Part shown: piece by piece, positions 1-64,000 of the stretch
Layout: every line of letters begins with the position of its first letter
Position numbering within the stretch: the stretch's first letter is position 1
Assembly (NCBI GenBank): GCA_028870635.1
Contig: JAGWPE010000260.1
Location: forward strand, 2,612 to 66,611
DNA from: Gammaproteobacteria bacterium
GTDB taxonomy: Bacteria > Pseudomonadota > Gammaproteobacteria > Steroidobacterales > Steroidobacteraceae
DNA length: 64,000 bases
Direction: 5' to 3'
Position numbers and translations under genes: made by a program
Notes under the pieces: generated by a model
What the model saw: only the letters and a program-made list of their open reading frames with translations
Told to the model about the DNA's origin: nothing
The model's database searches: none

Positions 1-604
1 CATGCGCCGCAGGCCTGAACCGGAGCACGTCCACGCCGTTGCCTACGGTGTGTATTCGCGCCGCGATCTGCGGCAGCCGCGCCCGGGCGCGCGTTGTCAC
101 GAACTCGGAAACAGTCACGACCGCATCGATGTCGGCGAGGTCGCGCCGCAGCAGCCCGAGATCGAGCTGCGCGAGCTCATCCTGATGCATGTGAACGACG
201 ACCCTGACACCCGGAAGCGCGCGCTTGAAGAGTGACGCGAATTGCGTCTGGCACGGCAGGTGTACGATGTCGGGTCGGCTCGCGGCAAGATCGCGCCCGA
301 TCTGCGAGAAGTACTCTTTGTAGTACAGCTTCGAGGTGAAATACGGCGCGCCTGTGCCGAAGCGCCCCTTGAGCAGCTGTACGGCTTTGTGGAACCGGCG
401 CGCAACGAAACGGATCCGGCGGATCTCGATCGAGCCCCAGCGCTCGACGGCAGCCTGGCCGCGCGCCCGCGGCGCATACACGATCACCTCGTGGCGGCGG
501 GACAGGCAGCGGGCTAGCTCCCAGTTGACGATCGCGACGGAGCCGCGCTGCTCCTCGCCCGCCGCTATCGGGTCCTGGGGCTGATTCAGGATGGCGATTT
601 TCAT
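1..604 (-). CDS. Glycosyltransferase family 4, N-terminal ~201 aa (3' end lies beyond the left window edge)
   Basis: Absent from the ORF track because it has no in-window stop. My reverse translation from ATG 604..602 gives MKIAILNQPQDPIAAGEEQRGSVAIVNWELARCLSRRHEVIVYAPR...VVHMHQDELAQ...VVTVSEFV...HTVGNGVDVLRFRP, a typical GT4/GT-B N-domain pattern with GC-rich third codon positions. Confidence 0.7.
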   Translation of the reverse strand, partial: MKIAILNQPQDPIAAGEEQRGSVAIVNWELARCLSRRHEVIVYAPRARGQAAVERWGSIEIRRIRFVARRFHKAVQLLKGRFGTGAPYFTSKLYYKEYFSQIGRDLAASRPDIVHLPCQTQFASLFKRALPGVRVVVHMHQDELAQLDLGLLRRDLADIDAVVTVSEFVTTRARARLPQIAARIHTVGNGVDVLRFRPAAH

Positions 605-685
605 GGGTTCCCAGCCGCGGCCGGAAGCGGCCGAGGAAACTGTCCAGCAAGATCGGGTCCTCCCAGGTACCGGGAGGAACATGAA

Positions 686-1270
686 TCAATGCCGGGCAGG
701 CACCGGGAAGTGCGCGAAAATCTGGCGCGTCGCCTGGTCGATCGACTCCGCCGGATGATCGAGCATCCGGCGGGTGAGGTCGGACAGGGCCGTTCCGCTC
801 CAGACGACGGAATTGTCCGCTCGATCGATCAGATCGATGCTCAGCGAGACGGCGGTGACGGTCCGAACGTCATTGTAGCCGCCGCCCCAGCCCCAGGGTC
901 CCCAGGGTCCCCATCCATATGGGGCCCACCCCCAGCCCATGCCCATGCCGAAAGCGGGACCTCCGGTGGTGCCCTCGACACGATCATGGGCGCCCTCGGT
1001 GAAGTTCACCAGCAGATCGGGCTTCTCCCCGGCAGCGGCCGGCGCATAGCCGCGGGACTGAAGCTCCTGGCCCACCTCCGTCTCGAGCTGCTGGGTGGTG
1101 AGGGACTTGTAGGGGCCCGTATCCGTGCCAGGCTTGGGCACGAACGCATAGGTATGAAAGCTGGCAAGGTCGACCCGCTCCGCCACGCGGGTGCGCACCA
1201 CCGGCCCGGTGGCGCAGGCGGCAAGCAGCGCCAGCACGGCGCCCAGGGCGAGGACCTTGACCCGATTCAT
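686..1270 (-). CDS. DUF4136-like lipoprotein
   Basis: ORF 686..1318(-). Start moved to ATG 1270 (MNRVKVLALGAVLALLAAC = signal peptide plus lipobox). The body (DLLVNF..., VSLSIDLIDRADNSVVWSG) resembles DUF4136. It contains an unusual W/G-rich insert. Confidence 0.7.
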   Translation of the reverse strand: MNRVKVLALGAVLALLAACATGPVVRTRVAERVDLASFHTYAFVPKPGTDTGPYKSLTTQQLETEVGQELQSRGYAPAAAGEKPDLLVNFTEGAHDRVEGTTGGPAFGMGMGWGWAPYGWGPWGPWGWGGGYNDVRTVTAVSLSIDLIDRADNSVVWSGTALSDLTRRMLDHPAESIDQATRQIFAHFPVPARH

Positions 1271-1383
1271 TTGCACCTCTCGCAAACTCAGACCCCGGCA
1301 ACGCCGCAGGGTTCTCACCGTTGACGTTCCGGGAGCTCGGCCGTGGGGGAATCGCCCTTCACTTTAGTACACTCCGGGCCGCC

Positions 1384-2328
1384 ATGACCATCAGGCTATC
1401 CGCGGCCCTCTTCCTCGTCCTCGCTCCGGCCCTGCTCCTCTCCATGGCCCTCGTGACGGCCGCGGAGGTGCCCACGGCCGGCATCCCGCACATCGACGCG
1501 CAAACCTCGCTCCTGGTCGTCTCCCCGCACCCGGACGATGAGACGCTCTGCTGCGCCGGCGTCATCCGCCGCGTGCTGGCGGCTGGCGGCCGCGCCAGCA
1601 TAGTCTGGCTTACGAGCGGCGACGGCTCCGAGCTCGACCTGCTCCTCATCGAGCGCGCCCTGCGGATTCATCCTGAGAAGATGCGTGATCTCGCCGGCAA
1701 GCGCATGCGTGAAGCACGTGCGGCGGCTGCCATTCTCGGGGTACCGCCTGAACGGCAGTTCTTCCTCGGATATCCCGACGGAGGTCTCCTCACCCTCGTC
1801 ACCGACCATTTCACGGTTCCCTACTACTCCAGGTTCAACGGAGCGACGAGCGTGCCTTACGCCGATACGTTCGCCGCCGGCCATCCATACACGGGCGAGA
1901 GCCTGGAAAGGGATTTTGCACGCGTGCTCGACCGCGTCCATCCGACTCTGGTGCTCGCGCCGAGCCCGCAGGATGCGCACCAGGACCATCGCGCGGCGGG
2001 CATCGTGGCATTGCAGGTGCTGGGCCGCCGTCACGAGCTCGGCGCGGCACGCTTCTGGATCGTGCACGGCGGCCACGATTGGCCGAGCCCGCGGGGGCTG
2101 CACATGAGCCTTCCCCTCGCCGAGCCGCCCAGAGGCCGCGGACTCGGGCTTGCGCCCTTCCGTCTCGACTCTCGCGAGGAGGCGGACAAGCTGGATGCCG
2201 TGCGGCGGTACCAAACGCAGATGCGCGTGATGTCTTCCTTCCTGCTCTCCTTCGTGCGCACCAATGAGTTGTACTCCTCGCTGCCGGTTGCCCCCCCAAT
2301 CGCGCCCCGCGCCGCCAACCAACGCTGA
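1384..2328 (+). CDS. PIG-L (LmbE-like) family deacetylase with N-terminal signal/anchor
   Basis: Motifs VVSPHPDDETLCCAG and HQDHRAAG. Hydrophobic leader MTIRLSAALFLVLAPALLLSMALVTA starts at ATG 1384; the track ORF begins at an upstream TTG at 1321. Confidence 0.8.
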   Translation: MTIRLSAALFLVLAPALLLSMALVTAAEVPTAGIPHIDAQTSLLVVSPHPDDETLCCAGVIRRVLAAGGRASIVWLTSGDGSELDLLLIERALRIHPEKMRDLAGKRMREARAAAAILGVPPERQFFLGYPDGGLLTLVTDHFTVPYYSRFNGATSVPYADTFAAGHPYTGESLERDFARVLDRVHPTLVLAPSPQDAHQDHRAAGIVALQVLGRRHELGAARFWIVHGGHDWPSPRGLHMSLPLAEPPRGRGLGLAPFRLDSREEADKLDAVRRYQTQMRVMSSFLLSFVRTNELYSSLPVAPPIAPRAANQR

Positions 2329-2332
2329 GGCC

Positions 2333-3538
2333 TCAACGGCCGCCGGGCCGGCGCCAGCGGTCGAGGATCCGGTCGAGCGCGCCCGCGATGCTCTCGCGCA
2401 GGCGGTCGAGCACGGCGCGGCGCCGCCAGTGGCGGCGGCTGAGCTCCTGCGACTCGAGGCAGTCGGCCGCGAAGGTCGCCGCGGCCTGCGCGGCGAGCGC
2501 GGCGCTTTCGATTTCCTGGTTGGCCTCCAGATTCCAGCGGAAGCTCCAGCGGTCGAGATTGCTCGAGCCCACGCTCAGCCAGTCATCGCACAAGGCCATC
2601 TTGCCGTGCAGGACCCGCGGCTGATATTCGAAGATGCGCACGCCGTTGCGCAGCAGCTTGCCGTAGAAGCGCCGTGCCGCGTGCCGCACCCACGGATGGT
2701 CGGTCTTCGGACCGGGCACGAGCAGCCTGACATCGACACCGCGGCGCGCAGCGCGGCGCAAAGCCTTGCGGAACCGCCGCGACGGCACGAAATAGGCGCT
2801 CATGATCCACGCACGCCGCAACGCGCCGTTGATCCTCCTGACGACGTCGTTGGCCAGAATGGAGCGGTGCGCCGCCTCGCTGAGAGCGAGCCGTCCGAGC
2901 GCACCCACCGCGATGGACGGCTCATCGGGCGATTCCGGCGTCACCTCGGGAACCGCGGGCGAGCCGCCGCTGCGGCTCCAGTTGCACGCGAAGGCGTTCT
3001 GCCAGTCACTCACCACCGGCCCCGAGATTTCCAGCATGAGATCGCGCCAAGCCCGGCGACCGCGCCTGCCGTCTATGAATTCGTCCGCGAGTCCGACGCC
3101 CCCCACGAAGGCGAGAGCGCCGTCGATGACCAGGAGCTTGCGGTGATCCCGCAGACAATTCTGCAGGCGCTTGCGCCAGGACAGCGGATTGAAGAAAGTC
3201 AGGTGCGCCCCCGAGGAGGCAAGCCTGCGCCGATCGGCGGCGCGCAGGCCGAGAGAGCCGAAGGCATCGAAGAGCACGTGAACCCGCACCCCGCGCTGCG
3301 CGCAGCCGGCGAGGGCGTCGATGAACCGCCGGGCAACGGTGCCGGACTCGACGAGATACATCTCGAGCAGAACCGACTCGCGCGCTCCCTCCATGGCCTC
3401 GAGCATCCGCCGGAAGATCCGGTCGCTCTCGGTGAGCAGTTGAAACCGGTTGCCCTGCCGCCAGGGCCAGCCCACGGCCACTCCGACAGCCGCCCGGGGC
3501 CGCACCGCAAGTCCTACCGTACCTTCAGTGCTCGACAT
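2333..3538 (-). CDS. Phospholipase D / cardiolipin synthase-like protein (two HKD motifs)
   Basis: 401-aa ORF with HKD motifs HRKLLVIDG and LHGKMALCDDWLSVGSSNLDRWS. Confidence 0.85.
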   Translation of the reverse strand: MSSTEGTVGLAVRPRAAVGVAVGWPWRQGNRFQLLTESDRIFRRMLEAMEGARESVLLEMYLVESGTVARRFIDALAGCAQRGVRVHVLFDAFGSLGLRAADRRRLASSGAHLTFFNPLSWRKRLQNCLRDHRKLLVIDGALAFVGGVGLADEFIDGRRGRRAWRDLMLEISGPVVSDWQNAFACNWSRSGGSPAVPEVTPESPDEPSIAVGALGRLALSEAAHRSILANDVVRRINGALRRAWIMSAYFVPSRRFRKALRRAARRGVDVRLLVPGPKTDHPWVRHAARRFYGKLLRNGVRIFEYQPRVLHGKMALCDDWLSVGSSNLDRWSFRWNLEANQEIESAALAAQAAATFAADCLESQELSRRHWRRRAVLDRLRESIAGALDRILDRWRRPGGR

Positions 3539-4378
3539 GAGCGGACATTCTATGCCCCGGGCTGGATCGTCATCCTTCTACTGCTCTTGCCTGGCGCCGC
3601 GCGCGCCAATGCCGTCGGCGCGGTCAACCGGGCACGGACCAGGCACTGCGGCCCGTCGCGCGCCGCCCAACCGCCGCTCATCGAGAGCCGCGGTCTCGAT
3701 GAGGCCGCGCGCTTGCTCGCGAACGGCGAGTCGCTCGGGCAGGCGGAGCTTCGCACCGGCTATCGCGCCGAACGGTCGTTGTGGATCCGGATATCCGGCG
3801 CCACGGACGATGCGGCCGTCGAGCGGACGGTGAGCGGGCGATTCTGCGATCAGCTCGCGAATCCCAAGCTGCGGCACATCGGCGTCTACGGCAATGGCGC
3901 GGGGAGTCTCTGGATAGTCGTCGCGGAGCCCTTCACGACGCCGCGCATCCGCAACACGGCCGCCGTGAGCCGCCTCGTCCTGGCTCTGACCAACGACGCC
4001 CGCGCGCACGCGCGAAGCTGCGGCTGGCGGCACTTCCCGCCCGCCCCGCCCCTTTCGCTCACGCCCGCTCTTGCGCGCGCGGCCAGCGCCCATTCGCAGG
4101 ACATGGCCGCGCACGGCTTCCTCAGCCATTCCGGCAGCGATGGCAGCACTCCCGGCGAGCGCGTGACCCGCGCCGGCTATCGCTGGAGCATGGTGGGCGA
4201 GAACATCGCCAGCGGCGTGGAAACGCCGCAAGCAGCGGTCGCAGGCTGGCTCGCGAGCCCGCATCACTGCGCCAACATCATGACCGCCGGATTCCGGCAG
4301 ATGGGTGTCGCTTTCGCCGTCAACAGGGCGAATCCGCAAGTGATCGTCTGGACGGAGGATTTCGGCAGGCCGCGTTAG
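3440..4378 (+). CDS. CAP/SCP (YkwD-like) domain secreted protein; start uncertain
   Basis: C-terminal part of the 2264..4378 ORF: SHSGSDGSTPGERV...GYRWSMVGENIASG...AVAGWLASPHHCANIM...FRQMGVAFA is a CAP-domain signature. Hydrophobic leader WIVILLLLLPGAARA. The only in-frame canonical starts are TTG 3440, which keeps the leader but overlaps the cls-like gene start, and TTG 3587, which deletes the leader. Confidence 0.55.
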   Translation: MKPVALPPGPAHGHSDSRPGPHRKSYRTFSARHERTFYAPGWIVILLLLLPGAARANAVGAVNRARTRHCGPSRAAQPPLIESRGLDEAARLLANGESLGQAELRTGYRAERSLWIRISGATDDAAVERTVSGRFCDQLANPKLRHIGVYGNGAGSLWIVVAEPFTTPRIRNTAAVSRLVLALTNDARAHARSCGWRHFPPAPPLSLTPALARAASAHSQDMAAHGFLSHSGSDGSTPGERVTRAGYRWSMVGENIASGVETPQAAVAGWLASPHHCANIMTAGFRQMGVAFAVNRANPQVIVWTEDFGRPR

Positions 4379-4460
4379 GACTTCGCCGGCCCGTGGGAGT
4401 CATGCGGAAACCGCGAGGCCGGCGCCGACGTCTGCCCAGACCCAGATATGCGCCGTAGCG

Positions 4461-4574
4461 GCGGGTGAGGGCCTCGTGACCGATCACCGTACGGGTCCCT
4501 CCGTCGACTATCGGCTGAAATAGCGTACGGAGCGCCCGCTCGCTGATGAGCTTGTGGATTGCTTCTTCTTGCAT
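4461..4574 (-). pseudogene. EAL-domain remnant (first ~38 aa of an EAL domain, then degenerate)
   Basis: ORF 4320..4574(-) begins MQEEAIHKLISERALRTLFQPIVDGGTRTVIGHEALTR, matching the start of an EAL domain (FQPIVD...GxEALxR). It then turns into Arg-rich nonsense. I saw no continuation of EAL motifs in the other frames. Confidence 0.35.
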
Positions 4575-4656
4575 CGCAACCCGCAGTCAAGCGTGAGCAC
4601 GGCCGCCGCGCTGTGACCAGCTCAACAGCCTGGAAGCCCTGACCGGGATTTTTTTG

Positions 4657-5442
4657 TTACGTCTGCGTTACGGACGCCGCCGCGCCGCGCCGGCGCCCGC
4701 GTACCATCACTATCCCGGCAATCGTGTAGAGCAGCGCAAACCAGGCCGTGGTCCGAGTGAGCAGAAGATAGAAGAGATGATATCTGGCGGGGATGTGCCA
4801 CACGATGTGCTCGGCCGTCTCCAGTCCCCCCGCCGCCGCCGCGGCCGCGAACAACAACGTGAGCAGCAGGGGACCGCCCGCGGAGCGCTCTGCGCCGGCG
4901 GAATCTCCCGCCGTTACCGGCAACAGGACGAACCAGACGGCGAGCAGGCCGAGTCCCAGCACCGAGCTCACGTACTGCAGCACGTGACAGAGCTCACCGG
5001 TGTACGAGAAGAAAGACACCGGCGCGCTCAACGCCGAGATCCGCGAGACCATCCAGCCGTCCGGGTGTGTGAAGGAGTCCCAGGCGAGGTGCGTCCAGGA
5101 GCCGATGAGAAGGGACAGCGGCGCCAGCGCCCAGCTGCTCGGCCGGCTGCCGAAGCGCTCCAGGGCCGCGATGCATTTGGCCTCCCCACCCGGTCCGAGC
5201 GGTGCCGCGAGCGGTGCGCGCAGCAGCCAGACGAAAAGCAGCAGGAATATCCCGATCGGCAAGTCCAGGGTGAAGGTGCCGAGAAACGTGTGCGTCGCCG
5301 GCGGAATATGCTTCGCGATCCGCCACGGCAGGTAATACGGCACATCGGGCGCCATGGCGCCGATGAAGAGCGGCACGGTGCGCAGCAGACGGACGCCCCG
5401 CAGCGGCAGAACGGCCGCGGGGTGCGCAAGGGTGAACGGCAT
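4657..5442 (-). CDS. DUF4184 family membrane protein
   Basis: 261 aa. N-terminus MPFTLAHPAAVLPL is characteristic of DUF4184, and there are multiple hydrophobic segments. Confidence 0.7.
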   Translation of the reverse strand: MPFTLAHPAAVLPLRGVRLLRTVPLFIGAMAPDVPYYLPWRIAKHIPPATHTFLGTFTLDLPIGIFLLLFVWLLRAPLAAPLGPGGEAKCIAALERFGSRPSSWALAPLSLLIGSWTHLAWDSFTHPDGWMVSRISALSAPVSFFSYTGELCHVLQYVSSVLGLGLLAVWFVLLPVTAGDSAGAERSAGGPLLLTLLFAAAAAAGGLETAEHIVWHIPARYHLFYLLLTRTTAWFALLYTIAGIVMVRGRRRGAAASVTQT

Positions 5443-5454
5443 GAAGGAAGCCTC

Positions 5455-7854
5455 TCAGGCTTGCCCTTCTGCCGCAAGTGCCGTCTTGGCAGCCTCGCCG
5501 GCCGGCACCACTGAGATCCGGAAATCCCGACCCGCCCACTCGCCGCTCGGCTCGAGTCGATACGTCAGGTCGATGGAGCGGCCGCCCTTCAGCCGCGCAG
5601 TGTCGATTTCCACGGTATGCAGACCTAGAGTCGTTGCCGTCGTACGACGCTCGCAAATGTCTTTCCAGCCGTCGAAGCCCCAGCGGAACGTTGCGGGCGA
5701 GCTGACCGCCACCGTCAGCGCTGCACCCTCCGGCAGCTCCGAAGCCGGAGCGTGTGCGCACCAGACGACGCGCTCGAGTCGCGGACGTCTGCCGGCGTAC
5801 CGCTGCCAGACACGTTGCGGCCGGTCGAGAGGCCTGCCCAGAGAGCGCGATACTACGAGCTTGACGTATTCCGCATGCGTCCAGGCCAGCGGCATCGCGC
5901 TTCCGGTTGGACGTCCTGGCTCGAGCCCGCGGGAGGGCACGGGCGCAGCATCCCAGATCTGCTCCGGCAACATGCCGCCGGGCGATGCCATGCGGACCAT
6001 GGCGAGCAGCATCGGTAAGGGGTCGCGTCCCGCGGCGAGCTCATAATGGCCGCGCTCGCCGGTGAGCAGCGGCCAGGCTCGGCCCCTGCCGGTGCCGTCG
6101 AATGCCGAGCCGTCGTCATGCTCTCCGTAGCCGTCATCGTTGTAACGGTGCCAGCTGGGGCCGGTTGGCGTGTCGACTTTGAGCAGCATGTCCGCAAGAC
6201 GCACGGTTGCCGCGATCAGCGGATCGTCCGGCCGGCGCAGCCCGAAGCGCACGAGCTGCAGGAAATCGACACCGACCTGGGCGGAGGCGGGCAGTTCCGG
6301 ATCGAGCGACTGATTCTTGACGGGCAGCACGCGCTGCAGCGCGCCGCGGTCGCGCAGCGCCTCCGTCGGCGCGACCCGCACGTAATAGCCGGGCAGCCCC
6401 TGGCTGCCCGCGAACGGCGTGTCGAGGACGGCGGTCCAGTCCTCGAGGCTCGCATTCCAGTAGTCGGCCACCGCGAGCGCCAGCTCGCGCGCCTCGGGAT
6501 CGAGATGCGGCGCTCCGCAGACGAGCGCAGCGATGCACGCCGCCAGCGTGAACGTGTTGATTCCCGCGTCTTCCTCCCATCGATCCTGGTCGCTCGCCGG
6601 ACCGTTGCACACGATGAAGGAGAGAGCCCGGCGGATCATGTCCGCGACCTCGATTCCATCGAGCGCAGCGCGCTCCTCGAGTTGCGCCGCCAGCAGCACC
6701 GGAAAGGCGGTCTCATCGAGCTGCACACCGGTCCAATAAGGCTTGCCGCCGAGCCACTGATTTTGATTCCAGTGCCCGTCGGCGAGCTGCGTGGCGCGCA
6801 GATAACGCAGGGTGTCCAGAGCCTCGGGCGTCGCGCCCACCGCCAGCAGCGCCCCGGCGCACTCGCAGAGATCGCGCGGCCAGACGAGGTGGTAACCCTC
6901 CCGCTCCTCCTTCGTGTTGCCCCAGGGGACACTCAGGCTGGCCACCATCGCTCCCGGGTAGGTCTTGTCGAGATGCGTGCGCAGCGCCATCGTCGACAGC
7001 TTGAATTGGCTCACGCACTCGGTTGGCAGGCCATCGGACAGCTGCACCCGGACCCCGCACTCCCGGTGCCAGCCGTTCCAGTCCGTGATCTGCCGCTGCC
7101 AGGTTGCCTCGAACGGCTCGAACAGGGCGCTCAAGGCGAGCGTCGCAGCCGACTCCGTGCTGCTGCCGAAGCCGAGCGCGAGCACCGCCTTGCGGGGCAG
7201 CTCCCCCGTCAGAGCGATGTTGCCCGGTCCCGCGCTGGCATGCTCCCAGGTCATCGCGCCGTTACGCGAGAAGTCCTGCCAGCCGTCGCTCGCCCCGACG
7301 AACCCGCAGCTCGCACGTCCCCAGGCATCCTGCTGATCCGGCGTGACCGCGGCCAGCGCCAGCGCAAAAGGTCCCTGCTCGGCCCAGAGCACCCGATGGC
7401 CGCGATGGCCGGCAATGGCCGCGCAGTTGTTGTTGCCGGTACCGCCGAGATGCGGCGCGAGCAGCGCATAGGGCCGCAGCGACTCATCGCCCGACAGCTC
7501 GACTTCCATGAGGAGCACATCGCGCTCGCGGGAGGGTGTGATGCGCAGCGTCAGCTCGAAGCGCTCGTGCTCGTGGACGATCTGCACGGCCGGCACTCCA
7601 GGGCCGGCGAGAGTCAGCGCATGGCGATACATCCGCTTGACCTCGACCCAGAACCCGCGTCCATCCGCAACGACGATTCCCAGGTCGCGAATCTGCGGAA
7701 TGTCGATACGCGGGTAGTAGACCTCGTTGAGAATACCGCCGCCGATAGTGAACCACAGCCGCGAAGGACCGAGCGAGCAGCCCACCATCTCCTTCGCGCT
7801 GCTGCACCAGGTGGGCGGCAGGCCGGGCGCGCCCGGAGCATCAGCGCCGCTCAT
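5455..7854 (-). CDS. Glycoside hydrolase family 15 glucoamylase/glucodextranase-like protein
   Basis: 799 aa. The N-terminal domain (GGGILNEVYYPRIDIPQIRDLG) and the (alpha/alpha)6 catalytic region (YHLVWPRDL, DRWEEDAGINTFT) are typical of bacterial GH15. There is an extra C-terminal beta-domain. Confidence 0.85.
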   Translation of the reverse strand: MSGADAPGAPGLPPTWCSSAKEMVGCSLGPSRLWFTIGGGILNEVYYPRIDIPQIRDLGIVVADGRGFWVEVKRMYRHALTLAGPGVPAVQIVHEHERFELTLRITPSRERDVLLMEVELSGDESLRPYALLAPHLGGTGNNNCAAIAGHRGHRVLWAEQGPFALALAAVTPDQQDAWGRASCGFVGASDGWQDFSRNGAMTWEHASAGPGNIALTGELPRKAVLALGFGSSTESAATLALSALFEPFEATWQRQITDWNGWHRECGVRVQLSDGLPTECVSQFKLSTMALRTHLDKTYPGAMVASLSVPWGNTKEEREGYHLVWPRDLCECAGALLAVGATPEALDTLRYLRATQLADGHWNQNQWLGGKPYWTGVQLDETAFPVLLAAQLEERAALDGIEVADMIRRALSFIVCNGPASDQDRWEEDAGINTFTLAACIAALVCGAPHLDPEARELALAVADYWNASLEDWTAVLDTPFAGSQGLPGYYVRVAPTEALRDRGALQRVLPVKNQSLDPELPASAQVGVDFLQLVRFGLRRPDDPLIAATVRLADMLLKVDTPTGPSWHRYNDDGYGEHDDGSAFDGTGRGRAWPLLTGERGHYELAAGRDPLPMLLAMVRMASPGGMLPEQIWDAAPVPSRGLEPGRPTGSAMPLAWTHAEYVKLVVSRSLGRPLDRPQRVWQRYAGRRPRLERVVWCAHAPASELPEGAALTVAVSSPATFRWGFDGWKDICERRTTATTLGLHTVEIDTARLKGGRSIDLTYRLEPSGEWAGRDFRISVVPAGEAAKTALAAEGQA

Positions 7855-8657
7855 GACCCAGAGCCCGCGGGCGCCGCCGCCCGTTGGCGGCGCGAGATGC
7901 TGACGGCGGGCGGGTCATCGCCGCGCCAAAGATGCAGGCCACCCTTGAAGGCATTGAGATTCTCGCCGAGGCGCACACCCTCGGGCAGCTCCCTCAGCCG
8001 CGCGGCATTGCCGCCTCCCAGGACGACGTAGTCCACCTCCAGCACCTCCTTCAGCCGCATCACTACTTCGGCCACGGCCTTGCGCCACTTCTTGTTGCCC
8101 AGGCGCTTGCGCCCGCGCTCGCCCGCATAGTCCTCGAAGGTGCGGCCGCGCTTGTAGGGCATGTGGCCGATCTCCATCGGCTCCACCGTGCCGTCGAGTA
8201 TCAGCGTCGCCCCGAGCCCCGTGCCGAGGCCGAGAAAGAGCATCCGGCCGCCTTCATAGCTGCCGAGCGCCTGCATGGTCGCATCGTTGACCACCCGCAC
8301 CGGCCGGCCGAAGGTCTCCTCGAAGTCATATCCGACCCAACCCGAGCCGAGATTGAACGGCTCGGCGGCGATCCGTCCACGCAACACCAGCCCGGGATAG
8401 CCGATCGCCACCGCCTCGTACCGCAGATCGCGGGCGCGCTTGCAGACCTTTCGGGCCATCTCGGCCGCGGTCATGTCGGATCCCGATGCGAACCGGCGGA
8501 TCGCGCCGCGGGCGCCCATGCGGAATTTGACGTGCGAGCCGCCGACATCGATGACGAGGACGTGCGCCGGGTCCGGCGGCTTCGGTGTAACCGGGCGTTT
8601 GCGGCGAGGACGGGTCGGCATGCCCGAATTGTCACCGGAATCGGTGCTTTCGGCCAA
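7851..8657 (-). CDS. ROK-family sugar kinase, polyphosphate-glucokinase-like
   Basis: VIDVGGSHVKF (phosphate-1 motif), VVNDATMQALG, LGLGTGLGATLI, EIGH and GGGNA. 4-nt ATGA overlap with the downstream GH15 gene. Confidence 0.75.
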   Translation of the reverse strand: MAESTDSGDNSGMPTRPRRKRPVTPKPPDPAHVLVIDVGGSHVKFRMGARGAIRRFASGSDMTAAEMARKVCKRARDLRYEAVAIGYPGLVLRGRIAAEPFNLGSGWVGYDFEETFGRPVRVVNDATMQALGSYEGGRMLFLGLGTGLGATLILDGTVEPMEIGHMPYKRGRTFEDYAGERGRKRLGNKKWRKAVAEVVMRLKEVLEVDYVVLGGGNAARLRELPEGVRLGENLNAFKGGLHLWRGDDPPAVSISRRQRAAAPAGSGS

Positions 8658-8697
8658 GCCGACCCGTCACGCCGCCAAAGGTTCCCGTCCTCAAGCC

Positions 8698-9492
8698 TCA
8701 GTGTTGGGAGGAGGCGCTTGTGGAAGCTCCGCCCTCGGCGGACGCCGATGCGGAAGGCTGCCGGGAGACAGCCGCCTGTCCGCTCATCGAGGAGCCGCCC
8801 TCTGCCGCCCGGTTGCCTGCCGATCCCTGTGCCGAGGCGCCGCCGCCCAACCCGGTATCGATTCCGTTGCTCAGCCCGCTGCCCGAGCCACTTACATCCC
8901 CGCCGCGGGCCGATCCTCCCGAATTGCCGCTGTCGTGCCCGTGACCCGAGCGCGTTCTCCCGGTGCTTGTGCTCGATGGCTTCGATGCCGATGCCTGTGC
9001 CAGGCCAGCGAGCGCCGCGCGCGACCCGCCCGCGGCATTGAGACCGCCGATTGCCGGAATCCCCGCCGGATTGACGGCACTCGGCTGCGGGCTCACGGCG
9101 CCCTGAGCAGCACCGGCAGCGCTACCGGACCCCGATCCTGCGGCGTTCACCGCCGCGTTGCGGCTCTTCCCAGCCATCCGACTGCCATCGCGCTCCAGGG
9201 CTCCACCGCCCCGCGCGGCTCCATTTGCAGCGCCCCGCGTGGCAGATTCTCCCGCCCCCGCAGCGCGGTGAACGGGGCTGAGCCCATCGCTCTCTCCCGC
9301 CAGCGAGCCATTCATCATGCCCCAGCCGCCGCCGCTCATGGCGCCGCCGGCAGGGCCAAAGCCGCCGCCGAGAGCACCGCCTATCGCACCGCCGGCGGCG
9401 CCGCCGAGAAGCTGCGCATGTGCCGGCGCACCGAAGGCAAACACGGCGAAGACGGCGGCTCCCGCGAAAAGATGATGTGCTTTTGCATTCAT
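8698..9492 (-). CDS. Secreted Gly/Ala/Ser-rich low-complexity protein with N-terminal glycine-zipper segment
   Basis: ATG 9492 is preceded by a GAGGAG Shine-Dalgarno sequence. Signal peptide MNAKAHHLFAGAAVFAVFAFGAPAHA, then LLGGAAGGAIGGALGGGFGPAGGAMSGGGWG. The rest is G/S/A/N-rich and predicted disordered. Confidence 0.6.
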   Translation of the reverse strand: MNAKAHHLFAGAAVFAVFAFGAPAHAQLLGGAAGGAIGGALGGGFGPAGGAMSGGGWGMMNGSLAGESDGLSPVHRAAGAGESATRGAANGAARGGGALERDGSRMAGKSRNAAVNAAGSGSGSAAGAAQGAVSPQPSAVNPAGIPAIGGLNAAGGSRAALAGLAQASASKPSSTSTGRTRSGHGHDSGNSGGSARGGDVSGSGSGLSNGIDTGLGGGASAQGSAGNRAAEGGSSMSGQAAVSRQPSASASAEGGASTSASSQH

Positions 9493-9597
9493 GATCGTTC
9501 TCCTCTCGAAGCCGCGGCCCATCCGCGACCTTCGAGGAGAACTACGACGGCCGAGGCCAAATTCTTCCCGAGCCGGCCGGTGAATTTCCGTTTTGAC

Positions 9598-10941
9598 TTA
9601 TTTCCCGGGTACCGGCCGGGGCGAAGGCAGGCCGGCGCCGACCAGTCCATAGCCGAAGACGACATTGCGGCCCGGTGCGCCGAGGTGCGCCGCCGAGCGA
9701 GCGAGCGCGTCGACGGCCGCATGAGCTGCGGCGGGATTGGGTGGCGATGAGGGCACCGTGCCACTTGCGGAGTCCGCGCTGCCCAGCCTCTCGGCCAGCA
9801 GACCGGCAACGAGCGGCGCGGCAAAGGATGTTCCACGCACTTTCTCGAAACCGTCCGGCAAAGTGGCCGCCGGGATGTCTGCGCCGGGAGCGGCGAACAT
9901 GACCTGGGGTCCGCGCTCTGCCTCGAATATCACGCGCCGGCGGGCATCCACGGCAGTCACGCCGACAACGCCCGGATAGGCCGCCGGATAGAGCGGCGGT
10001 GCCGCCGGACCGTCGTTACCCACGGCTGCCACGATGAGAAAGCCCCGGGCCACCATGAGAGCGACCACCTGCTGCAACAGCGCGTTGGGCGGTCCGACGA
10101 GACTCACGTTGATGACCGGCACCCCCTGGCCGGCGAGCCACTCCAGAGCCTCCGCGATCGCCTCTACTGCGCCCCCGGTCGGCCTGCCGCAGAAGACATC
10201 CGCCGCATAGAGCGCGGCGCCCGGCGCCGCGCCGCCGAACCGGGCGGAGCGCCCGACCATGAGCGAGGCCACCTCGGTACCGTGCGCGCTCGGCACCACA
10301 GCGCCGCCGCAGCCGTGCCGCTGAATGACGATGCCTGCCAGTACGGCTTGCCCGGTTCCAACACCACCGTCGACGAGTCCCAGCGGGGCCGCGTTCACGC
10401 GCCGGGTGCCGCCGACGCCCGGCGATACGGCGACGGCGCCGCCGCTCACGCCGCTCTCGGTATAGATATTGTTGAAATCGTAAGTGCCGGCGGGATCCAA
10501 CCCACGGAGCAGACTCAGTGCGCGGCTCGTTGCCGTGCCGCGCGGGACACCCAGCACCACCAGGTGAATGCCGAGCGTGCCGAGACTGCGCTCGCGCACG
10601 ATCGAGAACCCCGCGCCGCGCGCGCGGGCCAGCGCGGCGTCCGTTGGGGAGAATGCCAGCACTTCGCCCCGCACGATCGGGTTCCCGCTCGGGTCCGCCT
10701 CGAGCACATCCGCGTGCCGGCGCAGGAGCAGGCGAATCTGGAGCAGCCGCGACGCGCGCGCGTCGGCGAGCCGACCGGCTTCACCGGTCAGGGCGCCGAG
10801 GGTCTGCTGCGCGCCGAATGGAAGTTCCACCCCGCCCGGCAAGCCTCCGGGCAATCCGGGAAGCGGCTGCCCTCCGAGGGCGATCTGCGCCTGCGCCGCA
10901 GGGCCGAGCAGCAGGATCATGAGAAGCAGTACACGAGCCAT
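9598..10941 (-). CDS. S8 family (subtilisin-like) serine peptidase with signal peptide and propeptide-like N-region
   Basis: Signal MARVLLLMILLLGPAAQA. Catalytic motifs HGTEVASLMVG (His) and GTSFAAPLVAG (Ser). Confidence 0.85.
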   Translation of the reverse strand: MARVLLLMILLLGPAAQAQIALGGQPLPGLPGGLPGGVELPFGAQQTLGALTGEAGRLADARASRLLQIRLLLRRHADVLEADPSGNPIVRGEVLAFSPTDAALARARGAGFSIVRERSLGTLGIHLVVLGVPRGTATSRALSLLRGLDPAGTYDFNNIYTESGVSGGAVAVSPGVGGTRRVNAAPLGLVDGGVGTGQAVLAGIVIQRHGCGGAVVPSAHGTEVASLMVGRSARFGGAAPGAALYAADVFCGRPTGGAVEAIAEALEWLAGQGVPVINVSLVGPPNALLQQVVALMVARGFLIVAAVGNDGPAAPPLYPAAYPGVVGVTAVDARRRVIFEAERGPQVMFAAPGADIPAATLPDGFEKVRGTSFAAPLVAGLLAERLGSADSASGTVPSSPPNPAAAHAAVDALARSAAHLGAPGRNVVFGYGLVGAGLPSPRPVPGK

Positions 10942-11013
10942 GGCGTCACGCTAGTTGAATGTCCCCACATATGGAAGAAAATGGCCCCCACCTCCGTAAT
11001 ACGATCGAAGGGC

Positions 11014-11517
11014 ATGGGCTCATCCGGCGAGGATCTCCGTGATCGCATCATCGAGCTTCTACCGCGTCTGCGGCGGTTTGCGCGCTCCCTGGCGCGCAAC
11101 GCCCAGGATGCGGACGATCTGGTGCAGATCACCGCCGAGCGTGCCCTCGCGCGCGCCGGACAGCTCCGCCCGGATCACTCCGTGGCGAGCTGGCTGTTCG
11201 GCATCCTGCGCAACGCCTGGATCGACGAAGGCCGCAGCCGCCGCCGGCGCGAGTCGCTGCTCGATCCGGAGGACCTCGCCGAGCGTATCGGGGATCCCGC
11301 CGTGGGCGCGGACCCGGAGCTGCTCTGCCTGCAGGACGCCCTCTCCCGCCTACCCGAAGACCAGCGCCTCGCCATCGCCCTGGTTCTCGTGGAGGGATTC
11401 TCCTACAAAGAGGCCGCTGCGATCATGGGCGTCCCCGTCGGAACGCTGACCAGCCGCCTGGCACGCGGCCGCGAGGCGCTGCAGTCGATGTTGTCCGAGA
11501 CTTCCGGAGTGCAGTAA
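11014..11517 (+). CDS. ECF-type RNA polymerase sigma-70 family factor
   Basis: Last ~167 aa of ORF 10282..11517: sigma-2 (DADDLVQITAERAL...WLFGILRNAWIDEGR) and sigma-4 (LPEDQRLAIALVLVEGFSYKEAAAIMGVPVGTLTSRLARGR). An alternative ATG lies at 10981. Confidence 0.85.
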   Translation: MGSSGEDLRDRIIELLPRLRRFARSLARNAQDADDLVQITAERALARAGQLRPDHSVASWLFGILRNAWIDEGRSRRRRESLLDPEDLAERIGDPAVGADPELLCLQDALSRLPEDQRLAIALVLVEGFSYKEAAAIMGVPVGTLTSRLARGREALQSMLSETSGVQ

Positions 11518-12260
11518 TGACGATCCCCGACGAGGTGCTCATGGCGTATGCCGACGATGAGCTCGACGCGGAAACTCGCGCCGCCGTCGAGGCCGCAATC
11601 GCATCCGATCCGGAGGTCGCACGCCGCATCGCCCAACACAGGGCGCTGCGCAATCGCATCCATTCCGCTTTCAACAAGGTCCTCGACGAGCCCGTCCCTG
11701 CGCGCCTGTCGACGGCGGCGCGCAGTGAACCCGCCGGTCCGCGCAAAGATAACGTCGTGCCGCTCCGGCACCGGCCGGCATCCCGGTGGACCTGGCCGCA
11801 GTGGACCGCGATCGCGGCAAGCCTGCTCGTCGGCGTGATAGCCGGGCGGCTGGCGCTCCTGCGCTCCAGCAATCCGGGCCCCATAGTCATGAAGGAGGGA
11901 CGCGTGTTGGCGGCAGGCGCACTGGCCGATGCCCTGTCGGATCAGCTCGCCGGCGATCAGACCGCCGCGGGCTCCGTGCGCATCGGCGTCAGTTTCCGGT
12001 CGAAGTCGGGCGAATACTGCCGAACCTTCACGCTGAGCCAACCCGCCGCCCTGGCCGGACTCGCATGCCGCGCGGCCGACGCCTGGCGGGTCGGCGTGTT
12101 GGCGCGCACGGAATCGTCGGCCGGCGGCTCAGGCAGCTATCGGCAGGCGGCCTCCCCCATACCGCCGGCTGTGACGGCGGCCGTCGGGAATCAGATTGCG
12201 GGCGAGCCGCTCGATGCGCATGCCGAGGCCGTCGCGCGCGCACAGCATTGGCAACGCTGA
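11517..12260 (+). CDS. Anti-sigma factor, single-pass membrane protein
   Basis: 1-nt overlap with the sigma gene (TAATG). N-terminus MTIPDEVLMAYADDELDAETRAAVEAAIASDPEVARRI is typical of an anti-sigma N-domain. TM segment WTAIAASLLVGVIAGRLAL, followed by a periplasmic C-domain. Confidence 0.7.
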   Translation: MTIPDEVLMAYADDELDAETRAAVEAAIASDPEVARRIAQHRALRNRIHSAFNKVLDEPVPARLSTAARSEPAGPRKDNVVPLRHRPASRWTWPQWTAIAASLLVGVIAGRLALLRSSNPGPIVMKEGRVLAAGALADALSDQLAGDQTAAGSVRIGVSFRSKSGEYCRTFTLSQPAALAGLACRAADAWRVGVLARTESSAGGSGSYRQAASPIPPAVTAAVGNQIAGEPLDAHAEAVARAQHWQR

Positions 12261-12316
12261 GCGCACCGCAGGCGAAACCCAGGCGCGAGCACGCATGGTT
12301 TCGATTAACATGAGGA

Positions 12317-12730
12317 ATGCTCTGGCTCAAGGCCTTCCACGTCATCTTCGTCGTCACCTGGTTCGCAGGGCTCTTCTATCTGCCGCGGCTTTTCGTCTAC
12401 CACTCGGCCGCACCCGACGCGCTCGGCCGTGAGCGCTTCATGGTGATGGAGCGGCGGCTCTTCATCCTGATGACTGTCGGCGGCACGCTCGCCATCGCGT
12501 TCGGCGTCTCGATGGTCGCCGCCGCACCCGGATATCTGTCCTTCACCTGGCTGCGCGTGAAACTGGTGCTGGTGGCCGGGCTCGTCCTCTATCACCTCTG
12601 GTGCTACAGGTTGATCGGTGACCTGCGGGCGGGGCGCAACAGCCGCTCGCAACGCTGGTATCGGATCTTCAACGAGGTGCCGGGGCTCTTCCTCATCGCC
12701 ATCGTGGTGCTCGCGGTAGTCAAACCCTGA
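12317..12730 (+). CDS. hemJ: Protoporphyrinogen oxidase HemJ (UPF0093 family)
   Basis: 137 aa. MLWLKAFHVIFVVTWFAGLFYLPRLFVYH and the four-TM layout are characteristic of HemJ. Confidence 0.8.
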   Translation: MLWLKAFHVIFVVTWFAGLFYLPRLFVYHSAAPDALGRERFMVMERRLFILMTVGGTLAIAFGVSMVAAAPGYLSFTWLRVKLVLVAGLVLYHLWCYRLIGDLRAGRNSRSQRWYRIFNEVPGLFLIAIVVLAVVKP

Positions 12731-13301
12731 CGCCGTCCTCTTCCCCCCAATATCTCACGCTGTCTTCCCACTGACCCCGCGCCGGCGGCGGGACGCCATC
12801 GGCCGCCGCAGTGCCCAGGTAGAGAAATCCCACGATCGCGTCCGCGGACTGCAGTCCGAGCGCCACCTTCACCGTCTCGTCGTAAGCGGCATCGCCGGTT
12901 TTCCACATGGCGCCGAATCCGAGCGCCGGGGCGGCGAGCATGAGGTTCTCGGCCGCGGCCCCCGCCGCCAGGATCTGCTCGATCGCTGGAATCTTGGCCG
13001 CGGCGTTGCACACGGCCGCGACCACGATGATGAGCGGGGCACGCAACGCCTTTTGCCGCTCGCGCTGCAATGTCTCGGCGCTCGCGGCCGGCAGCTTGCG
13101 CCGCAGTTGGTCCGCCATCAGCTCACCCAGGCGCTCGCGCGCGGCGCCGCGAATCACGATGAATCTCCACGGGCGCAGTCGCCCGTGATCGGGCGCGCGG
13201 CAGGCGCATTCGAGCAGCAGCTCGAGCGCGCCCTGATCGGGCGCCGGGTCGGTAAGAGTCTTGGCGGAACGTCGCTGGAGGATCGCATCGATGGCATGCA
13301 T
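12720..13301 (-). CDS. Nitroreductase family protein (YdjA-like)
   Basis: 193 aa. [16 protein letters not shown]...[15 protein letters not shown]... follows the nitroreductase-fold pattern. Confidence 0.8.
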
Positions 13302-13432
13302 GGACGAAACGGACCTTTGAGAGTGCCCTCCGGGGCAATCGCTCCATCTTCCCAGATTCCCCGGCGCGCAGCTCGACGGCCGCCCCTGTACACCGAGCGT
13401 CCAATATCTGGAAACAGTGTAGAGTCGGCGTC

Positions 13433-13978
13433 ATGGACCCGACCGATCTGCAAGAGCTCAAAGCATCCATTCGCACCATCGCGGACTATCCTCGTCCGGG
13501 AATCCAGTTCAGGGACATCACCACTCTGCTAGGCAACGCGCGGATGTTCCGCCGCGCGGTGGACGAGCTGGTGCGCCCCTGGACCGGCTCGAAAGTCGAT
13601 CGGGTTGCGGGCATCGAGGCGCGCGGCTTCATTCTGGGCGGCGCCATCGCCCACCAGCTTGCTGCCGGGTTCGTACCCATCCGCAAGAAAGGCAAGCTGC
13701 CGCATGAGACGGTGCGCGTGGCTTACTCCCTCGAGTACGGGCTGGATGAGATCGAGATCCATCGGGACGGTGTCGCCCGCGGCGAGCGCATCATCCTGGT
13801 GGATGACCTCATCGCCACGGGCGGCACGGCCGAGGCGGCCGTGAAGCTCCTGCGCTCCCTGGGGGCGCAGATCCTGGCCGCCTGCTTCGTCATCGATCTG
13901 CCGGACCTCGGCGGCTCCCGGCGCCTGGAAGCTCTGGAGGTGCCGGTGCGGACACTTGTCGCTTTTCAGGGACACTGA
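13433..13978 (+). CDS. apt: Adenine phosphoribosyltransferase
   Basis: 181 aa. [21 protein letters not shown] and the PRPP motif [17 protein letters not shown]. Confidence 0.92.
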
Positions 13979-14123
13979 GCCCCGAAACCCCTGTTCCGGA
14001 CCCGGAACATTACTTTCCGGTCATCCAGGCTTGCGACGCCGGACTTGTGGGGATAATGCGTGCCGTACCGGGCCTGAGCGCCCGGCCGATTACAGACTGC
14101 TCTCAATCCTCGCTATTTTGGAG

Positions 14124-14339
14124 ATGTCGATGCTCAAGAAGCTCCTTCCCGCCCTCCTGGGCGCGCTGCTGGTCGCCAGCCCGGTCATCGCGGTCACCAC
14201 TGCGGCGGCTGCCCCCCAGGCTCAGGCCCAGACCTCGACGATGAAGTCCCATCACAAGGCCGCCAAGCACAAGAAGGCTTCCCATCATGCGATGAAGAAG
14301 CATTCGAAGAAGAAGGCGAAGAAGGCCCCGGGCGCCTGA
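14124..14339 (+). CDS. Small secreted Lys/His/Ala-rich protein (Asr acid-shock-protein-like composition)
   Basis: MSMLKKLLPALLGALLVASPVIAVTTAAAA signal, then PQAQAQTSTMKSHHKAAKHKKASHHAMKKHSKKKAKKAPGA. Followed by a strong intrinsic terminator. Confidence 0.55.
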   Translation: MSMLKKLLPALLGALLVASPVIAVTTAAAAPQAQAQTSTMKSHHKAAKHKKASHHAMKKHSKKKAKKAPGA

Positions 14340-14354
14340 GAGCCCTTCGGCCAG

Positions 14355-14387
14355 AAAAGCCCCGCCTGGTGCGGGGCTTTTTTTTTG
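14355..14387 (+). terminator. Rho-independent terminator
   Basis: Stem AGCCCCGC (14358-14365) / GCGGGGCT (14371-14378), loop CTGGT, followed by a 9-T run. Confidence 0.75.
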
Positions 14388-14400
14388 CGTGCGGTTTTTC

Positions 14401-14508
14401 ATTGGCCCGAAGTCGCCTGCGGCGCTTCGGGCAGCCAGCCCTGTGACTAATTTGATCTCGCGGCCCAGGGAACGGCCCTGGGCCGCTTACTCACTTGCTT
14501 TCGCACGG
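14401..14508 (+). repeat. Structured intergenic repeat, copy A (two hairpins)
   Basis: Hairpin 1: GCCCGAAG (14405-14412) / CTTCGGGC (14425-14432). Hairpin 2: GCGGCCCAGGG (14460-14470) / CCCTGGGCCGC (14476-14486). Tail: GCTTACTCACTTGCTTTCGCACGG. Related copies lie at 19912-19974, 20246-20457, 25269-25469 (inverted) and 52481-52540. Confidence 0.7.
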
Positions 14509-14542
14509 TAAGGGTCTGTTAAATCCTTTACGGGGATTTGCA

Positions 14543-15544
14543 ATGCCTAGCGCCGAATCGGAACTGCCCAACCCCGACATCGACGACGCCGGGGCGCGCC
14601 TGCACCAAGCTATGCGCACACACCATCCGACGGGCTGGTCGGCGCTGAGGCTGCTGCCGGCGCGCGCCCGGCTCGCACTCGCCGGGGTACTCTTGGCCGC
14701 TCTGGCTTCGGCGGCGATCGCCGAATGGCTGGCGGACGCGCCGCAAACCCAGGCAGCCGTCATCTTCCTGGCGCTTCTGGCGGTGGGACTGCTCCTCGCG
14801 CTCAGCAGGCTGCTGGCCGCGGATGCCGTGAGGCGCGAGGCTCAGCGCGCGGCTTCAGAGCGCCATGCGAAAGATCTGGAAACTCTGATCGAGGCGCGGA
14901 CACGCGAGCTCTCCGCCCTCTCGACCCATCTGCAGGAGCTCTCGGAAAAGGAGAAGTCGGAGCTGGCCCGCAATCTCCACGATGAGCTCGGAGGCCTGCT
15001 GACGGCGGCCAAGATGGATTTGTCCTGGCTGCAGTCGCGCGTGCCCGATCCCGCGCTACAGGAGCGGCTGGCGCAGCTCGGGGGCGTGCTCGATGAGGCC
15101 ATGGATCTCAAGCGCCGTGTGGTGGAGGATCTTCGACCATCGCTGCTCGATCACTTCGGCCTGCCGACGGCACTGCGCGCCTACGTCGATTCGGCATGCG
15201 CGAAGGCGGGACTGCGCGCGGACCTGACGCTGCCCGAGGACGGCGTGCCGATGTCCAAGGAGACGGCGATCGCTCTCTTCAGAATCGTGCAGGAAGGCAT
15301 CACCAACATCATCCGCCATGCCGCCGCGCGGTCGGTGACCCTGCGATTCGTCCTGGAGCGCGAGGCCTGCCGCTTCACACTGAGAGACGACGGCTGCGGC
15401 TTCGATGCGGCCGACCCGAAGTTCCGCTGGTCGCACGGCCTCATGGGAATGCGCCAGCGAGTACGCGCGCTCGGCGGACAGTTCGATCTCGAATCAGCCC
15501 CGGGCGCGGGCACCACGCTCCGGGTGACGATCCCCAGGGATTAG
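14543..15544 (+). CDS. Sensor histidine kinase, HisKA_3 (NarX/DesK-type) with two N-terminal TM segments
   Basis: H-box LARNLHDELGGLLTAAKMDL. HATPase_c motifs (ALFRIVQEGITNIIRHA, RDDGCGF, GLMGMRQRVRALGG). ATG at 14543. Confidence 0.85.
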   Translation: MPSAESELPNPDIDDAGARLHQAMRTHHPTGWSALRLLPARARLALAGVLLAALASAAIAEWLADAPQTQAAVIFLALLAVGLLLALSRLLAADAVRREAQRAASERHAKDLETLIEARTRELSALSTHLQELSEKEKSELARNLHDELGGLLTAAKMDLSWLQSRVPDPALQERLAQLGGVLDEAMDLKRRVVEDLRPSLLDHFGLPTALRAYVDSACAKAGLRADLTLPEDGVPMSKETAIALFRIVQEGITNIIRHAAARSVTLRFVLEREACRFTLRDDGCGFDAADPKFRWSHGLMGMRQRVRALGGQFDLESAPGAGTTLRVTIPRD

Positions 15545-15990
15545 TTGGGGGGACTCCATTTCGAGTGGCCGTCGACGACCACTGCCTTCAGCAGAGAGAT
15601 GTCCCGCATCTTGTCGAGGAAGTAATCCGCCCCGGCCGCGAAGCAGTGATCACGCACGAAATCCGATGCGTAATTGGTCAACACCACGACCAGCGGCTGG
15701 GCGTCCGGCGGATAGAGCTGACGGACCTGGCGGATCACCGCCACACCGTTTCCCTCGGCCAGCTCGATGTCGACCACCAACACATCGTAGGTCGACTCCT
15801 GCAGGCGCAGCAGCGCCTCCGACTGTGTCGCCGCCTGCGCCGTGACCGAGATCAGTCCGGGCTCCGACAGCAGATCCACCAGGCGCCGCGACAGCACGGC
15901 GGAATCCTCGATGAGGAGGATGCGCCGCTCGGCCTTGGAGGAGCCGTTGCCGCCCTCGGATCGCGCTTCAGCGCCCACCATACGCCTCAC
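15541..15990 (-). CDS. Single-domain (CheY-like) response regulator receiver protein
   Basis: RILLIEDSAV...DVLVVDIELAEGNG...VVVLTNY...DYFLDK, receiver motifs only. GTG 15990 overlaps the upstream stop as GTGA; an alternative ATG lies at 15981. Confidence 0.8.
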   Translation of the reverse strand: MRRMVGAEARSEGGNGSSKAERRILLIEDSAVLSRRLVDLLSEPGLISVTAQAATQSEALLRLQESTYDVLVVDIELAEGNGVAVIRQVRQLYPPDAQPLVVVLTNYASDFVRDHCFAAGADYFLDKMRDISLLKAVVVDGHSKWSPPN

Positions 15991-16625
15991 TGCAGCAGGT
16001 TGTTCTTGATGGCGTAATAGGTCATGTCGGCGTTCGTCTTCATTCCCATCTTCTCCAGTATCCGTGTGCGGTAGGTGCTGACGGTCTTGACGCTGAGGAA
16101 GAGGCCGGCGGCGATTTCCGAGACGCTGCGTCCTTCGGCGAGCTTGCAGAAGATCTGGAATTCCCGTTCCGAGAGTACGCTGTGCCGCGGCTCGCCCGGT
16201 GCGCCCTGCAGACCGCTCACCAGCATCTCCGCGAGCTCAGGGCTCACGTAGCGGCCGCCGCGCATCGCGGCACGGATCGCACGGCACAGCTCCCCGTCGT
16301 CGGCGCTCTTGCTCACGAAGCCGCTCGCCCCTGCGCGTAGTACGTTCAGACCGTACTGGCTCTCCGGATAGGCGCTCAACACCAGCGTAGCCACCGATTC
16401 GTGGTGGGACTTGATCTGCCGGAGCACGTCCAGTCCCGACATGTCGGGAAGCGAAAGGTCCAGCAGGAGCACGTCACATGGAGCAGTGCGCAGCAGCGTC
16501 AGAGCCTCGCGTCCTGTCTTCGCCTCACCGGCCCAGACGAAATCGGCTTGTGCCTCGATGATCTGCCTCAGCCCGATACGCACGAGCTGATGATCGTCCA
16601 CGACCGCGACTCGAATGGCCGGCAT
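15987..16625 (-). CDS. NarL/FixJ (LuxR-type HTH) response regulator
   Basis: MPAIRVAVVDDHQLVRIGL...DVLLLDLSLPDMSG... receiver plus LSEREFQIFCKLAEGRSVSEIAAGLFLSVKTVSTYRTRILEKMG LuxR HTH. The track ORF extends upstream to 16802 without support. Confidence 0.9.
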   Translation of the reverse strand: MPAIRVAVVDDHQLVRIGLRQIIEAQADFVWAGEAKTGREALTLLRTAPCDVLLLDLSLPDMSGLDVLRQIKSHHESVATLVLSAYPESQYGLNVLRAGASGFVSKSADDGELCRAIRAAMRGGRYVSPELAEMLVSGLQGAPGEPRHSVLSEREFQIFCKLAEGRSVSEIAAGLFLSVKTVSTYRTRILEKMGMKTNADMTYYAIKNNLLQ

Positions 16626-16722
16626 CAGAGTAGGCGCCGATGGGCGGGCAAGCCTATGGGAGTTGCGGAAGCGGCAACGGGAGCTGCAACGCAACGGACT
16701 GTAGGAATCGTCCGACGGACCC

Positions 16723-18129
16723 TCAACGTAGAGAATCCCGACCGGTTTCGGGCTCCTCCTCCTGGGCCGAGGATGGAGCCCGGCCACCCGAGTCCCTGCC
16801 ATTGTAGCTCTCGAGCCGGTTGTACAGCGTTTTCAGGCTGACGCCGAGGATCTCCGCCGCCTTGCGCTTGACGTGGCCGCAATACGCCAGTGTCGCCATG
16901 GTGACCCGGCGCTCAACCTCCTCCAGCGGGGTCCCGACACGGATGGTGATGGTCGTACCGTCATCCGGCTTGGGCGAGGCATCGGTCAGCGTTATGTCGC
17001 ATTCGATGACGTCGTCGGCCATGATGAAGGCACGCTGCACGTAATTGCGCAGCTCGCGCACATTTCCCGGCCAGCCATACTGGTACAGGCGCACCAGCGC
17101 ATCGCGCGAGAATGTCTTGTGCGTTCCCTCGGCGCGATTGAGCTCGTCCAGGAAGTACTGCGCGAGCTGCTCGATATCGGTCTCGCGGTCGCGCAGGGGC
17201 GGCAGGCGGATCGGGAAGACGTTCAGCCGGTGATAGAGATCCTCGCGCAGCTTGCCGTCGGCGAGGGCCTTCTCCGGCTCGCGGTTGGTCGCGCAGATCA
17301 CCCGCACGTCGCTCGCGATCGGCTGCGTGCCGCCCACGCGGTTGACTGTGCCGGTCTCGAGCACCCGCAGCAGCTTCACCTGCAGCTCCATCGGCATCTC
17401 GGTGATCTCGTCGAGGAAGATCGTGCCGCCGTTGGCGCGCTCGAAGAAACCCTTGTGCTGGCGGTCGGCGCCGGTAAAGCTGCCGCGCTCGTGACCGAAG
17501 AGCTCGCTCTCGATGAGCTGCGGCGCGACGGCACCGCAGTTGAGCGGCAGGAATGAGCTGCTGCGACGCCGGGAGAGCTCGTGGATCGTCTGGGCCGCAA
17601 GCTCCTTGCCGGTGCCGCTCTCTCCGATCAACATGACCGTGGCCGAGGTCGGGGCGACACGGGTGAGCTGATCGTACAGCACCTGCATGCGCTGCGAGCT
17701 GCCGAGGATGCGCCCGAACCGGCCCATGCGGCGCAGCTCGTCGCGCAGCTCGCCGATCTCGTGCTGCAGCGCGGAGGTTTTCTTCGCGTGCCGCAGCACC
17801 GCCTGTACGCGCTCGAGGTCGGCGGGCTTGATCAGATAATCGCTCGCTCCGGCCCGCAGCGCGGCGACGGCGCTGTCTACGGTGGCGTGACCGGTGATGA
17901 CGATGACCTCGGTGGCCTCCGGCTTCTCGAGCTCTCGCAGCAACTCGATTCCTTCTCCGTCCGGGAGCGCCAGATCGGTCAGGAGCACATCGGGACGCTG
18001 CCGGCCGAGCTCTATCCGTGCATCCCGCAGGCTCTGCGCGCGGGCGACGGTGAAGCCCTCCATGCGGGCTACCTCTTGCAGCCAGTCCACCACGTCCGCG
18101 TCGTCGTCGATGATCAAAGCGTGTGCCAT
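16723..18129 (-). CDS. Sigma-54-dependent Fis-family response regulator (NtrC-like: REC + AAA+ + HTH)
   Basis: REC (ALIIDDD...LLTDLALPDG), Walker A GESGTGKE, GAFTGA-equivalent ESELFGHERGSFTGA, and the R-finger region WPGNVRELRN. The C-terminal region ATLAYCGHVKRKAAEILGVSLKTLYNRL is a Fis-type HTH. Confidence 0.92.
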   Translation of the reverse strand: MAHALIIDDDADVVDWLQEVARMEGFTVARAQSLRDARIELGRQRPDVLLTDLALPDGEGIELLRELEKPEATEVIVITGHATVDSAVAALRAGASDYLIKPADLERVQAVLRHAKKTSALQHEIGELRDELRRMGRFGRILGSSQRMQVLYDQLTRVAPTSATVMLIGESGTGKELAAQTIHELSRRRSSSFLPLNCGAVAPQLIESELFGHERGSFTGADRQHKGFFERANGGTIFLDEITEMPMELQVKLLRVLETGTVNRVGGTQPIASDVRVICATNREPEKALADGKLREDLYHRLNVFPIRLPPLRDRETDIEQLAQYFLDELNRAEGTHKTFSRDALVRLYQYGWPGNVRELRNYVQRAFIMADDVIECDITLTDASPKPDDGTTITIRVGTPLEEVERRVTMATLAYCGHVKRKAAEILGVSLKTLYNRLESYNGRDSGGRAPSSAQEEEPETGRDSLR

Positions 18130-18223
18130 GTACTCGCCTTCAGCCCTTAGAGGGCGGACCACTGTATGCCCTCTCGAGCACGCCGCCAAGCGCGAGCGGA
18201 GCAGTATCGGGCGCGCTTTGCGC

Positions 18224-19465
18224 TCAGAGCGCCGCTCCCGGACTGGGTTTTCTCGCTGTCAGGGCCGACACCGCGCCCGAGATGATCGACACGACGATCA
18301 CCACGAGAACCGCACTGTCGAGTCCCCTCGCGAACGCCGCCGGCAGGTCCTGGCCAGCCACCAGCGCCAGGCAGTAGAGCGCCGCCGGCCCGCGTGCGGC
18401 GAACAGCTCGAACGTGCGCCGCTGCGCAGGCGTGACCACCGGCCGACCGAGCCCGAGGCGCACCGCGAGCGGCCGGACCAGAATCAACAATACGGCAGCG
18501 TAGAGAGCCGTGCGCGGAGTGAAGTCGGCCGTGCCGAGCAGTGTGCCCAACAAAACCATCATGAGGACCGTCGCACCCCGCTCCGCCCGGCCGGCGAACC
18601 TGAGGACGCGCGCACCGAGCGGCTGCTTGCGCGTCATCCGGCGGCGCCCGCCGTGCGACAGCGCCAGCCCCGCGGCGAGGGCGCCGAGAAGCGCATCGGT
18701 GCGCAGCGCGAGGGCGCAGATGTACGCGAGCGCGCCCGTGGCGAAGACGATCATCTCCTCGAGCAGGTCCCCCTGGCGGTCGCGGTCGATCAGCGCCAGC
18801 CAGCGCGCCGCGGCAACGCCCATCAGCCAGCCGACAGCCGCCCCACCGGCGAGAGACCAGAGGATGGTCAGCGTCAGAGAGCCGAGCACGGCCGCGCCCG
18901 CCCCGGTCGCGCCCATCCGCGTCAGTACCAACAGGACCATCGGCCCCACGATCGCGCTGGTCGCGGCTCCTTCCGCTGCAAGAGCAAACGGCACGGGCTC
19001 CTGTTCGCTTTCCACGGCGTGCGCATCCGCTGCCAGCGCCGCATCGGTCGGGGCGAGGATGACGGCCAGGAGCAAAGCCTGCAGCAGGCTCATCCCGAAG
19101 ATCAGATAAGCCGCGCCCGCCGACAGCAGCGCCGCGGATACCGTCGTGAGCGACGCGAGCTGCAGCGGCACCCGCCACGGCGCCCATTCGAACGGCGCCC
19201 GCAGGCGCAGACCCGCGCAAAACAGGCATATCAGGAGGACGGCTTCGCTGATCGATTGGATGAGCGCCCCGTCCTCCGAGAGCTGCGGCTCGATGAGCTT
19301 CAGACCCTGCGGACCTGCGAGCAGGCCGACCCCGATCCCGAGAATCACCGGGCTCGTGGACCATCGCGTCAGGGGAGACTCCGTCCTAGTGTTGACCTGC
19401 TTGTGCACCGGGAGCCGCCACATCGCCGCGGACAGCTCGCTGCAAGCGACAGCCGCGGATCGCAT
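18224..19465 (-). CDS. Cation:proton antiporter (CPA1/Na+/H+ exchanger family); start uncertain
   Basis: Multi-TM protein. SPVILGIGVGLLAGPQGL and AVILAPTDAA are typical of the Na_H_Exchanger family. Candidate starts are ATG 19465, ATG 19423 and GTG 19408, and all overlap the 3' end of the upstream gene. Confidence 0.7.
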   Translation of the reverse strand: MRSAAVACSELSAAMWRLPVHKQVNTRTESPLTRWSTSPVILGIGVGLLAGPQGLKLIEPQLSEDGALIQSISEAVLLICLFCAGLRLRAPFEWAPWRVPLQLASLTTVSAALLSAGAAYLIFGMSLLQALLLAVILAPTDAALAADAHAVESEQEPVPFALAAEGAATSAIVGPMVLLVLTRMGATGAGAAVLGSLTLTILWSLAGGAAVGWLMGVAAARWLALIDRDRQGDLLEEMIVFATGALAYICALALRTDALLGALAAGLALSHGGRRRMTRKQPLGARVLRFAGRAERGATVLMMVLLGTLLGTADFTPRTALYAAVLLILVRPLAVRLGLGRPVVTPAQRRTFELFAARGPAALYCLALVAGQDLPAAFARGLDSAVLVVIVVSIISGAVSALTARKPSPGAAL

Positions 19466-19874
19466 CGTGAGTGCTCATCAGGAACTCGAACTGGCGCAGC
19501 ACGGCGTCGCGTACGAAATCCGGGAGGTGATCGTCCAGAGCGTTGCGATACACCTCCAGGATCCAGCTCTCTCCGCGCTCGCACGCATCGAGAATAGCTC
19601 CGTCCTCGCCGCGCGCAAGAGCGGCGCGCAATCCTGCCCAGCCGCTGCGCCAGAAGCCGGCCGCGGCCCCGTGCGGTTGCCGCCCGCCCCCCAACCGCTC
19701 GACCAACGCCTCGAGCTCGCGCCTCGCGTCCGCGCATTCCTCGGCGCCCCGGACGCAAACATCCTGCAACGGGCCGGGCTCGAGAGATGACGCGCACAGC
19801 CTCAAGGCCTGCTCACTGTCGCGGCGGACTGAAATGAGCTCCCGCAGCGCTTGTATGGTGTACTTATGGCTCAT
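19386..19874 (-). CDS. PA2169/DUF2383 family four-helix-bundle (ferritin-like) protein
   Basis: 162 aa. MSHKYTIQALRELISVRRDSEQALRLCA...ILDACERGESWILEVYRNALD... resembles DUF2383. GAGGAG Shine-Dalgarno sequence upstream. Confidence 0.65.
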   Translation of the reverse strand: MSHKYTIQALRELISVRRDSEQALRLCASSLEPGPLQDVCVRGAEECADARRELEALVERLGGGRQPHGAAAGFWRSGWAGLRAALARGEDGAILDACERGESWILEVYRNALDDHLPDFVRDAVLRQFEFLMSTHDAIRGCRLQRAVRGDVAAPGAQAGQH

Positions 19875-20171
19875 GCGCGCATCTCCTCGACTGGCGCAGA
19901 GTCGGCGTCCTGCCGCTTTGCGCGAGCACGGGGCACTTGATGACTTCGCTCAGGCAGGAAGGGGATTGATGAAGCTTGGAGGCGAGCGCTCAAGCAGGAG
20001 ATGTGCCATGAGATATGCCCGTCGCGGAGGGGCTCGCGGCCCGCACCAGGGCCGCCAGCTCGGCAGGAGACGGCTGCACAATTTTCATCTCCTGTACCTT
20101 TTTACAGACGTTCCGGCCTCCTCCGCGGCCTGAGCGGCCCCCGCGAGCCTGCCGGGCGGTCGAAACGATGT

Positions 20172-20187
20172 TGGCATGATGGTTGCA
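20172..20187 (+). promoter_or_regulatory. Candidate sigma-54 (-24/-12) promoter
   Basis: TGGCAT-GATGG-TTGCA has the exact GG-N10-GC spacing. It differs from the TGGCAC-N5-TTGCA consensus at one position, and the flanking T and G/A also fit the extended consensus. It lies in a long non-coding region with no upstream plus-strand gene. Confidence 0.55.
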
Positions 20188-20197
20188 TGGAGTGGCT

Positions 20198-20245
20198 AGA
20201 CCCCCCGTTTGGCGGGCTGTGGTGCGACCAGCCCGCTCTTTTTTT
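20198..20245 (+). ncRNA. Candidate short sigma-54-dependent sRNA (predicted TSS ~20198 to terminator)
   Basis: The predicted TSS lies ~12 nt after the -12 GC element. The transcript would have a C-rich single-stranded 5' part (CUAGACCCCCCGUUU) followed by the terminator hairpin. No ORF is present. This is purely predictive. Confidence 0.3.
20211..20245 (+). terminator. Rho-independent terminator
   Basis: Stem GCGGGCTG (20212-20219) / CAGCCCGC (20229-20236), 9-nt loop, then TCTTTTTTT (20237-20245). Confidence 0.6.
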
Positions 20246-20457
20246 CTGCGTCCCTGCGGCGCGAAGTGCGGCATCGTGCCGCTTCGCGCGAGCACGGGGC
20301 TGTGACGGGGATTCATCTCGCGGCCCCCGGGAACGGCCCGGGGGCCGCTTCATCAATCGCTTTCGAACGGCGCCGAGGGAAGTGCGCCGGGGGAGCGCTT
20401 CATCAATCGCCTTTGCAAGGCGCGCTGGAGGGGCGCGGCGGCGGCTTGCTTTCGCTT
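20246..20457 (+). repeat. Structured intergenic repeat, composite copy C (one full unit plus two partial units)
   Basis: Hairpin 1: GCGCGAAG (20259-20266) / CTTCGCGC (20282-20289). Hairpin 2: GCGGCCCCCGGG (20320-20331) / CCCGGGGGCCGC (20337-20348). GCTTCATCAATCGC occurs twice (20347-20360 and 20395-20408), and the unit ends ...GGCTTGCTTTCGCTTGG. Confidence 0.65.
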
Positions 20458-20506
20458 GGCGCTGGGTTCAGATTCCGGGCTCATCACTGCTCGCGGAGGG
20501 GCGCCA

Positions 20507-20806
20507 ATGCATCAGATGATGAATTCGGAGCAGGCTGTCGCCATACACCAGGCGCTCATCTGCGTGCAGAGCGCCGTCACAGGGATGACGTTTCCGCGGT
20601 GTGATCAGGAGGATCTCCTCGAGCTCATCGACAGGGTGGAAGAGCAGCTGCATTGCTCTCATCCCAACGCCGCCCTGATGTGCACCTTCCTCAACTCCAT
20701 CGCGCGCAGCCTGCGCGCGCAGCCGGAAGCGCGCGAGGCATGTCTCACGATCGAGCAGGCGATCGAGGCCGCGGGCATGCCGAGCACCTGGCAATCGGGT
20801 ATCTGA
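20507..20806 (+). CDS. Small hypothetical protein (99 aa, five Cys)
   Basis: ATG 20507 lies 7 nt after a GGAGG Shine-Dalgarno sequence. MHQMMNSEQAVAIHQALICVQSAVTGMTFPRCDQEDLLELIDRVEEQLHCSHPNAALMCTFLNSIARSL... matches no family I recognise. Confidence 0.5.
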   Translation: MHQMMNSEQAVAIHQALICVQSAVTGMTFPRCDQEDLLELIDRVEEQLHCSHPNAALMCTFLNSIARSLRAQPEAREACLTIEQAIEAAGMPSTWQSGI

Positions 20807-20821
20807 CGCGCAGCGGGTGAG

Positions 20822-22459
20822 TCAGCGGCGCGAGACAGCCAGGCGCCGCACCAGGGGCACGAAGGTGTCGAAGTCGACCGGCTTCGGCACGTGCAGATCG
20901 AAGCCCGCATCCATCGCGGCCGCGACGTCACTGCGCGACGCGTAGCCGGTCACGGCGATCGCGAGCATCCGCCTGCCGACTTGGGTCGATCGCAGCTTGC
21001 GCACCAGCGAGTAGCCGTCCTCCACCGGCATGCCGATATCGGTGACCACGATGTCGAAATGCGCGCCCTGCGCATCCAGCTGCCGCAGCGCCGAGGGCGC
21101 GGAGTCGGTTACCGTAACCGAGGCACCCTCGAGCCGCAGCATCTGCGCGACCAACGTGCGCGCTTCCAGCTCATCGTCCACGACGAGGATGGACAGTCCT
21201 TCGAGTGTCTGTCGCTGCTGCGGCAGCTCCCGCTTCATGCCATCCGCCGGCGCGGCCGCTTCCGCCGAGGCCAACGACCGGGCCATGGCCCTGGGCAGGC
21301 GGACGCTGAACATTGCGCCGGCGCCGCGTCCGCCGCTATGCGCCGCAACGGACCCGCCATGCAGGGCGACGATCTCGCGGACCAGCGTCAGACCGAGCCC
21401 GAGCCCGGAGGTCTGGCGGGTGCTCGTGTCGTGGCCTTGTCTGAAGCGATCGAATATGTGCGGCAACAGCTCCGGCGCAATGCCCTGACCGGTATCCTCC
21501 ACCGTGAGCTCCGTGAACGCGCCGTTCTCGCGCACCCCCACGGTGATCCGGCCCCCGGAGCCGGTGAACTTCACCGCGTTGGAGAGCAGATTGCCGATCA
21601 CCTGATGCAGGCGGTCGGGGTCCCCGCGCAGCTCACCCGCGCCCGGGACGAAGGCTGTCGCGATCTCGATGCCCTTCGCGGCCGCCGCCGGTCGTGCGGC
21701 GTCGATCGCCAGTCGCGCGATCCGCGCGAGCTGGATCGGCCGCGTCTCCACCTTGAGTTTGCCGGTGTTCACGCGCCCGAGATCCAGCAGATCGTTGACC
21801 ATTTTGAGCTGCGCTTTCGCGCTCTGCTCGATGCGCGGAGTGATCGCCGCGACCTCGGGGTCATTGCCGCACTTCAAGGCGAGAATGCGGTTCCAGCCGA
21901 GCATGGCATTGAGCGGTGAGCGCAGCTCGTGCGAGATCACCGACAGGAATTCGTCCTTGGAGCGGTAGGCGGCTTCCGCTGCTTCGCGCTCGCTCGTCAC
22001 GTTGCGCGAGGTGATGACCAGATGCGCGGATTCGGGGTCAGCGCCGGGCCTGAGGATGCAGCCGCGCAACGCGAGCCAGCGGGTTCCTCCCGGCCGCTCC
22101 GGCGCCGGCCGCACCCGGACCGTGAGATCCAAGGGCGATGCGCCCGAAAGCGCCTCCCGCACCGCGGCCGAGAACCGTTCGCGGTCGTCGGCGTGGATGC
22201 GCGACTCCACCGCGTCCCAGGCGAGCATCTCATCCGGAGGCCAGCCCCATTCGGCCTTGAATTGCGAGTTGGCCTCCAACGCGCCGGCGCCGGCGTGCAG
22301 CCGGCAATAGCCGATCTGACCCGCGGCGAGCACCGTCTCCAGCTCATCCTTGCGGCGCGCGAGGCGCTCCCACTCGGCTGGCAGCGGGCGCGCTGCCGGG
22401 GCGGGCGCGCACGCCGCATCTGGGCGGGAACCGGGGTCGTCGTCGTGAATTGATGTCAT
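20822..22459 (-). CDS. Hybrid sensor histidine kinase / response regulator with PAS domain (cytoplasmic)
   Basis: Start at ATG 22459 (MTSIHDDDP). PAS-like region, H-box FLSVISHELRSPLNAML, HATPase_c (GNLLSNAVKFT, DTGQGI, GLGLGLTLVREIV) and a C-terminal receiver (ILVVDDELE...VVTDIGMPVEDG...VPKP). The track ORF extension to 23701 is antisense to rpoN. Confidence 0.9.
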   Translation of the reverse strand: MTSIHDDDPGSRPDAACAPAPAARPLPAEWERLARRKDELETVLAAGQIGYCRLHAGAGALEANSQFKAEWGWPPDEMLAWDAVESRIHADDRERFSAAVREALSGASPLDLTVRVRPAPERPGGTRWLALRGCILRPGADPESAHLVITSRNVTSEREAAEAAYRSKDEFLSVISHELRSPLNAMLGWNRILALKCGNDPEVAAITPRIEQSAKAQLKMVNDLLDLGRVNTGKLKVETRPIQLARIARLAIDAARPAAAAKGIEIATAFVPGAGELRGDPDRLHQVIGNLLSNAVKFTGSGGRITVGVRENGAFTELTVEDTGQGIAPELLPHIFDRFRQGHDTSTRQTSGLGLGLTLVREIVALHGGSVAAHSGGRGAGAMFSVRLPRAMARSLASAEAAAPADGMKRELPQQRQTLEGLSILVVDDELEARTLVAQMLRLEGASVTVTDSAPSALRQLDAQGAHFDIVVTDIGMPVEDGYSLVRKLRSTQVGRRMLAIAVTGYASRSDVAAAMDAGFDLHVPKPVDFDTFVPLVRRLAVSRR

Positions 22460-22591
22460 GTCGCTCGTATGGGAGTTTGAGCCAGGGCTCGGCGCGCATG
22501 GCGTTCTTACACGCCCTTGCAAGTTCTCCCCGGCGGCTCGCCGCGCCGCCGAGGGCGGGGTGGTGGTGACTTGTGAGAGAGGGTTCCTCGA

Positions 22592-23968
22592 ATGTCGAAT
22601 GCCGTATTGGGACTGCGCCTGAAGCAGCAGCTCACGCTGACACCTCGGCTGCAGCAGTCGGTGAAGCTGCTCCAACTTTCCGCTCTGGAATGCGTGCAAG
22701 AACTGCACCAGGCGATCGCGCAGAATCCCTTCCTCGAAGAGAGCGCGGAATCCCCGGAATCCGCGGAGTCCTCCGACTCGCGCTCTGAGAGCGAGGGGGC
22801 TGCCGAGGACAGCTCCCGGGCCGACCTCGACTTCTCCTCCGGCGGCGGTGGCGGAAGCGGTGAAGAGACACCCGACTGGACTGAATGGACCGCCTCGCCC
22901 TCGACCCTGCACGATGCGCTGCGTGACCAGCTGCTCCTTCTCGGTTTGACGGAGCGCGATCACGTGCTCGCGAATCTCATCATCGACGCGCTGGACGATG
23001 ACGGCTTCCTGCGCCTGCCGCTCGAGGATGTCGCCGCGCTGGTTCCGGGAGCGGCGCCGGGAGAGATCGAGACGGCGCTTCGCATCGTGCAAACCCTGGA
23101 GCCGAGCGGCATCGCCGCGCGCAGCCTCGGAGAGTGCCTGGCGCTGCAACTCGAGGCGATGGACCGCGATACGCCCGGCCGCGACTTCGCGCTGGAAGTG
23201 GTGCAGAACAGGCTGTCGATGATGGCCGCGAGAGACAACACGCGGCTTCTCGAGGCGCTCGGCTGTTCGCAAGAGGAGCTCCGCCTCGCGATGGAGCTGA
23301 TCCGCAGCCTCGATCCGCGCCCGGGGTCCAAAGTCGGCACGTTCGAGCCCCGCGCCATCGTTCCCGACGTGATCGTGCGCAAGGAAAAGAAGCGCTGGGT
23401 CGTGACGGTCAACTCGGCGATCTACCCGCGGATTCGCGTCAACCAACAGTACGCGGACTACTTCCGCCAGGCGCGGGACGGCGAGACTGCCCTCCTCGCG
23501 CAACACCTGCAGGAGGCGCGTTGGCTGGTGCGCAACCTCGAGCAGCGGTTCCTGACCATCCAACGGGTAGCCGAGGCGGTGGTCACCCGCCAGCGGAATT
23601 TCTTCGAGTACGGAGACCTTGCGATGCGGCCGCTGACGCTGCGCGAGATCGCCGATGAGCTCGGGCTGCACGAGTCGACGGTGTCGCGGGCCACGAGCCA
23701 CAAGTTCATGGCGACGCCGCGCGGCGTGGTCGCTTTCAAGCGCTTCTTCTCCCGTCAGCTCGCAACGACGAGCGGCGGCTCGTGCTCCGCCACCGCCATC
23801 CGCGCGCTGCTGCGGGAATTCATTGCCGCCGAGGACCGGCGCAACCCGCTCTCCGACGTGCAGCTCACCGAGCTCCTCGCCGACCGGGGCGTCAAGGTCG
23901 CGCGGCGCACCGTGACTAAGTATCGCCGCTCGATGCAGCTGCCAGCGGTGGATTTCCGCCGGGCATAG
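22592..23968 (+). CDS. rpoN: RNA polymerase sigma-54 factor
   Basis: 458 aa. Region I MSNAVLGLRLKQQLTLTPRLQQSVKLLQLSALE, an acidic region II, an HTH, and the RpoN box ARRTVTKYR near the C-terminus. Confidence 0.92.
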   Translation: MSNAVLGLRLKQQLTLTPRLQQSVKLLQLSALECVQELHQAIAQNPFLEESAESPESAESSDSRSESEGAAEDSSRADLDFSSGGGGGSGEETPDWTEWTASPSTLHDALRDQLLLLGLTERDHVLANLIIDALDDDGFLRLPLEDVAALVPGAAPGEIETALRIVQTLEPSGIAARSLGECLALQLEAMDRDTPGRDFALEVVQNRLSMMAARDNTRLLEALGCSQEELRLAMELIRSLDPRPGSKVGTFEPRAIVPDVIVRKEKKRWVVTVNSAIYPRIRVNQQYADYFRQARDGETALLAQHLQEARWLVRNLEQRFLTIQRVAEAVVTRQRNFFEYGDLAMRPLTLREIADELGLHESTVSRATSHKFMATPRGVVAFKRFFSRQLATTSGGSCSATAIRALLREFIAAEDRRNPLSDVQLTELLADRGVKVARRTVTKYRRSMQLPAVDFRRA

Positions 23969-24431
23969 CGATCCTGTTCTCGATGTCCTGCACTCCGGGA
24001 CAGGCGTCGACGAGATCCTCGATCGCGTGCTTCATTCCCCGCTCCGGCACCGTTCCCTGCAGAACCACCTTCGCTGCCGAGACCTCGACCGCCACATCGC
24101 TCGAGTCGATATACGGTGCTTGCCTCAGGCGCTCCGCGATGTCCTCGCGCAGCCGCTCGTCGGATCGCTGATAGCACTTCGGGCCCGGCGGATAGCGGGG
24201 CACGTCCCGCTCCGGCCGGTCGGGCCCGCGGCTCCCGGCGCCAAACCGGTAGTAGCCACCGGTGAATCCCGGTCCGCCGCGGCGCGGCGGATCCGGGCGC
24301 CAGTCCGGACGCCACGGATCCTTCTCGTACTGCCCCTCGAAGCGCTCCTCGCCGTCCGCCGGAGAGTAATGCTGTTGCCGCTCCCGGCCCATGCCCTTAC
24401 CTCTGTCTTGCTCGGATCTCATTTTCGTCAC
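23916..24431 (-). CDS. BON domain-containing stress protein
   Basis: Disordered basic/Pro-rich N-half, then RSDERLREDIAERLRQAPYIDSSDVAVEVSAAKVVLQGTVPERGMKHAIEDLVDACPGVQDIENRI, which is a BON domain. GTG 24431 or ATG 24422. Confidence 0.75.
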   Translation of the reverse strand: MTKMRSEQDRGKGMGRERQQHYSPADGEERFEGQYEKDPWRPDWRPDPPRRGGPGFTGGYYRFGAGSRGPDRPERDVPRYPPGPKCYQRSDERLREDIAERLRQAPYIDSSDVAVEVSAAKVVLQGTVPERGMKHAIEDLVDACPGVQDIENRIAMPGGNPPLAAASSGDT

Positions 24432-24653
24432 CGCCTGATTGCAGCCTGACGCGAAAGCGCCGCCTCGGAGAACTGGCCTGCGGCAACACAGGGGTCCGGC
24501 CGCGGTAGGAATCGTCCGACACGAGCTTGGGAAGCCGCCCCCGTCCGTTCCGCCCCCCGGCCGACTTCAGCGGCGCCCGGCAGCAAGTAACTTGCCCGCA
24601 TGTGCAATGAAACACGAATCGACGCCCCATTGCGGGGCCGGGAAGGGGCGCAA

Positions 24654-25244
24654 ATGGTGACTGACGACATGGTGGCACTGGTGCCGCAGCTTCACACCTT
24701 CGCCCGCTCGCTCTGCCGTGACGGCGTGCGCGCGGACGACCTGGTACAGGAGGCGCTGATGCGCGCCATCAACAACATCCAGCGCTTCAAGCCGGGGACC
24801 AACCTCAAGGCGTGGCTGTTCACCATCGTGCGCAACGAGCATTACTCGCAGCTCCGGCGCAGCAAATTCGAGGCGCAGGGCATGGACATCGAGCTGCTTC
24901 CGGAGCCCAGCGTCCCGCCGGACCACGACGGCAAGCTCGAGCTCCGCGACCTCAACCGCGCGCTTGCCTCGCTGTCGCCCGGCCAGCGCACGGCGCTCAT
25001 CCTGGTGAGCGTGAGCGGCTTCTCGTATGAGGAGGCGGCGGAAATCTGCGGGTGCGCGGTAGGGACGATCAAGAGCCGCGTCGCCCGCGCCCGAGAGACT
25101 CTTCTCGAGATGCTGGAGGGCCGCCAGCCGATGCCGGCGCTGCAGCAGGGACACGAGGACGACCTCGAGGATCCGCTGCTGGGGCAGCTGGGGCACATGG
25201 TCCCCGCCCATCGCCGGCCGCTCCCCGCCCACATCTCCCTGTAG
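24654..25244 (+). CDS. ECF-type sigma-70 family factor (no adjacent anti-sigma gene)
   Basis: MVTDDMVALVPQLHTFARSLCRDGVRADDLVQEALMRAI...WLFTIVRNEHYSQLRR (sigma-2) and LSPGQRTALILVSVSGFSYEEAAEICGCAVGTIKSRVARAR (sigma-4), followed by a ~40-aa acidic/His tail. Confidence 0.85.
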   Translation: MVTDDMVALVPQLHTFARSLCRDGVRADDLVQEALMRAINNIQRFKPGTNLKAWLFTIVRNEHYSQLRRSKFEAQGMDIELLPEPSVPPDHDGKLELRDLNRALASLSPGQRTALILVSVSGFSYEEAAEICGCAVGTIKSRVARARETLLEMLEGRQPMPALQQGHEDDLEDPLLGQLGHMVPAHRRPLPAHISL

Positions 25245-25268
25245 GCTGCCCTACCCGGGCTCTTCTCA

Positions 25269-25469
25269 GCCCGAAAGCAAGTTGGTAAGCCGCTCAGGGC
25301 CGTTCCCTGGGCCGTTCCCCGGGGCCATTCCCTGGGCCGCGGGGTCGAAAGCAGTAATTGGGCTGGCCGCTCGACAAAATCGCCCGGAGCGATTTTGGAC
25401 GGCGGAGCCGGCCCGAAGGGCTAGGCGCAGGACGCGCCTGGCAACCGCCGCAGGCGACTTCGGGCCAAT
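25269..25469 (-). repeat. Structured intergenic repeat, expanded copy B (inverted orientation)
   Basis: The reverse complement reads ATTGGCCCGAAGTCGCCTGCGGCG...CTTCGGGC..., then AAAATCGCTCCGGGCGATTTT..., then GCGGCCCAGGGAATGGCCCCGGGGAACGGCCCAGGGAACGGCCCTGAGCGGCTTACCAACTTGCTTTCGGGC. The order of modules matches copy A, with insertions and four instead of two GGCCCNGGG units. Confidence 0.7.
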
Positions 25470-25482
25470 TAAACTACAGCCC

Positions 25483-27456
25483 ATGCAGCCGCTCAGCCAG
25501 GTTCTGATCCTCCTCGCCGCCGCGGTGCTGCTCGTCACCGTCGCGCGACGGCTCGGGTTGCCGACCACGATCCCGTATCTGCTGGTGGGCCTGGCGCTGG
25601 GGCCGCATGCGTTGGCGGTGGTGGCCAGCACTGCCGCAACGCGAGCGCTCGCCGAGCTCGGGGTCGTCTTCCTCCTCTTCACGCTGGGGCTCGAATTCGC
25701 CTTGCCGCGCCTGATCGCCATGCGGCGCGAGGTGTTCGGGCTGGGCTTCGCCCAGGTGACGGCGACCGCGGCGGTGTTCGCGCTGCTGGCGCGGCTCGGC
25801 GGCATTCCCTGGCCGGCGGCTGTCGTGGTGGGCGGCGCGCTCGCCATGAGCTCGACCGCCATCCTCCTGCACCAGCTCACCGAGCGTGCCGAGCTCAACC
25901 GCACCCACGGCCGGCTCGCCTTCAGCATCCTCCTCTTTCAGGACCTCGCCTTCGTCCCCTTCCTCGCGCTGGCCTCGGCGCTCGCCGCCAGAACCGGCCG
26001 CTTCGACCTGCGGGCCAGCCTGGAGGCGGTGGCCGGCGGCGTGCTCGCGGTGGCGGCGGTGCTGGCCGCCGGCCGCTGGCTGCTGCGGCCGCTCTTTCGG
26101 GAGATGGCTCACAGCCGGCTGCGGGAGCTGTTCACGCTCGCGGTGCTGCTCGTGGTGCTGGCTTCCGCCTGGGTATCGAGTCTCGCAGGGCTTTCGCCGG
26201 GGCTGGGCGCCTTCCTCGCCGGAATGATGCTCGCCGAGACCGAGTACCGGCATCAGATCGAGACGGTGATCCGGCCGTTCCGCGACATCCTTCTCGGGCT
26301 CTTCTTCGTCTCGGTCGGAATGCTGCTCGATGTGCATCTTCTCATCGGCGAGCTGGGAGCGGTCTTCTACTGGCTCGCCGCCATCGTCGTGCTCAAGGCC
26401 GCCGTGGCGGCGCTGGTCGCCCGTCCCTTCACCGGCTCGCGCTTCAAGGCGCTGCGCACCGGGATCGTGATCGCGATCGGCGGTGAGTTCGGCGTGGCGC
26501 TCGGCACGATCGCGCTCGCGACAGGCCTCATTCCGGCGGACTTCGGCCAACCGCTCCTCGTGGCGATCGTGCTCTCCATGCTCTTGAGCCCGCTGGTACT
26601 CAACAACAACAAGCGCATCGCGCGCTTATTGCTGCGGGAATCGGGACCGCCGCGTACCGCGTTCGAGCGCGAGAGCGCCGCGACGAGGGAGATCGGAAGG
26701 CGTGACCACGTCATTCTCTGTGGTTTCGGGCGCGTCGGCCAGAACGTGGCCCGGGTGCTCGAGTCGCAGGGTTTCGAATACATCGCCCTCGATCTGGACC
26801 CGGCGCGCATCGCAGCGGCCCGCCAGGCGGGCGATCCCGTCATGTTCGGCGACTCGGCCGACGAGCAGATCCTGGTGAAGGCGGGCCTCGAGACGGCGAC
26901 GGCGGTGGTGATCAGCTTCTCCGACCCGGCGACCTCCGTCGGAATTCTGCGCAGCATCCGCCGTATGCGGCCCGATGTACCCGTACTGGTGCGCACGCAG
27001 GATGATACCCGGATCAAGGAGCTGCAGGAGGCAGGCGCAACCGACGTCGTGCCGGAGACCTTCGAAGCCAGTCTGATGCTCGTCTCGCACGTGTTGATCC
27101 TGTTGCACGTTCCGGTGTCGCGCGTCGTGCGCACGATGGGCGACATCCGCAGCCACCGCTACTCGGTCCTGAGAAACATCATCCGGCGAGGCGATGCGCG
27201 GCCGCTCGACGAGAGCCACGAGTACCGCGAAGAGATCAAGTCCGTGGTGGTGCCTCCCGGAGCCTGGGCAGTGGGCCGGACGCTGCGCGATGTGCGCGGC
27301 CGCGGTGTCGGCGTGACCTTCACCGGCATCCGCCGCCAAGGCATATTGGGTCGCGAGCCGGCCGGCGACACGGTACTGCGCGACGGCGATGTGGTGGTGC
27401 TCTACGGGCAGCCGGAAGAGCTCGAGCGCGCCGAGTCCGTCTTGCTGGCCGGGTAA
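25483..27456 (+). CDS. Monovalent cation:proton antiporter-2 (CPA2) family, Kef/YbaL-like with RCK (TrkA-N and TrkA-C) domains
   Basis: MQPLSQVLILLAAAVLLVTVARRLGLPTTIPYLLVGLALGP... membrane domain. The Rossmann motif ILCGFGRVGQNVA marks TrkA-N, and the C-terminal segment ...DGDVVVLYGQPEEL marks TrkA-C. Confidence 0.88.
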   Translation: MQPLSQVLILLAAAVLLVTVARRLGLPTTIPYLLVGLALGPHALAVVASTAATRALAELGVVFLLFTLGLEFALPRLIAMRREVFGLGFAQVTATAAVFALLARLGGIPWPAAVVVGGALAMSSTAILLHQLTERAELNRTHGRLAFSILLFQDLAFVPFLALASALAARTGRFDLRASLEAVAGGVLAVAAVLAAGRWLLRPLFREMAHSRLRELFTLAVLLVVLASAWVSSLAGLSPGLGAFLAGMMLAETEYRHQIETVIRPFRDILLGLFFVSVGMLLDVHLLIGELGAVFYWLAAIVVLKAAVAALVARPFTGSRFKALRTGIVIAIGGEFGVALGTIALATGLIPADFGQPLLVAIVLSMLLSPLVLNNNKRIARLLLRESGPPRTAFERESAATREIGRRDHVILCGFGRVGQNVARVLESQGFEYIALDLDPARIAAARQAGDPVMFGDSADEQILVKAGLETATAVVISFSDPATSVGILRSIRRMRPDVPVLVRTQDDTRIKELQEAGATDVVPETFEASLMLVSHVLILLHVPVSRVVRTMGDIRSHRYSVLRNIIRRGDARPLDESHEYREEIKSVVVPPGAWAVGRTLRDVRGRGVGVTFTGIRRQGILGREPAGDTVLRDGDVVVLYGQPEELERAESVLLAG

Positions 27457-27498
27457 GGAGCCCGGCCGGGCCCCTTCCTGCTACCATCCGCCGCTCCC

Positions 27499-30243
27499 GT
27501 GAGCCGCACCGACATTCATTTTCCACCGAAGCACGAAGCCCTGCGCGAGGACGTGCACGCGCTCGGCGCTCTGATCGGGGAGATCCTGCGCGAGCAGGGC
27601 GGGCGGCAGCTCTTCGAGCTTGTGGAGCTCGACCGCCACGCCGCGATCCGCCGCCGCGACGGCGACGCGCAGGCGGCTCTCGAGCTTGCCGCCTCGGTGC
27701 GCGACCGGCCCCCGGCGCTCGCCCGGGACCTCGTCCGCGCCTTCTCCATGTGGTTCCAGGCCGTGAACCTCGCTGAGAAGGTGCACCGCATCCGCCGCCG
27801 CCGCGAATATTTCCGCCAGGACAGCGACAGGCCTCAGCCCTCGGGCGTGGAAGACGGCATCGCCAGCCTGAAGAGCCGTGGCCTGCAGTTCGAGGAGGTG
27901 CTCGGGCTCATCGGCAGTCTGCGCATCGAGCCGGTGTTCGCCGCGCACTCCATGGAGTCGACTCGCCGCACTCTGCTGCGCAAGCAGCAGCGCATAGCGC
28001 AGCATCTGCTCGACAGGCTCGATCCGATGCTGACGCCGCAGGACTCCCGCAATCTCTGGAGCAGCATTCGCATCGAGCTCACCACCGCGTGGCAAACCGA
28101 GGAGCTGCCGCGCGAGCGTTTGACCGTCGGCGATGAGCGCGAGCAGGTCCTCTTCTATCTGATCGAGATCCTGTATCGGGTGGTACCCGCTTTTTACGAG
28201 GAGATCGCGCAGGCGCTCGAGAAGCATTACGGCGTCCCAGCCGATTCCATTGCGCTGCCCGCCATCCTGCGCTTCGGCTCCTGGGTCGGTGGCGACATGG
28301 ACGGCAACCCGGACGTGCATGCGAAGACCATTCGCGAGACCCTCGCCAGGCAACAGCAGGTGATCCTCAACAGTTACTTCGAGGACTGCCGCAAGCTCTC
28401 CCAGCGCCTCTCCCAGAGCGCGGGGCGCATCGCCGTTTCGGCGGAGCTGACCAAGCGGATGGAGGATTACATGACGCTGGCGCCGAGCGCGCGCAGCGTG
28501 ACGCCCGCCCGGCACGACCGCATGCCGTACCGGGTTTTCCTGGCGCAGATCGGCGAGCGGCTGCGGCTGGCTTACGAGGGACGCGCCAATGGCTACGAGA
28601 GCGCGCGTCAGTTCCGCGAGGACGTGCAGCTCATCGGTGCGAGCCTCGCGGCGAACAAGGGCGCCAACGCGGGGCTCTTCTATATCCGCAGACTGCTGCG
28701 CCGCATCGAGACTTTCGGGTTTCACCTGGCGAGTCTCGATGTGCGCCAGCACGCTGGCGTGCTCCACGAGATCATCGCGCGCGGCAACGACGACCCGGCC
28801 TGGCTCGGACGTCCGAGCTCCGAGCGGCGTCAACTGCTCGCTGAGATGCTCGAGAAGGATGCGGGCCCGCGTGTCGATCTTGATGCGCTCGGCAAACGCA
28901 ATCTCGCCGTCTTCGAGGCGTTTGCGCAGGCGAGGCATCGCTACGGACCGGATGCCGTCGGCTACTTCATCGTAAGTGGAGCGCGCGGCGCCGACGATGT
29001 CCTGGCAGCTCTGACTCTCGCTCGCTGGGCATCCGTGTACGACAAGCGCACCGGCCAGGTTGCTCTCGACATCGCACCGCAATTCGAGTCTCTCGATGCG
29101 CTCGAGCGATGCGGTGACATCCTGCGCGAGCTCCTGGCGGAGCCCGTGTACCGCAGGCACCTCGACGCTCACGAGCGCCGGCAATGCGTACTGCTCGGCT
29201 ACTCGGACAGCAACAAGGAAGGAGGGCTGTGCGCGTCGCGCTTTGCCATCCATCAGGCGCAGCGCGCGCTCGCGCAACTGCATACGGCCGAAGGCGACAG
29301 ATACCTGGTGTTTCACGCGCGCGGCGGCAGTATCGCGCGCGGCGGCAGCCGTATCGACGCACTGGTAAGGTCGGCTCCCGCGGGCACCGTCAGCGGCACG
29401 CTTCGGGTGCGCGAGCAGGGCGAGACCGTCAAGCAGGGCTACGGTCTGCGGCCGATCGCGATGCGCACTCTGGAGCGCGCATTCAACGCTCTGAGCCTCG
29501 CAAGTGAGGCGAGCCGTCCGGCCGCGGCGCAGGGACCGGGAACCGCCCCCGCGGACTTCGGACATCTCGAGTGCGCCGCAACCCTGGCCGCGGCGAGCCG
29601 GGAAAGCTACCGGCGCCTTGTCTACGAAAACCGCGAGTTCCACGATTACTTCCGCGCGGTGACGCCCATCGATGTGATCGAGAGAATGCAGGTTGGCTCG
29701 AGACCGGTGCACCGCGAAGACGGCCGCAGCCTGGAGGGCCTGCTGCCGGTGCCATGGGTGTTTGCGTGGACGCAGACGCGCCACATGCTTCCCGGCTGGT
29801 TCGGCGCGGGCGCCGGGCTCGCCGCGGCGTTCGAGCGGCACGGAGCGCAGCGGATGCGCGCTGCGTACTCGGAGTGGTTCTTCCTGCGCAACCTCATCGA
29901 CGACGTCGAGACGATGCTCGCCCGTACCGATCTCGAGATCGCAGCCGCTTATGACGTGCTCGTCCCGGAGCCGCTGCGCCGATTCTCCGCGCGGATCCGC
30001 GCCGAGTTCGAGCGGGCGCGCGCGCACGTCCTGACCCTGAAGGAGAGCACGGAGCTGCTCGACGGCGAGCCGACGCTGCAGCGGTCCATCCGGCTGCGCA
30101 ATCCCTACATCGATCCGATGAACCTCATGCAGGTGGATCTGCTGCAGCGCTGGCGCGCAGGCGGCCGCGGCGACCGCGACCTCTTCGAGGCGCTGCTCAC
30201 GAGCACCGGGGGCATCGCGCAGGGGCTGCAGAGCATCGCATAG
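27499..30243 (+). CDS. ppc: Phosphoenolpyruvate carboxylase
   Basis: 914 aa with a GTG start. Signature motifs LGYSDSNKEGG, FHARGGSIARGG and RLRNPYIDPMNLMQVDLL. Confidence 0.95.
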   Translation: MSRTDIHFPPKHEALREDVHALGALIGEILREQGGRQLFELVELDRHAAIRRRDGDAQAALELAASVRDRPPALARDLVRAFSMWFQAVNLAEKVHRIRRRREYFRQDSDRPQPSGVEDGIASLKSRGLQFEEVLGLIGSLRIEPVFAAHSMESTRRTLLRKQQRIAQHLLDRLDPMLTPQDSRNLWSSIRIELTTAWQTEELPRERLTVGDEREQVLFYLIEILYRVVPAFYEEIAQALEKHYGVPADSIALPAILRFGSWVGGDMDGNPDVHAKTIRETLARQQQVILNSYFEDCRKLSQRLSQSAGRIAVSAELTKRMEDYMTLAPSARSVTPARHDRMPYRVFLAQIGERLRLAYEGRANGYESARQFREDVQLIGASLAANKGANAGLFYIRRLLRRIETFGFHLASLDVRQHAGVLHEIIARGNDDPAWLGRPSSERRQLLAEMLEKDAGPRVDLDALGKRNLAVFEAFAQARHRYGPDAVGYFIVSGARGADDVLAALTLARWASVYDKRTGQVALDIAPQFESLDALERCGDILRELLAEPVYRRHLDAHERRQCVLLGYSDSNKEGGLCASRFAIHQAQRALAQLHTAEGDRYLVFHARGGSIARGGSRIDALVRSAPAGTVSGTLRVREQGETVKQGYGLRPIAMRTLERAFNALSLASEASRPAAAQGPGTAPADFGHLECAATLAAASRESYRRLVYENREFHDYFRAVTPIDVIERMQVGSRPVHREDGRSLEGLLPVPWVFAWTQTRHMLPGWFGAGAGLAAAFERHGAQRMRAAYSEWFFLRNLIDDVETMLARTDLEIAAAYDVLVPEPLRRFSARIRAEFERARAHVLTLKESTELLDGEPTLQRSIRLRNPYIDPMNLMQVDLLQRWRAGGRGDRDLFEALLTSTGGIAQGLQSIA

Positions 30244-30267
30244 CATTCGAGCCGACACGGGGCCCAC

Positions 30268-30762
30268 ATGAGCGACACGATCACGATCCGGCCGGCAACC
30301 CGCGACGATGTTCCCCTCGTACTGGAATTCATCCGCGAGCTCGCCCGCTACGAGCGGCTGGAGCAGGAGGTCTCGGCTTGCGCGGAGGAGTTGGGTGAGG
30401 CGCTCTTCGGCGAGCGCCGCTATGCCGAGGTGGTGTTCGCCTGCAGCGCGGGCGAGCCCGTCGGCTTCGCCCTCTTCTTCCACAACTTCTCCACCTTCAA
30501 GGGACGTCCCGGAATCTACCTCGAGGATCTGTTCGTGCGCCCGCAGGCGCGCGGGCGCGGCATCGGCAAGCGACTGCTCGCGCATCTCGCGCGCACGGCG
30601 GTGGCGAGGCGCTGCGCGCGCCTCGAATGGGCGGTGCTCGACTGGAACGAGCCCTCCATCGGCTTCTACCGCAGCCTCGGCGCGCTACCCATGGACGAGT
30701 GGACGACCTTCCGCCTCACGGGCGATGCGCTCGCATCACTGGCGGGAAGCGCTGCCGGCTGA
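30268..30762 (+). CDS. GNAT family N-acetyltransferase (diamine/SSAT-like)
   Basis: 164 aa with the acetyl-CoA motif VRPQARGRGIGKRLLAHL. LEWAVLDWNEPSIGFYRSLGA. Confidence 0.85.
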   Translation: MSDTITIRPATRDDVPLVLEFIRELARYERLEQEVSACAEELGEALFGERRYAEVVFACSAGEPVGFALFFHNFSTFKGRPGIYLEDLFVRPQARGRGIGKRLLAHLARTAVARRCARLEWAVLDWNEPSIGFYRSLGALPMDEWTTFRLTGDALASLAGSAAG

Positions 30763-31797
30763 AGGGGACTCCGGAGCCGGCGCCGGCGGCGGCGCCCCCG
30801 GCGGCGGCGCCAATCCCTTGGAGTAGATGACGCGCCCCCGGGGGTCGATGAAGACCGCATCGTACTGCGGCATGCGGTCGATTATCGCCAGAGTCTTCTC
30901 CGGCCCCAGAATGAAAGCCGTTTTCGACATTCCATCGGTCTGGGTAGCCGTGGGCGCGATCACCGACGCGCTGCGCACCAGTTGCGCGGAGTGGCCGGTG
31001 AACGGGCTGAGGATGTGATCGTAGCGAACTCCGTTCTGCACGAACCCGCGGTAGTAATCACCCGACGTGGAGATGGCCTCGTTCGCAAGCGGCACCCGCG
31101 TGACGACTTTGGTCAGGTCCCACGGGTCCATGATCGCGACCATCCACGGACGGCCCCTGTGATCGCCCAGGAGCCGGGAATCCCCCCCGGCCGTCACGAT
31201 CGCATTGCGGATGCCCATCGCTTTCAGGATCTCGATGCTGCGGTCGACCACGTAACCCTTGGCGATGCCGCCCAGGCCGATCGCCATGCCGGGCCGGGCG
31301 AAGCGGACGCTGTGGCGTCGGTCATCGAGGATGAGCTGGCGCCAGCCGACGGTGGGTAACAGAGCCTGGATCTCGGCGTCGGTCGGATGAATGTGCCTGC
31401 GGAAGTGATAGAGCCGCCAGACGGACTCGACGGTGATGTCGAAGGCTCCGTCGGTAATTTGCGAGTAGTGCGTCGAGAGCTTGATGAGGCCGTAGAGCTC
31501 CGGGCTCACCACCACCGGATGCTGCGCCGCATGTTCGTTGATCTGCGAGAGCTGGCTGTTCGGCTTGAAGTCGCTCATCACGTCATCGACATGATGCATC
31601 TCGGCCATCACGGCATCGATGGCGGCATTGGCGTGCTTCGGGTTGGTGTCCCACAGCTCGACGTAGATCCGCGTATCCATGATCGCTTGCGTGCGGGAGT
31701 ACCACTCCGCATGAGCCGGCGCCGGCGCGACGGCGAGACAGAGGATGCAGCCCAAGAGTGCTGAAAACCGCCGCAGGCTCGCAGCCGCGCCCTTCAT
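30736..31797 (-). CDS. apbE: FAD:protein FMN transferase (ApbE family), exported
   Basis: MKGAAASLRRFSALLGCILCLAVAPAPAHA signal. IMDTRIYVELW, SQLSQIN, DGAFDITV, GLGGIAKGYVVD, VTAGGD and ISTSGDY are ApbE hallmarks. Pro-rich C-tail. The track ORF starts at 31815. Confidence 0.88.
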   Translation of the reverse strand: MKGAAASLRRFSALLGCILCLAVAPAPAHAEWYSRTQAIMDTRIYVELWDTNPKHANAAIDAVMAEMHHVDDVMSDFKPNSQLSQINEHAAQHPVVVSPELYGLIKLSTHYSQITDGAFDITVESVWRLYHFRRHIHPTDAEIQALLPTVGWRQLILDDRRHSVRFARPGMAIGLGGIAKGYVVDRSIEILKAMGIRNAIVTAGGDSRLLGDHRGRPWMVAIMDPWDLTKVVTRVPLANEAISTSGDYYRGFVQNGVRYDHILSPFTGHSAQLVRSASVIAPTATQTDGMSKTAFILGPEKTLAIIDRMPQYDAVFIDPRGRVIYSKGLAPPPGAPPPAPAPESPSAGSASRQ

Positions 31798-31831
31798 TCC
31801 GTCATTGCTACTCAATGGATTCCCCGGAGCA

Positions 31832-32740
31832 TCAGGCCGGGAAGAAGTCGATCGGCTTGGTCGCGGTGGTGGGATCGACCTTCTCCGGCTCGAAGCGGAA
31901 CAGCATCACGCGCGCGACGATCTCGCGCTCGAGGGCCGGATCGTGCAGCTCGCTCGAGACGACCCGGCACCGCGTCACCACGCCGCTCGGAGCGATTGTG
32001 AACTCTAGCACGAGCTTGCCCTGCAGCATGGGATTCGTGCGCAGCGCGCGCTCGTAGAGAGCGTAGATCGCACCCTTGTTGCGATCGAAGACCATCGCGA
32101 TCTCCTCCTCCGAGCGGCCCGCGGACCCGCCGCGGCCGGCGGCCGGCGAGCGGGCGTTGAGTCCCGACTGCAGGATGGAGGAAGTGACCTTTGCCGCATC
32201 CGGACCGTGCAGCGACCCCGCGCCGCCGCCAAAGCCGCGGCTCATGGGCGCGGCGGTGATCCCCGCGCTCCCCTCCCCGGCCCGGGCGGTAATCAGGGAG
32301 CGCTCCGCGTGAGATTGAGCACCGACGGCGCCGGTGAGGTTCTTCGTCTCTTCGGGCACGTCCGCCATCTGCTGGCGGAGCTCCGCGAGCTGGTCCTTGA
32401 ATTTGTCGATCGAGCGCTCGGCGCGCTCGCGCGCGAGATCGGCGCGCTCCGGCGCGGGTCTCACAGCCTCCTTCGCTGCCGGTCGGGGCGTCACTCTCGG
32501 CTTGGCTGGCGGCTTCGGCGGCGCGGGAGGCTTCAGTTTCTCGATCATGATCCGCGCAAGCTGCGGCGGGATCTCCGTCTCCACGGTCGTAGGCGCGGGC
32601 GTCGGCAGGAGCGGGAACAGGATGCCGAGGATGGCGACGATGACGAGCAGTGTCCGCAGAATGCGGCGAAACCGCCGGCTGGACTCGGGATCCCCGTCCC
32701 AGGCGAGCTCGTACAGACGATGATAGGCGGCCAGGGCCAT
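31832..32740 (-). CDS. TonB-like energy transducer with AgmX/PglI-type C-terminal domain
   Basis: N-terminal TM ILRTLLVIVAILGILFPLL, Pro/Lys-rich spacer KLKPPAPPKPPAKPRVTPRPAAK, and C-domain IAMVFDRNKGAIYALYERALRTNPMLQGKLVLEFTIAPSGVVTRCRVV...FRFEP. Confidence 0.7.
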   Translation of the reverse strand: MALAAYHRLYELAWDGDPESSRRFRRILRTLLVIVAILGILFPLLPTPAPTTVETEIPPQLARIMIEKLKPPAPPKPPAKPRVTPRPAAKEAVRPAPERADLARERAERSIDKFKDQLAELRQQMADVPEETKNLTGAVGAQSHAERSLITARAGEGSAGITAAPMSRGFGGGAGSLHGPDAAKVTSSILQSGLNARSPAAGRGGSAGRSEEEIAMVFDRNKGAIYALYERALRTNPMLQGKLVLEFTIAPSGVVTRCRVVSSELHDPALEREIVARVMLFRFEPEKVDPTTATKPIDFFPA

Positions 32741-32922
32741 GCGCAGCTTCTAGTGTGAAGCGCTGGATCCGGGCTCCTGCCCGGCCCAGCGCGGTCTCGC
32801 GCAAAAAGCGTGGTTTTTGCCCGAGACCCCCGCCACCTGCGGCGGCGGGGCACCTCCCTGTGCCGGGGCTACGATGTCGTGCTGCTTCATGTTCTCTGGG
32901 TCAACATCGAGTCTATGGGAAA

Positions 32923-33447
32923 CTAAGACGACTTCAGATCGGCGGCGGTCACCGCTTTTTCCTTCTCGAGTACGGCCAGCGCGATGTGGCTGTAATCGGC
33001 GACCGTGCAGGTCGACATCACCTTTTTCAGAACCGCATAAGGCAGCGTCTTGTCGGCCATGATGGTCAGTTCCCGGTGCGCGGGGTCCGCCGCCGTGGCC
33101 GTCGCCCCCACGACCTGCTGGCTCTGAAGCGCGGCCTTCAATGCGGCGATCTCATCGCCGGCCTGCGCGAGGACCTGCGGCACGGTGGCCACGCGCTCGC
33201 CCTGCACATAGATGTCGTCCTTCGTGACGGTCACCACGACCGTCGGATGCGGTGACTGTCGCGCGATCGATTCCGGCAGGGGAATGGCCTTGGCGTTGTG
33301 AATGACCTCGACCTGAGTCGCGTACACCAGGAGGAACGCCACCATCACGGTGAGAATGTCGATGAACGGGACCAGGTTGAGCTCGGCGTCGGCGCGGTGC
33401 CGGAGGTGATGCTGCGCCATGCGGCGCGCGCGATTGGAAATGCTCAT
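32923..33447 (-). CDS. exbD: ExbD/TolR family biopolymer transport protein
   Basis: AELNLVPFIDILTVMVAFLLV is an ExbD/TolR TM motif. 4-nt overlap with the upstream paralog. Confidence 0.85.
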   Translation of the reverse strand: MSISNRARRMAQHHLRHRADAELNLVPFIDILTVMVAFLLVYATQVEVIHNAKAIPLPESIARQSPHPTVVVTVTKDDIYVQGERVATVPQVLAQAGDEIAALKAALQSQQVVGATATAADPAHRELTIMADKTLPYAVLKKVMSTCTVADYSHIALAVLEKEKAVTAADLKSS

Positions 33448-33962
33448 TGCGACACCCGCGCGAGCGGCGGCGCATCGCCGATGGAGATGTCCGGAAAGAG
33501 CTCCGCCTGCACGGTCTGCAGTCCGTCGCTCGTCTCGAAGACACGCACGTGATCCATGACCTGCACCAGCGTGTCATAGGGGGTGTCGGGCTCCAGCAGG
33601 ATGCTGGCGGCCGTCAGGGCCGGGAAGCGGGCCTTGACCTGCTCCAGGTAGCGGGTGAGGCCGGCATAGTCGTAGCCCTGCGCGGTGTTGGGGAAGGTCG
33701 CGAGCGGTCCGGTGTTGCGGTCGGCGACCTCGAGCAGGCTCTTGCGCACCATCACCTCCAGCACGAGACCGGGCGGCGGCTCGCGGAACTGCGCCTGCGG
33801 CGCCGGCAGATGCAGCTGCAGGATGACCGTGTGGGAGAACACGGCCGTCATGAGAAGGAACGTGACCAACACCGTGAAGATGTCGATCATCGACACGAGC
33901 ATCAGCTCGCCGGGCTTGCGCTGGTGTCTCAGGAGCTTGCGCGCCTGATAGGAGCGGCGCAT
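33444..33962 (-). CDS. exbD: ExbD/TolR family biopolymer transport protein (second paralog)
   Basis: LMLVSMIDIFTVLVTFLLM motif and a periplasmic domain. Confidence 0.85.
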   Translation of the reverse strand: MRRSYQARKLLRHQRKPGELMLVSMIDIFTVLVTFLLMTAVFSHTVILQLHLPAPQAQFREPPPGLVLEVMVRKSLLEVADRNTGPLATFPNTAQGYDYAGLTRYLEQVKARFPALTAASILLEPDTPYDTLVQVMDHVRVFETSDGLQTVQAELFPDISIGDAPPLARVSQ

Positions 33963-34004
33963 CGGATTGTCCTCGTCGGTTGCGGCGGTGCGGACCGGCT
34001 CTGA

Positions 34005-34661
34005 TCAGGCCGCGGCCGCGGGCACCGGCGACTGTCTCTCGGTGATCGAGTTGAGGAACTTGACGGAGGCCATCTCCAGGCTGTCGATCAGCTCCGTGGT
34101 CTTGGTCTGCAGCACCGCGTGGATGAGCAGCAGAGGCACGGCCGTCATCAGGCCGAAAGCGGTGCAGTTCATCGCGACCGAGATGCTCGCCGAGAGCAGG
34201 TTCGCCTTCTGCGCCGGATCGATGGTCGCCACCGCGGCGAACGCACGGATGAGTCCCATCACCGTGCCGAGCAGGCCGAGGAGCGTCGCGAGGTTGGCGA
34301 AAGTGGCGATGTAATGCGTGCGTTTCTCGAGCCGCGGCACGATCTCCATCATGCTCTCCTCCATGGCCTTCTCGATGTCGTCGCGGCGGCGGGCGGACTG
34401 CACGCGCGCCAGGCCGTAGTCGAGAACGTGCCCGATGAGCGAATCGGACTTGGAAGTGAGCTGCACGACCTGGCGGAAGTTGCCCTGCGCGAGCAGCGGC
34501 ACGATCTCGTTCCAGACCCTGCGGTTACGGCTCGCCGTGCGGGTCAGGTAAATGTAGCGCTCGAGCGCGATGGACGCGCCCAGCACGAGCACGACGGCGA
34601 TCGGGTACATGAAGTCCCCGCCGCCCTGAAAGAATCTGACGATCAAGCTCCAGAGACCCAT
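34005..34661 (-). CDS. exbB: MotA/TolQ/ExbB proton-channel family protein
   Basis: 218 aa. FANLATLLGLLGTVMGLIRAF and ISVAMNCTAFGLMTAVPLL are conserved ExbB/TolQ TM2/TM3 motifs. Confidence 0.88.
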   Translation of the reverse strand: MGLWSLIVRFFQGGGDFMYPIAVVLVLGASIALERYIYLTRTASRNRRVWNEIVPLLAQGNFRQVVQLTSKSDSLIGHVLDYGLARVQSARRRDDIEKAMEESMMEIVPRLEKRTHYIATFANLATLLGLLGTVMGLIRAFAAVATIDPAQKANLLSASISVAMNCTAFGLMTAVPLLLIHAVLQTKTTELIDSLEMASVKFLNSITERQSPVPAAAA

Positions 34662-34789
34662 GATGACACTCCGCTTCGGACCCGCCCTGAGATTCGGCCG
34701 GCTGCCGGCCCTGACCCGCCCAAACTGACTGACGACCGTCCAAAAAGCTGCGATGCCGCTCCCAGTTTAGGTCTGGAAGCCGCGTTGCG

Positions 34790-35266
34790 TCAGCGGCTGT
34801 CGCCAGCTGGCGCCATCTTGCCGGGCACCGGCCGGTGCGCCCCGGCATCGAGCTGCCCGTAATAATGAATCTGGCGCTGGAACTCGCCGCGGTCGACCGG
34901 CTGCAGCATCTGATCCAGCAGGCTGTCGGTCGGCTTGACCACTGCGCCCGCGCCGAGGGAGTCCTTCCACGGAACGATGACCATCACTTTGGGCAGCTCT
35001 TTGTTGCCTGTGATGTCCGTCGCACCGAGGGCCAGCACGCCCCCGGGCTTGCCGCTCGCCGCCCCCCTGTGCTTGGGCGTTTTCGTGAGGCGCGGCGAGC
35101 GCGAGCGCCGCGGCGATGAATGCGGCGACGGCTGCGTGGCCTTGGCCGGCGACAGGGTTGCCGCAGGCGTTTGGGCGGGCGCAGGCTGAATCGCAGCCGT
35201 CTGCGATCGCGCGATGGGAATGGCGGCCCACGCGGCGACGATGAGCAAGGCTAATGAGCGGCGCAT
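34790..35266 (-). CDS. Secreted hypothetical protein
   Basis: ATG 35266 gives the signal peptide MRRSLALLIVAAWAAIPIARS. A Pro/Ser/basic linker precedes a short conserved-looking C-domain (LPKVMVIVPWKD...). Tightly packed behind the TPR lipoprotein gene with a 1-nt gap. Confidence 0.5.
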   Translation of the reverse strand: MRRSLALLIVAAWAAIPIARSQTAAIQPAPAQTPAATLSPAKATQPSPHSSPRRSRSPRLTKTPKHRGAASGKPGGVLALGATDITGNKELPKVMVIVPWKDSLGAGAVVKPTDSLLDQMLQPVDRGEFQRQIHYYGQLDAGAHRPVPGKMAPAGDSR

Positions 35267-35267
35267 G

Positions 35268-36059
35268 TCAGTTCCTCGCGTTGGGCGGATGCGCCGGTGC
35301 CCTGGTGACCGGTGCGGGCGGCTGGGCGCGCACACCGGTGGCGCTCGCCGCGGTGGGCTGCCCGCCGGGCGGCACCTTTATCCCCGTTCTGTGCTGCAAC
35401 TCCGCGATCCACATCAGTACCTGCTTGTCCCCGCCGGCGAGCTTCCGATACTGCTCGAAATCGCCGAGCGCGGCCGCCGGCTGATCGAGATAGAGGTCGC
35501 GCAGGACGCCGCGGTTCCGGTACGCGGGAGCATAAGCGGCGTCTGCCGCGATCGCCCGGCCGTAGGACTGCTCCGCATCCTGAAACTTGCCGCCGAGACG
35601 CTGCGTGACTCCGAGCTCGGTCCACGCGAGCGCGCTCCGGGGCTCGCGCGCGACCGCCTGCTGAAGAGCTTGCGCCGCCGCATCGAGATCGCCGTCCTTG
35701 CGATGGAGGATGCCGAGGTCCACGAGCGGCGTACAGAACTGCGGGTAGCGGTGTGCGAGGGTCGCGAGCTGCGATTCGGCCGCAGGGTCGTTCCCGGCGC
35801 CGGCGAGCGCCAGCGCCGCGTCGAATTCCTGCCTCGCTTCGGCCGGTACCGGCGGCGGACCGGCGACGGCCTGAGAACCCCCGCCGGCCCCGGGCCGAGC
35901 CGCATTGCCCGCGGTTGCGAGCTTCGCAGCGCCCGCCGAATGCACGACCACCCATCTGTCTCCGTGCCCGGCATCGCGCCGCGGAGCGACCGAGCACGCC
36001 GACAGCATGGCGAGCAGCGACACGCCGGCGAAGATCTCAATTGAGCGTCTTGACCACAT
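35268..36059 (-). CDS. TPR-repeat lipoprotein
   Basis: Lipobox LLAMLSAC. TPR-like helices (AESQLATLAHRYPQF..., DLDAAAQALQQAVAREPRSALAWTELG..., FQDAEQSYGRAIAADAAYAPAYRNRG...). Confidence 0.75.
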   Translation of the reverse strand: MWSRRSIEIFAGVSLLAMLSACSVAPRRDAGHGDRWVVVHSAGAAKLATAGNAARPGAGGGSQAVAGPPPVPAEARQEFDAALALAGAGNDPAAESQLATLAHRYPQFCTPLVDLGILHRKDGDLDAAAQALQQAVAREPRSALAWTELGVTQRLGGKFQDAEQSYGRAIAADAAYAPAYRNRGVLRDLYLDQPAAALGDFEQYRKLAGGDKQVLMWIAELQHRTGIKVPPGGQPTAASATGVRAQPPAPVTRAPAHPPNARN

Positions 36060-38859
36060 CTGACATCAGCTCTGTCTTGCCGTAGCGCGCCGGATCCAGC
36101 TGGGCCAGCGCAGCGAAGCTCTTGCGCACCCACTCGTCGTACACCCCCTGGCTCGCGCGCGCCGCGTTCAGCCCGTACATCTTGATGGCCTGCTCCTCGA
36201 AGGGGAATACCTGATCCTCGAGCAGGGAGTTGTATTCGTCGAGCTCCTGGCCGGTCACGTTGCGCGGCCGCTCGGAGGCGAGCACATCCTGCGCCAGCCG
36301 CTGGTAGAGGTCGGCCATCTCGTAAGTCGCTGCCGTGGTGACCTCGGCCACGCCGTACGAGGCGGCCAGCCGGTAGGCCGCCATCGCACGCTCGAGCGCC
36401 CTGCGCTTGGCCTTCAGAGTCCGCGCCAGCGGCAACGTCAGGCGAATGGCCCGAAAGTCCTCGCGCGGCTCGGCGGCCAGCGCAAGCTGCGCCTTCGCGG
36501 CGAGAAAGTGCGTCCGCGGCGTGCGCTGCGCGCCGGCTTCGGCGTCGGCCTGCACGATCTCCCGATACCAGTGGTCGCGGGCGCTCGCGTCACCACCGGC
36601 GGCGGCGTAGTCCGCCAGCCGTTGCCTCGCCTCCTCCGCATCCGCGAGGGGAGCGGGATATTGCGCCACGAGCTTCTCGAGCACCGTCATCGCGTGGGGA
36701 ATGTCGTGAGCCTGGGCATAGAGATCCGCCGAGCGGCGCAGCGCCTCCTTCCTCACGGCAGGTGTCTGCGCAGGCTCGGCGGCGATGGTCTCGAACTGCT
36801 GCGCCGCCTGCATCGGCTGGTTGGCGCCGGCATACGCCACGGCAAGCTTCGCATCCACATCGCTCGTGAGCGCGTGGTGCGGGAAGCGCGCGCGAAAGTC
36901 CTGCAGCACCTGGATGGCGCGGCCCCACTCCTGCAACCGGATGAGCTCCGCGGAAGCATCATAGAGCGCGGTGGCGCAGATGCTCGAGCCTGGAGCCACC
37001 TGCTCGACGCGCAGGAAGTCTCCCACGGCTCCGTCGCCATCGCCCGCCTGCCGCTTCGCGGCTCCCTGCCGATACACGGAGGCGGCTATACGCTCGGTCA
37101 GGTCGGCAGTCATCTTGGAGTCGGAGGCGGCGAGCTCGCGTGCCTGGATGAAAGCGGGCTCCGCCTCGGCGAACTTGCCCTGGTTGTAATTTGCCTCACC
37201 GACGATGGTCCAGGCGATGCGCCGTTTCGCCGCGTCCGCGGGCGGATTGCGCGCCAGCAGTATTCCGGCGATCTTCACGGCCTTTGGCAGGTCGCCCGCC
37301 GCAAACACCGCCTCATCGGCGCGCGTCAACACGCCGGCGCTGTCAGGATGGTCCGGAAATGCCTGTGCGAATCTGACGCCCGAATCGATCGCTCTTCGCT
37401 TCAGGTCGGCCAGCGCGCTGCCGCTCATGCCCGCCTCGGCCTTCTGGTACGCCGTCAACGCGGCATAGCCAGCGCTCTCCGACTGCGCATTCCGCGGGTA
37501 GTCGTAAGCGGTATGCTCGTACTCCGCCGCCGCGTCCGCATACTGCTGTGCAGCGAACAATGCGTCGGCAAGCCGGTGATTCAACTCCGCCGCATCGGTC
37601 GCGGCGGGGAACGAGTCGAGGTATTGCCTGTACCATCGCGCGGCGGCCGCGTAGTCACGCACATCGTGGGTCCGCTGAGCCATCGCGTGATCGTAGGTCG
37701 CCACATCCCTCAGATCGCTCTCGAGCTCCGCGGCGACTTCCGGGTGAGCGGCCCGTGTGCGCGTATTCCAATAAGCGGAGCTGAATCCGTAGTGCTCGAC
37801 GTAGTCCTGCTTGGCCTGGAAGACGAGCTGGCTGAAGCCTCCCTTGGAATAGGCGCGAATGGCGCGGGCCGCGAGATCCGGTGCGGCATCCGATTGCGGG
37901 TTGCTGTCGACGTAAGCGAGGTAAGTTGCGGCGGCGTCCTGGTAACGCTGCTTCGCCACGTAAAGATCGCCGAGCCGCGAATAGAGCAGCGAATCGTAGG
38001 GCCGGGCGCCATACCGGCCGACGAACCGGTCGATCGACTGTGCCCCGGAGTCCTGCGAGAAGGTGATGCTCATGACGCGCAGCGTGTCTTCCACCAGCTC
38101 ACGATCCGCGCGCCGCAAGTCGGTCAGCGGCCGTACCCGTCCCTCGGGCCCCAACAGCTCGCAATCCAGGAGCTTTGCGAACTGGGGCAGGCTCTGCTCC
38201 TGCAGCGATGCCTTGTAGAGCGACCAGCCGCTCTTGTACAGGCTCTGCACATAGAACGGCGATGCGGCGCCGCGGGCGATCACCGCCGCGTACGCCTGCT
38301 CCGCCTCGGAGTAGCGGCGGGCCGAGAAGAGCAGCTCGCCGCGCCGGAACTGCACTTCATCCATGTCCTTGGCGCCCGGATAGCGCTGCACGATGAGGTC
38401 GAGAGTGTGCAGCGCCCGGTCCGGCTGGCCGGTGGTGTCATACGCTCGCGCGAGCTGATAGAGCACCTCGTCGTTATGCTCATAATCGGGGTAGAGCTCG
38501 AGCAGCGTGCCGTAGAGCTTGATGGCCTCGGCCCCGTGCAGATCGATCGAGGAGAGCTCGCTTTGCATCCGCTGCAGGTCCCCAGCGTCGAGGTTGAGGT
38601 CTCCCAGCCGGCGCAGCGCCTCCGCCCGCAGCTTGGGGTCCTTCGCCTGCAGCGCCAGGAATTTCCGATATCCCTCCATCGCGGTCGAGTCGCTGGCGCT
38701 GACCGCACCGCCCGGCACCACCTCCATGGGGTGCGACTCGAGATCGCGGATCGTCGGCGCGCTCGCGGGATCATCGCCCCGGGACTCGGCAATGGGACAC
38801 AACGCCAGGCAGGCGGCCACCACCCCCAACAGCACGAGCACCAGGCGGGCAGCTCTCAC
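36037..38859 (-). CDS. Large periplasmic TPR-repeat protein (940 aa)
   Basis: Signal peptide MRAARLVLVLLGVVAACLALCPIAES. More than 15 TPR/YbgF-like helical repeats run throughout. 4-nt overlap with the upstream gene. Confidence 0.8.
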   Translation of the reverse strand: MRAARLVLVLLGVVAACLALCPIAESRGDDPASAPTIRDLESHPMEVVPGGAVSASDSTAMEGYRKFLALQAKDPKLRAEALRRLGDLNLDAGDLQRMQSELSSIDLHGAEAIKLYGTLLELYPDYEHNDEVLYQLARAYDTTGQPDRALHTLDLIVQRYPGAKDMDEVQFRRGELLFSARRYSEAEQAYAAVIARGAASPFYVQSLYKSGWSLYKASLQEQSLPQFAKLLDCELLGPEGRVRPLTDLRRADRELVEDTLRVMSITFSQDSGAQSIDRFVGRYGARPYDSLLYSRLGDLYVAKQRYQDAAATYLAYVDSNPQSDAAPDLAARAIRAYSKGGFSQLVFQAKQDYVEHYGFSSAYWNTRTRAAHPEVAAELESDLRDVATYDHAMAQRTHDVRDYAAAARWYRQYLDSFPAATDAAELNHRLADALFAAQQYADAAAEYEHTAYDYPRNAQSESAGYAALTAYQKAEAGMSGSALADLKRRAIDSGVRFAQAFPDHPDSAGVLTRADEAVFAAGDLPKAVKIAGILLARNPPADAAKRRIAWTIVGEANYNQGKFAEAEPAFIQARELAASDSKMTADLTERIAASVYRQGAAKRQAGDGDGAVGDFLRVEQVAPGSSICATALYDASAELIRLQEWGRAIQVLQDFRARFPHHALTSDVDAKLAVAYAGANQPMQAAQQFETIAAEPAQTPAVRKEALRRSADLYAQAHDIPHAMTVLEKLVAQYPAPLADAEEARQRLADYAAAGGDASARDHWYREIVQADAEAGAQRTPRTHFLAAKAQLALAAEPREDFRAIRLTLPLARTLKAKRRALERAMAAYRLAASYGVAEVTTAATYEMADLYQRLAQDVLASERPRNVTGQELDEYNSLLEDQVFPFEEQAIKMYGLNAARASQGVYDEWVRKSFAALAQLDPARYGKTELMSDVVKTLN

Positions 38860-40814
38860 GGCTGCGGCGCTCCCGCCTTGCTCTCGCCGCCGGAATGAGC
38901 GGCCTGGTCATAGAGCGTGGCGAGCGCGAACTGCGCCTGGACCCGGTAGCCCTGCAGGCGTTTCTTCTGCCGCTCGAGGTCCTGCACGGCCAGGTCGGCG
39001 AGCGCACGGCTCTGTGTCTGCTCCGCCGCCGCGAGCCGGATCTGAAGAGCCCCGACACGCTGCTGCAAGGCACTCACCCGTCCCGCGAAACCGCCGGTCT
39101 GCGCCTGCAGGAGCTGCCGTCCGCCCTGCAGGCTTGCCCAACCCTGTTGCGCCCGCACCAACTCGAAATCGAGGCTGCGCAACTCCTTGTGCACGCTCCA
39201 CAGGCGCGCCGCGAATTGCTGGTCCATCTGATAGAGCAGGACCCCCCTGACCAGAGCCAGGCGCTCTCTCAGCTTCGCGTATGCAGGGGTGTCTGGATCG
39301 CGGGCGAGCATCGCCTGCGCCCGCAGCACGCGTCCCCACTGCGCCGCCTGGGCCGGCGTCGCGAGCGCCGCCACATCCCGGGTGCGCTGCACCTGCGCCA
39401 GCCGGTCCGCGAGCGCGGCGCGGCGCTGCTGCAAGGTGTTGAGCTCGCCGGAGGTCAGCAGCGCATCCACCTTTGGAGCACGCTCCGCGTAGGCGCGGCG
39501 GCGGGCCACAATCATCTCCTGGAACGCGTCCATGCTGGTCGACCATTGTCCGAGCATCCGCTCCATGAGCTTCAGGTCGCGATAGTTTCTAAGTCCCTGC
39601 TGGAAGTCCGAGCCTGCGAACACGGTGTACAGGTAATGGGATTCCGGATCGTCGGGGACGTTGCCGAGCTGCCAGAACCAGCCGTAACTCAGCCGATCCG
39701 GCAGCGCGTCATCATCGAGCGGGTCGTTGCCGATGTAACCGGAGGCAGCGGAATCGCTCTCGTGGGCCAGCAGCTGCGCGAGCAGACTTCCGCCGCGAAT
39801 GCGGGCAATGGCCGCGTCGATCTGTGCCGACTCATCGTCGTAGGCGCGCAGCGCGGTCCGGTAATATTGTGCCGCCTGCCCCGGCGCTTTCAGCTGGACG
39901 AAGGCATATGGCACCGTAAGGTCGGCCTCCTCCACCGCGGGATCGAACGCGCCGCGGGCCTGCAGCGCCAGCCAGGGAGTGAGCGCGGCGCGGTAGTTGC
40001 CGTCCGCCGCCTCGGCCCAGCCGGCGGCGAGCAGCGCTTCGCTCGAGAAAGGCCCATCCAGCCGCACGCGATCGAGCGCCACCCTCGCCTGGGCAGGCTC
40101 TTTCGCCTGCAGGTAGGCGAGACCCAGCGCCAGGTTGGCGCGGTCCTTGAGGGCCAGCATCTCGGGCGCGAGTGCGTACATCGTGCCCACGGAGGTGAGA
40201 ACGGGCGCCGCCTCCGCCAGCCTGCCCCCGCGCACCAGCGCGATCCCGAGGTTGAGTCGGGCGTATGCCGTCCATCCCTGCTGGGAGCCGCGCCAGCGCT
40301 CGAGCAACTCGGCGGCCTGGTCGAATCGGCCCTCATGCATCCACACGTTCGCAAGCAGCAGCTCCTTCTGCGACTCGAGCTGCGGCGACATCCGCATGCT
40401 GATGCGGGTCAGATCCCGTTCCGCCTCGGCATACTGTCCGCGGGCGTAGAGCGCCTGGGCAAGGTAGAGCCACGCGCGATCGCGCACGCCCGTGGGCACA
40501 TCGCTCGTCAGCAGCCGCTCGAACGACCGGTTCGCCCGGTCGTACATCCCGAGTGAGAGATAGAGTCCCCCGAGCAGCAGGTGCGCGTCGGCCTGATGAT
40601 GGGGCAGCCCCTGCCAATGCTCGTAGGCGAGGAGCCGCGTGGCCGCCTCGAAGTCCTTGCCCTGATAGTAATAAAAGAGCACATCGCCATAGGGCAGGTC
40701 CTGGATACGCACTTCGGGAAGCGCCTCCGGATCGCGCAGGCGTGCCGCGGCCGGCGCTGCTGCGGCGAGCAGCGTCACCGCGGCGAGGGCGCACAGGCAC
40801 GCCGAGCGGACCAA
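38856..40814 (-). CDS. Periplasmic TPR-like plus long coiled-coil protein (652 aa)
   Basis: Signal MVRSACLCALAAVTLLAAAAPAAA. The N-half has TPR-like repeats. The C-half is Q/A/R/L-rich heptad-like coiled coil. Confidence 0.7.
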   Translation of the reverse strand: MVRSACLCALAAVTLLAAAAPAAARLRDPEALPEVRIQDLPYGDVLFYYYQGKDFEAATRLLAYEHWQGLPHHQADAHLLLGGLYLSLGMYDRANRSFERLLTSDVPTGVRDRAWLYLAQALYARGQYAEAERDLTRISMRMSPQLESQKELLLANVWMHEGRFDQAAELLERWRGSQQGWTAYARLNLGIALVRGGRLAEAAPVLTSVGTMYALAPEMLALKDRANLALGLAYLQAKEPAQARVALDRVRLDGPFSSEALLAAGWAEAADGNYRAALTPWLALQARGAFDPAVEEADLTVPYAFVQLKAPGQAAQYYRTALRAYDDESAQIDAAIARIRGGSLLAQLLAHESDSAASGYIGNDPLDDDALPDRLSYGWFWQLGNVPDDPESHYLYTVFAGSDFQQGLRNYRDLKLMERMLGQWSTSMDAFQEMIVARRRAYAERAPKVDALLTSGELNTLQQRRAALADRLAQVQRTRDVAALATPAQAAQWGRVLRAQAMLARDPDTPAYAKLRERLALVRGVLLYQMDQQFAARLWSVHKELRSLDFELVRAQQGWASLQGGRQLLQAQTGGFAGRVSALQQRVGALQIRLAAAEQTQSRALADLAVQDLERQKKRLQGYRVQAQFALATLYDQAAHSGGESKAGAPQP

Positions 40815-40817
40815 GCC

Positions 40818-41453
40818 TTACTCCCAGTCCTGGATTCGGAACTGAGGCTGGAGCTTCTTCTGATCGTCGGTGATCGTGAGCTCGAGGTACTTCGCGCCGA
40901 TGTCCTTCTGGAAGTCCAGGGCGGCGCCACGGGTGTAGTCGAGGTTGTGCGGTCCCTTGCCGGTGAGAAAGGCCACGAGCTGGTGCTTGCCGACTTTGAG
41001 GTTGCCGACGTAGAGCCGCTGCACGCCGCCCTGGACCAGTGCATGAACCTCTCTGGGGGTGTAGAGATAGTCGGCGACCTCCTTGCCGTCTATCTTGAGC
41101 TGTACCGAGTCGAGGGCGAAGAAGGTGCCCGCATCCATGGAGACGAACACGGCCACCTGGGTGTTGGCCGGGTACAGCAGCTCCTGCTCGAGCACGAAGA
41201 GATCGCGATTCAGATCGAGCACGTCGCTTTTCAGCGACTGCACCTGCTCATCCACGGAGCCCCCCTGCCCGGCGGCCGGTTGGGACGCAGCCGCAGTGGC
41301 TGGGGCGGAGGACGCGGAAGGGGTCGGGGCTGCGTTCTGAGCGAAGGTGGCGGGAGCCGCCGCCAGGGCTGCAAGCCCGGCGAGGAGCACGAGCCTGGTG
41401 GTCAGACACATGCCGGCCGGCCGGCGTGCGAGAGGCGACGGAACTTCGGGCAT
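40818..41453 (-). CDS. Secreted hypothetical protein (short coiled coil plus beta-rich domain)
   Basis: Signal ...LVLLAGLAALAAAPATFA, a low-complexity linker, SLKSDVLDLNRDLFVLEQELL, then a beta-rich C-domain. 3-nt gap to the next gene. Confidence 0.6.
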   Translation of the reverse strand: MPEVPSPLARRPAGMCLTTRLVLLAGLAALAAAPATFAQNAAPTPSASSAPATAAASQPAAGQGGSVDEQVQSLKSDVLDLNRDLFVLEQELLYPANTQVAVFVSMDAGTFFALDSVQLKIDGKEVADYLYTPREVHALVQGGVQRLYVGNLKVGKHQLVAFLTGKGPHNLDYTRGAALDFQKDIGAKYLELTITDDQKKLQPQFRIQDWE

Positions 41454-41466
41454 GGTTGCGGTCCGT

Positions 41467-41994
41467 TCATTCGGCTAGGAGCGTGCGCAGCTCATCCTCC
41501 CAAACTTGGCGGCTCTTTTCATTGAAGTCGCGCACTACCTGACGAATTTTTCCGTCGCGATCGATCAACACCGTCATCGGCAGGTTGTCGATGTCATATA
41601 CCCGGGCGACGGTCTTGGCCGGATCGAGCAGCAGTGGAAATGTGACATGCATCCCGCGGGCAAAGCGCTGCGCCTCCTGCTGGTCGTCCGCGACCTCCAC
41701 GCCGTAGACCCGCAGGCCTTGGCCGCGGTAACGGCTGAAATCCCGCTGCAGGGCATCGAGCTGCCCGCGGCAGGAATCACAGCCGACGCCCCAGAACGAG
41801 ATCACGACGACCTGGCCGACGTGCTCCGACAGGCGCACGTTGGGTCCGGCGAAGGCCCGCAGGGTGAAATCCGGCGCCGCAGCACCGGCAGAAGCGTGGA
41901 ATCGGGCGGCAAGCGCCGGCAAGGTCCAGGCAAAGGCCAGCGCGGTGACCAGTGCGCGGGAGGGATGCCGCCCCTGTTCTCGCTGTACCGGCAT
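41467..41994 (-). CDS. TlpA/ResA-like periplasmic thiol:disulfide oxidoreductase (paralog 1)
   Basis: Redoxin fold APDFTLRAF...VVVISFWGVGCDSCRGQL, with CxxC = CDSC. Signal peptide present. Confidence 0.8.
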   Translation of the reverse strand: MPVQREQGRHPSRALVTALAFAWTLPALAARFHASAGAAAPDFTLRAFAGPNVRLSEHVGQVVVISFWGVGCDSCRGQLDALQRDFSRYRGQGLRVYGVEVADDQQEAQRFARGMHVTFPLLLDPAKTVARVYDIDNLPMTVLIDRDGKIRQVVRDFNEKSRQVWEDELRTLLAE

Positions 41995-41995
41995 C

Positions 41996-43654
41996 TCAGG
42001 CGTGGATCGGCGGGAAGGCGATGAGCGCCTCCTGATCAGTGAGCGAGCCCAGTCCCTGCTTCGGGAACTTCGTGCTGAACTGCCCCTGGAACTGGGTGTG
42101 CAAGGACATGTAATTGAGGACCACCATCTCGACGAGCTGCTCGACGGAGTTCGCTCCCGGGCTCGAGGTGCTGACGACCGAGCCGTCGGCGCTGAAGTAA
42201 CCGATCTGCTGGCTGGCGGCCCCGTTGAGCGGCGCCGTCCGGCCGTTGGGATTGTAGAGGAGAAAGAAGGTGGCCGCGACTGCCGAGGAGTCGCCCTGCC
42301 AGGCGAGCTTGTCGCGCCCGGCCGGGGTGGTGTCGACCATGCTGCTCGAGGTGAGCGAGCCGTCGCTGAACACGTAGATCATGACGGGCTTGCCGAGGCG
42401 CTGGGCGTACTCGAGCACGGCGCCGATCATCTGACCCGCCTTGAAATTGCGCGTCTCGCCCGTCGCCCGCGTGTTGTCGTGATAGTCGAACCCGCCGATG
42501 GAGATCGTGCCCGCCCCTGCGTAGCCGTTCAGCACGAGTTTCATGACCGTCGCCGTCATGGCGACGTCGGAATCGCTGAAGTCCGAGGCGGTGAAGATCG
42601 GTGTGCCCCCGCCGGTGATGTTCGCATCCTGCCTGGGATCGAGGTCCGACGGGTTGCCGAAATTCGCCGAGTTGTAGGCGGCCTTCACATAGTTGCAGCG
42701 CACCTGGTTCTTGAGCTGCGCATCGGACGGCGGATCGGTGTAGAGCTGTACGCCGGGCGTGCCGGTACCGGTATTGGGCTCGGTCAGCACGCCCGTGAAG
42801 GCGGATGCCGGGTCCGATGCGCCGGCACTGTAAGGAGTGGTGCCGGAGCTGATGCGCGCCTGGGATTCCTGCACCGCCACGGAGAGCTCATCGGCACTCG
42901 TCCCGGAGCTCACCAGTCCGACGGCATCGCTCGGCCGATCGATCGTGCTCGGCTGCAGCGCAGAGTTGATCGGCACACCGCCGAGACTCGGCGGCGCCAT
43001 GGAATTGCCGCCGGAGATCGTGGGCTCCGTGCCCACGAGCGTCAGCAGCGAACCGCTGGCGCCGACGTTCGCGATGCCGTACATGGGATTGTGGGGATTG
43101 ATGTTGGTGTCATTCTCCGACAGCGCGGGGAAGACCGCCCCATTGGTGCCGGCGGCCGTGGCCGGGGTCGTGGCTTTCGACAGTATGCCGCGCAGGATGG
43201 CCCCGTCGGAATGCCACAGGAGGCCGAGCGCATTGCTCACGAACCCGGCGGAGCTCGGCACCATGTTGCCCGGAACGCCCATCTTGCCGTAGCCGGCGGT
43301 GGAGAGGAAATTCGCCTGGCCTCCCTGCACGCCCACGATGACCTCCGAGCCCACCAGATTGGCGCCGCCGGCGAGATCGAAACAGATGAAGGGTACCAGG
43401 CCCGCGCCCAGCGATATGTCGCACTGTGTGGTGCCGGTGGCGAGGGTCCCGATGTCGCTGTCGAGCGCAATGGCCGCGCCGGCCTTGCCCGGCTTCAGCA
43501 GAGCGGCGAGCCACGCCGGCGCCATCACCAGTCCCGAGGCGCCCATGAAACCCGCGGAAAGCAGCTCCCGGCGCGTGACCGGACGCCTGTGGTTCTCGTG
43601 CAGGATCGGCTCGTGCAGCGCATGCGGACGGGGAGGCTTCTTTCGGATGAGCAT
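41996..43654 (-). CDS. Tat-exported DUF1501/DUF1552-like protein (552 aa)
   Basis: Twin-arginine leader VTRRELLSAGFMGASGLVMAPAW. GGFDYHDNTRATGE resembles the metal-site motif of DUF1501-type (alkaline-phosphatase-superfamily-like) proteins. The family assignment is tentative. Confidence 0.6.
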   Translation of the reverse strand: MLIRKKPPRPHALHEPILHENHRRPVTRRELLSAGFMGASGLVMAPAWLAALLKPGKAGAAIALDSDIGTLATGTTQCDISLGAGLVPFICFDLAGGANLVGSEVIVGVQGGQANFLSTAGYGKMGVPGNMVPSSAGFVSNALGLLWHSDGAILRGILSKATTPATAAGTNGAVFPALSENDTNINPHNPMYGIANVGASGSLLTLVGTEPTISGGNSMAPPSLGGVPINSALQPSTIDRPSDAVGLVSSGTSADELSVAVQESQARISSGTTPYSAGASDPASAFTGVLTEPNTGTGTPGVQLYTDPPSDAQLKNQVRCNYVKAAYNSANFGNPSDLDPRQDANITGGGTPIFTASDFSDSDVAMTATVMKLVLNGYAGAGTISIGGFDYHDNTRATGETRNFKAGQMIGAVLEYAQRLGKPVMIYVFSDGSLTSSSMVDTTPAGRDKLAWQGDSSAVAATFFLLYNPNGRTAPLNGAASQQIGYFSADGSVVSTSSPGANSVEQLVEMVVLNYMSLHTQFQGQFSTKFPKQGLGSLTDQEALIAFPPIHA

Positions 43655-43678
43655 GGCGTGTGATCTCCTCGTGCCCGG

Positions 43679-46180
43679 CTACTTCAGGGTGAGAGCTGCG
43701 CTGCCGAGCGCCGCCTGGCAGGCCGCCTGGGTCGCCACGGAGACCGTGGCGGTGTAGCTCAGGCTCAGAGTCGGGATCCGGTTCAAGAGCGCGGTGAGCT
43801 CGCTTTGCAGGGCCGTGGCATAGGCCGGGTCGACCGTCGAGCCGACGGCCAGCGCATTCACCAGCGGATTGATCACGATGTCCTCGCTGGCGGTCGTGTT
43901 GAAGAACGAGCCCGCCGGAGTCGTCAGATTGTTGTCGAGCCCCGTGCCGAAGAGGCCGTCGCGGTACGAGGCGTTGCTCACGAGCTCGCTGCAGTACGCG
44001 CCCGCGAGCTGCGTTATGGCCATCTGCTCGGAGGCCGTGAATGCGCCTATCTGCGGCACGGCGGGCAGCGACTGCTCCACCGCGGCATAGGCTGCCGAGA
44101 CGACCGAATCGCTGACCGGCACGCCGGTCACGACCGACATGGAGGCGTTCACCTCGGCGAAGGTATGCACGCCGAGGTCCGGCCGCGCCGTATTGTCGTA
44201 GGACGTCGGATTGGGCGGGACGGAGGGCTCGACGTAGACGTTGGTCTGATTGCCGAGCTGGTCGAACGACAGGAAGAACATGTCGCTGGTCACGCCGGTG
44301 TCGACGCCGATCACCGCGCCGACGCTGGAAAGGAGCTGCCCGTTGGCCGCCGAATAGGCCGGCGCGCCGATCGTGGTGTTGAGGGTCGAGAACGACTGTC
44401 CGACCGTCGGGATCTGCCCGTTGATGCCGATCCGCATGCCTGCGACCGGGATGTTCTGCGGCTGCGCATTGGCGGTGAGGGTGATGAACGTCGGATCGTA
44501 GAAAAGATAGCTGTAATTGTCGTACTGCGCCGCGGTCATCATGATGTAGGACTGGGGAATGCCCACGACGGCGCTCACATCGAACAGCAGGTAATACTTC
44601 TGCCCGACCCCGGCATTGAAATTCTGCTGGATCTGCGCGGGTGTGAGCGCCGAATCGTGGATGGCGAGCATCCTGATCTCGCCCAGCCACTGCCGGTCGC
44701 CCGTGGTCTCGTTGCCGAGCACCAGCGCGAAGGTATTGTCCCAGTTGGCTAGCGAGCCGCCGCCGTTCGGGTCGGCGTCGCCGGTGAACTGGCCGTTCAC
44801 GTACAACCTCTGGCCGTTGACCGGATCGTAGGTGAGCACTATGTGCTGCAGAGCCGCCTGGGCGAAGTTTCCGGTCATGGAAGTCAGCAGCGGCGGGTTG
44901 CCGTTGGTGTCCGTCTTGTCGCTGCGCGTCTGCGCCTGGTACTGCGTGGCGGTCTGACCCAGCGTGACGTCGCGCGCCGTGTCACTGCCGGAATAGCTGA
45001 CGATGTTCGCCTTCGTCTGGGTGATGTTGGCTGGGGATGCCCACACCTCGATCGAGTACTCGCCGGTGGTCTGGATGAGGTTTGCGATCTTCTGGCTGCT
45101 CGTGGTCAGCGCCTGCGCGCGGCTTCCCTGGCCGAAGATGACTCCCCAGGCCTGATCCCACGTCGTGTTGCCGGAGACCGTCAGATCGGCCTCGGGACTG
45201 ACGCCGCTCGTGTCGTAGGCGACGCTGCCCGAGCCTTCCTTGAACTCGTATTTGGCGATCGTGTCGGCGTCATACCGGCTGCCGCCCGAGGCGATGATGC
45301 CCTGCTGCAGCATGAGCGCCTTCGAGATCACCCACGAGGAAGGGACGGTGGCCGGCGTGATGGTGTTGGCGAAACTGGTGATGGCGGCGAGCATCTGTGC
45401 CGCGCTGCCGGGACAGTCCGGCGAGCCGCCGGCGGTGGTCGGCCAGCAGTGGTGCGACTCGGTGGCCAGGCGCTCGACGAAGCGCGAGGCGGCAGGATCG
45501 TCGAGATTGATCTTAGGCTGCGCCTCGATATACGCCTGCGCCAGGCTCGAGCTCGCGAAATACGGCGCTTGCGGCGTGGCGGAATTGGGATCGTGGCACT
45601 GCGAGCAGAAGGTCCTGAGCATCGGCCAGACGGTCGACCCGAAATTACTGGGGTCGCTCGGGAAGGTCTTGGTGCCGCCCACCGACTGATCCGGCGGCGG
45701 CAACAGCTGCACCTTCTCCGCGGCGCCGGCGCCGCCGCCGATCCAGTTCTGGATCCAGGTGAGCATCGTATCCGCGCAGGCCTGCGGCGCGGCGACCCAG
45801 CAATTGTGTCCGCCGCCGACCCGCTGCACCAGCGTCGACTCGCCCGGCTGCGAGGTGTTCACCAGCGGCAGGGCCGCCTGATAGGCGAGATTCACGTCAT
45901 CGGAGCGCGCAAACTGCGGTGACTGTCCTCCCGCGTAGTGGCAGCCGCCGCAGCGGTCCGAGGAGCGGATGTTGTTCCACAGGCTCACTTGGAAGGCCTG
46001 GACGTCCTTGCTCGCCGGCGCGGGCCCGGTGTAATTGCTCGTCGGGGCGGTCCCCGTCGACTGGTTGACCTGAGTCGCGGGACCGCTCGGTCCGCAGCCG
46101 GTCAGCGTCGCGAGAAGCAAGAGACCGGCAGCCGCGGCGAGCGGGCGCGCAGTCATGAAAGCAGGCTCGAGGCGGCTCAT
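43679..46180 (-). CDS. Lipoprotein with duplicated CxxCH module, LamG (concanavalin-like) domain and long C-terminal region (833 aa)
   Basis: Lipobox LATLTGC. Heme-c motifs CGGCH and CSQCH, each followed ~50 aa later by H-x-CW...C. LamG-like segment LVLGNETTGDRQWLGEIRMLAIHDSALTPAQIQQNF. Confidence 0.7.
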   Translation of the reverse strand: MSRLEPAFMTARPLAAAAGLLLLATLTGCGPSGPATQVNQSTGTAPTSNYTGPAPASKDVQAFQVSLWNNIRSSDRCGGCHYAGGQSPQFARSDDVNLAYQAALPLVNTSQPGESTLVQRVGGGHNCWVAAPQACADTMLTWIQNWIGGGAGAAEKVQLLPPPDQSVGGTKTFPSDPSNFGSTVWPMLRTFCSQCHDPNSATPQAPYFASSSLAQAYIEAQPKINLDDPAASRFVERLATESHHCWPTTAGGSPDCPGSAAQMLAAITSFANTITPATVPSSWVISKALMLQQGIIASGGSRYDADTIAKYEFKEGSGSVAYDTSGVSPEADLTVSGNTTWDQAWGVIFGQGSRAQALTTSSQKIANLIQTTGEYSIEVWASPANITQTKANIVSYSGSDTARDVTLGQTATQYQAQTRSDKTDTNGNPPLLTSMTGNFAQAALQHIVLTYDPVNGQRLYVNGQFTGDADPNGGGSLANWDNTFALVLGNETTGDRQWLGEIRMLAIHDSALTPAQIQQNFNAGVGQKYYLLFDVSAVVGIPQSYIMMTAAQYDNYSYLFYDPTFITLTANAQPQNIPVAGMRIGINGQIPTVGQSFSTLNTTIGAPAYSAANGQLLSSVGAVIGVDTGVTSDMFFLSFDQLGNQTNVYVEPSVPPNPTSYDNTARPDLGVHTFAEVNASMSVVTGVPVSDSVVSAAYAAVEQSLPAVPQIGAFTASEQMAITQLAGAYCSELVSNASYRDGLFGTGLDNNLTTPAGSFFNTTASEDIVINPLVNALAVGSTVDPAYATALQSELTALLNRIPTLSLSYTATVSVATQAACQAALGSAALTLK

Positions 46181-46204
46181 GGCTTACCCCCTGATCAAGC
46201 CGGC

Positions 46205-47422
46205 TCAGGACCCGGCGCACGCGGCGGCAGATTCCTGAAACACCTGTTTCAGGTGATAGCCGCTGTCTTTGAAGTCCTTCTCGATGGTCGCGACCGTCGT
46301 CTGGTCGGTCTGGCTCACCGGTGCGCGCAGGCACACCTGCTGGAAGACCTTGACGACCTGGCAGTTGGCGAACGCCTCGGTATTCTCGAGCTCCTGGCCC
46401 AGGGACGCCGCGCCCTCGCCGCTGCCGGGCAGGCTCGCGTCCCAGCCGAGGCCGGCGTTCGGCCCCGAGCGCCAGCGGTTCGACCAGGTATCGTCGGGCG
46501 TGACGAAGCCCCAGGGGAAGTTCTGGGGATTCTTCAGGTACTTCGGCTGCACCTGCCCCTGCGTGTACACGAGCTGGTTGCTGGTGGTGCTGAAATCGTA
46601 GTAGGCGAACGCCTGCGCCATCGGATCCATGCCGCTGTGGCAGCCGGCGCAGTTGTTGAGGAACACCCGGCTGTCGCCGCCGGGAGAGCGCGCCACGTCC
46701 TGGCGGATCCGGTCGGTCGGCCGCGTATTGTCCATCACCGTCTGCATGTCGTGGCAGAGGTAGTTGAGCATCGTGAAGCGGAATTGCGCGCGGTTGGTGC
46801 CCAGCACGAAGAAGGCAGCGGCTCCCGCGCGCGTCGTCCATACGCCCGCGACCGCCTGGGCCGGAGTGCCGTACACCGCCGTCTGGGTGTTCTGCTGCAG
46901 AGCGCTGGCGAAGTCGACGCCATCCGCCTCGGCCGTCGCGTAGTGATCGTTGTTCGCCGGCGAAGGCGCCGGCAGGCCCGGCGCATTGACGGTATAGAGA
47001 ATGTTCGCCGACAGCACCGTATTGAACGGCACGTCGTCCCGCACCATGCCGATCACGGTGGCCGTATAGTCGTTGAACGGGACGAACGCCGACTGATTGC
47101 GGTTGGTCCAGGGATTGACGAATTCCTTCAGCGTCACATCGTAGAAATCCGGGGCGTTCTGCGGATCGGTGGCGACGGCCGCGGCGGCTATGAGGCTCTG
47201 CTGGCTGCCCTGGCCGCTCGTGATGAGCTGCGTCATCTGCGAGAGCACCTGGGACGAGGGCGGTACGCCGGCGAGGCGCGTGTAGATGCGCCGCGCCTGC
47301 TCGGCATAACCGGCGTAAGCGGGAGGGGCCGCCTGCACCGCCAACAGCGCGAGGGCGACCGCGCCGCAGACGGCGCGCGGCGCGAGAGACTCGCGGCGGC
47401 GGTTTTTCACTCGATGTTTCAT
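46205..47422 (-). CDS. Secreted CxxCH protein, DUF1588-like (405 aa)
   Basis: Signal AVALALLAVQAAPPAYA. NNCAGCHSGMDPMAQAFAYYDF resembles the C-x-x-C-H-x-x-[IM]-D-P motif of planctomycete-type DUF1588/PSCyt3 proteins. Tentative. Confidence 0.6.
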   Translation of the reverse strand: MKHRVKNRRRESLAPRAVCGAVALALLAVQAAPPAYAGYAEQARRIYTRLAGVPPSSQVLSQMTQLITSGQGSQQSLIAAAAVATDPQNAPDFYDVTLKEFVNPWTNRNQSAFVPFNDYTATVIGMVRDDVPFNTVLSANILYTVNAPGLPAPSPANNDHYATAEADGVDFASALQQNTQTAVYGTPAQAVAGVWTTRAGAAAFFVLGTNRAQFRFTMLNYLCHDMQTVMDNTRPTDRIRQDVARSPGGDSRVFLNNCAGCHSGMDPMAQAFAYYDFSTTSNQLVYTQGQVQPKYLKNPQNFPWGFVTPDDTWSNRWRSGPNAGLGWDASLPGSGEGAASLGQELENTEAFANCQVVKVFQQVCLRAPVSQTDQTTVATIEKDFKDSGYHLKQVFQESAAACAGS

Positions 47423-47460
47423 GGCACCCGTTCACTCCCAAATGCCGATGCGCGGGCAGC

Positions 47461-47490
47461 ACTATACCGGCTGGAAATGGCGGAAACCAA
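47461..47490 (-). promoter_or_regulatory. Possible sigma-70 promoter for the minus-strand arm
   Basis: On the minus strand: TTGGTT (47490-47485), 18-nt spacer, TATAGT (47466-47461), ~38 nt upstream of ATG 47422. Prediction from pattern alone. Confidence 0.25.
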
Positions 47491-47777
47491 CGTCGCAGGA
47501 CGCCGACATTCCTGTTGTTTGATGTCACTTTCCAACAATCCCCGTCCATCGCCGCCGCAGTCCGCGCTGTTGGCTCGATCGGCGCCCGCCAAAGTGCGAG
47601 TCCGTTCACGGCGGTGCACTGACATGAGAGGGCCTACTAGCGCGGCTCGAATCGCGGACCGGCCGCAAACGTGACCGGATCGACACGGCCGCAAGAACGG
47701 CTGCGGCGACGCTCAGGTTATGTTACGTTCGCCCCTCGCCGGAATCGGCCGCGACGGGCCCGTCCGGAGTGGTTGGC

Positions 47778-50444
47778 ATGAGCTTGCAGCGTGAAATCGT
47801 GACGCAGTTCTCAGAAAGACCGCGGGTCCGGACACCGGGCCGCCGCGCCGCGGCGGCGCTCATCCTCTGCCTCGCCCTGACCCTCGGCGGCTGCGGCGGC
47901 GGCGGCGGCGGCAGCGTCAATCTTGCCAACAGCCAGGGGCCGGACCCCGGCACCGTCGATTTCCCGATTTTCTACGTCAAGCGGACGATTCCCAAGACGT
48001 CCGATGACTTACGCATGATGCGCGTAACCTCTCCGTCGGCGGATCTCTACATGCGCTCCGCCGCTTCGCCGAATGCGCCGGAGACGAACATCACCGCGCG
48101 CATCACCGCCGGCAAGAGCTACGACGTAAAGGATGTAGATGTGTCGCCGGACGGCACCAGGGTCGCGTTCGCGATGCGAGGGCCCGTCACGGCGAACATG
48201 GATCCGGCAAAGGCCCCTTCCTGGCGCATCTACGAATACACGATCGCGACCAATACGCTCGCGCCGATGATCGACCCGGCGGCGGACACGGCGCCGACCA
48301 CGGTGAACGATGTCTCGCCGCATTACCTACCGGACGGCAGCATCGTCTTCTCCTCCACGCGCCAGAGGAATTCGCAGGCGATCCTGATCAACGAGGGCAA
48401 GCCGCAGTTCATCGCCGAAGACGAGGCGCGCACCGAGCCGATCTTCGACCTGCACGTGATCAGCGCCGACCGCACCAAGATCGATCAGATCTCGTTCAAT
48501 CAGAGCCATGACCGCGACGCCACCGTGCTCGCCGACGGACGCATTCTCTTCACCCGCTGGAACCATACCCCGGGCAAGGACCAGATGGATCTCTACACGA
48601 TCAATCCGGACGGCACGGACCTCGAGCTCTACTACGGCGCCCAGAGCCACATGACCGGCACCAACGGCAGCGTCATCGAGTTCTCCCATCCGCACGAGAT
48701 GCAGAGCGGCAATGTTCTCGTGATCGCGCGGCAATACACCGGCGTCGACTTCGGCGGCCAGCTGGAGATCATCGACGGTACCCACTATGTGGAGAACACG
48801 CAGCCGCTCCTAGCCTATCCCGCGCTCACGGGACCTGCCCAGATGCCGGCGACGACCAATCCCGTGAGCACGCTCCCGGGACCCTCCCCGGGCGGCAGAT
48901 TCTATTCCGCATGGCCGCTCTGGGACGGCACGGGACGCGTCCTGGTGAGCTGGAGCGAGTGCCGGCTGCTCGACAACACCCAGACTCCGCCGGCCATCGT
49001 GCCCTGCACGACCCAGGCGCTGCAGAACCCCAACGCTCAGGCCGCCCCGCCGCTCTACAGCCTGTGGATGTTCGATCCCGTCCAGAACACCTTCACCCCG
49101 ATCATTCAGCCCACCGAGGGAGTGATGGTCACGGACGTCGCCGCCGCGCAGCCGCGGACGATTCCGAAGATCATTCCGCCCATCACTCCGGATCCGGAGC
49201 TCCAGGGCGAAGGCGTGGGTGAGGTCGACATCAAGAGCGTCTATGACTTCGATGGAGTGGATACGGCGCCAGGCGGAATCGTGACGCTCTCCGACGGCAA
49301 GACGCCGGCCACCGCCCGGCCGGCCCGCTTCATCCGCATGGTGAAAGCGGTCTCGATCCCGGACCGGACGGTGATCAATCTCGCGCAGGCGGCGTTCGGC
49401 GCCTCTGACTACATGCGGGAGATCATGGGTTACGCGCCGATCGAGCCGGATGGCTCGGTGAAGATCAAAGTCCCGGCGGACGTCGCCTTCGAGATCAGCA
49501 TCCTGGACGCCAACGGTCGGCGCGTCCCCGGCGTCCCGGAGCACAGCGACTGGCTGCAGCTGAGAGCCGGCGAGGTGGTCACGTGCAACGGCTGCCACAC
49601 ACCGCCGACCACGGCCAAGCCCTACTCGCACGGGCGGGCCGGCTTGTTTCCCGCCGCTTACTCCGGAGCGGCGGGCGGCGCACCGTTTCCGGACAGCGTC
49701 GCGACGTACCTGCCTCAGGCCGGCCAGACCATGGCTGAGGCGCGCGCAGCCGTCAGCTGCGTGGGCAGCGCTCTCTCCACGGCGCAGTGCAGCATGACGC
49801 CCAGCATCGACGTGTTCTACACGGACGTGTGGACCGATACCTCGCAGGGCCTGACGGCGAATCCGACCATCGCTTATCAGTACTCGGCGCTGCCGACCGG
49901 CGAGGTGGCGCCCATCCCCGCGGCCACTCCCGGATGCGAGGGCACCTGGGCCTCGAACTGCCGCATCGTCATCAATTATCCGGAGCACATCCAGCCGATC
50001 TGGGACGAGCCGCGGAAGGTGACGGACGCTTCGGGCAACGTCACGGCCGACCACACCTGCACCCAGGGCGGCTGCCACAGCCCGACGAACGCCGCCGGGG
50101 CGCCCGCGCAGCCGGCCGGCAACCTGGACCTCTCGAAGACGGCCTCGAACTCCGATCCGAACGAGCTCGTCTCCTATGTCGACCTGCTGTTCCCCCACAA
50201 CATCCCCGGGCCGCCCGATGCGAGCGGCAATCCGACCACCATCTCCGTGGGGCCGTTTCTCGATGCCGGCAGTGCCAACGGCCCGGACTCGCAGGCCTCG
50301 CTGGCGCTGTTCGCCAGCGGCAGCGGCGATGCCATCCACGCGGGAATTCTCTCGCCCGATGAGCTGCGCCTGATCTCCGAGTGGCTCGACATCGGCGCAC
50401 AGAACTACAACAACCCGTTCGATCCGAACGTGCCGAAGAATTAG
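47778..50444 (+). CDS. Lipoprotein with TolB/PD40-like beta-propeller and C-terminal CxxCH-containing region (about 890 aa)
   Basis: Lipobox LALTLGGC followed by a Gly6 linker. PD40-like repeats (DVDVSPDGTRVAFAM, SPHYLPDGSIVFSS, LADGRILFTRW, INPDGTDLELYY). CNGCH plus CTQGGCH (CX4CH). The domain order recalls proteins carrying a hydrazine-synthase-alpha-like middle domain; this is tentative. An alternative GTG lies at 47769. Confidence 0.7.
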   Translation: MSLQREIVTQFSERPRVRTPGRRAAAALILCLALTLGGCGGGGGGSVNLANSQGPDPGTVDFPIFYVKRTIPKTSDDLRMMRVTSPSADLYMRSAASPNAPETNITARITAGKSYDVKDVDVSPDGTRVAFAMRGPVTANMDPAKAPSWRIYEYTIATNTLAPMIDPAADTAPTTVNDVSPHYLPDGSIVFSSTRQRNSQAILINEGKPQFIAEDEARTEPIFDLHVISADRTKIDQISFNQSHDRDATVLADGRILFTRWNHTPGKDQMDLYTINPDGTDLELYYGAQSHMTGTNGSVIEFSHPHEMQSGNVLVIARQYTGVDFGGQLEIIDGTHYVENTQPLLAYPALTGPAQMPATTNPVSTLPGPSPGGRFYSAWPLWDGTGRVLVSWSECRLLDNTQTPPAIVPCTTQALQNPNAQAAPPLYSLWMFDPVQNTFTPIIQPTEGVMVTDVAAAQPRTIPKIIPPITPDPELQGEGVGEVDIKSVYDFDGVDTAPGGIVTLSDGKTPATARPARFIRMVKAVSIPDRTVINLAQAAFGASDYMREIMGYAPIEPDGSVKIKVPADVAFEISILDANGRRVPGVPEHSDWLQLRAGEVVTCNGCHTPPTTAKPYSHGRAGLFPAAYSGAAGGAPFPDSVATYLPQAGQTMAEARAAVSCVGSALSTAQCSMTPSIDVFYTDVWTDTSQGLTANPTIAYQYSALPTGEVAPIPAATPGCEGTWASNCRIVINYPEHIQPIWDEPRKVTDASGNVTADHTCTQGGCHSPTNAAGAPAQPAGNLDLSKTASNSDPNELVSYVDLLFPHNIPGPPDASGNPTTISVGPFLDAGSANGPDSQASLALFASGSGDAIHAGILSPDELRLISEWLDIGAQNYNNPFDPNVPKN

Positions 50445-50452
50445 GACCAGGC

Positions 50453-51217
50453 TTGCGCAGCGCCCTGACCGCCCTCCTGTTGCTACTTGCAATGCTCATG
50501 GCTCCGGCCGTGTGCAGCGCCCACCTGTTCAAGCACCACGCGCGCCGCTACGTGCAGGTATACGTCAAGACCCCATATCTCGAGCTGCACACGGGACCTG
50601 GCCGTGGCTATCCGGTATTCGACGTCGTCCCGCGGGGCGAGAGTGTCACCGTACTCTTCCGGCGTACGCAATGGCTGAAGGTCCGTACTCGCCGGGGCGC
50701 CGAGGGATGGGCGTCGGAAGACGACATGCTGCAGACAGTGCTCGCCGACGGCCGGGCCCTGCCGCTGCACATCGGCAACCGCGCCGGATTCACCTCACAC
50801 CGCTTCGAGGCGGGAGCATTCGCGGGCGTCTATGGCGGCGCGAACCTCGTCTCCGCATACACGTCCCTGTCGTTCAACCCGCAGCTGGCCGTCGAGGCGT
50901 CGGTCGGCCAGATCCTCGGCAGGTATTCCAACGGCGTCACCGCCGACATCGGCCTCACTCACGTGCCGATGCCGCAGTGGCGGCTGAGCCCCTTCCTGAT
51001 GCTCGGCCTCGGGGTATTGCACGTGGAGCCGAAGGCTACTCTGGTTCAACCGGCGAACCGCACCGAGCAGACGGCGTATGTGGGGGGCGGCTTTCGCTAT
51101 TACATCGGCCGCAGCTTCTTCCTGCGCGCCGAATACAAGACTCATGTCGTGATCACGACGCAGAATCGAAATCAGGTGGAGGACGAATGGAAACTCGGGT
51201 TCGCGGTCTTTTTCTGA
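50453..51217 (+). CDS. SH3-like domain fused to an outer-membrane beta-barrel domain
   Basis: TTG 50453 gives the signal (M)RSALTALLLLLAMLMAPAVCSA; an ATG alternative lies at 50492. SH3_3-like YLELHTGPGRGYPVFDVVPRGESVTVLFRRTQWLKVRT..GAEGWA. The C-terminal barrel ends in the aromatic ...WKLGFAVFF. Confidence 0.65.
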   Translation: MRSALTALLLLLAMLMAPAVCSAHLFKHHARRYVQVYVKTPYLELHTGPGRGYPVFDVVPRGESVTVLFRRTQWLKVRTRRGAEGWASEDDMLQTVLADGRALPLHIGNRAGFTSHRFEAGAFAGVYGGANLVSAYTSLSFNPQLAVEASVGQILGRYSNGVTADIGLTHVPMPQWRLSPFLMLGLGVLHVEPKATLVQPANRTEQTAYVGGGFRYYIGRSFFLRAEYKTHVVITTQNRNQVEDEWKLGFAVFF

Positions 51218-51921
51218 CGGCGGCGCTGGCGGCGCTGCTCACGTTGCCGGGATGCGCCACTGTGCATCGGTGGCGCGAGCACCGTGCCGAAGTGCGCGCG
51301 GCGAAGGAAGAGGCGCGCGCGGAGGCCGCGCAGACGAACCCGTCCGAAGGCAGCGACAGCGTGCCGCAGGGCGCCATCCAGCCGCGCATCGAGCGGCGCA
51401 GGGTCAAGGTGCCGAGGATTCGCAGCTCGAACCTCGAGCTCGGTGCGCATTACGGCGTCATGTCGATCGAGGACTTCGGCTCGCATCCGGCGTACGGGCT
51501 CGATCTGGCGTACCACCTGACCGAGGACCTCTTTGTCCGGGCGGAAGTCGGCCGCTCGACCGGCGGACTCACCAGCTTCGAGACGCTGGGCGGCAACATC
51601 CGGCTGCTGACCGAAGGTGAGAGGAAGTTCACGTACTACGATCTCGGGCTGGGCTACAACTTCCTTCCGGGCGAGGCCTTCTTCGGCCGCAGCCGTGCGA
51701 TGACCAGCTCCTTCTACGTCATCGGCGGCGCGGGAGCCACCCAGTTCGCCGGGGACAAGAAGTTCACGGTGACCGTCGGCGGCGGCTATCAGGTGCTGCC
51801 GGCGGACTGGCTGGCCGTCCACGTGGGATTCGAGGATCACATGTTCCAGTCGGCTCTGCTCGGCGCCAACAAGCTGACCAACAACCTGGAAGCGGGCGTC
51901 GGCGTCACGGTCTTCTATTGA
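51187..51921 (+). CDS. Lipoprotein with outer-membrane beta-barrel domain
   Basis: METRVRGLFLTAALAALLTLPGC lipobox, a charged linker, then alternating beta-strand pattern ending ...NNLEAGVGVTVFY. 31-nt overlap with the preceding gene. Confidence 0.7.
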   Translation: METRVRGLFLTAALAALLTLPGCATVHRWREHRAEVRAAKEEARAEAAQTNPSEGSDSVPQGAIQPRIERRRVKVPRIRSSNLELGAHYGVMSIEDFGSHPAYGLDLAYHLTEDLFVRAEVGRSTGGLTSFETLGGNIRLLTEGERKFTYYDLGLGYNFLPGEAFFGRSRAMTSSFYVIGGAGATQFAGDKKFTVTVGGGYQVLPADWLAVHVGFEDHMFQSALLGANKLTNNLEAGVGVTVFY

Positions 51922-51938
51922 GGCTCGGAGGATACGAC

Positions 51939-52427
51939 ATGAGGAATCGAATCGCGGCCCTGGCCGCCATCCTGACGCTCGCCGTGCCGGCTTGGGCCGC
52001 AGCCGCCGGCGTGCAGGCCCCGGCGTTCACGCTGCAGTCCGTCGACGGCAGGACGGTGAGTCTCGCGCAGTTCAAGGGCGATGTGGTCATGATCAACTTC
52101 TGGGCGAGCTGGTGCGGCCCCTGCCGGCAGGAGATGCCGCTGCTCGACAGCATCTACAAACAGTACAAGGACATGGGTTTCGTCCTGCTCGGGGTGAATG
52201 TCGAGCCTGACTCGCACAGCGCCAACGCCTGGCTGAAGAAGACGCCGGTCAGCTATCCCATTCTGTACGATCCGAAGAGCCAGGTGAGTCAGCTCTATCA
52301 GGTGCAGGCCATGCCGACGACGGTCATCGTCGACCGCCAGGGCATCGTGCGGTTCGTGCACAACGGCTACCTGCCGGGTGATGAGAACCAGTACATGAAC
52401 AGCATCAGGACGCTGATCGTCCAGTAG
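51939..52427 (+). CDS. TlpA family thiol:disulfide oxidoreductase (paralog 2)
   Basis: A GGAG Shine-Dalgarno sequence lies 8 nt upstream of ATG 51939. Signal MRNRIAALAAILTLAVPAWA. APAFTLQSVDG...VVMINFWASWCGPCRQEMP (CGPC). Confidence 0.85.
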   Translation: MRNRIAALAAILTLAVPAWAAAAGVQAPAFTLQSVDGRTVSLAQFKGDVVMINFWASWCGPCRQEMPLLDSIYKQYKDMGFVLLGVNVEPDSHSANAWLKKTPVSYPILYDPKSQVSQLYQVQAMPTTVIVDRQGIVRFVHNGYLPGDENQYMNSIRTLIVQ

Positions 52428-52480
52428 GCCATCTCATGCACATAATGCTTGCCCACTGGCTCAAACGGGGCACATCCCTT

Positions 52481-52540
52481 CGCGCTGGCGGACCTCAGGG
52501 CGGAGCTGCCCCGGGCCGCTTGCTCGCCTGCTTTCGCACC
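52481..52540 (+). repeat. Partial copy E of the structured intergenic repeat
   Basis: CGCGCTGGCGG...CCCCGGGCCGCTTGCTCGCCTGCTTTCGCACC aligns with the 3' halves of copies A and C (…GGGCCGCTT-N8-GCTTTCGCAC). Confidence 0.5.
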
Positions 52541-52753
52541 TCGCTCGTGGCGATAGCAGCGCTAGGTTCAATCTCGGCGTGCTCGCCCATCGAGCCGTGG
52601 GTCAAGCCGTACGAGCGCGAGCATCTCGCCGATGCGATCATGGCGCTCGATCGGAATCCGGTCTCGAGCACCTACCTCGACCACGTGTTCGAGACCCGCG
52701 AGGGCGCGCGGGGCGCTACGGGCGGCGTCGGGGGCGGCTGCGGATGCAACTGA
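52520..52753 (+). CDS. DUF4266 lipoprotein
   Basis: Lipobox AALGSISAC, then SPIEPWVKPYEREHLADAIMALDRNPV...HVFETREGARGATGGVGGGCGCN, the characteristic DUF4266 body and C-terminal GGGCGCN. TTG 52520 or GTG 52547 are the likely starts; the track ATG 52436 would add a non-signal-like extension that includes the repeat. Confidence 0.7.
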   Translation: MLACFRTSLVAIAALGSISACSPIEPWVKPYEREHLADAIMALDRNPVSSTYLDHVFETREGARGATGGVGGGCGCN

Positions 52754-53952
52754 GCCGGGCACTTCGCGGACGGCAGTCGCGCGGCTGGGCCACGCGCGGC
52801 CTGGCCGCTCTGTGCCTCGCCGCGCTGCCGGCCCTGGCCGGCGTGCTGCCCGAAGACCGGGCCGACCTGCTCTATCATCGCTACCAGGGCGGGGGCATCA
52901 CCGTCCAGGGACCGTCGATCCTCGTCCAGAAGAGGATCGGCGATCACTTCGCGGTCAATGCCAACTACTACCAGGACATGATCTCGAGCGCATCGATCGA
53001 TGTCCTGCTGTCCGCGAGCCCCTACAAGGAGACGCGCACGCAGAAGAGCGTCGGCGCGCAGTATCTGCACGGCAAGACCACCTACAGCGCCGGATTCATC
53101 GACAGCGTCGAGCCGGACTACAAGGCGAACACCTCATACTACTCGGTCAGCCAGGACATGTTCGGCGATCTGACGACCGTCACGCTCAGCTACAGCCGTG
53201 GTTGGGACCAGATTTCGCGCGACATCAAGGTCAACGGGGCGATCGTCAACGACCCGATGTTCCACCAGCGGGCCGATCACCGCGTCTACGGGCTGAGTAT
53301 CAGCCAGATCCTCACCCGCAGTCTCATCGGCACGCTCGACTACCAGTTCTCCAGCGACCAGGGTTATCTCGCCAGCCCGTACCGGGAAATCCGTTACGTG
53401 GATCCGAACAACCCCGTCGGCTACTCGCTCGCGCCGCAGATCTATCCGGGTACGCGGACCATGGACGCATTCTCGGGCTCCCTGAAGTATTACCTTCCCT
53501 ACCGCGCCGCGCTCACCGGGAAATACCGCTTCTTCTCCGACTCCTGGGGTATCGTCGCGCATACGCTGCAGGTCGATTACGTGCAGCCGGTCAGGCACCA
53601 CTGGACGCTCGACGGCAATATCCGCTACTACCGCCAGGGCGCGGCCAGCTTCTTCAGCGACCTCTTCCCCTACGCCAACTACTCCAACTACATGGCGCGC
53701 GACCGGGAGCTCGCGGCTTTCCACAGCATCACGTTCGGCTTCGAGGCGTCGTACGCCTTCTCGATCCCGCGCCTCACGTGGATCCAGAAGAGCACCGCGA
53801 CCCTGCGCTTCGATCGCATGATGATCAGCTATCTCGATTACCACGACGCGCTGTACTCGAAGTTCGATCCAGGCGCGATCAAAGCAGGCCAGGAGCCGCT
53901 CTACTCCCTCGACGCGAGCATCTATCAGGCGTACTTTTCGCTGTGGTTCTGA
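52744..53952 (+). CDS. DUF3570 domain protein (predicted outer-membrane beta-barrel)
   Basis: ATG 52744 overlaps the DUF4266 stop by 10 nt. Signal ...LAALCLAALPALAG. LLYHRYQGGGITVQGPSILVQK... and an alternating-strand pattern ending ...YQAYFSLWF. Confidence 0.75.
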   Translation: MQLSRALRGRQSRGWATRGLAALCLAALPALAGVLPEDRADLLYHRYQGGGITVQGPSILVQKRIGDHFAVNANYYQDMISSASIDVLLSASPYKETRTQKSVGAQYLHGKTTYSAGFIDSVEPDYKANTSYYSVSQDMFGDLTTVTLSYSRGWDQISRDIKVNGAIVNDPMFHQRADHRVYGLSISQILTRSLIGTLDYQFSSDQGYLASPYREIRYVDPNNPVGYSLAPQIYPGTRTMDAFSGSLKYYLPYRAALTGKYRFFSDSWGIVAHTLQVDYVQPVRHHWTLDGNIRYYRQGAASFFSDLFPYANYSNYMARDRELAAFHSITFGFEASYAFSIPRLTWIQKSTATLRFDRMMISYLDYHDALYSKFDPGAIKAGQEPLYSLDASIYQAYFSLWF

Positions 53953-54077
53953 ACGGCGGCTGAACGTCCGTTCGTCAGTACCGATTCCTCCACCGCGTCG
54001 ATCTGCGGTAAGCTTCGCGCATGCGTTGCCGCCGGCTCCGGCTTGTCGGTCCCCGGCGACAACAGAGGACCTCAGGC

Positions 54078-54908
54078 ATGCCTATCCGTTCTCGTCTACT
54101 GACTGCTCTAGCCGGCGTCGTGCTTGCGTTCACGGCCGTCGCCGCGCACGCGCAGGCCCTGGAGGAAGGGCGCCTCCTCCTCGCCACACAGGTGCTCAAC
54201 GACGCCCGCGATGCGCGCGATCAGGGCATTCCCGATCGGATGCTCGAGCGCGCCTACGGCATCGCGGTCATTCCCGATTTCACCAAGGTCGCCTTTTTCC
54301 TCGGCGGCGCACGCGGTCACGGCGTGCTCGTGGTCAGGGACAGCAGCGGACATTTCAGCAGTCCCATCTTCGTCACGCTCACCGGCGGCAGCTTCGGCTT
54401 CCAGTGGGGCGTGCAGAAGACCGATCTCGTGCTGGTCTTCACCTCCAGGAAAGGCATCGAGGGCATCACCGGCGGCAAGCTGACCCTCGGCGGTGACGTC
54501 TCGGTGGCGGCCGGCCCCGTTGGCCGCCAGGCTTCCGCGGCAACCGATCAGGCCTTCAACGCCGGGGTGTACTCGTACTCGCACACCCGTGGCATCTTCG
54601 CCGGGTTGGCTCTCTCGGGCGCCGCCCTGACGATCGACGATTCGTCGAACGCGGAGCTCTATCGCCACCCTGGCCTGCTGGCTTCCGACATCATCTCGGG
54701 CTCGGTGCGCACCGATGACGATGCGGCGCGCCGCTTCCTGACCGCCGTATCGGAGGGCGCGGGCCTGCAGCCGGCCTCCTCGATGGCGAGCTCCGCTCCG
54801 GCTCCCACCAACGCCCGCTCCACCGTCCCTGCCCGGCCCAACGGACCGCCGGCCCGGGCCTTCCCGCTGCAGGACAACAACCCGGGCAGCAATCCGAATC
54901 CGAACTAG
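54078..54908 (+). CDS. SYLF (Ysc84/DUF500) lipid-binding domain protein, secreted
   Basis: Signal MPIRSRLLTALAGVVLAFTAVAAHA. GIAVIPDFTKVAFFLGGARGHGVLVVRD...GGSFGFQWGVQKTDLVLVF...LTLGGDVSVAAGPVG is the SYLF pattern. Confidence 0.8.
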   Translation: MPIRSRLLTALAGVVLAFTAVAAHAQALEEGRLLLATQVLNDARDARDQGIPDRMLERAYGIAVIPDFTKVAFFLGGARGHGVLVVRDSSGHFSSPIFVTLTGGSFGFQWGVQKTDLVLVFTSRKGIEGITGGKLTLGGDVSVAAGPVGRQASAATDQAFNAGVYSYSHTRGIFAGLALSGAALTIDDSSNAELYRHPGLLASDIISGSVRTDDDAARRFLTAVSEGAGLQPASSMASSAPAPTNARSTVPARPNGPPARAFPLQDNNPGSNPNPN

Positions 54909-55118
54909 TTGACTCCGCTGGGGAGGGCGGTACCCGCTGGCCCCCTCCCCGGCGTCGTCCTACCTCCTCCCCCGACGGCGCGCCCTGCTCGAGCTGCGGG
55001 CGCGCTCCTGCGCCAAACGAGAGATGGGATTCTTGGCCGCGATGCGGCAGAGTGTCGGAGCAGACCCCTTGGCTCCAGGACCCTGGCAGGACATCCCGTG
55101 AACGAAGCCGCAGCAGGC

Positions 55119-56321
55119 ATGACCCGGGCGAGCGCCGCCGGCCGCACCGCCTTCTCGGTGCTGGCTGCGATCAGCTTCTGCCATCTGCTCAACGACATGA
55201 TGCAGTCGCTGCTGCCGGCGCTGTATCCGATGCTCAAGACCTCGTACGCGCTGACCTTCGGCGAGATCGGCATCCTGACCTTCACCTACCAGATCACCGC
55301 CTCGCTGCTGCAGCCGCTGATCGGCCGGTACACCGACAGCAAGCCGCGTCCGTACTCGCTCGCCACGGGGATGAGCTTCACCCTGGCCGGTCTCGCGCTC
55401 CTCGCCTCGGCGCGCACCTACCCGCTGCTGCTGCTCGCGGCCGCGATGATCGGCACCGGCTCCTCGGTCTTCCATCCGGAGTCCTCGCGGGTGGCGCGCA
55501 TGGCCTCGGGCGGCCGCCACGGCCTCGCGCAATCGGTGTTTCAGGTCGGCGGCAATCTCGGCTCGGCGATCGGACCGCTCCTGGCGGCGTTCATCGTGCT
55601 GCCGCACGGCCAGACGAGCGTTCTCTGGTTCTCCTGCGCGGCGCTGCTCGGCATCTTCGTGCTGCTCAACGTGGGGCATTGGTACAAGCTCCACGGGATG
55701 GCGCGCCTCAAGCCGCGCGCGGCGAGCGCGGGCGCGCACGCCGCGCCGACACGGAAACAGGTGATCCTTGCCATCAGCGTGCTGCTGGCGCTCATCTTCT
55801 CCAAGTATTTCTACCTGGCGAGCCTCACCAGCTACTACACCTTCTATCTCATCAGCCGCTTCCACGTGACGGTGCAAGCCTCGCAGGTCCTTCTCTTCGT
55901 GTTCCTGGGCTCGGTGGCGCTCGGGACGATTCTCGGCGGACCGGTGGGCGATCGGATCGGGCGCAAGTACGTCATCTGGGGCTCCATCGTGGGCGTGCTG
56001 CCGTTCACGCTGATCCTGCCGCATGCGAACCTGCTCTGGACGGTGGTGTTGACGGTCCCCATAGGGGTCATCCTCGCCAGCGCGTTTCCGGCGATCATCG
56101 TCTACGCGCAGGAGCTGCTGCCCGGCCGCACCGGTACGGTGGCGGGCCTCTTCTTCGGGCTGGCCTTCGGTATGGGCGGCATCGGTGCCGCAGTTCTCGG
56201 CAAGGTCGCCGACTCGTTCGGGATCAACCTGGTGTACGAGATCTGCGCCTTCCTGCCGGTCATCGGGCTCCTGGCGGGACTTCTGCCCGACGTGGACAGT
56301 GCGGGGCGCGTCAGGGCTTAG
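55119..56321 (+). CDS. MFS transporter, Fsr (fosmidomycin-resistance)-like
   Basis: AISFCHLLNDMMQSLLPALYPML... is typical of the Fsr subfamily. About 12 TM segments. An alternative GTG lies at 55098. Confidence 0.85.
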   Translation: MTRASAAGRTAFSVLAAISFCHLLNDMMQSLLPALYPMLKTSYALTFGEIGILTFTYQITASLLQPLIGRYTDSKPRPYSLATGMSFTLAGLALLASARTYPLLLLAAAMIGTGSSVFHPESSRVARMASGGRHGLAQSVFQVGGNLGSAIGPLLAAFIVLPHGQTSVLWFSCAALLGIFVLLNVGHWYKLHGMARLKPRAASAGAHAAPTRKQVILAISVLLALIFSKYFYLASLTSYYTFYLISRFHVTVQASQVLLFVFLGSVALGTILGGPVGDRIGRKYVIWGSIVGVLPFTLILPHANLLWTVVLTVPIGVILASAFPAIIVYAQELLPGRTGTVAGLFFGLAFGMGGIGAAVLGKVADSFGINLVYEICAFLPVIGLLAGLLPDVDSAGRVRA

Positions 56322-56892
56322 GAGTTGCCGTGGGCATCAGCACCTCGGCGCTCAGGTGGGTTCCCAGCGTGATCTGGTGCGGGATGCAGGTGGAGCCGTA
56401 CTTGACGTTTCGGGTGGTGAAGAGCGGCAGGAAGGTCTCCTTGAATTGCTCGATCAGCTCGCACTTGCCCTGCTCGTTGTAGGACGCGTTCTCCGGCATC
56501 AGTACCACTTCCTTCCACAGCGCCCGTACGGGAGGACCCGGGTTCTTGACCTTTGACGCCTCCGCGGAGGACGCGGGGACGAGCACGCGCATGTCCACCG
56601 TTACGCCCGGGAAGGGTGAGGGCACGCCGGGCCCGCTGCTGCAAGGCACCTCCCGTACCTTGAGATCCTTGGCGCCGAGCTTGCTCAGCATCGCCCTCAC
56701 CTCGTCCTGCAGTCCGTCGCAGGAATAATGTGTCGTGAAGCCCTGGTATATGAACTGCAGATGCTTGGGCACCCACACGGCCGAAACGCCGTCCTGAGCC
56801 ATGGCCGAGGCGGGCAGGGCGGCCAGGAGAGTCGCCGCCGCCACCACGGAAGCCAATCGCGGGACCCATCGGGTAAGGCACATGGCGCTCAT
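56311..56892 (-). CDS. Secreted hypothetical protein (193 aa)
   Basis: ATG 56892 gives MSAMCLTRWVPRLASVVAAATLLAALPASAMA. No family recognised. The track ORF (to 57348) runs antisense into opgD. Confidence 0.5.
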   Translation of the reverse strand: MSAMCLTRWVPRLASVVAAATLLAALPASAMAQDGVSAVWVPKHLQFIYQGFTTHYSCDGLQDEVRAMLSKLGAKDLKVREVPCSSGPGVPSPFPGVTVDMRVLVPASSAEASKVKNPGPPVRALWKEVVLMPENASYNEQGKCELIEQFKETFLPLFTTRNVKYGSTCIPHQITLGTHLSAEVLMPTATPKP

Positions 56893-56966
56893 GGCAACCT
56901 CTATGTGTGTGTTACATGCCTGTTGCAGTAGACGGCAACGCGTCTGCGGGGTTCCGCGTTGACCTG

Positions 56967-58571
56967 CTACAGATACTGCTGACGCTGGGCGACCGGCGGC
57001 GGTGCGTACTGGTACATCCAGGTCTCCGTCAATGCCTGCCCATCGAGGGACAGATAGAGCCTCAGGTCGATCGGCTGCTCGCTCTCGTCCGGCACCAGAT
57101 CGAACATCGCGCGCCAGCCCTTGATCGGCAGCAGCGGCCGGGCCGAGGTGATCTCGACCTGTCCGCGGGAGGTCGTGATGACGGGCGCCACCTTGGTATC
57201 GGGACCGAGCATGCCGAGATCGCCGCCCGCGAAATCCACGACGAAGCGCCACGAGAAATGAGTGCGCTTCTGGCCGACCACCCCGCCGATGCCGTCCCGC
57301 GTCGCCTTTACTTGGGCGAGATGCGGTTTGAACGGATTCTCCCGGCACCAGTACAAACGGTAGCCGTAGAGGTATTCGCGCCCCGGCTCGGTCTTGTCCG
57401 CCGGGCTCCAGAACGCGACGATGTTGTCCATGGTCTCGTCACTGGTCGGGATCTCCACGAGCATCACTCCGCCCTTCCCCCAGGGCGCTTTCGGCTGCAC
57501 CCAGCAGTCCGGACGCCTGTTGTAGAAGACCCCGTCGTCCTGATACTGCGAGAAGCGCCGCTCGCGCTGCATCAGGCCGAAGCCGCGCGGATTCTCGTCG
57601 ACATAGGTGTTGACGCGCAGCGCGCCCGGATTGACGAGCGGGCGCCAGATCCACTCGCCGGCGCCGGTGTTCATCTGCAGCCCGTCGGAGTCGTGGATCT
57701 GCGGCCGCCAGTCGTCGGCGACCCGATGATCGTTCTCTCCGACCAGGAACATGCTGGTGCAGGGCGCGATGCCGAGGCGCAGGATCTCCCGGCGCGGATA
57801 GAGGGCCGCATCGACATCCATCACCAGAGTGCTCGCGACGTCGATGATGAAGCGGTACGCGCCCGCAACGCTCGGTGAGTCGAGCAGCGCGTAAACGGTG
57901 AGGAGCGATGAGCCCTTGGCCGGCTTCTCCAGGTAGAAGGCGATAAAGTCGGGAAACTCCTCCGGTTGCGCCATGCCGGTGTCGATCGCGAGGCCGCGCT
58001 GCGACATGCCGTACTGTCCGTCCCCGTCCACCGCACGGAAGTAGGACGCGCCCTGGAACACGGCCCGGTCGCTCGCCCAGTCGGTGTGAAAGAGCACGTT
58101 GAAGCCGGCGAAGCCGAGATCCTTGGGCAGGTCCGCGGGCTTCAGGCCTGACCTGCCGTAGTCGAACAGGGTCGGATCGAACAGGATCTCCCGCGCCTGG
58201 CCGTTCTCCACGACGTACAGGCGTACCGGCTTGGAGAAACTGAAGCCGAGGTGATCGAAGCGGATGCGGAAGAGCAGATCCTCTCCATACCAGAGCGCCC
58301 GCTCCGGCCTGCAGACGATCGACTCCCATTGATCCCAGCTCAGGTGCTGGAGCGCGGGCGGCAACGGCTTATAGGATTCGCGGTAGGGCGCCGTGCCCAT
58401 GGAGTGCGCGACGCCCTTGAGATCGGCATAGCTGAAAGCCTCCGGCTTGCCCATCAGCGTCACGCCCTTGGGGGGCGGCGCGGGCGCTCTGTGGCGATTG
58501 AACACCCACGGCCAGGGGGCGAATGCCGCCATGCTGGAGCCGCCCGCCCGCAAGAACCCACGTCGATGCAT
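56967..58571 (-). CDS. opgD: Periplasmic glucan biosynthesis protein, OpgD/MdoD-like (Tat leader)
   Basis: MHRRGFLRAGGSSMAAFA twin-arginine leader. FRIRFDHLGF, GASYFRAVD, QYGMSQRGLAIDT, PEEFPDFIAFYLEKP and FGLMQRERRFSQYQDD are MdoG/MdoD-family hallmarks. Confidence 0.85.
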   Translation of the reverse strand: MHRRGFLRAGGSSMAAFAPWPWVFNRHRAPAPPPKGVTLMGKPEAFSYADLKGVAHSMGTAPYRESYKPLPPALQHLSWDQWESIVCRPERALWYGEDLLFRIRFDHLGFSFSKPVRLYVVENGQAREILFDPTLFDYGRSGLKPADLPKDLGFAGFNVLFHTDWASDRAVFQGASYFRAVDGDGQYGMSQRGLAIDTGMAQPEEFPDFIAFYLEKPAKGSSLLTVYALLDSPSVAGAYRFIIDVASTLVMDVDAALYPRREILRLGIAPCTSMFLVGENDHRVADDWRPQIHDSDGLQMNTGAGEWIWRPLVNPGALRVNTYVDENPRGFGLMQRERRFSQYQDDGVFYNRRPDCWVQPKAPWGKGGVMLVEIPTSDETMDNIVAFWSPADKTEPGREYLYGYRLYWCRENPFKPHLAQVKATRDGIGGVVGQKRTHFSWRFVVDFAGGDLGMLGPDTKVAPVITTSRGQVEITSARPLLPIKGWRAMFDLVPDESEQPIDLRLYLSLDGQALTETWMYQYAPPPVAQRQQYL

Positions 58572-58680
58572 CACTCTTCCTCTTTCGTAGCCGTTTCCCG
58601 GTACCGCCTCCGACTTCGTCGGGCGGCTCTCAGGGCCGGCCAGCGCCTGCGCTAGCACGTTCGGCGCCTGACCTTTGCAT

Positions 58681-61600
58681 CTATTTTAAGCCGAGCTTGA
58701 CCGCCACCGTGCCGGCAGTGGCCGGTTGGGGCACGGCTGCGGTGATGCCGACCCGTGCCGCATCAACGCCCCCGGCTGCGAGGATGGCAGAGCGGATCGA
58801 CTGCGCGCGCCGCTCCCCGAGCGCCTGGAGGTCGGCGTCGGAGACCTGCATCCGCTTCAGCAAGGCTGATTGCAGCTCGAGGATGGCAGGCTCGAACGGC
58901 GGTACCTTCTGCGCCGCGGTGGGCAGCGGTGCCTTGGGGCCGAAGGTGTTCTGGTACGCCGCGCGCAGCAGCCGGTAGTGCGCCGCGGGAAGCTCCAGCA
59001 CTTCGCGGCCTGCCGCCGGCGAAGCGCCCTGCTGCTGTCCGCGGGCCGCTCCTCCACGCCTCCCGCTGCTCAACGCCCCGCTGCGCGCGAGAGTAATCAG
59101 CTCGTGCTGCAACTGCTGCTGCGCAAGCGCCGGCCTGTCGGCGTCGGGAGCGTATACGGCCGGCACCTGTAACTGCAGTTGCGGGCGCTGCGCGAGCGCC
59201 TTCGCGAGCCCTGAGACCTGCGTCCGCGCCGCGGGCGGGAGGGTGGCGCTCCCCGGGGCGAAATCGACGTGATTGATGTCAGCCCCACCGCCGACGAGCC
59301 GTCCCAGCATGGCGAAAGGCGCCGTCACCGCCTTCCTCAGCACGGCGAGAAGAGCCTTGCCGATGAGCGGTCCCAGACTGAACTTCGGGTCGTTGAGACT
59401 GCCGGTCACCGGCAGCCCGAGCCGTATGACGCCGTTGCGGTCCTTGAGCAGGGCGATGGCGAGCCTCAGGGGCAGCTTGGTCGCATGCGGGCTCGCGACC
59501 TGCTCGCCGAGCTGCAGTTGATCGATGATCAGCGTGTGATCCGCGTTCAGTCTGCCGTGGTCCACCTTGTAGTGAAGATCGGCGTTGAGCGTACCGCTCG
59601 CGATCTTGTACCCGGCGAAGCGGACGGAATAGGGCGTCATCCGCGTCAGCTCGAGCCCGCGAAACTTCATCCTGATGTCGGTGTAGGTCGAGGCGGACAG
59701 CAGGTTCACCACGCCGTTGATGTCGACCGGGGCGTAGCGATCCACCCTTCCCTGCAGATCCACGCTGGCGCGCGAGCTCGGATCGGCCGAGAGGCCTTGG
59801 ATCGTGCCGTGCAGATCCTGGATGCCGGTCGCGAAGTTGGGTTGCATCGAGAAGTCGGCGTAATCGGCGGTGCCGTTGGCGATGCGCACCAGGCCGATGC
59901 TCATGGGCATCGAAGCGGAAGCGCGGGCGGGCGGGTTGCCGCCGGCCGCAGGCGCGCTCGCTCGTTCGGCTTTCTTCGGGGCGGTCTTCGCCGCGGCCGC
60001 CTTGGGGTGGTAGCCCCGCGGATGCAGCGCCTCCGACACGTTGAGGGTATGGTCCGCCCCGATGATCACCCGAGCGTACGGGGCCACCACGATGACGCGC
60101 TTGATTTGCAGGCTCGCGGGGCCCGAGACATACCGGAACCCGATGACGTGCAGGCCCTGCCATTTGACGAAGTCCTGCCTGAGGTCGTCATCCACGGTTC
60201 GCAGGTCCGCGACGTCGATGCGGCCTGATGCGCTCGTCCGCCCGTCGGCACGCCTGTCGATATCCAGCGTCGCGCTCAGGAGTCCGCTGGCCAGCGTGAG
60301 CGCGGTGTACTTGGCGAAGTAGGGCTGCAGCGCGCGTAGATCGATGCGGCTGAGGCCCACCTTCGCGCTCAGCACCTGCGGCTGCAGCGTGCCCTCGCCC
60401 GTCAGGTCCAGCCGCCCATTGCCGTTGACCGCCGACTGCAGGGAAACCTTGACCCGCGCATCGGGAGAGCTGTCATATCCGGTGATCCGGGCCGAAAGCG
60501 GGCCAAGGGTCAGGTCGGCGGCCGGCTTGACCGCCCGGTCCTCCAGCGACACCCGCGTGTCCTCGATCCGTATATCCGGAGCCGCTACGCGCCAGACAGG
60601 AGCGTGCGACGGGCGCCGCGTGGGAGCCGCCGCCACAGACGCAGACGCCGCCGCAGACGCAGGCGCGGCCGCTGTCGCACCCTTCGAAGGACCGAGGAGC
60701 TGCAGCAGGTTGAGCTGGCCTCCCTCGTCGAGCCAGCCGCGAACGTCAGCGCCAGCGAGCGTGATCGCGCCCACCCGGATGGAGCGCCGCTCGAGATCGA
60801 TGTGGGCATTGCCGAGGGTGAAACGATCGAGCCGGACGTAGTCCGAGGCGGCCCGCCGCGGCCTCACACCCAACCCAGTCACCCGCGCCTGCGGCACCTC
60901 GATGGTCATGCTGACCGCCTGCCCCGTTGCGCCCTTGGGCGCGCTATCGATGGCGAAGCTGCCGTGAAGCGCTACGCTGCCGCTGGAGACCTCGGCCGGC
61001 AGGACGGGGCCGAGATAGGTCGCCACCGTGCGCGCACTCAGTCCATCGAGATTCAGCGTACCGTGCAGGGAAATCGGCTCTGCGCGGATCGTCCCCGTCC
61101 AGTCGAGGCGGCCTCCCTGGCCGATGGTGGCGGTGAGGTGATAGCTGCCGGCCTTACTGCCGGTGGTGCTGAAGTCGAGAAGCTCGAAGGCGATCGGATC
61201 GAGGTCGAGGCGAAAGGGGGCGGATCGCGAGTCATCCTCATAGGTCGCGCTGCCGTTGCTGACCGCGAGCCGGTCGAGGAAGAGCTTGAAGGGCTTGGAG
61301 GCCGGAGCCTGAGCCTCGGCTTGCGCCGGCCGGGCGAAAGGCTTCTCCAGATCCGCAAGATTGAGTCTACCGTCACGGCGCACCACCGCGCTCACGCGGG
61401 GGCTGTCGAGGACGATTTCGCTCAGGCTCGGCGCGAGCCGCGACACGCTGGAGATCCCCACCGCAACCTGCAGATGCGCGAAGGAGATCATCGGCCGGCC
61501 GTCGGCATCCGGAAAGGAGAAGCTCGTGATATCGAGCTTCCAGGTGAAGGGGTTGAAGCTGACATCACCGAGCGTGAGCGTCCTGCCGTAGTCCCGCCCG

Positions 61601-61728
61601 GTGATTCCCACGAGCTCCGAGCGTATCAACCGCGGGATGAGCAGAAACCCTACCGCGGCATACAGGCCCACCAGCCCCGCGAGAATCGCGAGGATGACCA
61701 GCCAGCGTCGACCCCGCACTCCGGTCAT
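58681..61728 (-). CDS. DUF748 domain protein (AsmA-like, 1015 aa, N-terminal anchor)
   Basis: RRWLVILAILAGLVGLYAAVGFLLIPRLIRSEL... N-terminal anchor, with repeated beta-rich DUF748-type segments. Confidence 0.75.
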   Translation of the reverse strand: MTGVRGRRWLVILAILAGLVGLYAAVGFLLIPRLIRSELVGITGRDYGRTLTLGDVSFNPFTWKLDITSFSFPDADGRPMISFAHLQVAVGISSVSRLAPSLSEIVLDSPRVSAVVRRDGRLNLADLEKPFARPAQAEAQAPASKPFKLFLDRLAVSNGSATYEDDSRSAPFRLDLDPIAFELLDFSTTGSKAGSYHLTATIGQGGRLDWTGTIRAEPISLHGTLNLDGLSARTVATYLGPVLPAEVSSGSVALHGSFAIDSAPKGATGQAVSMTIEVPQARVTGLGVRPRRAASDYVRLDRFTLGNAHIDLERRSIRVGAITLAGADVRGWLDEGGQLNLLQLLGPSKGATAAAPASAAASASVAAAPTRRPSHAPVWRVAAPDIRIEDTRVSLEDRAVKPAADLTLGPLSARITGYDSSPDARVKVSLQSAVNGNGRLDLTGEGTLQPQVLSAKVGLSRIDLRALQPYFAKYTALTLASGLLSATLDIDRRADGRTSASGRIDVADLRTVDDDLRQDFVKWQGLHVIGFRYVSGPASLQIKRVIVVAPYARVIIGADHTLNVSEALHPRGYHPKAAAAKTAPKKAERASAPAAGGNPPARASASMPMSIGLVRIANGTADYADFSMQPNFATGIQDLHGTIQGLSADPSSRASVDLQGRVDRYAPVDINGVVNLLSASTYTDIRMKFRGLELTRMTPYSVRFAGYKIASGTLNADLHYKVDHGRLNADHTLIIDQLQLGEQVASPHATKLPLRLAIALLKDRNGVIRLGLPVTGSLNDPKFSLGPLIGKALLAVLRKAVTAPFAMLGRLVGGGADINHVDFAPGSATLPPAARTQVSGLAKALAQRPQLQLQVPAVYAPDADRPALAQQQLQHELITLARSGALSSGRRGGAARGQQQGASPAAGREVLELPAAHYRLLRAAYQNTFGPKAPLPTAAQKVPPFEPAILELQSALLKRMQVSDADLQALGERRAQSIRSAILAAGGVDAARVGITAAVPQPATAGTVAVKLGLK

Positions 61729-61744
61729 GCAGGCACCTATCGTG

Positions 61745-62119
61745 TCAGGTTACGTACGGCGAGATGACCATGCAGACGACCGTAGCCGAAAGCAACACCG
61801 CCGCGATCCGTTGCGCCATCACGGGTGACTTGCGCATGCCGCCCTGCACGCCGGCCGCAACGATGGCGCAAAGCGCCCCGATCGCCAGAGCATTCGCCAT
61901 CGGCCCGTGGGCGCCGCGGATCGAGATGCCCCAGAGGCCGGCGCCGGCCCCGATGGTCAGGACGGCCGCGGACATCTGCGCGCGAAACAGCTCCGGCGTG
62001 ATCCGGTGCGCGGGTGAGGTATGCGTCAGCGCGAGGGTCGACCCCGCCCAGAAAACCCCCGAAAGCGCGTGCAGTGAGATCAGGGCCATGAACAGTAGGT
62101 GCATGGGTAGTGCTTTCAC
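61745..62119 (-). CDS. Small integral membrane protein (4 predicted TM)
   Basis: 124 aa and hydrophobic throughout (LLFMALISLHALSGVFWAG..., AAVLTIGAGAGLWGI..., ALAIGALCAIVAAGV..., IAAVLLSATVVCMVI). No family recognised. Confidence 0.45.
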   Translation of the reverse strand: MKALPMHLLFMALISLHALSGVFWAGSTLALTHTSPAHRITPELFRAQMSAAVLTIGAGAGLWGISIRGAHGPMANALAIGALCAIVAAGVQGGMRKSPVMAQRIAAVLLSATVVCMVISPYVT

Positions 62120-62170
62120 GGCCTGCGGCCGGACTCCTGCGGGTCGCGAACGGCCATATTATACGCCGGA

Positions 62171-63931
62171 TCAATAGCCTGCAGCCCGCGCGGTTTCGGT
62201 GCGCGGATCGCTCGCCCCGAGGCGCTCGCCCGTGGCCGGGTCGACCTCGATGCATTCGGCATCGCCGCGGTCGCCGTAGACGATGCGGTAGCCATGGGCC
62301 GCGAGAAGCCGCAGCGTGTCGGGTGAGAAGCGGTCCGGCTCCATGAGGAGCTCATCCGGCAGCCACTGCTGGTGGAACCGGGGCGCCGCGACAGCCTGTT
62401 CGATGTTGAGTCCATAATCCGCAACGCCGATCAGGACATTGGCCACGGTCGTGATGATCGTCGGGCCGCCCGGGCTTCCGAGGACCAGCCAGAGCTTGCC
62501 GTCCTTCAGCACCATGGTCGGAGTCATGGAGGAGAGCGGCCGCTTGCCGGGACCCACGGCGTTCGCCGATCCCTGGAGCACGCCGAACATGTTGGGCACG
62601 CCCACCTTGGCCGCGAAGTCGTCCATCTCATCGTTGAGGAGGAATCCGAGATCTCCCGCGGTCACTCCGGAGCCGTACCAGGCGTTGAGCGTAGTGGTCA
62701 CGGAGACCGCATTTCCCGCCGCATCCACCACCGAGTAATGGGTGGTCTCACGCGACTCCGGCACCGGCTTCAGGACCGGATGAGCCGCCGCATAACGCGT
62801 GAGCTGCGGGAAGATGGCGGGGCGCTGCAGCGGCAGCGACGGGCTCGCATCCGCCGGCAGGATCGAGCTGCGCCACGCGGCGGCGTAGCGCTTGTCGAGG
62901 AGCAGCATCATCGGGGAATCGGTGTACGCCGGATCGCCCAGGAACTCCGCGCGATCGAAAAAGGCGCGGCGGTATGCCTCGGTGATCAGATGGACGGAGG
63001 CCGCCGAGTCCGGCCCGGCGCTCTTGAGGTCGTACCCCTCGAGGATGTTGAGCAGCTCGATGAGGACGATGCCTCCCGAGGAAGGCGGCGGCGCGCTGAT
63101 GACGGTGAGGCCGCGGTATGTTCCCGTGACGGGCTTGCGGTCGATGACCCGATAATCGGCGAGGTCCCTGGCCGTGATGATGCCGCCGCCCTTGCGGATG
63201 AAATCGGCGAGCTGCAGCGCCATCCGCCCGGTGTAGAAGGTGTCGGGATTACGCTCGATGCGCCCGAGCGTGCGCGCGAGCTCGGGCTGCCTGAATACAT
63301 CTCCCTCGTGCCAGCCGTTGCCGCCGTTGCGGAAGATGCGCTGCGAATCCGGAAACCGGGTGAGACGAGTGTCGCGATCCAGCAGGCGCGCGTCGCTGAA
63401 GCTCAGCGCATAGCCTGCGCGCGCGAGACGGATGGCCGGAGCCATCACCCGCGCGAGTCCGAGCTTGCCGAAATGCCGCTCGGCATACACCAGGCCCTTC
63501 ACCGAGCCCGGCACGCCGATCGCCTCGTAGCCCACGGTGCTGAGCCCCGGAATCACGTTTCCCGAGGCGTCCTGGTACATCGCGGCGGTAGCCTTGCCGG
63601 GCGCGGTCTCGCGAAAGTCGATGAAGTGAGTCGCGCCATCATGCAGGCGGATCAGCATGAAGCCGCCGCCGCCGAGGTTGCCCGCCTGCGGGTGTACCAC
63701 GGCGAGCGCGAAGCCGCTCGCCACGGCCGCATCGATCGCGTTGCCGCCTTCCTTCATGACCTCGACGCCTGCCTCGGAGGCCAGCCCGTTGCTGCTCGCC
63801 ACCATGCCGTGGCGTGCGTGCGCCGGCGCGAGCTCGCCCCCGGTGGGAATCCGAGGCGCGCCCAGAGCCTGCCGGGCCGGCGCGACGGCGATGAGAATCA
63901 GCAGGGCAAGGACGGGGAATCGTGCCTTCAT
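62171..63931 (-). CDS. ggt: Gamma-glutamyltransferase
   Basis: 586 aa with a signal peptide. GNLGGGGFMLI, the autoprocessing/nucleophile site ETTHYSVVD, and GSPGGPTIITTV. Confidence 0.92.
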   Translation of the reverse strand: MKARFPVLALLILIAVAPARQALGAPRIPTGGELAPAHARHGMVASSNGLASEAGVEVMKEGGNAIDAAVASGFALAVVHPQAGNLGGGGFMLIRLHDGATHFIDFRETAPGKATAAMYQDASGNVIPGLSTVGYEAIGVPGSVKGLVYAERHFGKLGLARVMAPAIRLARAGYALSFSDARLLDRDTRLTRFPDSQRIFRNGGNGWHEGDVFRQPELARTLGRIERNPDTFYTGRMALQLADFIRKGGGIITARDLADYRVIDRKPVTGTYRGLTVISAPPPSSGGIVLIELLNILEGYDLKSAGPDSAASVHLITEAYRRAFFDRAEFLGDPAYTDSPMMLLLDKRYAAAWRSSILPADASPSLPLQRPAIFPQLTRYAAAHPVLKPVPESRETTHYSVVDAAGNAVSVTTTLNAWYGSGVTAGDLGFLLNDEMDDFAAKVGVPNMFGVLQGSANAVGPGKRPLSSMTPTMVLKDGKLWLVLGSPGGPTIITTVANVLIGVADYGLNIEQAVAAPRFHQQWLPDELLMEPDRFSPDTLRLLAAHGYRIVYGDRGDAECIEVDPATGERLGASDPRTETARAAGY

Positions 63932-64000
63932 TGCGCACCCATGGATCGGCCGATACGGAAGCGGCCGTGCGCCTGCAATGTCTGCGCCGCGAGGCCGCCG
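63928..64000 (-). CDS. 3' end of an unidentified upstream CDS (partial, enters from the right edge)
   Basis: The minus-strand frame reads ...GGLAAQTLQAHGRFRIGRSMGAQ* with TGA at 63930-63928, forming an ATGA overlap with the ggt start. GC3-rich codons. Too short to identify. Confidence 0.3.
   Translation of the reverse strand, partial: GGLAAQTLQAHGRFRIGRSMGAQ

Follow-up and report, generated by a model that had tools for sequence, protein, structure and literature searches.

The window analyzed here, a 64-kb stretch of DNA from a member of the Steroidobacteraceae, contains a compact regulatory region in which two sigma-54 promoters face away from each other and are flanked by genes for a sigma-54 activator and for sigma-54 itself. 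The features of this locus, with gene assignments based on Pfam and, where indicated, NCBIfam, are as follows.

16723-18129, minus strand: gene for an NtrC-family sigma-54 enhancer-binding response regulator, the presumed activator (Pfam domains REC, AAA+ and HTH_8)
18224-19874, minus strand: operon read leftward from the divergent sigma-54 promoter (Pfam, NCBIfam)
19386-19874, minus strand: first part of this operon, a PA2169-family four-helix-bundle protein (DUF2383)
18224-19465, minus strand: second part of this operon, a cation/proton antiporter
19993-20008, minus strand: divergent sigma-54 promoter (TGGCACATCTCCTGCT), facing the DUF2383/antiporter operon and possibly the activator gene
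20073-20108, no strand: AT-rich conserved block between the two promoters (GCTGCACAATTTTCATCTCCTGTACCTTTTTACAGA), with the inverted repeat CTGTA-N6-TACAG
20172-20187, plus strand: sigma-54 (-24/-12) promoter of the predicted small RNA (TGGCATGATGGTTGCA, that is, TGGCAT-GATGG-TTGCA)
20198-20245, plus strand: predicted primary transcript of about 48 nt (AGACCCCCCGUUUGGCGGGCUGUGGUGCGACCAGCCCGCUCUUUUUUU), with +1 placed at A20198, give or take 2 nt
20198-20211, plus strand: single-stranded C-rich 5' segment, the candidate seed (AGACCCCCCGUUUG), with a short U-rich stretch just 5' of the hairpin
20211-20245, plus strand: intrinsic terminator, a GC-rich hairpin of 8-10 bp (20211-20237) followed by T7
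20507 (start), plus strand: ORF of 99 aa, the next plus-strand ORF, 261 nt downstream
20822-22459, minus strand: hybrid PAS histidine kinase/receiver, a candidate sensor (Pfam, NCBIfam)
22592-23968, plus strand: rpoN, encoding sigma-54 (Pfam, NCBIfam)

The plus-strand promoter shows the GG-N10-GC spacing and agrees with the pattern TGGCAC-N5-TTGCW at 10 of the 11 specified positions, so that the near-consensus site with a single mismatch that had been reported in an earlier note on this DNA is indeed present. There is also, as the note had stated, no plus-strand gene upstream, the neighbor being the minus-strand DUF2383 gene; the description of the promoter as an orphan is nevertheless wrong because it belongs to a divergent pair with the site at 19993-20008. 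The terminator stem begins 24 nt past the promoter and is formed by the arms GCGGGCTG (20212-20219) and CAGCCCGC (20229-20236), with TCTTTTTTT following and ending at position 20245, which matches the GC-rich stem of 8 bp and the T-run described previously. ViennaRNA lengthens this stem by one G-U pair and assigns -18.7 kcal/mol to the 48-nt RNA. In both the minimum-free-energy and the centroid folds the first 13 nt (AGACCCCCCGUUU) are unpaired, in agreement with the C-rich, single-stranded 5' segment proposed in the earlier note. The C-run is a single, 5'-terminal and unpaired stretch of six cytosines, and the terminator hairpin loop (UGUGGUGCGAC) is not C-rich. The z-score of the hairpin is only about -2, and a simple terminator scan of the window did not pick it up because the loop is larger than the 8-nt limit of the scan. 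On direct reading, GUUUGG together with the hairpin and U7 are sequence features of the Hfq type, from which binding to Hfq is only predicted.

Judged inside the 64-kb window alone, the combination of promoter and hairpin is statistically not compelling: four sites with at most one mismatch were observed against 1.35 expected, and 4 of 100 shuffled sequences attained the same number. As far as sequence comparison can tell, it is the conservation among relatives, all of them metagenome-assembled genomes (MAGs) or metagenome contigs, that lifts the pair above chance. The comparison with related genomes that had been proposed as a check showed that promoter and terminator are kept together across about 145 Steroidobacteraceae loci. 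Among these loci the 48-nt segment that runs from A20198 to the T-run hardly varies: 129 of the approximately 145 loci share the same first 40 nt, of which just 9 variants occur. An ungapped comparison of 29 loci yielded 97% identity for the core as opposed to 31-35% for the flanks, and the median DNA identity of the neighboring genes is 82% for the activator, 78% for rpoN and 79% for the 99-aa ORF. The 19-nt start of the core (GACCCCCCGTTTGGCGGGC) has no mismatch in any of 31 carrier species loci (31/31), which were located via the neighboring ORF with up to 3 mismatches allowed. The T-run is kept at all loci, with varying first bases and composition and with T-richness retained.

Of 148 loci, 144 have a promoter site with at least 10 of the 11 positions no more than 200 nt upstream of the core, and a contig end truncates three of the other four; the expectation by chance is roughly 0.002 per locus. 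Across the loci the promoter takes the form TGGCAY-N5-TTGCA, in which the -24 and -12 elements are kept and the 5-nt spacer drifts freely. Two arrangements can be distinguished by the distance from promoter to core, namely a short form (11-13 nt), to which the window belongs, and a long form (61-115 nt). In the short form, the conserved stretch opens precisely with (A)GACC, 11-13 nt past TTGCA, and extends into the T-run, where it stops; this onset is the position expected of a sigma-54 start and thus supports the predicted +1.

The terminator stem is intact (8/8 pairs) in all 10 sequence variants. One compensatory change, U-A to C-G, occurs in locus L010; seven of the eight pairs never vary, and covariation support for the stem is minimal. 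The long-form loci contain an additional hairpin upstream of ACCGAAGACCCCCC that does covary, with C-G in 15, U-A in 8 and G-C in 2 cases at pair 18-52, U-A in 16 and C-G in 9 at pair 19-51, and G-C in 16 and A-U in 7 at pair 20-50. On the evidence of these alignments, covariation in the long-form hairpin and the compensatory change in L010 are the signature of selection at the RNA level. In other lineages, the same 48-nt module would form the 3' end of a predicted transcript of 100-150 nt, a placement suggesting that activity resides in the module. In the lineage of the window, the RNA appears to be transcribed directly in its minimal form, the promoter having moved to a distance of 11 nt.

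A covariance model of the element (R1) detected one copy in the window, with 80.4 bits, and no extra or diverged copies either in the remainder of the window or in 52 loci that carry the ORF without the element. Three further matches to the 19-mer in metagenomes (L105, L148 and L193) lack the hairpin and were dismissed as chance matches. In a scan of the whole window against Rfam 15 no family attained its gathering score, and even at E <= 10 no family covered 20198-20245 on the plus strand within the region 19700-20700, including Qrr; the only overlapping match, to a DnaX-frameshift model, is on the opposite strand and, at 13.7 bits and E = 3.8, attributable to chance. No tRNA or tmRNA was found at the element. 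In the search with the activator protein, the best 120 database relatives are all at least 84% identical (84-98%), with farther orthologs outside its reach, so that the outer limit of the RNA family lies beyond that search.

The gene neighborhood is conserved as well. Among loci found independently of gene content, the divergent activator gene is located upstream in 20 of the 21 whose flank spans 4 kb or more, and all 23 whose flank spans 4.2 kb or more have rpoN downstream, in the orientation of the small RNA. Of 43 loci, 35 have the hybrid kinase downstream and on the other strand, and a DUF2383 gene, an antiporter gene or both precede the element in 51 of 66. Pfam bears out the identification, made in the earlier note, of the enhancer-binding response regulator and rpoN on the two sides of the element; the activator scores under every NCBIfam equivalog cut-off. 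The hybrid PAS kinase is a candidate sensor that we infer to be linked to the activator. Genes for BON and KefC-like proteins are also present near the locus, whereas hpf and ptsN, which commonly adjoin rpoN, are missing beside it here. AlphaFold models the product of the 99-aa ORF with confidence as a four-helix bundle (pLDDT 86.8). A structure search with this model gave no PDB match at E <= 0.2 and no Hpt domain among the top 50 hits, and Pfam had no match for the ORF; the idea that it encodes the missing Hpt phosphotransfer protein between hybrid kinase and activator is accordingly unsupported by structure search or Pfam.

Most short-form loci contain an opposite-strand site of the form (T/A/G)GGCAC-N6-TGCT at 128-186 nt from the small RNA promoter, and in many long-form loci the same divergent site is found back to back with it, 13-58 nt off. 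Across 17 short-form loci the AT-rich block (-99 to -64) shows almost no variation, the remaining DNA between the promoters being unalignable, and is a candidate binding region for the activator or for IHF. A 7-mer search of the control regions for an activator-binding motif common to short and long forms recovered only the promoter itself, and the neighboring regulator is therefore assigned on synteny alone. Dependence of the small RNA promoter on RpoN and on an activator is predicted. A 32-nt repeat (19903-19934 and 20269-20300) was considered as a crosswise enhancer and discarded: the downstream copy is restricted to about 19 loci of the clade of the window and the upstream copy to three near-identical loci.

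Searches for targets of the seed covered the neighboring genes and the 64-kb window, in all about 1 Mb of DNA, most of which is syntenic. For the start regions of the activator, antiporter, DUF2383, 99-aa ORF, kinase and rpoN genes (up to 81 loci), duplex energies were no better than those of shuffled seeds, and complementary sites in the neighbors recur in position in at most 15 of 82 loci. A site in the 5' region of rpoN in the window (-22.3 kcal/mol) was rejected as a target because it is kept in only 13 of 78 loci. The scan of start regions across the window for seed complementarity gave nothing convincing; its best match, at 41243 (-24.7 kcal/mol), falls within a longer ORF without a Pfam assignment and was likewise set aside.

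Taken together, comparative genomics strongly supports the proposal of the earlier note that the locus encodes a very short sigma-54-dependent small RNA with promoter and terminator about 50 nt apart: conservation runs from the predicted +1 to the T-run, the promoter is kept, and synteny is maintained. Most probably, the element encodes a regulatory RNA not described before and does not act as a leader of the next gene. We consider it probable that this RNA is free-standing, depends on sigma-54 and an activator, and acts in trans through a 5' C-rich seed, its targets, expression and activator site being predictions. Under this model, sigma-54 RNA polymerase would occupy TGGCAT-N5-TTGCA (20172-20187), and the promoter would be opened by the neighboring NtrC-family regulator once it carries a phosphate, perhaps transferred from the adjacent hybrid PAS kinase. 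The divergent promoter at 19993-20008, which drives the DUF2383-antiporter operon, is probably fired by the same activator; the co-regulated antiporter operon, along with the nearby BON and KefC-like genes, suggests ionic, osmotic or pH stress as the signal. Transcription from about A20198 to the intrinsic terminator at about 20245 would produce an RNA of about 48 nt that consists of the seed AGACCCCCCG, a U stretch, a GC hairpin and a U-tail. The C-run would then pair with mRNAs from other loci at G-rich sequences that resemble a Shine-Dalgarno motif, and the U stretch, hairpin and U-tail would serve as the handle for a chaperone of the Hfq type, such that pairing alters translation or stability.

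The earlier note had left room for a terminator-controlled leader of the 99-aa ORF, in which the sigma-54 promoter serves the downstream gene (this ORF, or rpoN where it is adjacent) and the hairpin with its T-run is a regulated terminator. The ORF at 20507 is indeed, as that note had it, the next one on the plus strand, and it begins 261 nt from the element; in some loci (L088, L097, L168, L184 and L201) rpoN, also on the same strand, lies 256-344 nt from the core start; and in a 322-nt fold of the window the C-run pairs with a downstream CGGGGAU, enclosing the terminator. However, the ORF is directly downstream of the RNA in just 38 of 76 independently found loci, the next gene elsewhere being rpoN or, in many loci, the opposite-strand kinase. 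Moreover, the ORF owns a conserved promoter-like motif in all 84 loci, including the 52 without the RNA, where it is located about 8 nt before the ATG, and this motif is retained in the window at 20446-20474. The spacer between terminator and ORF ranges from about 70 to 340 nt and is variable in sequence, the pairing partner is missing even in the close relative L002, and no conserved anti-terminator structure was found. The limited synteny and the ORF's own motif lead us to reject attenuation as extremely improbable; the variable downstream gene and this same motif indicate that the RNA is a transcription unit independent of the flanking gene.

Once the leader is set aside, the extreme conservation of the core can be read in other ways. 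The transcript might bind or titrate a protein, such as an RNA chaperone, a C-tract-binding protein or a component of the adjoining sigma-54/activator machinery, without pairing to mRNAs. The 40-nt core is frozen including the stem and six loop bases (GUGCGA), whereas base-pairing small RNAs normally allow covariation in the terminator stem, and such a frozen hairpin exceeds what a seed plus a terminator needs, which hints at an additional or different constraint; the obligate linkage to rpoN and the activator gene and the lack of a complementary target among the neighbors point the same way. Nonetheless, the conserved single-stranded 5' stretch, the U stretch and the U-tailed terminator constitute the canonical layout of a base-pairing small RNA, GGA-type CsrA motifs are absent, and the failure to find targets in the roughly 1 Mb searched, which is largely syntenic, tells little about the remaining genome. 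C-runs are, furthermore, documented as anti-Shine-Dalgarno seeds (PMC3771888). We therefore regard a purely protein-binding role as unlikely. A more specific, and decidedly unlikely, variant is that the RNA is a dedicated partner of the surrounding sigma-54 machinery that binds or tunes the sigma-54 holoenzyme, the activator or their synthesis; if true, it would carry the idea of 6S RNA over to sigma-54, or be a feedback RNA, and would account for the frozen hairpin and loop and the constant adjacency of rpoN and the activator gene. Finally, the invariant 40 bp could act as DNA, that is, as a protein-binding site, insulator or recombination site whose RNA-like features are incidental or secondary. 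Extreme invariance is typical of protein-binding DNA, and the region between the divergent sigma-54 units is densely regulatory, but the element has the strand asymmetry of an RNA gene, with a promoter at a fixed distance, a hairpin and a T-run on one strand. The T-run drifts in composition and keeps its T-richness, the adjoining hairpin of the long forms covaries as RNA does, the stem change in L010 is compensatory, and no tRNA or tmRNA matches the site; a DNA-level function is hardly credible in view of these features.

The preferred reading, a free-standing small RNA, is in line with several known systems. Small RNAs dependent on sigma-54 and its activators include GlmY (GlrR), CrcZ (CbrB), NrsZ and NfiS (NtrC) and Pxr (next to nla19); their genes have a -24/-12 promoter and often adjoin that of their own two-component activator, and the RNAs are 100-400 nt long, CrcZ and GlmY being protein sponges with repeated motifs. 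The RNA in the window resembles them in its -24/-12 promoter but has no sequence in common with them. The processed RNAs ArcZ, RprA and CpxQ, and RybB with its 5' seed, have an active module of about 50 nt in which the seed is followed by a terminator/Hfq handle. The long-form lineages similarly carry the module at the 3' end, as processed small RNAs do, with processing putative in their case; the minimal form in the window, in contrast, appears to be a primary transcript and not a processing product. C-rich motifs are also a feature of RsaE, RepG/HPnc5490 and 6C.

In Vibrio, the gene for the small RNA Qrr1 adjoins that of its activator, luxO, and Qrr RNAs are about 100 nt long with four hairpins. 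Transcription of Qrr1 depends on sigma-54 and an activator, an NtrC-family regulator fed by hybrid kinases (PMC10162802). The likeness to the element described here extends to the sigma-54 promoter, the NtrC-family activator, an ultra-conserved single-stranded pairing region and the intrinsic terminator. The differences are equally clear: the Rfam Qrr model (RF00378) has no match here, no LuxO site (TTGCAWWWTGCAA) with up to 3 mismatches is present in 19875-20171, the LuxO model, whose cut-off is 800, scores the activator in the window at 338.6 bits, and the RNA is about 48 nt long with one hairpin, a C-run seed, invariable linkage to rpoN and pairing with a divergent sigma-54 operon. For sX13 of Xanthomonas, a related high-GC gammaproteobacterial lineage, excerpts of PMC3771888 describe C-rich motifs that repress mRNAs carrying G-rich motifs at the ribosome-binding site, with three stem-loops, 4C/5C motifs in the loops and independence from Hfq. 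Unpaired C-runs are thus common to sX13 and, by prediction, to the RNA in the window, which differs in having one hairpin and only one C-run, of six nucleotides, at the 5' terminus; there is no detectable homology to sX13, the likeness is functional only, and sigma-54/activator control is not mentioned for sX13 in these excerpts (PMC3771888).

The literature searched contained no description of a small RNA from Steroidobacteraceae. This RNA would extend the short list of sigma-54-dependent small RNAs by a new family and, together with the two-component activator and the sigma-54 gene, would make up a testable regulatory module. To our knowledge, almost nothing is known about regulation in these bacteria. 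The element would also represent a natural minimal small RNA composed of a seed and a terminator, which, depending on the lineage, is itself the primary transcript or makes up the 3'-terminal part of an RNA that is longer and structured, and the two forms could be useful for studying how small RNAs are built and trimmed in evolution. The Steroidobacteraceae are widespread in soil metagenomes, a scan of which with the 19-mer retrieved at least 120 contigs, and the core is invariant, so that one probe or one set of primers would suffice to detect the RNA family-wide in metatranscriptomes.

A sigma-54 promoter and, 24 nt downstream of it, an 8-bp stem had been proposed in the earlier note, and both are present in the sequence. 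That note also described the promoter as an orphan with no plus-strand gene upstream. The upstream neighbor is indeed a minus-strand gene, DUF2383 (reading frame end 19874); the label "orphan" does not hold, since a second sigma-54-type site on the minus strand makes the promoter one half of a divergent pair. The elements of this region are:

19993-20008, minus strand: second sigma-54-type site TGGCACATCTCCTGCT, facing the DUF2383 gene/antiporter operon
20073-20108: AT-rich block of 36 bp with CTGTA-N6-TACAG, midway between the two promoters
20172-20187, plus strand: sigma-54 site TGGCATGATGGTTGCA, deviating from TGGCAC-N5-TTGCW at one position, with GG-N10-GC spacing
20212-20219 / 20229-20236: hairpin stem GCGGGCTG / CAGCCCGC, then TCTTTTTTT

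Folded alone, the 48 nt of 20198-20245 yield -18.7 kcal/mol, and the first 13 nt (AGACCCCCCGUUU), which had been singled out as a C-rich unpaired segment, are unpaired in this fold. The window is expected to contain 1.35 sigma-54 sites with at most one mismatch, and the z-score of the hairpin is about -2; judged from the window by itself, the pair of motifs carries little weight.

The case for a small RNA (sRNA) comes from three sets of related loci, namely three near-identical contigs retrieved via the exact protein sequence of the downstream 99-aa ORF, 80 species-level loci retrieved from a genome collection with the ORF alignment, and at least 120 metagenome contigs retrieved with the 19-mer GACCCCCCGTTTGGCGGGC and hence independently of gene content. 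With three mismatches permitted, GACCCCCCGTTTGGCGGGC was found in the window and in 31 of 80 species-level loci, every time without a mismatch and followed by the same hairpin and T-run. The 40-nt sequence AGACCCCCCGTTTGGCGGGCTGTGGTGCGACCAGCCCGCT is identical in 129 of about 145 loci among the matches listed, with nine variants only. The positions that vary within the core are the base preceding GACC, columns 23, 24 and 31 of the alignment, all three in the hairpin loop, and the beginning of the T-run; a single locus (L010) also shows a compensatory replacement of a U-A stem pair by C-G. When 29 species loci are compared without gaps, identity reaches 97% in the core, where a 1-nt loop deletion in one locus causes much of the shortfall from 100%, and drops to 35% in the 30 nt upstream and 31% in the 25 nt downstream; the median DNA identity to the window is 82% for the activator gene, 78% for rpoN and 79% for the ORF. 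A sigma-54 site matching at least 10/11 positions is located within 200 nt 5' of the core in 144 of 148 loci among the matches listed (in three of the remaining four, a contig end intervenes), and its 5-nt spacer varies essentially freely. Because 7 of the 8 pairs of the terminator stem are invariant, covariation says little about it, and the case for a terminator is carried by stability and the U-run.

Two architectures are apparent. In the short form, to which the window belongs, the distance from the end of TTGCA to GACC is 11-13 nt, which places the onset of conservation at the expected sigma-54 start, with A20198 as the predicted +1. In the long form, the promoter is separated from the downstream core by 61-115 nt, and the predicted RNA, 100-150 nt long, has the same 48-nt module, after ACCGAA, at its 3' end. 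A hairpin immediately 5' of ACCGAAGACC in the long forms covaries at pairs 18-52 (CG 15, UA 8, GC 2), 19-51 (UA 16, CG 9) and 20-50 (GC 16, AU 7), which, judging from the alignment, is an RNA-level signature. The short-form loci differ clearly in gene content and in the identity of their antiporters to that of the window (~80% versus ~55%), suggesting that the minimal version may have evolved repeatedly. Of the 83 distinct long-form loci among the matches listed, 38 have another sigma-54-like site (GGGCAC-N5/6-TTGCG) ~25 nt beyond the first promoter; this site could be either a tandem promoter or the initial hairpin of the longer RNA. In examples such as loci L033, L036 and L204, it lies 8-25 nt after the first TTGCA.

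The earlier note left a choice between a very short sigma-54-dependent RNA and a terminator-controlled leader of the 99-aa ORF. Neighbors were counted in the 19-mer-retrieved loci with enough flanking DNA, among the matches listed, a sample unbiased for gene content. The activator gene is located upstream on the opposite strand in 20 of 21 loci, rpoN downstream on the same strand in 23 of 23, the hybrid kinase downstream on the opposite strand in 35 of 43, and DUF2383 and/or the antiporter upstream in 51 of 66; the ORF is directly downstream in only 38 of 76, and where it is missing, either the opposite-strand kinase or rpoN comes next. Conversely, 52 species with the ORF in other contexts show no trace of the element. 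The ORF also has a promoter-like motif of its own, (C)TTGCGG/TTGCTT - ~17 nt - CA(A/G)ATT, in 84 of 84 ORF loci (20446-20474 in the window), the interval between terminator and ORF ranges from ~70 to 340 nt and contains lineage-specific repeats, and the related locus L002 lacks the C-run/CGGGGAU pairing around the terminator that the long fold of the window shows. On these grounds, the interpretation as a leader or attenuator is rejected. The conserved core, the promoter and the linkage to the activator gene and rpoN favor the short sRNA, and the element is best regarded as a predicted gene in its own right, consistently accompanied by the activator gene and rpoN.

The ORF itself (20507-20806, plus strand) is a real, highly conserved gene, with 397 homologues at 73-93% identity (the few with source names come from Steroidobacteraceae or Gammaproteobacteria) and invariant C32, C59, C79, H14, H49 and H52. 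It matches no Pfam or NCBIfam family, and its AlphaFold model, a confident four-helix bundle, has no significant match in the PDB. In most loci, the promoter-like motif ends ~8 nt before the ATG, which suggests that the mRNA is leaderless in most species; the clade of the window has gained 4 extra codons and a Shine-Dalgarno leader.

The regulatory genes identified in the earlier note were confirmed, and the neighborhood includes:

16723-18129, minus strand: enhancer-binding response regulator, the activator (Pfam and NCBIfam)
20822-22459, minus strand: hybrid PAS kinase (Pfam and NCBIfam)
22592-23968, plus strand: rpoN (Pfam and NCBIfam)
23916-24431, minus strand: BON-domain gene, after rpoN
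24600-25244: ECF sigma factor, after rpoN
25282-27456: KefC-like K+ efflux protein, after rpoN

With its receiver-AAA+-HTH organization, the activator is a generic member of the NtrC family, and it scores below every NCBIfam equivalog cut-off. No other protein of the locus is as well conserved (84-98% identity among the best 120 database relatives of the activator). The divergent (T/A/G)GGCAC-N6-TGCT site is conserved: most short-form loci have it at a distance of 128-186 nt from the sRNA promoter, and in many long-form loci the two lie back to back, 13-58 nt apart, so that both the sRNA and the DUF2383-antiporter operon look sigma-54-dependent; they probably share an activator. The AT-rich block is nearly invariant in the short-form clade, where all surrounding DNA is unalignable, and is a candidate activator or IHF site. 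No control-region motif common to short- and long-form loci was found, nor was a LuxO-type site detected in the control region of the sRNA. In most Proteobacteria, rpoN is followed by hpf and ptsN; the rpoN of the window lacks these neighbors and may be a second, dedicated copy. Its downstream genes, together with the antiporter operon, hint, speculatively, at ionic or osmotic stress.

From its 5' end, the sRNA comprises a conserved segment predicted to be unpaired, a short run of U, a GC hairpin and a U-tail, the classical organization of base-pairing sRNAs that carry a chaperone handle. By analogy with sX13, the C-run seed would be expected to pair with G-rich, Shine-Dalgarno-like sequences. 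Repression by sX13 of Xanthomonas requires its C-rich motifs as well as G-rich motifs located at translation starts (PMC3771888). A search for targets of the present sRNA detected no excess complementarity among the neighboring genes and nothing convincing across the 64-kb window. The main alternative is a non-antisense function, for which it speaks that the hairpin and loop are frozen beyond the needs of a plain terminator. This suggests an additional constraint, which could reflect a specific protein partner or, within the base-pairing reading, an extended pairing surface.

No Rfam family matches the sRNA, and no described sRNA from Steroidobacteraceae was found in the literature searched. 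In Qrr/LuxO, GlmY/GlrR, CrcZ/CbrB and Pxr, a sigma-54 sRNA likewise adjoins the gene of its activator, and sX13-type C-rich regulators resemble the sRNA in seed chemistry; it belongs to none of these systems, given that covariance-model, binding-site and orthology tests all fail. Control of an sRNA by sigma-54 and an activator is documented for Qrr1 (PMC10162802). The present sRNA is unusual in its minimal size, its fixed place between the activator gene and rpoN, and its near-absolute conservation, compared with only ~70-90% DNA identity for the best-conserved neighboring genes of the family. Its expression, RpoN dependence and function are predicted from comparative sequence analysis.

Several additional features of the window were observed. 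A HisKA_3 kinase (14495-15544, plus strand) and a LuxR/GerE-type response regulator (15987-16802, minus strand) flank the activator gene; genes of the same two families are found beside it in L204, so that they may belong to the same signaling island. A sigma-54-like match, TGGCACACGCTTTGAT (18113-18128, minus strand), lies across the first codons of the activator gene, start codon included (ATGGCACACGCT...), and is most likely a coding coincidence, and a further one-mismatch site, TGGCGCCGAGCTTGCT, is located at 56670-56685 (plus strand). The segment 20336-20423 is a 50-nt tandem duplication containing GCTTCATCAATCGC twice (20347 and 20397), and the DUF2383 gene has a third copy, inverted, in its 5' region (19962-19975); the single copy downstream of the sRNA in L002 indicates that the duplication is recent. 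A 32-nt direct repeat, CGGCRTCSTGCCGCTTYGCGCGAGCACGGGGC, occurs at 19903-19934 and 20269-20300. The upstream copy is confined to the window and the related loci L001 and L002, and the downstream copy sits in a long palindromic hairpin ~20-30 nt past the sRNA terminator that is kept in ~19 loci of the clade and may serve as an additional terminator or as a palindrome bound by a protein.

Follow-up and report, generated by a model that had tools for sequence, protein, structure and literature searches.

A conserved gammaproteobacterial gene cluster with a Glt-like envelope arm and outer-membrane haem and flavin modules

The 64,000-nucleotide stretch of DNA analysed here (the window), from a Steroidobacteraceae gammaproteobacterium, carries a real gene cluster of about 23 kb (Table 1) that is widely conserved in soil and marine Gammaproteobacteria. 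It contains four modules: a TolQ-like channel, two TolR-like proteins, a GltG-like TonB-type protein, GltC/D/E-like TPR proteins, a small protein and the leader u211 (module 1, hereafter the Glt arm); the ApbE, DUF3570, DUF4266 and thioredoxin-like flavinylation set (module 2); a mono-haem protein, a di-haem LamG lipoprotein and a Tat-exported protein that may be alkaline-phosphatase-like (module 3, the trio); and a hydrazine-synthase-alpha-like (HZS-like) haem lipoprotein accompanied by two small barrels of the outer membrane (module 4). Our preferred reading, to which we give slightly less than an even chance, is that these form one conserved composite envelope system in which a proton-driven Glt-like machine serves an outer-membrane redox complex.

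Table 1. Features of the cluster, in window coordinates.
Feature	Position	Strand	Evidence
ApbE, FAD:protein FMN transferase	30736..31815	-	Pfam ApbE 264 bits
TonB-like/GltG-like transducer, 302 aa	31832..32740	-	NF033768, Pfam TonB_C, partial GltG match
ExbD/TolR-like protein 2, AglS/AglQ position	32923..33447	-	Pfam ExbD 66.6 bits
ExbD/TolR-like protein 1, AglQ/AglS position	33444..33962	-	Pfam ExbD 44.2 bits
MotA/TolQ/ExbB-type proton channel, 218 aa, AglR position	34005..34661	-	Pfam MotA_ExbB 99 bits
Small exported protein	34790..35266	-	signal peptide MRRSLALLIVAAWAAIPIARSQ
TPR lipoprotein, 263 aa, GltE-like	35268..36059	-	TPR Pfam matches, lipobox LSAC
Large exported TPR protein, 940 aa, GltD-like	36037..38859	-	TPR and YbgF-like repeats
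Exported TPR and coiled-coil protein, 652 aa, GltC-like	38856..40814	-	TPR matches
u211, exported, coiled coil and beta-rich domain	40818..41453	-	conserved position upstream of GltC-like gene
TlpA/ResA-type thiol-disulfide oxidoreductase 1 (TlpA1; CDSC)	41467..41994	-	AhpC-TSA/Redoxin matches
Tat-exported 552-aa protein	41996..43654	-	Tat motif TRRELL
Di-haem LamG lipoprotein, 833 aa	43679..46180	-	Laminin_G_3 68.9 bits; lipobox LTGC
Exported mono-haem protein, 405 aa	46205..47422	-	one CxxCH; sub-threshold Pfam PSD2, PSCyt3
Divergent control region, conserved non-coding blocks	47423..47768	.	alignment of 12 loci
Hydrazine-synthase-alpha-like lipoprotein, 891 aa	47769..50444	+	Pfam HZS_alpha; lipobox LGGC
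SH3-domain protein with outer-membrane beta-barrel, ends ...AVFF	50453..51217	+	SH3_3 41 bits, weak OMP_b-brl
Outer-membrane beta-barrel (OMP) lipoprotein, ends ...VTVFY	51187..51921	+	TIGR04565; lipobox LPGC
TlpA/ResA-type thiol-disulfide oxidoreductase 2 (TlpA2; CGPC)	51918..52427	+	Redoxin/AhpC-TSA/Thioredoxin matches
DUF4266 lipoprotein, C-terminal CxC (GGGCGCN)	52520..52753	+	Pfam DUF4266 78 bits
DUF3570 outer-membrane barrel, ends ...FSLWF	52744..53952	+	Pfam DUF3570 136 bits
SYLF/Ysc84-family exported protein	54021..54908	+	NCBIfam BPSL1445-family SYLF match, under cut-off

The minus arm, running from 47422 down to 30736, comprises 14 tightly packed genes and not the 15 of the preliminary description; gene calling done independently on relatives yields the identical 13 minus-arm genes plus ApbE. 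Its junctions measure 24, 24, 1, 13, 3, -4, -23, 1, 128, 42, -4, 182 and 16 nt, 10 of the 13 being 25 nt or less, in keeping with the close packing already described. Six plus-strand genes (47769-53952; junctions of 8, -31, -4, up to 92, and -10 nt) lie across a divergent region of 346 bp (47423-47768), and both of these figures stand as first given. The actual starts of the OMP lipoprotein (51187), DUF4266 (about 52520) and DUF3570 (52744) are all well inside the longest ORFs. The SH3-barrel gene, called at 248-258 aa in relatives, is supported by the GC3 frame plot; the longest ORF of the gene after it reads non-coding sequence across 50453-51217. Similarly, the frame of the TonB-like gene shows high GC3, and a relative has a 302-aa gene called at the same place. 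A longer, overlapping ORF (31812-32804) has no family match and was rejected for this gene. Past DUF3570, the SYLF/Ysc84 gene is a frequent neighbour, being found in 23 of the 37 loci with room for it (21 of these within 1.5 kb beyond DUF3570); relatives show a Pfam Ysc84 match where the window has this gene, which is possibly a seventh member of the plus arm.

Every product is exported or membrane-bound, a property previously claimed for almost all of them. Lipoboxes were read from the LamG, HZS-like, OMP, DUF4266 and 263-aa TPR sequences, and ApbE and the 940-aa TPR protein probably carry them as well; the 552-aa protein has its Tat motif, and the remaining products have Sec signals or N-terminal transmembrane (TM) segments. 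The count of four CxxCH motifs and one CX4CH agrees with the earlier one: the 405-aa protein has one CxxCH, the LamG protein two and the HZS-like protein one, together with the CX4CH (CTQGGCH). As first described, no cytoplasmic enzyme, ABC transporter, regulator or TonB-dependent receptor was detected across the region by Pfam and NCBIfam. The window likewise has no candidate for an electron donor in the inner membrane (DsbD/CcdA, quinol dehydrogenase), which counts against the preferred reading. Alignment of 12 loci reveals in the divergent region a TATAGT -10-like box about 40 nt ahead of the 405-aa gene and further blocks (GCCGTGAaCGGaCTCGCAcTTTG, CTAGTAGG and GAAyGTAACrTAA). Box and blocks alike are retained even at about 60% protein identity, and the region has no match in Rfam.

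We examined 163 loci (80 from GTDB species, 80 from metagenomes and three anchored on the GltD-like gene), and linkage was counted only at LamG identities of 40% or more. In such loci the trio is always present (100%), the HZS arm is found in 115 of 116 and DUF3570 in 92 of 93; the Glt arm is adjacent downstream in 80 of 97 and absent there in 17. Sought anywhere in the locus, it occurs in 69 of 76 fully flanked loci and is missing from the other seven. The arrangement is far beyond chance, and more than 100 independent loci share it, with protein identity as low as about 40%. The linkage persists through at least four physical arrangements. The Glt arm is inverted in L142, L144, L148 and L156, relocated behind DUF3570-ApbE-TlpA in L158, and in L133 the TonB-like gene is convergent on DUF3570. 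A marine lineage, whose GltD-like protein is just 40% identical, has the same operon, stopping right after the TonB-like gene and with ApbE in place of TlpA1. Divergence is correlated between modules (Spearman 0.88 for LamG against GltD-like, 0.89 for GltD-like against DUF3570), as shared ancestry alone would also give.

The two arms, checked for separate occurrence elsewhere, thus co-occur in nearly all related genomes through several rearrangements, and therefore the single trans-envelope redox machine driven by proton-motive force (PMF) of the preliminary description is a reasonable view, amended in that the cluster is modular, and Lentisalinibacter, Woeseiaceae and several metagenome loci have no adjoining Glt arm. 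Unrelated cytoplasmic genes border the trio and HZS/DUF3570 arm of Lentisalinibacter salinarum and of a Woeseiaceae MAG, and the Glt arm, ApbE and TlpA2 are all missing nearby; the most distant relatives retain only the three-gene haem/LamG/Tat set, in unrelated contexts. The former two genomes, the 17 loci without a downstream Glt arm, and the mosaic locus L081, in which the Glt arm is 83-94% but the trio only 46-72% identical to the window, would fit systems that are co-localised but functionally separate, with the trio, HZS arm and DUF3570 flavinylation module as a self-contained redox set of the periplasm or outer membrane and a TPR/TolQR/TonB-like arm that is a general envelope-maintenance Tol-Pal paralogue, their neighbourhood inherited within one order. 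The 940-aa protein also scores on YbgF/CpoB, the top NCBIfam match of the proton channel is TolQ (under cut-off), and the papers on DUF3570 modules and on Glt core complexes make no mention of each other. We consider such a separation unlikely, though worth keeping in mind, since the linkage survives the rearrangements above and the distance of the marine lineage, the trio runs into the Glt arm with junctions of 1-24 nt, and both arms carry TlpA paralogues. ApbE, moreover, takes at least three different positions inside the cluster: in relatives it adjoins DUF3570 or, as in the marine operon, lies between the Tat protein and u211, and in the window it closes the Glt arm, with 21 kb between it and its substrate gene.

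Judged by gene order, sizes and one domain, the Glt arm appears to be of the Agl/Glt "core complex" type published by Luciano et al. 2011 (PMC3169522), which is ancestral to the myxobacterial gliding machine. The earlier statement that the region matches no described system does not hold, as this complex and the flavinylation module are both published (PMC3169522, PMC8238504). The window proteins measure, in order, 652/940/263/[small]/218/172/174/302 aa, and the gene order and sizes agree with those of Methylibium (634/941/243/[gap]/217/170/...) and, in reverse order, Marinobacter (321/162/176/221/[gap]/162/939) (PMC3169522). The 652-aa protein sits where published complexes have GltC (634-648 aa), the 940-aa protein has the position of GltD and falls in its size range (939-964 aa), the 263-aa lipoprotein agrees with GltE in size and position (weak NCBIfam GltE match, 24 bits), and the channel agrees with AglR (217-221 aa) in size (PMC3169522). 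The small exported protein has no match in Pfam or NCBIfam and keeps its position in relatives; its slot is that of the "additional gene" of non-myxobacterial complexes, between gltE-like and aglR-like genes, where Table S3 of PMC3169522 has locus-tag gaps. The TonB-like protein consists of an N-terminal TM segment, a Pro-rich linker and a C-terminal TonB_C-type domain, and scores 67 bits on NCBIfam NF033768 (AgmX/PglI C-terminal domain; cut-off 40) and 28.7 bits on Pfam TonB_C. The GltG equivalog matches it partially (E 1e-10), and the GltG, GltE and GltJ models score far under their cut-offs in the window. ExbD/TolR-like protein 2 has an Asp in its TM segment and is 29% identical to its ExbD-like neighbour. 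Although u211 has no Pfam, NCBIfam or PDB match, it ranks with the most conserved proteins of the arm (44-96% identity to the window copy), always lies immediately upstream of the GltC-like gene, and remains with it where the arm is inverted or moved.

The ExbB, ExbD and TonB_C family matches would also suit Ton-like uptake, the TolQR-like motor and TonB-like protein energising import of a metal (e.g. iron) or an oligomer via DUF3570 or the small barrels, with haems, flavins and thiol proteins reducing or processing the substrate. Three outer-membrane barrels adjoin the motor, and the LamG and Tat-enzyme pair could bind and trim a substrate. However, the cluster and its conserved relatives possess neither a plug-domain TonB-dependent receptor nor an inner-membrane permease, ABC importer or iron transporter; a downstream MFS gene is not conserved with the cluster; and large TPR proteins, three of them here, typify Glt/Nfs machines rather than Ton systems. 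We regard uptake as improbable.

By sequence, the ApbE, DUF3570, DUF4266 and thioredoxin-like set is the flavinylation module that Méheust et al. 2021 described (PMC8238504). ApbE is exported, and the DUF3570 barrel is its predicted substrate. This barrel has a conserved tandem motif, DMISSASIDVllSAS, in which SSAS/LSAS differ from the two [S/T]GA[S/T] motifs at which flavinylation of a Chlorobium DUF3570 was demonstrated; experiments have thus proved DUF3570 to be an ApbE substrate (PMC8238504). The C-terminus of DUF4266, whose CXC motif has been described (PMC8238504), is GGGCGCN in 61 of 63 loci. The two CxxC redoxins noted at the outset are confirmed as TlpA paralogues with CDSC and CGPC; they are 31% identical, and the CGPC of TlpA2 is present in about 98 of 112 loci.

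Among the trio, the 405-aa protein has one CxxCH in 145 of 146 loci and distantly resembles the planctomycete PSCyt/PSD families, with sub-threshold Pfam matches to PSD2 (DUF1585; E 2e-4) and PSCyt3 (DUF1588; E 0.01), the latter spanning its CAGCH site. The LamG protein has two CxxCH in 158 of 165 loci, and its CGGCH and CSQCH are invariant across 18 diverse homologues. None of 58 members of the Tat protein family matches Pfam. An AF2 model built with an alignment has pLDDT 66.5 and pTM 0.69, and all 50 listed PDB matches from Foldseek are alkaline-phosphatase-superfamily enzymes, weak at E 0.05-0.4 and TM of about 0.15-0.2; the protein possibly has this fold. Residues D93, D390, H392 and D431 are invariant.

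The HZS-like protein comprises a beta-propeller, an HZS_alpha middle domain with CNGCH (47.9 bits; Pfam cut-off 26.6) and the C-terminal CX4CH site. Three collinear segments align with PDB 5c2v_A, and the active-site haem motif falls within the alignment (CNGCH opposite CSGCH). TlpA/ResA proteins keep apocytochrome CxxCH sites reduced, and the two paralogues are possible cytochrome-maturation helpers. All this would agree with a small-molecule periplasmic redox enzyme system (e.g. for nitrogen oxides or hydroxylamine) built around the HZS-like protein, the other haem proteins being carriers and TlpA and ApbE serving maturation only. We think it very improbable, as the hydrazine-synthase-alpha equivalog scores just 44 bits against a cut-off of 800, profile searches of the window found no beta/gamma subunit homologues or hydrazine dehydrogenase, and the second haem site varies (CxxCH in 84 loci, CX4CH in 29); the motor, TPR scaffold, barrels, LamG domain and lipoprotein anchoring would be left unexplained. 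Of the two small barrels, which have no detectable similarity to each other, the OMP lipoprotein has a charged N-terminal linker and scores 146 bits on NCBIfam TIGR04565 (OMP_myx_plus; cut-off 60). According to the published work, only Myxococcales and Bdellovibrionales have barrels of the GltA/B type (PMC3169522), which counts against the preferred reading.

A possible working scheme for the composite envelope system follows, by analogy, the Agl-Glt and Agl-Nfs machines of Myxococcus. In the Myxococcus model, GltD is bound by the TonB-like C-terminal domain of GltG, and the GltA/B barrels, whose N-termini are held by GltC, expose a beta-propeller lipoprotein. Here, the proton gradient would cause the inner-membrane motor to pull or turn the TonB-like protein, which would act, by way of a periplasmic scaffold of GltD- and GltE-like proteins, on a GltC-like adaptor. 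This adaptor would hold the N-terminal extensions that the two small barrels send into the periplasm, and the barrels may in turn position or expose the haem lipoproteins and the flavinylated DUF3570 barrel at the outer membrane, or move them. A thiol relay, from TlpA to the CxC of DUF4266, would supply the flavin and haems with electrons, as proposed for DUF3570 systems, and the LamG domain and Tat enzyme may bind and process an extracellular substrate, probably polymeric or insoluble. We found no paper in the literature on the combination of a Glt-like arm with haem/flavin modules. A Glt core complex joined to outer-membrane haem and flavin proteins offers a testable clue to the still-unexplained role of the core complex.

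Every module of this 23-kb envelope cluster is of a known kind, two of them having already been published as uncharacterised units, and we tentatively rate the whole as a Glt-type machine with a redox "payload". The window has a G+C content of 67%, and the coding frames are clear from the G+C content of the third codon position. The co-directional packing of the minus arm stood as given in the preliminary description, but fourteen genes were found where fifteen had been counted, and the independent gene calls of the related loci agree with the lower number. Ten of the 13 junctions in this arm overlap or measure 25 nt or less; the other three are 42, 128 and 182 nt. The six plus-strand genes beyond a 346-bp divergent gap were borne out. 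So were the claimed export of the products, all of which carry a Sec signal, a lipobox, a Tat motif or membrane helices, and, on reading the sequence, the count of four CxxCH motifs, one CX4CH motif and two CxxC redoxins. The TonB-like gene occupies the frame listed in the table, a longer overlapping ORF not being the gene, and the real starts of the OMP lipoprotein, DUF4266 and DUF3570 genes are internal to the longest ORFs.

Features of the envelope cluster and of its immediate surroundings
Feature	Coordinates (strand)	Place	Remarks
Minus arm	30736-47422 (-)
405-aa exported mono-haem protein		minus arm, first transcribed	sub-threshold PSD2/PSCyt3 similarity
833-aa LamG lipoprotein		minus arm, second	LamG domain; two invariant CxxCH, each followed by a conserved H-N-C-W
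552-aa Tat-exported protein	41996-43654 (-)	minus arm, third	no Pfam family
TlpA-type redoxin 1		minus arm, fourth, between Tat protein and u211
u211		minus arm, after TlpA-type redoxin 1	exported; coiled-coil/beta; strongly conserved; no family
TPR proteins of 652, 940 and 263 aa		minus arm	exported; the 263-aa one a lipoprotein
u158, small exported protein		between gltE-like and aglR-like genes	no family
TonB-like protein (302 aa)	31832-32740 (-)	minus arm
ApbE		minus arm, last gene	exported
Divergent region	47423-47768	between the arms
Plus arm	47769-53952 (+)
891-aa HZS-alpha-like lipoprotein	47769-50444 (+)	plus arm, first	Pfam HZS_alpha 47.9 bits (cut-off 26.6)
SH3-domain barrel	50453-51217 (+)	plus arm, second	occupies an apparent gap of the naive ORF map
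Barrel lipoprotein		plus arm, third	TIGR04565 (OMP_myx_plus) 146 bits (cut-off 60)
TlpA-type redoxin 2		plus arm, fourth
DUF4266		plus arm, fifth	ends in GGGCGCN
DUF3570		plus arm, sixth
SYLF/Ysc84-family exported protein	54021-54908 (+)	starts 68 nt past DUF3570
PEP carboxylase gene	27499-30243 (+)	flank
1034-aa ORF	27481-30585 (-)	antisense to PEP carboxylase gene	spurious

The flanking genes are unrelated to the cluster, with PEP carboxylase and a GNAT protein on one side and a SYLF protein, an MFS transporter, OpgG and an AsmA-like protein on the other. Spurious long antisense ORFs are common at such a G+C content, and the one opposite PEP carboxylase is regarded as such because codon-position G+C and an NCBIfam match (728 bits) favour the plus frame. 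Homologues of the SYLF/Ysc84 protein occur in 23 of the 37 related loci with enough flank, and remain close when ApbE intervenes; this protein possibly belongs to the plus arm as a seventh gene. Upstream of the cluster, at a distance of 13-25 kb, are a sigma-54-dependent response regulator and rpoN (16723-18189 (-) and 22592-23968 (+)), and a sigma-54 activator (4235-5632) is found 3 kb upstream at L110, a distant locus carrying the trio of haem, LamG and Tat proteins.

The divergent region contains non-coding blocks that are kept to approximately 60% protein identity: GCCGTGAaCGGaCTCGCAcTTTG, CTAGTAGG, GAAyGTAACrTAA and a TATAGT box about 40 nt ahead of the 405-aa gene. The conserved blocks are candidate promoter or operator sites. 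Rfam gave no match in the window, this region included, and scans for consensus promoters and terminators returned sites in a number not above that of shuffled sequence.

The Agl-Glt and Agl-Nfs machines have been described by Luciano et al. 2011 (PMC3169522) and Wartel et al. 2013 (PMC3858216), and a structural model is available (PMC11761067). The core complex consists of gltC, gltD, gltE, gltG, aglR, aglQ and aglS, which form a single operon in non-gliders; its hosts are non-gliding Gamma- and Betaproteobacteria, Geobacter and Fibrobacter, where it includes one extra gene not found in myxobacteria and is of "unknown function" (PMC3169522). Table S3 of that study gives 634/941/243/(gap in the tags)/217/170/... 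aa for Methylibium and, in reverse order, 321/162/176/221/(gap in the tags)/162/939 aa for Marinobacter; the entries for Teredinibacter, Saccharophagus and Thioalkalivibrio are similar, and GltG measures 308-334 aa in the published core complexes (PMC3169522). In the window the same order is seen, with 652/940/263/158/218/172/174/302 aa, the 158-aa product being u158. The motor genes are adjacent, matching MotA_ExbB (99 bits) in the AglR position and ExbD (66.6 and 44.2 bits) in the AglQ/AglS positions of the Pfam comparison, and the two ExbD paralogues are 29% identical to each other. The TonB-like protein matches NF033768, the AgmX/PglI C-terminal domain (67 bits, cut-off 40); it also matches the GltG equivalog model over its C-terminal part (E 1e-10). 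The NCBIfam equivalog models of GltG, GltE and GltJ score far below their cut-offs (41/650, 24/225 and 24/450 bits). Because order and sizes match and the AgmX/PglI domain is present, the TPR/motor arm is predicted to be a Glt-type core complex, an assignment made by gene order, sizes and one domain.

The arm shares with Agl-Glt and the core complex one TolQ-like and two TolR-like proteins, a TonB-like transducer of about 300 aa with an AgmX/PglI-type C-terminus, a single-operon layout, an identical order of exported TPR proteins (~640, ~940 and 160-260 aa), and one additional small gene that separates the gltE-like gene from the aglR-like one. Two outer-membrane barrels of ~250 aa and a beta-propeller lipoprotein close by are like GltA/B and CglB in kind. 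Unlike Agl-Glt, the locus has no cytoplasmic platform (GltI, AglZ, MglA) and no GltH, GltJ or GltK, its TonB-like protein is short and without an FHA domain, and the partners are haem and flavin proteins rather than an adhesin or, as in Agl-Nfs, a spore-coat polymer. As possible counterparts of the Group A genes (GltA/B/H barrels, GltK, GltF, GltI, GltJ) two small outer-membrane barrels were seen, one passing TIGR04565, and neither a cytoplasmic TPR giant nor a second TonB-like gene was found in the locus. We do not class the locus as a complete gliding machine, Group A and cytoplasmic parts being absent from it. Pfam and NCBIfam gave nothing for the Tat protein, u211 or u158 at E <=10, and no relevant paper was found on the TIGR04565 and NF033768 models.

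The motor families, a TonB_C-type domain and YbgF/CpoB-like TPR repeats are also shared with ExbB-ExbD-TonB and TolQRA-Pal; unlike those systems, the cluster has three large TPR proteins and no TonB-dependent receptor, TolB or Pal. All Ton and Tol equivalog models fell far under their cut-offs, and a match to Plug or TonB_dep_Rec was found neither for the products of this cluster nor for those of the related loci. An ordinary TonB uptake system was rejected for lack of a receptor. A Ton-like system for reductive uptake, built on the same motor families, is quite unlikely, being weakened by the absence of both a receptor and an inner-membrane importer.

The redox partners of the Glt-type arm include the trio at the head of the minus arm. 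Planctomycete-type PSCyt/PSD haem proteins pair with Tat-exported DUF1501/DUF1552 proteins (Pfam families). The trio resembles such pairs in its exported CxxCH protein with weak PSD2/PSCyt3 similarity, its LamG haem protein and its Tat-exported partner, the weak structural matches of which all belong to the alkaline-phosphatase superfamily. It differs in being a unit of three genes, not two, and in that all Pfam scores are sub-threshold; the 405-aa haem protein reaches 21.5 bits for PSD2 (cut-off 25.8) and 16.5 bits for PSCyt3 (cut-off 27), below Pfam membership.

The nearest relatives of the LamG protein are found in Steroidobacteraceae MAGs, with identities of up to 88%. Its family comprises 630 clusters (50% identity, E < 1e-30), and at least 556 relatives are present in GTDB species genomes. 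A search of public assemblies for a protein exactly matching the LamG protein of the window returned no record. Two homologous protein records, P0050 and P0474, come from public MAG fragments (1-3-kb contigs labelled 'Gammaproteobacteria bacterium') and are 99-100% identical to the LamG and Tat proteins of the window; the same or a near-identical organism has therefore been sampled earlier, in pieces only.

Clustered at 90%, the family of the Tat-exported protein numbers over 6,700 members. Its residues D93, D390, H392 and D431 are invariant. Neither this protein nor 57 homologues (58 scanned) matched a Pfam family, and DUF1501 and DUF1552 did not appear even at E <=10. AlphaFold returned a pLDDT of 32 from the single sequence, and a moderate model (pLDDT 66.5, pTM 0.69) with a 58-sequence alignment. 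All 50 of the Foldseek PDB matches listed for this model fall in the alkaline-phosphatase superfamily, at weak values (E 0.05-0.4, TM <=0.2), and we take such a fold as a lead only. PDB sequence searches with the Tat protein, u211, the 405-aa haem protein and the TonB-like protein gave nothing significant. In NCBI MAG records the Tat-protein homologues P0474, P0493, P0494 and P0503 are labelled 'general secretion pathway protein GspF', which is probably a propagated misannotation, given the lack of a Pfam match and the soluble, Tat-exported architecture.

The first product of the plus arm is like hydrazine synthase alpha of Kuenenia stuttgartiensis (5c2v/5c2w) in having an N-terminal beta-propeller, a middle domain that closes with the CxxCH of haem alpha-I, and a haem domain at the C-terminus; in the comparison with PDB 5c2v_A the propeller, middle and C-terminal segments are collinear along the entire protein and CNGCH is aligned to CSGCH. 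Unlike that subunit it is a lipoprotein, the similarity amounts to 26 bits overall, and the host is not an anammox bacterium. It scores 43.9 bits against NF052339 (NCBIfam equivalog, cut-off 800), and no hydrazine synthase beta- or gamma-like genes are present in the locus. The reading as a hydrazine synthase was rejected, the partner subunits being absent and the score far under the equivalog cut-off; judged from its sequence, the protein is a structural relative of hydrazine synthase alpha and not a hydrazine synthase. Its second haem site (residues 764-770) is CxxCH in 84 loci and CX4CH in 29, including the window. Were the cluster a small-molecule redox enzyme centred on this haem protein, the motor, scaffold and barrels would be left unexplained, and we regard that alternative as very unlikely.

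The Glt-type reading takes in the barrels as well, and in all three of these the C-terminal residue is aromatic. By functional analogy, and from general knowledge, the outer-membrane part of the cluster may be likened to the MtrCAB porin-cytochrome conduits, which likewise combine an outer-membrane barrel, lipoprotein c-type cytochromes and an envelope flavin cofactor. There is no sequence relationship to MtrCAB, and here five haem sites are spread over three proteins, the covalent flavin would be barrel-bound, and a proton-driven motor is present.

Méheust et al. (2021, eLife; PMC8238504) described gene clusters in which ApbE and DUF3570 occur with DUF4266 and a thioredoxin-like protein. They demonstrated flavinylation of DUF3570 by ApbE at two [S/T]GA[S/T] motifs, noted the CXC of DUF4266 and proposed a thiol/flavin electron relay of unknown purpose; 316 such clusters were without DsbD. 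All four components are present in the window (Pfam: DUF3570 136 bits, DUF4266 78, ApbE 264, and Redoxin/Thioredoxin matches). As in the published module, ApbE is exported, DUF4266 has a C-terminal CXC (GGGCGCN in the window and in 61 of 63 related loci), and DUF3570 has two tandem Ser/Thr-x-Ala-Ser/Thr sites. The tandem site is conserved, being DMISSASIDVLLSAS in the window, read SSAS/LSAS, and SGAS, TSAS or TTAS in the relatives, so that the Gly of the DUF3570 motif is often replaced. These Ser-variant tandem sites are candidate flavinylation sites.

The module departs from the published one in several respects. ApbE closes the opposite arm and is thereby separated from DUF3570 by 21 kb, the redoxins match AhpC-TSA/Redoxin and not PF13899, and SSAS/LSAS stand in place of [S/T]GA[S/T]. 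DsbD is not nearby, neither DsbD nor CcdA having been found in the 64-kb window; DsbD is not obligatory, because the 316 published clusters lack it. Here the module is also embedded among haem proteins and a motor, and the accessible part of the study holds no such description.

Related loci were mapped by tblastn with the window's proteins, 80 from GTDB species (including Steroidobacteraceae, Woeseiaceae, one MAG labelled Ectothiorhodospiraceae, and others), 80 from metagenomes and three via a distant GltD-like protein. The GTDB genome scan was seeded with an 8-sequence LamG alignment and the closest 80 of at least 556 loci were kept, and distant lineages are therefore under-sampled; a metagenome scan seeded with distant LamG relatives returned mostly the same group of 42-48% identity. 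Where the LamG protein is at least 40% identical, the trio is present in all testable loci, the plus arm headed by the HZS-like protein in 115/116 and DUF3570 in 92/93, while the Glt arm is adjacent downstream in 80/97 and found anywhere in 69 of the 76 fully flanked loci. Linkage is kept where the Glt arm is inverted after ApbE (loci L142, L144, L148 and L156), moved behind DUF3570-ApbE-TlpA (L158) or convergent on DUF3570 (L133). ApbE itself takes at least three positions: after the TonB-like gene, as in the window; convergent beside DUF3570, as in many loci; and flanked by the Tat protein and u211, as in a large marine lineage in which the operon stops directly after the TonB-like gene. The 10-kb flank of the closest relatives ends within the TonB-like gene. 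The haem, CxC and CGPC motifs are conserved across loci.

The unit is modular. Lentisalinibacter, one Woeseiaceae MAG and some others have no adjacent Glt arm, and the LamG relatives below 40% identity (loci L087-L089 and L110) have the trio only, in unrelated contexts. Divergence of the modules is correlated (Spearman 0.57-0.89), which shows co-inheritance, not function. That separate systems merely share a neighbourhood is an unlikely explanation; the loci that have no adjacent Glt arm lie on its side, and the linkage kept through rearrangement lies on the other.

Two of the related loci are unusual in composition. L081 (CAWACM010000011.1) is a mosaic in which the Glt arm is 83-94% identical to that of the window, the Tat protein 46%, the LamG protein 63% and the HZS-like protein 67%, which suggests an exchange of the redox modules in a relative that is close in other respects. 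L048 (DATLXS010000154.1) is a 6.9-kb contig binned as Gemmatimonadales, the LamG and Tat proteins of which are 59-66% identical to the window's; since they are as close as those of Steroidobacteraceae relatives, this is likely a binning error, or else a recent transfer.

From the composition, predicted localisation and conserved linkage shown here, we tentatively favour a proton-driven, Glt-like machine serving an outer-membrane redox complex; the specific mechanistic steps are much less certain than this overall reading. In the Myxococcus model the target of the AglRQS motor is GltG, a TonB-like protein that binds GltD; GltC makes the connection to the N-termini that the GltA/B barrels extend into the periplasm, and these barrels expose a beta-propeller lipoprotein. 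If the present cluster works in a similar way, force from the motor and the TonB-like protein would be passed on by the 940/263-aa scaffold and then the 652-aa adaptor to the two small barrels, whose role would be to place or display the haem lipoproteins together with the DUF3570 barrel and its flavin. Electrons would pass from TlpA via DUF4266 to FMN, as has been proposed for other DUF3570 systems; the locus itself does not encode a membrane electron donor. The presence of a LamG domain and of the Tat enzyme points to a substrate that is bound and possibly polymeric.

A wider proposal is doubtful, though a live possibility: that the Glt/Agl core complex of non-gliders is, ancestrally or at least in one major natural form, a proton-driven machine which positions, exposes or drives an outer-membrane haem/flavin complex. 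Mechanical energy from the inner membrane would thereby be coupled to redox reactions outside the cell, with an insoluble or polymeric compound as the substrate, and the myxobacterial gliding and spore-coat machines would be later re-uses. The redox complex in question may consist of the di-haem LamG and HZS-alpha-like lipoproteins, the FMN-bearing DUF3570 barrel and the Tat-exported, hydrolase-like enzyme.

The Agl/Glt core complex of non-gliders has been known since 2011 and the DUF3570 module since 2021, both without a function, and our literature search found no paper linking these modules. The locus in the window and more than 100 relatives join the Glt core, the DUF3570 module and conserved haem lipoproteins, in places within single operons. 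We consider the interest of this moderate to high, because the question of what the core complex does is made directly testable. Should the link prove to have no functional meaning, 23 kb of "hypothetical" envelope genes have still been sorted into defined, recurring modules. Should it be functional, it would offer a concrete hypothesis, the first of its kind, on what a whole class of envelope motors originally did, would point to a new coupling of proton-motive force to outer-membrane redox chemistry, and would name a tractable gene set for deletion or expression in the Steroidobacterales, which are abundant in soils and sediments.

Follow-up and report, generated by a model that had tools for sequence, protein, structure and literature searches.

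We propose that three consecutive minus-strand genes, g1, g2 and g3, encode an extracytoplasmic redox-coupled metalloenzyme module, which would be a deeply diverged lineage of the systems that combine a cytochrome or helical partner with a Tat-exported DUF1501 protein. We put the probability of this reading at roughly one half. The genes lie in a 64,000-nucleotide stretch of gammaproteobacterial DNA, analysed as a whole and referred to here as the window:

g1, 46205-47422 (-): 405 aa, predicted Sec-exported monohaem protein, remotely PSCyt3+PSD2-like
g2, 43679-46180 (-): 833-aa lipoprotein with two predicted cytochrome modules, LamG, second beta domain and helical C-terminal domain
g3, 41996-43654 (-): 552 aa, Tat-exported, divergent DUF1501-like, putatively of the alkaline phosphatase superfamily by remote homology

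The two intergenic gaps are exactly 24 nt each (g1/g2, 46181-46204; g2/g3, 43655-43678), and a single nucleotide separates g3 from the following gene, g4. All of the elements named in a preliminary description of this DNA, namely the three ORFs with their lengths and 24-nt gaps, the CxxCH motifs, the lipobox, the RR leader and GGFDYHD, were found in the window. Export of all three proteins, which it had also claimed, agrees with the leaders and lipobox present in g1, g2 and g3. Conservation of the haem motifs was examined in 67 orthologues from other species (41-89% identity). The CxxCH cysteines and histidine, the lipobox cysteine and the additional His and Cys residues in the two modules of g2 were 99-100% conserved, which argues that the motif pattern did not arise by chance. 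The conserved CxxCH motifs thus suggest that g1 and g2 are haem-c proteins.

The leader of g1 is of the Sec type and ends in AYA. The protein carries NNCAGCHSGMDP...YYDF, the haem motif being C258, C261 and H262, all 100% conserved (68 sequences), and four further cysteines (223, 354, 364 and 402) are invariant. The family assignment first suggested for this protein held only in part. Weak matches to PSCyt3 (PF07627; residues 254-276, E 0.01, 16.5 bits) and PSD2 (PF07624; residues 336-394, E 2e-4, 21.5 bits) are co-linear and recur among orthologues, 20/38 of which match PSCyt3 and 33/38 PSD2 (best E 7.1e-6, for PSD2), and three g1 homologue clusters (P0140, P0214 and P0220) have a precomputed PF07624 match. 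However, the window g1 did not reach the gathering scores (27 and 25.8, respectively), and it is a sub-threshold yet consistent relative of PSCyt3+PSD2. PSD3, PSD4 and PSD5 were not detectable in g1, and hhalign gave no significant similarity of g1 to DUF1800 (probability 2.8%). Membership in Pfam profiles had been set beforehand as a test of the assignment of the three genes; no PSCyt, PSD, DUF1501 or DUF1552 model matched the window proteins at gathering score, and by that test profile membership fails.

In g2, the lipobox (LTGC29) is followed by two modules, C77GGCH...GH125NC127W...C135 (residues ~58-147) and C192SQCH...H243HC245W...C256 (~178-272), whose CxxCH motifs are both 100% conserved in orthologues. 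That the two are internal duplicates was borne out by BLASTP of one copy against the other (E 1e-9, 30% identity across 73 aa), and we predict that both are bis-His (His/His)-type cytochrome modules. The expected LamG-like domain was recovered as a Laminin_G_3 match (E 6.9e-19, residues 364-518) in a jelly-roll extending over ~300-525, so that Laminin_G_3 and CxxCH motifs co-occur in one exported protein (lipobox Cys29). The middle region also matches the jelly-rolls of clostridial neurotoxin Hc and of a trans-sialidase lectin domain (E ~1e-8). An AF2 model of moderate confidence (pLDDT 67) places two domains in the ~330 aa previously left unassigned, a second beta domain at ~528-645 and a helical one at ~669-833; outside LamG, g2 matched no Pfam model at gathering score. 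PSCyt1, PSCyt2 and PSD1 gave no match to the window g2 at E ≤ 1, and a faint PSCyt1 match (E 0.066) was seen in one distant split g2 homologue.

The third protein had been taken for a DUF1501/DUF1552-type Tat substrate, and here the twin-arginine leader stood while the Pfam match did not. We compared 45 diverse members of the g3 family (the window g3 and 44 relatives, with identity down to 28%). The RR of the leader (TRRELL in the window; consensus T-R28-R29-x-[FL]-L) is invariant in 45/45, and the n-region before it contains a conserved HxxH(K/R)xPxTRR. GGFDYHD occupies residues 387-393, D390 and H392 being invariant among the 45, and the other conserved residues are D/E93, S/T179, D182, N186, D431, D455 and Q483. 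Not one of the 45 matched any Pfam family, and searches for DUF1501 (PF07394) and DUF1552 (PF07586) were negative at E ≤ 1 (0/45), whereas the Pfam DUF1501 model detected 37/37 of a verified DUF1501 set. Profile-profile comparison by hhalign of the g3 family (A1) with this verified set (A6) nevertheless gave a probability of 60.5% (E 8.4e-5) over 395 co-linear columns, spanning the RR leader to the C-terminus. Six unrelated profile pairs used as controls scored 0.04-3.9%, the four that involved A1 or A6 scoring at most 0.4%, and three further controls against DUF1800 scored 0.1-0.2%. The aligned pairs were GGFDYH with GGWDTH, S179xxD182 with RSHFD, SDG with SEFGR and D455 with GTDHG. In A6, conservation of the DUF1501 signatures GGWDTHxNQ, SEFGRT, GTDHG and RSHFD is complete or reaches at least 90%; at these positions the g3 family has G-[YF]-D-Y-H, S-D-G, G-D-[SN]-S and S-x-x-D-T-x-x-N. 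Thus, g3 keeps the Asp, His and Ser cores but not the Trp, the Glu-Phe-Gly-Arg or the DH histidine, and because the GTDHG histidine and SEFGR glutamate are absent, its chemistry may differ from that of DUF1501. Structure prediction pointed in a compatible direction, at a weak level: for the AF2 model of g3 (pLDDT 83), the top 50 Foldseek matches in the PDB were all alkaline phosphatase, sulfatase, iPGM, NPP or PorX structures (best E 7e-3, TM 0.15-0.22, ~140 aligned columns), all folds of the alkaline phosphatase superfamily. The g3 family is thus probably a far-diverged and previously unannotated remote relative of DUF1501, as judged by profile-profile comparison. It covers at least 598 species and 1170 clusters at 50% identity; its members are sometimes mislabelled GspF.

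The triad itself is present in 598 or more GTDB species, and the order g1-g2-g3 is kept in 66/66 loci with adequate flank, down to ~30% identity. The preliminary description had called the system split, and this idea is consistent with the relatives, as g2 itself is divided into separate genes in distant relatives; the helical C-terminal domain, for example, is a separate small lipoprotein gene in L081, L082 and L085. Fusion and fission of g2 parts always occur inside the same cluster. Tandem duplicates of the triad are found in L083, and a stand-alone four-gene split form lies amid housekeeping genes in L081, L085 and L208. These duplicates and stand-alone forms argue that the triad is a self-contained functional unit.

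Several known systems resemble the triad. In PVC-type modules of DUF1501 with PSCyt1/PSCyt2/PSD1, a Tat-exported DUF1501-type protein is likewise encoded beside exported CxxCH proteins, Laminin_G_3 may be present, and an electron-transfer role has been suspected (PMC3542564). The layout of the triad, with cytochrome, Laminin_G_3 and Tat partner, matches that of the PVC clusters described in Kamneva 2012 (PMC3542564), which contain cytochrome + Laminin_G_3 proteins and a PSCyt1/WD40 protein. Unlike PVC DUF1501, however, g3 carries GGFDYH where the latter has GGWDTH, SDG where it has SEFGR and GD(S/N) where it has GTDHG, is not matched by PF07394 (0/45) and has the HxxH(K/R)xPxTRR n-region; g2 lacks PSCyt1, PSCyt2 and PSD1 matches, and the host is a Steroidobacteraceae-like gammaproteobacterium in which the triad is linked to DUF3570/ApbE and TonB modules. 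With the PSCyt3/PSD proteins (DUF1588, DUF1585, DUF1587, DUF1592 and DUF1595), g1 shares a PSCyt3-like stretch that contains its CxxCH and, after it, a C-terminal domain resembling PSD2, but it has only 405 aa and scores under the gathering thresholds. PSCyt/PSD genes usually adjoin a conserved partner gene of uncharacterised role (PMC5615132). The pairing of PSCyt3/PSD with DUF1552 that had been anticipated was not found here; the pairing is crossed, a PSCyt3/PSD2-like g1 standing beside a DUF1501-like g3 (DUF1552, 0/45 at E ≤ 1). In the DUF1800 + DUF1501 pairs that are common in Proteobacteria and Acidobacteria, the gene for a Tat-exported DUF1501 protein likewise comes after that for an exported helical protein. 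Upstream of the verified DUF1501 genes, 33 neighbours were found and 26 aligned, all of them (26/26) DUF1800; the listed DUF1800 proteins lack CxxCH, whereas g1 has it.

For the module that we propose, attachment of haem and flavin, assembly into a complex, the way in which electrons move, a metal centre and catalysis by g3 are all inferred. The catalytic subunit would be g3, which would be folded in the cytoplasm, probably with a metal centre inside it, before Tat exports it; its core would be of the alkaline-phosphatase type, with Ser/Thr179-x-x-Asp182 and with Asp93, Asp390, His392, Asp431 and Asp455 as putative metal ligands. Through one haem c in g1 and two in g2, electrons would reach or leave g3 or its substrate. 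As a lipoprotein, g2 would be membrane-anchored, its lectin-like LamG and beta domains may bind a substrate or partner, and its helical C-terminal domain may dock onto g1 and g3. To our knowledge, no enzyme of the alkaline phosphatase superfamily requires cytochromes, and for this reason we only propose that g3 itself takes part in redox chemistry.

Downstream, the minus-strand operon continues as follows:

g4, 41467-41994 (-): exported TlpA/AhpC-TSA-type thioredoxin-like protein, C72xxC75, AhpC-TSA E 1.3e-24
g5, 40818-41453 (-): 211-aa conserved secreted protein without family match
g6-g8, 35268-40814 (-): three TPR proteins of 652, 940 and 263 aa
g9, within 31832-35335 (-): 181 aa
ExbB, 34005-34661 (-): PF01618 E 1.6e-28
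ExbD, two genes, 33444-33962 and 32923-33447 (-): PF02472 in each
TonB, 31832-32740 (-): TonB C-terminal domain, PF03544 E 1.8e-6
ApbE flavin transferase, 30736-31815 (-): last gene of the operon, E 2e-78

Counterparts of g4 and g5 were found in 47/63 and 51/63 loci, respectively. ExbB, ExbD and the TonB C-terminal domain are all present in the window operon, and ExbB/TPR genes lie downstream of the triad in 49-52/63 loci (ExbB, 49/63), or ~80%. The TonB-motor context noted earlier therefore applies here and to ~80% of close relatives but not to Marinobacter, Aliiglaciecola or the stand-alone forms, from which it is absent. ApbE directly adjoins g3 in Marinobacter, Microbulbifer and L209. Genes for inner-membrane electron entry (DsbD/CcdA, quinol dehydrogenase) were not found in the window, nor was one for a TonB-dependent receptor.

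A divergent plus-strand operon, missed by the preliminary description, is a more constant neighbour of the triad than the TonB genes:

d1, 47769-50444 (+): 891-aa lipoprotein (C42), HZS-alpha-like, with PD40/beta-propeller, HZS_alpha middle domain and C-terminal C764x4CH
SH3-like and small outer-membrane beta-barrel protein, 50381-51217 (+): start uncertain
d2, 51187-51921 (+): small OMP_b-brl lipoprotein; ORF from 50512, likely start Met226
d3, 51918-52427 (+): TlpA-like thioredoxin, WCGPC
DUF4266 small protein, 52436-52753 (+): PF14086 E 8.9e-22; C-terminal GCGCN, a CXC motif
DUF3570 outer-membrane-barrel-like protein, 52744-53952 (+): PF12094 E 9.5e-40

Synteny of d1, TlpA, DUF4266 and DUF3570 with the triad, with ApbE nearby, is seen in 60-63/66 loci (d1, 62/66; d3, 63/66; DUF3570, 60/66); cultured hosts that have it include Marinobacter, Microbulbifer and Aliiglaciecola. 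The counterpart of the SH3-like/barrel gene in L209 combines SH3_3 with OMP_b-brl. The HZS_alpha middle domain of d1 (E 2e-12) contains C606xxCH. Similarity to the hydrazine synthase alpha subunit is confined to one haem-binding domain (beta-propeller, then HZS_alpha with CxxCH); in contrast to hydrazine synthase, HZS beta or gamma partners are lacking in the window, the host is not an anammox organism and d1 is a lipoprotein. In complex PVC DUF1501 clusters, the most elaborate ones, an extra cytochrome + beta-propeller protein is comparable to d1.

That ApbE flavinylates DUF3570 has been demonstrated by experiment, and the DUF3570/DUF4266/thioredoxin/ApbE cluster has already been described, without assigned function (Meheust 2021, PMC8238504). 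The window locus holds all four components, including a thioredoxin-like protein (AhpC-TSA/Redoxin E ~1e-32), and shares with that cluster the tandem [S/T]xA[S/T] sites: its DUF3570 protein has the conserved motif DMISSASIDVLLSASPY, two flavinylation-type sites (consensus D-x-[IV]-S-[SGA]-A-S-[IV]-D-V-x-x-[ST]-A-S-P-Y in 54 sequences, in which the Gly is mostly Ser). This tandem motif suggests that DUF3570 is flavinylated by ApbE here as well. The window cluster differs in being syntenic with the haem triad and the HZS-alpha-like cytochrome lipoprotein, and DsbD is not nearby; the available text and supplement of PMC8238504 make no mention of a link between the triad and the DUF3570 cluster.

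Here and in most gammaproteobacterial relatives, the module would be coupled to a second envelope redox chain, leading from the TlpA-like thioredoxins through the DUF4266 CXC protein to the ApbE-flavinylated DUF3570 barrel; the HZS-alpha-like haem lipoprotein would join this chain. The TPR/ExbB-ExbD-TonB motor, usually co-transcribed, would power or gate a step at the outer membrane. We consider it a long shot that the triad, the HZS-alpha-like lipoprotein and the flavinylated DUF3570 barrel form a previously unrecognised outer-membrane-spanning redox machine, often TonB-gated. Such a machine would be the flavin-barrel counterpart of porin-cytochrome conduits, delivering or removing electrons at the cell surface on behalf of a DUF1501-like metalloenzyme whose substrate lies outside the cell or in the envelope. 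If true, this would assign a biochemical role to the DUF1501/PSCyt class and to DUF3570.

The same neighbours might instead serve reductive acquisition of iron or another metal, in which surface or periplasmic haems and flavinylated DUF3570 would reduce Fe(III) complexes or minerals, the TonB motor and the outer-membrane barrels would import what is formed and g3 would bind or process the metal or its ligand. The TonB/ExbBD/TPR genes share the operon and are kept in ~80% of relatives, and Meheust 2021 (PMC8238504) connects flavinylation clusters, among them 25 DUF3570 clusters with VIT1, with the reduction and assimilation of iron. In Aliiglaciecola L063, a TonB-dependent-receptor-like ORF, judged by its N-terminal sequence only, lies beside the cluster and would also fit. 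However, a search of the window cluster found no ferrous/ferric transporter, siderophore gene, Fur-type regulator or TonB-dependent receptor (no Plug / TonB_dep_Rec protein among the scanned genes), and Marinobacter and the stand-alone forms lack the TonB genes, which makes this explanation an unlikely one.

We regard as similarly doubtful a role in glycan or polymer processing, by which LamG would target a (sulfated or phosphorylated) polysaccharide or another surface polymer, g3 would be a sulfatase/phosphatase-like hydrolase and the cytochromes would feed an oxidative step, much as the cytochrome domains of Cbp2D feed LPMOs. The carbohydrate-/ganglioside-binding jelly-rolls matched by the g2 middle region (E ~1e-8) and the fold shared by sulfatases and alkaline phosphatases are what it would lead one to expect; PSCyt proteins often carry CBMs, Laminin_G_3 or F5_F8_type_C (PMC5615132, PMC3542564), and a DUF1587-containing cytochrome protein reduces LPMOs (PMC8981238). 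Yet the conserved cluster contains a glycoside hydrolase, LPMO, sulfatase-maturating enzyme or sugar transporter in 0 of the loci examined, g3 has no formylglycine CxPxR-type motif, and the stand-alone forms lie amid housekeeping genes. Finally, that the PSCyt/DUF1501 resemblance is convergent or spurious and the genes unrelated neighbours that each do something of their own (e.g. as a periplasmic cytochrome, as a lectin lipoprotein and as an unrelated Tat substrate) is already disfavoured and very improbable, for although every family match is under its curated threshold and the hhalign probability is only 60%, the gene order holds in 66/66 loci, the g2 fission pieces stay in the cluster, spacing is tight (24-nt gaps, then a single nucleotide ahead of g4), hhalign scored the controls 150-fold lower and the weak Pfam matches are co-linear and recurrent across orthologues.

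The locus points to a large protein family without a Pfam model, that of g3, as a probable far-diverged DUF1501 relative. Its conserved pre-RR signal-peptide motif merits a family model, as does the compact haem module CxxCH...H-x-C-W...C, which also has Cx4CH variants. Genomes of Planctomycetes and Verrucomicrobia each encode dozens of DUF1501/PSCyt/PSD proteins, which have been functionless since their description (PMC5615132, PMC3542564). One conserved locus here physically joins two orphan systems, DUF1501/PSCyt-like and DUF3570/ApbE, often with a TonB motor. Since the triad is present in a single copy per locus in the cultured, aerobic Marinobacter, Microbulbifer and Aliiglaciecola, genetics and biochemistry would be far easier than in planctomycetes with dozens of paralogues, and these gammaproteobacterial hosts make both uncharacterised systems experimentally testable.

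The module comprises three adjacent minus-strand genes, g1, g2 and g3, at the head of a tightly packed operon in a window of ~67% GC. A divergent operon, absent from the preliminary description, lies 346 bp upstream of it.

Genes of the triad and of the two operons (window coordinates)
46205-47422, minus strand: g1, 405 aa
43679-46180, minus strand: g2, 833 aa
41996-43654, minus strand: g3, 552 aa
starting 1 nt after g3, minus strand: g4, TlpA/AhpC-TSA thioredoxin-like protein
after g4, minus strand: g5, 211 aa, no family
after g5, minus strand: three large TPR proteins (g5 and the TPR genes span 35268-41453)
between the TPR genes and ExbB, minus strand: g9, no family
after g9, minus strand: ExbB, ExbD, ExbD and TonB
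after TonB, minus strand: ApbE
head of the divergent operon, plus strand: d1, lipoprotein of 891 aa in which PD40/beta-propeller repeats are followed by an HZS_alpha middle domain (E 2e-12) with CNGCH and by a C-terminal CTQGGCH
50381-51217, plus strand: SH3-like and small outer-membrane protein, overlapping the spurious long 5' extension of the 50512-51921 ORF
divergent operon, plus strand: OMP_b-brl lipoprotein
divergent operon, plus strand: thioredoxin with WCGPC
divergent operon, plus strand: DUF4266 protein (E 9e-22), ending GCGCN
divergent operon, plus strand: DUF3570 protein (E 9.5e-40)

The three reading frames were found where the preliminary description had placed them, with 24 nt in both the g1/g2 and g2/g3 gaps and with every motif quoted there. 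Because their third-position GC was 0.88-0.89, they were accepted as real genes amid many spurious high-GC ORFs. g1 has a Sec-type leader followed by CAGCHSGMDP...YYDF, and g3 has a TRRELL leader and GGFDYHD. g2 has a lipobox, LTGC29, and two modules, CGGCH...GHNCW...C and CSQCH...SHHCW...C, which could be aligned with each other (BLASTP, E 1e-9) and are followed by Laminin_G_3 (Pfam, E 6.9e-19). A flavinylation-like 'SGGNS' in g3 was dismissed, since it lacks the [ST]-G-A-[ST] pattern. At g1 the window was 100% identical to a MAG labelled 'Gammaproteobacteria bacterium'; the closest relatives of the window were Steroidobacteraceae.

Orthologous loci were taken from 80 other species, and a degenerate-pattern/tblastn scan of GTDB genomes confirmed the locus in at least 598 species. 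Residue conservation was scored in 67 orthologues of each protein, at 41-89% identity. The objection foreseen earlier, that the CxxCH cysteines might not be conserved, fails because all CxxCH cysteines and histidines were 99-100% conserved in these 67. The same level of conservation was observed for the lipobox cysteines, for four additional cysteines of g1, and for H125/C127/C135 and H243/C245/C256 of g2, a second-ligand-like histidine and cysteine pair in each module. The motifs of the triad exceed chance.

The proposed PSCyt/PSD kinship of g1 was partly borne out. All Pfam matches of g1 were below threshold, namely PSD2 at the C-terminus (E 2e-4; 21.5 bits against a gathering score of 25.8), PSCyt3 around CxxCH (E 0.01) and PSCyt2 (E 0.065). 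These weak matches recurred in orthologues, with PSCyt3 in 20/38 and PSD2 in 33/38 (best E 7e-6), and three database homologues carried a precomputed PF07624 match. We read the homology of g1 to PSCyt3/PSD2 as probably genuine but remote; kinship with DUF1800 was ruled out (profile-profile probability 2.8%). No NCBIfam match was found for g1, g2 or g3, and no PDB sequence was matched by sequence or profile searches with the three proteins, the g3-family alignment (A1) or a further alignment (A3). Comparisons of g1 with g2, g3 with g1, and g3 with g2 gave no homology among the three.

Outside its LamG domain, g2 had no Pfam match; the sole trace in its family was a faint PSCyt1 match (E 0.066) in a single distant homologue of the split form. 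An AF2 model (pLDDT 67) together with Foldseek divided the protein into two helical cytochrome modules (58-147 and 178-272), a LamG jelly-roll and second beta domain resembling the clostridial neurotoxin Hc and trans-sialidase lectin domains (E ~1e-8), and a helical C-terminal domain (669-833). Low-GC relatives at ~30% identity have the same parts distributed differently over genes. At three such loci (L081, L085 and L208), a g1-like gene and a g3-like gene are accompanied by a lipoprotein of 238-279 aa, a homologue of the C-terminal domain of g2, and by a separate protein holding one to three g2-type cytochrome modules, in support of the earlier suggestion of a split system. Another locus, L083:860-11488, from an organism of 40% GC, has two complete tandem triads (407/706/495 aa and 386/693/495 aa). 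The surroundings of L208 and L083 are housekeeping or unrelated genes. Because the parts are redistributed over genes in relatives this distant, g1, the g2 parts and g3 appear to form an ancient, self-contained unit prone to fusion and fission, rather than being unrelated neighbours.

The g2 homologues of L083 have one cytochrome module each and no DUF3570 context within 10 kb. L081 also encodes small lipoproteins (5944-6417, 2187-2612 and 6440-7489, minus strand) that share homology with the g2 cytochrome module and in which Cx4CH (CANGGCH, CGAAGCH, CSGATCH) replaces CxxCH, with the same spacing as in the C-terminal CTQGGCH of d1. Directly after the split module at this locus, a 499-aa protein (14080-15579) resembling a fused porin-cytochrome has CAACH and CQGCH near its N-terminus, then a long beta-rich region and an aromatic last residue. 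It raises the possibility that, in other lineages, a haem barrel takes the place of the flavin barrel DUF3570 of the window.

The assignment of g3 to DUF1501 or DUF1552 did not hold at the level of Pfam profiles. An exhaustive search gave 1170 clusters at 50% identity, and no Pfam family, DUF1501 and DUF1552 included, was matched by g3 or by any of 44 diverse relatives (28-53% identity), even at E<=1. We compared the family with true DUF1501 proteins fetched from metagenomes via the GGWDTHxNQ motif, 37/37 of which were verified by Pfam (alignment A6). The profile-profile probability was 60.5% (E 8.4e-5), as compared to 0.04-0.4% for A1 or A6 against the unrelated alignments A3, A5 and A7, and 3.9% for A3 against A5. 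At relaxed MAC, the alignment covered 395 co-linear columns from the RR leader to the C-terminus, pairing PFICFDLAGG with LVVIFLRGA, S179xxD182 with RSHFD, GGFDYH with GGWDTH, SDG with SEFGR, and D455 with GTDHG. The AF2 model of g3 (pLDDT 83) matched only alkaline-phosphatase-superfamily structures in the PDB, and weakly (E >=7e-3, TM 0.15-0.22). D/E93 was kept in 44/45 sequences, and S/T179, D182, N186, D390, H392, D431, D455 and Q483 in 45/45, a pattern that fits a metal site and a Ser/Thr nucleophile. Thus, g3 is best described as a putative far-diverged DUF1501-like protein outside PF07394 as defined, and nothing in it points to DUF1552. In proteobacteria, true DUF1501 is usually partnered by DUF1800, which was the upstream neighbour in 26/26 aligned cases.

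Before the twin-arginine, g3 residues 16-29 (43568-43609, minus strand) form a conserved n-region, P-x-x-H-x-x-H-[KR]-x-P-x-T-R-R, in which H22 was kept in 44/45 relatives, those at ~30% identity included. True DUF1501 leaders lack this motif, which may serve to bind a chaperone or proofreading factor, or else a metal. Several g3-family proteins (P0084, P0103, P0104, P0113) are named 'general secretion pathway protein GspF' at NCBI; this looks like a propagated misannotation, because it has no sequence, profile or fold support.

In the window, DUF3570, DUF4266, the thioredoxin-like protein and ApbE make up precisely the flavinylation cluster described by Meheust et al. 2021, who showed that ApbE flavinylates DUF3570 at two [S/T]GA[S/T] sites, without assigning a function (PMC8238504). 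In 54 aligned DUF3570 sequences, the tandem motif D-x-[IV]-S-[SGA]-A-S-[IV]-D-V-x-x-[ST]-A-S-P-Y was conserved. Where the upstream flank was complete (66 loci), g1 and g2 were present in 66, TlpA in 63, d1 in 62 and DUF3570 in 60; where the downstream flank was complete (63 loci), ExbB was present in 49 and the TPR proteins in 51-52. Because of these frequencies, the flavin module is the most constant companion of the triad in Gammaproteobacteria. The cluster is carried by four species of Marinobacter, by two of Microbulbifer and by Aliiglaciecola. The TonB-motor operon of the preliminary description is thus present in the window and in most loci, but not in Marinobacter, where ApbE immediately follows g3 and TPR and TonB genes are absent. 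The TonB motor often accompanies the triad as an accessory, and stand-alone triads need neither it nor the flavin module.

In these loci, g5 and the three TPR proteins always travel with ExbB-ExbD-ExbD-TonB as a TPR-rich TonB-motor cassette. The 50381-51217 product, an SH3-like domain and small outer-membrane barrel ending in FAVFF, is 35-39% identical to the same-position gene in Marinobacter and Aliiglaciecola. A JDVT-CTERM link is irrelevant to d1, because d1 is a lipoprotein lacking a C-terminal sorting signal. MAG labels of Streptosporangiaceae, Chloroflexota and Gemmatimonadales on homologues 67-85% identical to window proteins (P0143, P0157, L006) are best put down to binning errors, recent transfer being less likely. 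A scan of 30.5-48 kb, of low power at 67% GC, gave no convincing internal minus-strand terminator and no sigma-70-like promoter, including in the 346-bp region between g1 and d1 (47423-47768); neither this region nor the rest of the 64-kb window had an Rfam match. A 91-aa ORF in this intergenic region (47419-47694) was judged spurious, having no family and matches in closest relatives only. Elsewhere in the window are rpoN (22592-23968) and a sigma-54 activator (16723-18189), which makes sigma-54 control a candidate.

The triad shows export signals, conserved motifs, distant homologies, conserved synteny and a modular make-up. Its best-supported reading is an extracytoplasmic redox-coupled metalloenzyme module, for which we infer cofactor loading, complex formation, a direction of electron flow and catalysis. 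g3 would be the Tat-exported catalytic subunit and g1 and g2 haem-c electron carriers, the lectin-like domains of g2 may recognize a substrate or partner, and in the lineage of the window the module would be coupled to a thiol/flavin/haem envelope chain and the TonB motor. The module might instead serve reductive metal uptake, or glycan or polymer processing, but in or near the window cluster we found no metal transporter or TonB-dependent receptor for the former and no CAZyme for the latter; these absences, with that of an inner-membrane electron-entry protein, count against any detailed model.

The closest known systems are the PVC modules of DUF1501 with PSCyt1/2/PSD1, which sometimes include Laminin_G_3 and in their most complex form a PSCyt1/WD40 protein (PMC3542564), followed by PSCyt3-type genes with conserved neighbours (PMC5615132). 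Both remain functionally uncharacterised in the literature searched, which on PSCyt, DUF1552, DUF1588, DUF4266 function and the Marinobacter HZS-like protein held genomic descriptions only. The module of the window is predicted to work like these systems; it falls short of formal membership on curated thresholds and several signature residues. The analysis recognizes a large unannotated family, that of g3, ties it to the DUF3570/ApbE system and offers cultured gammaproteobacterial hosts for experiments.
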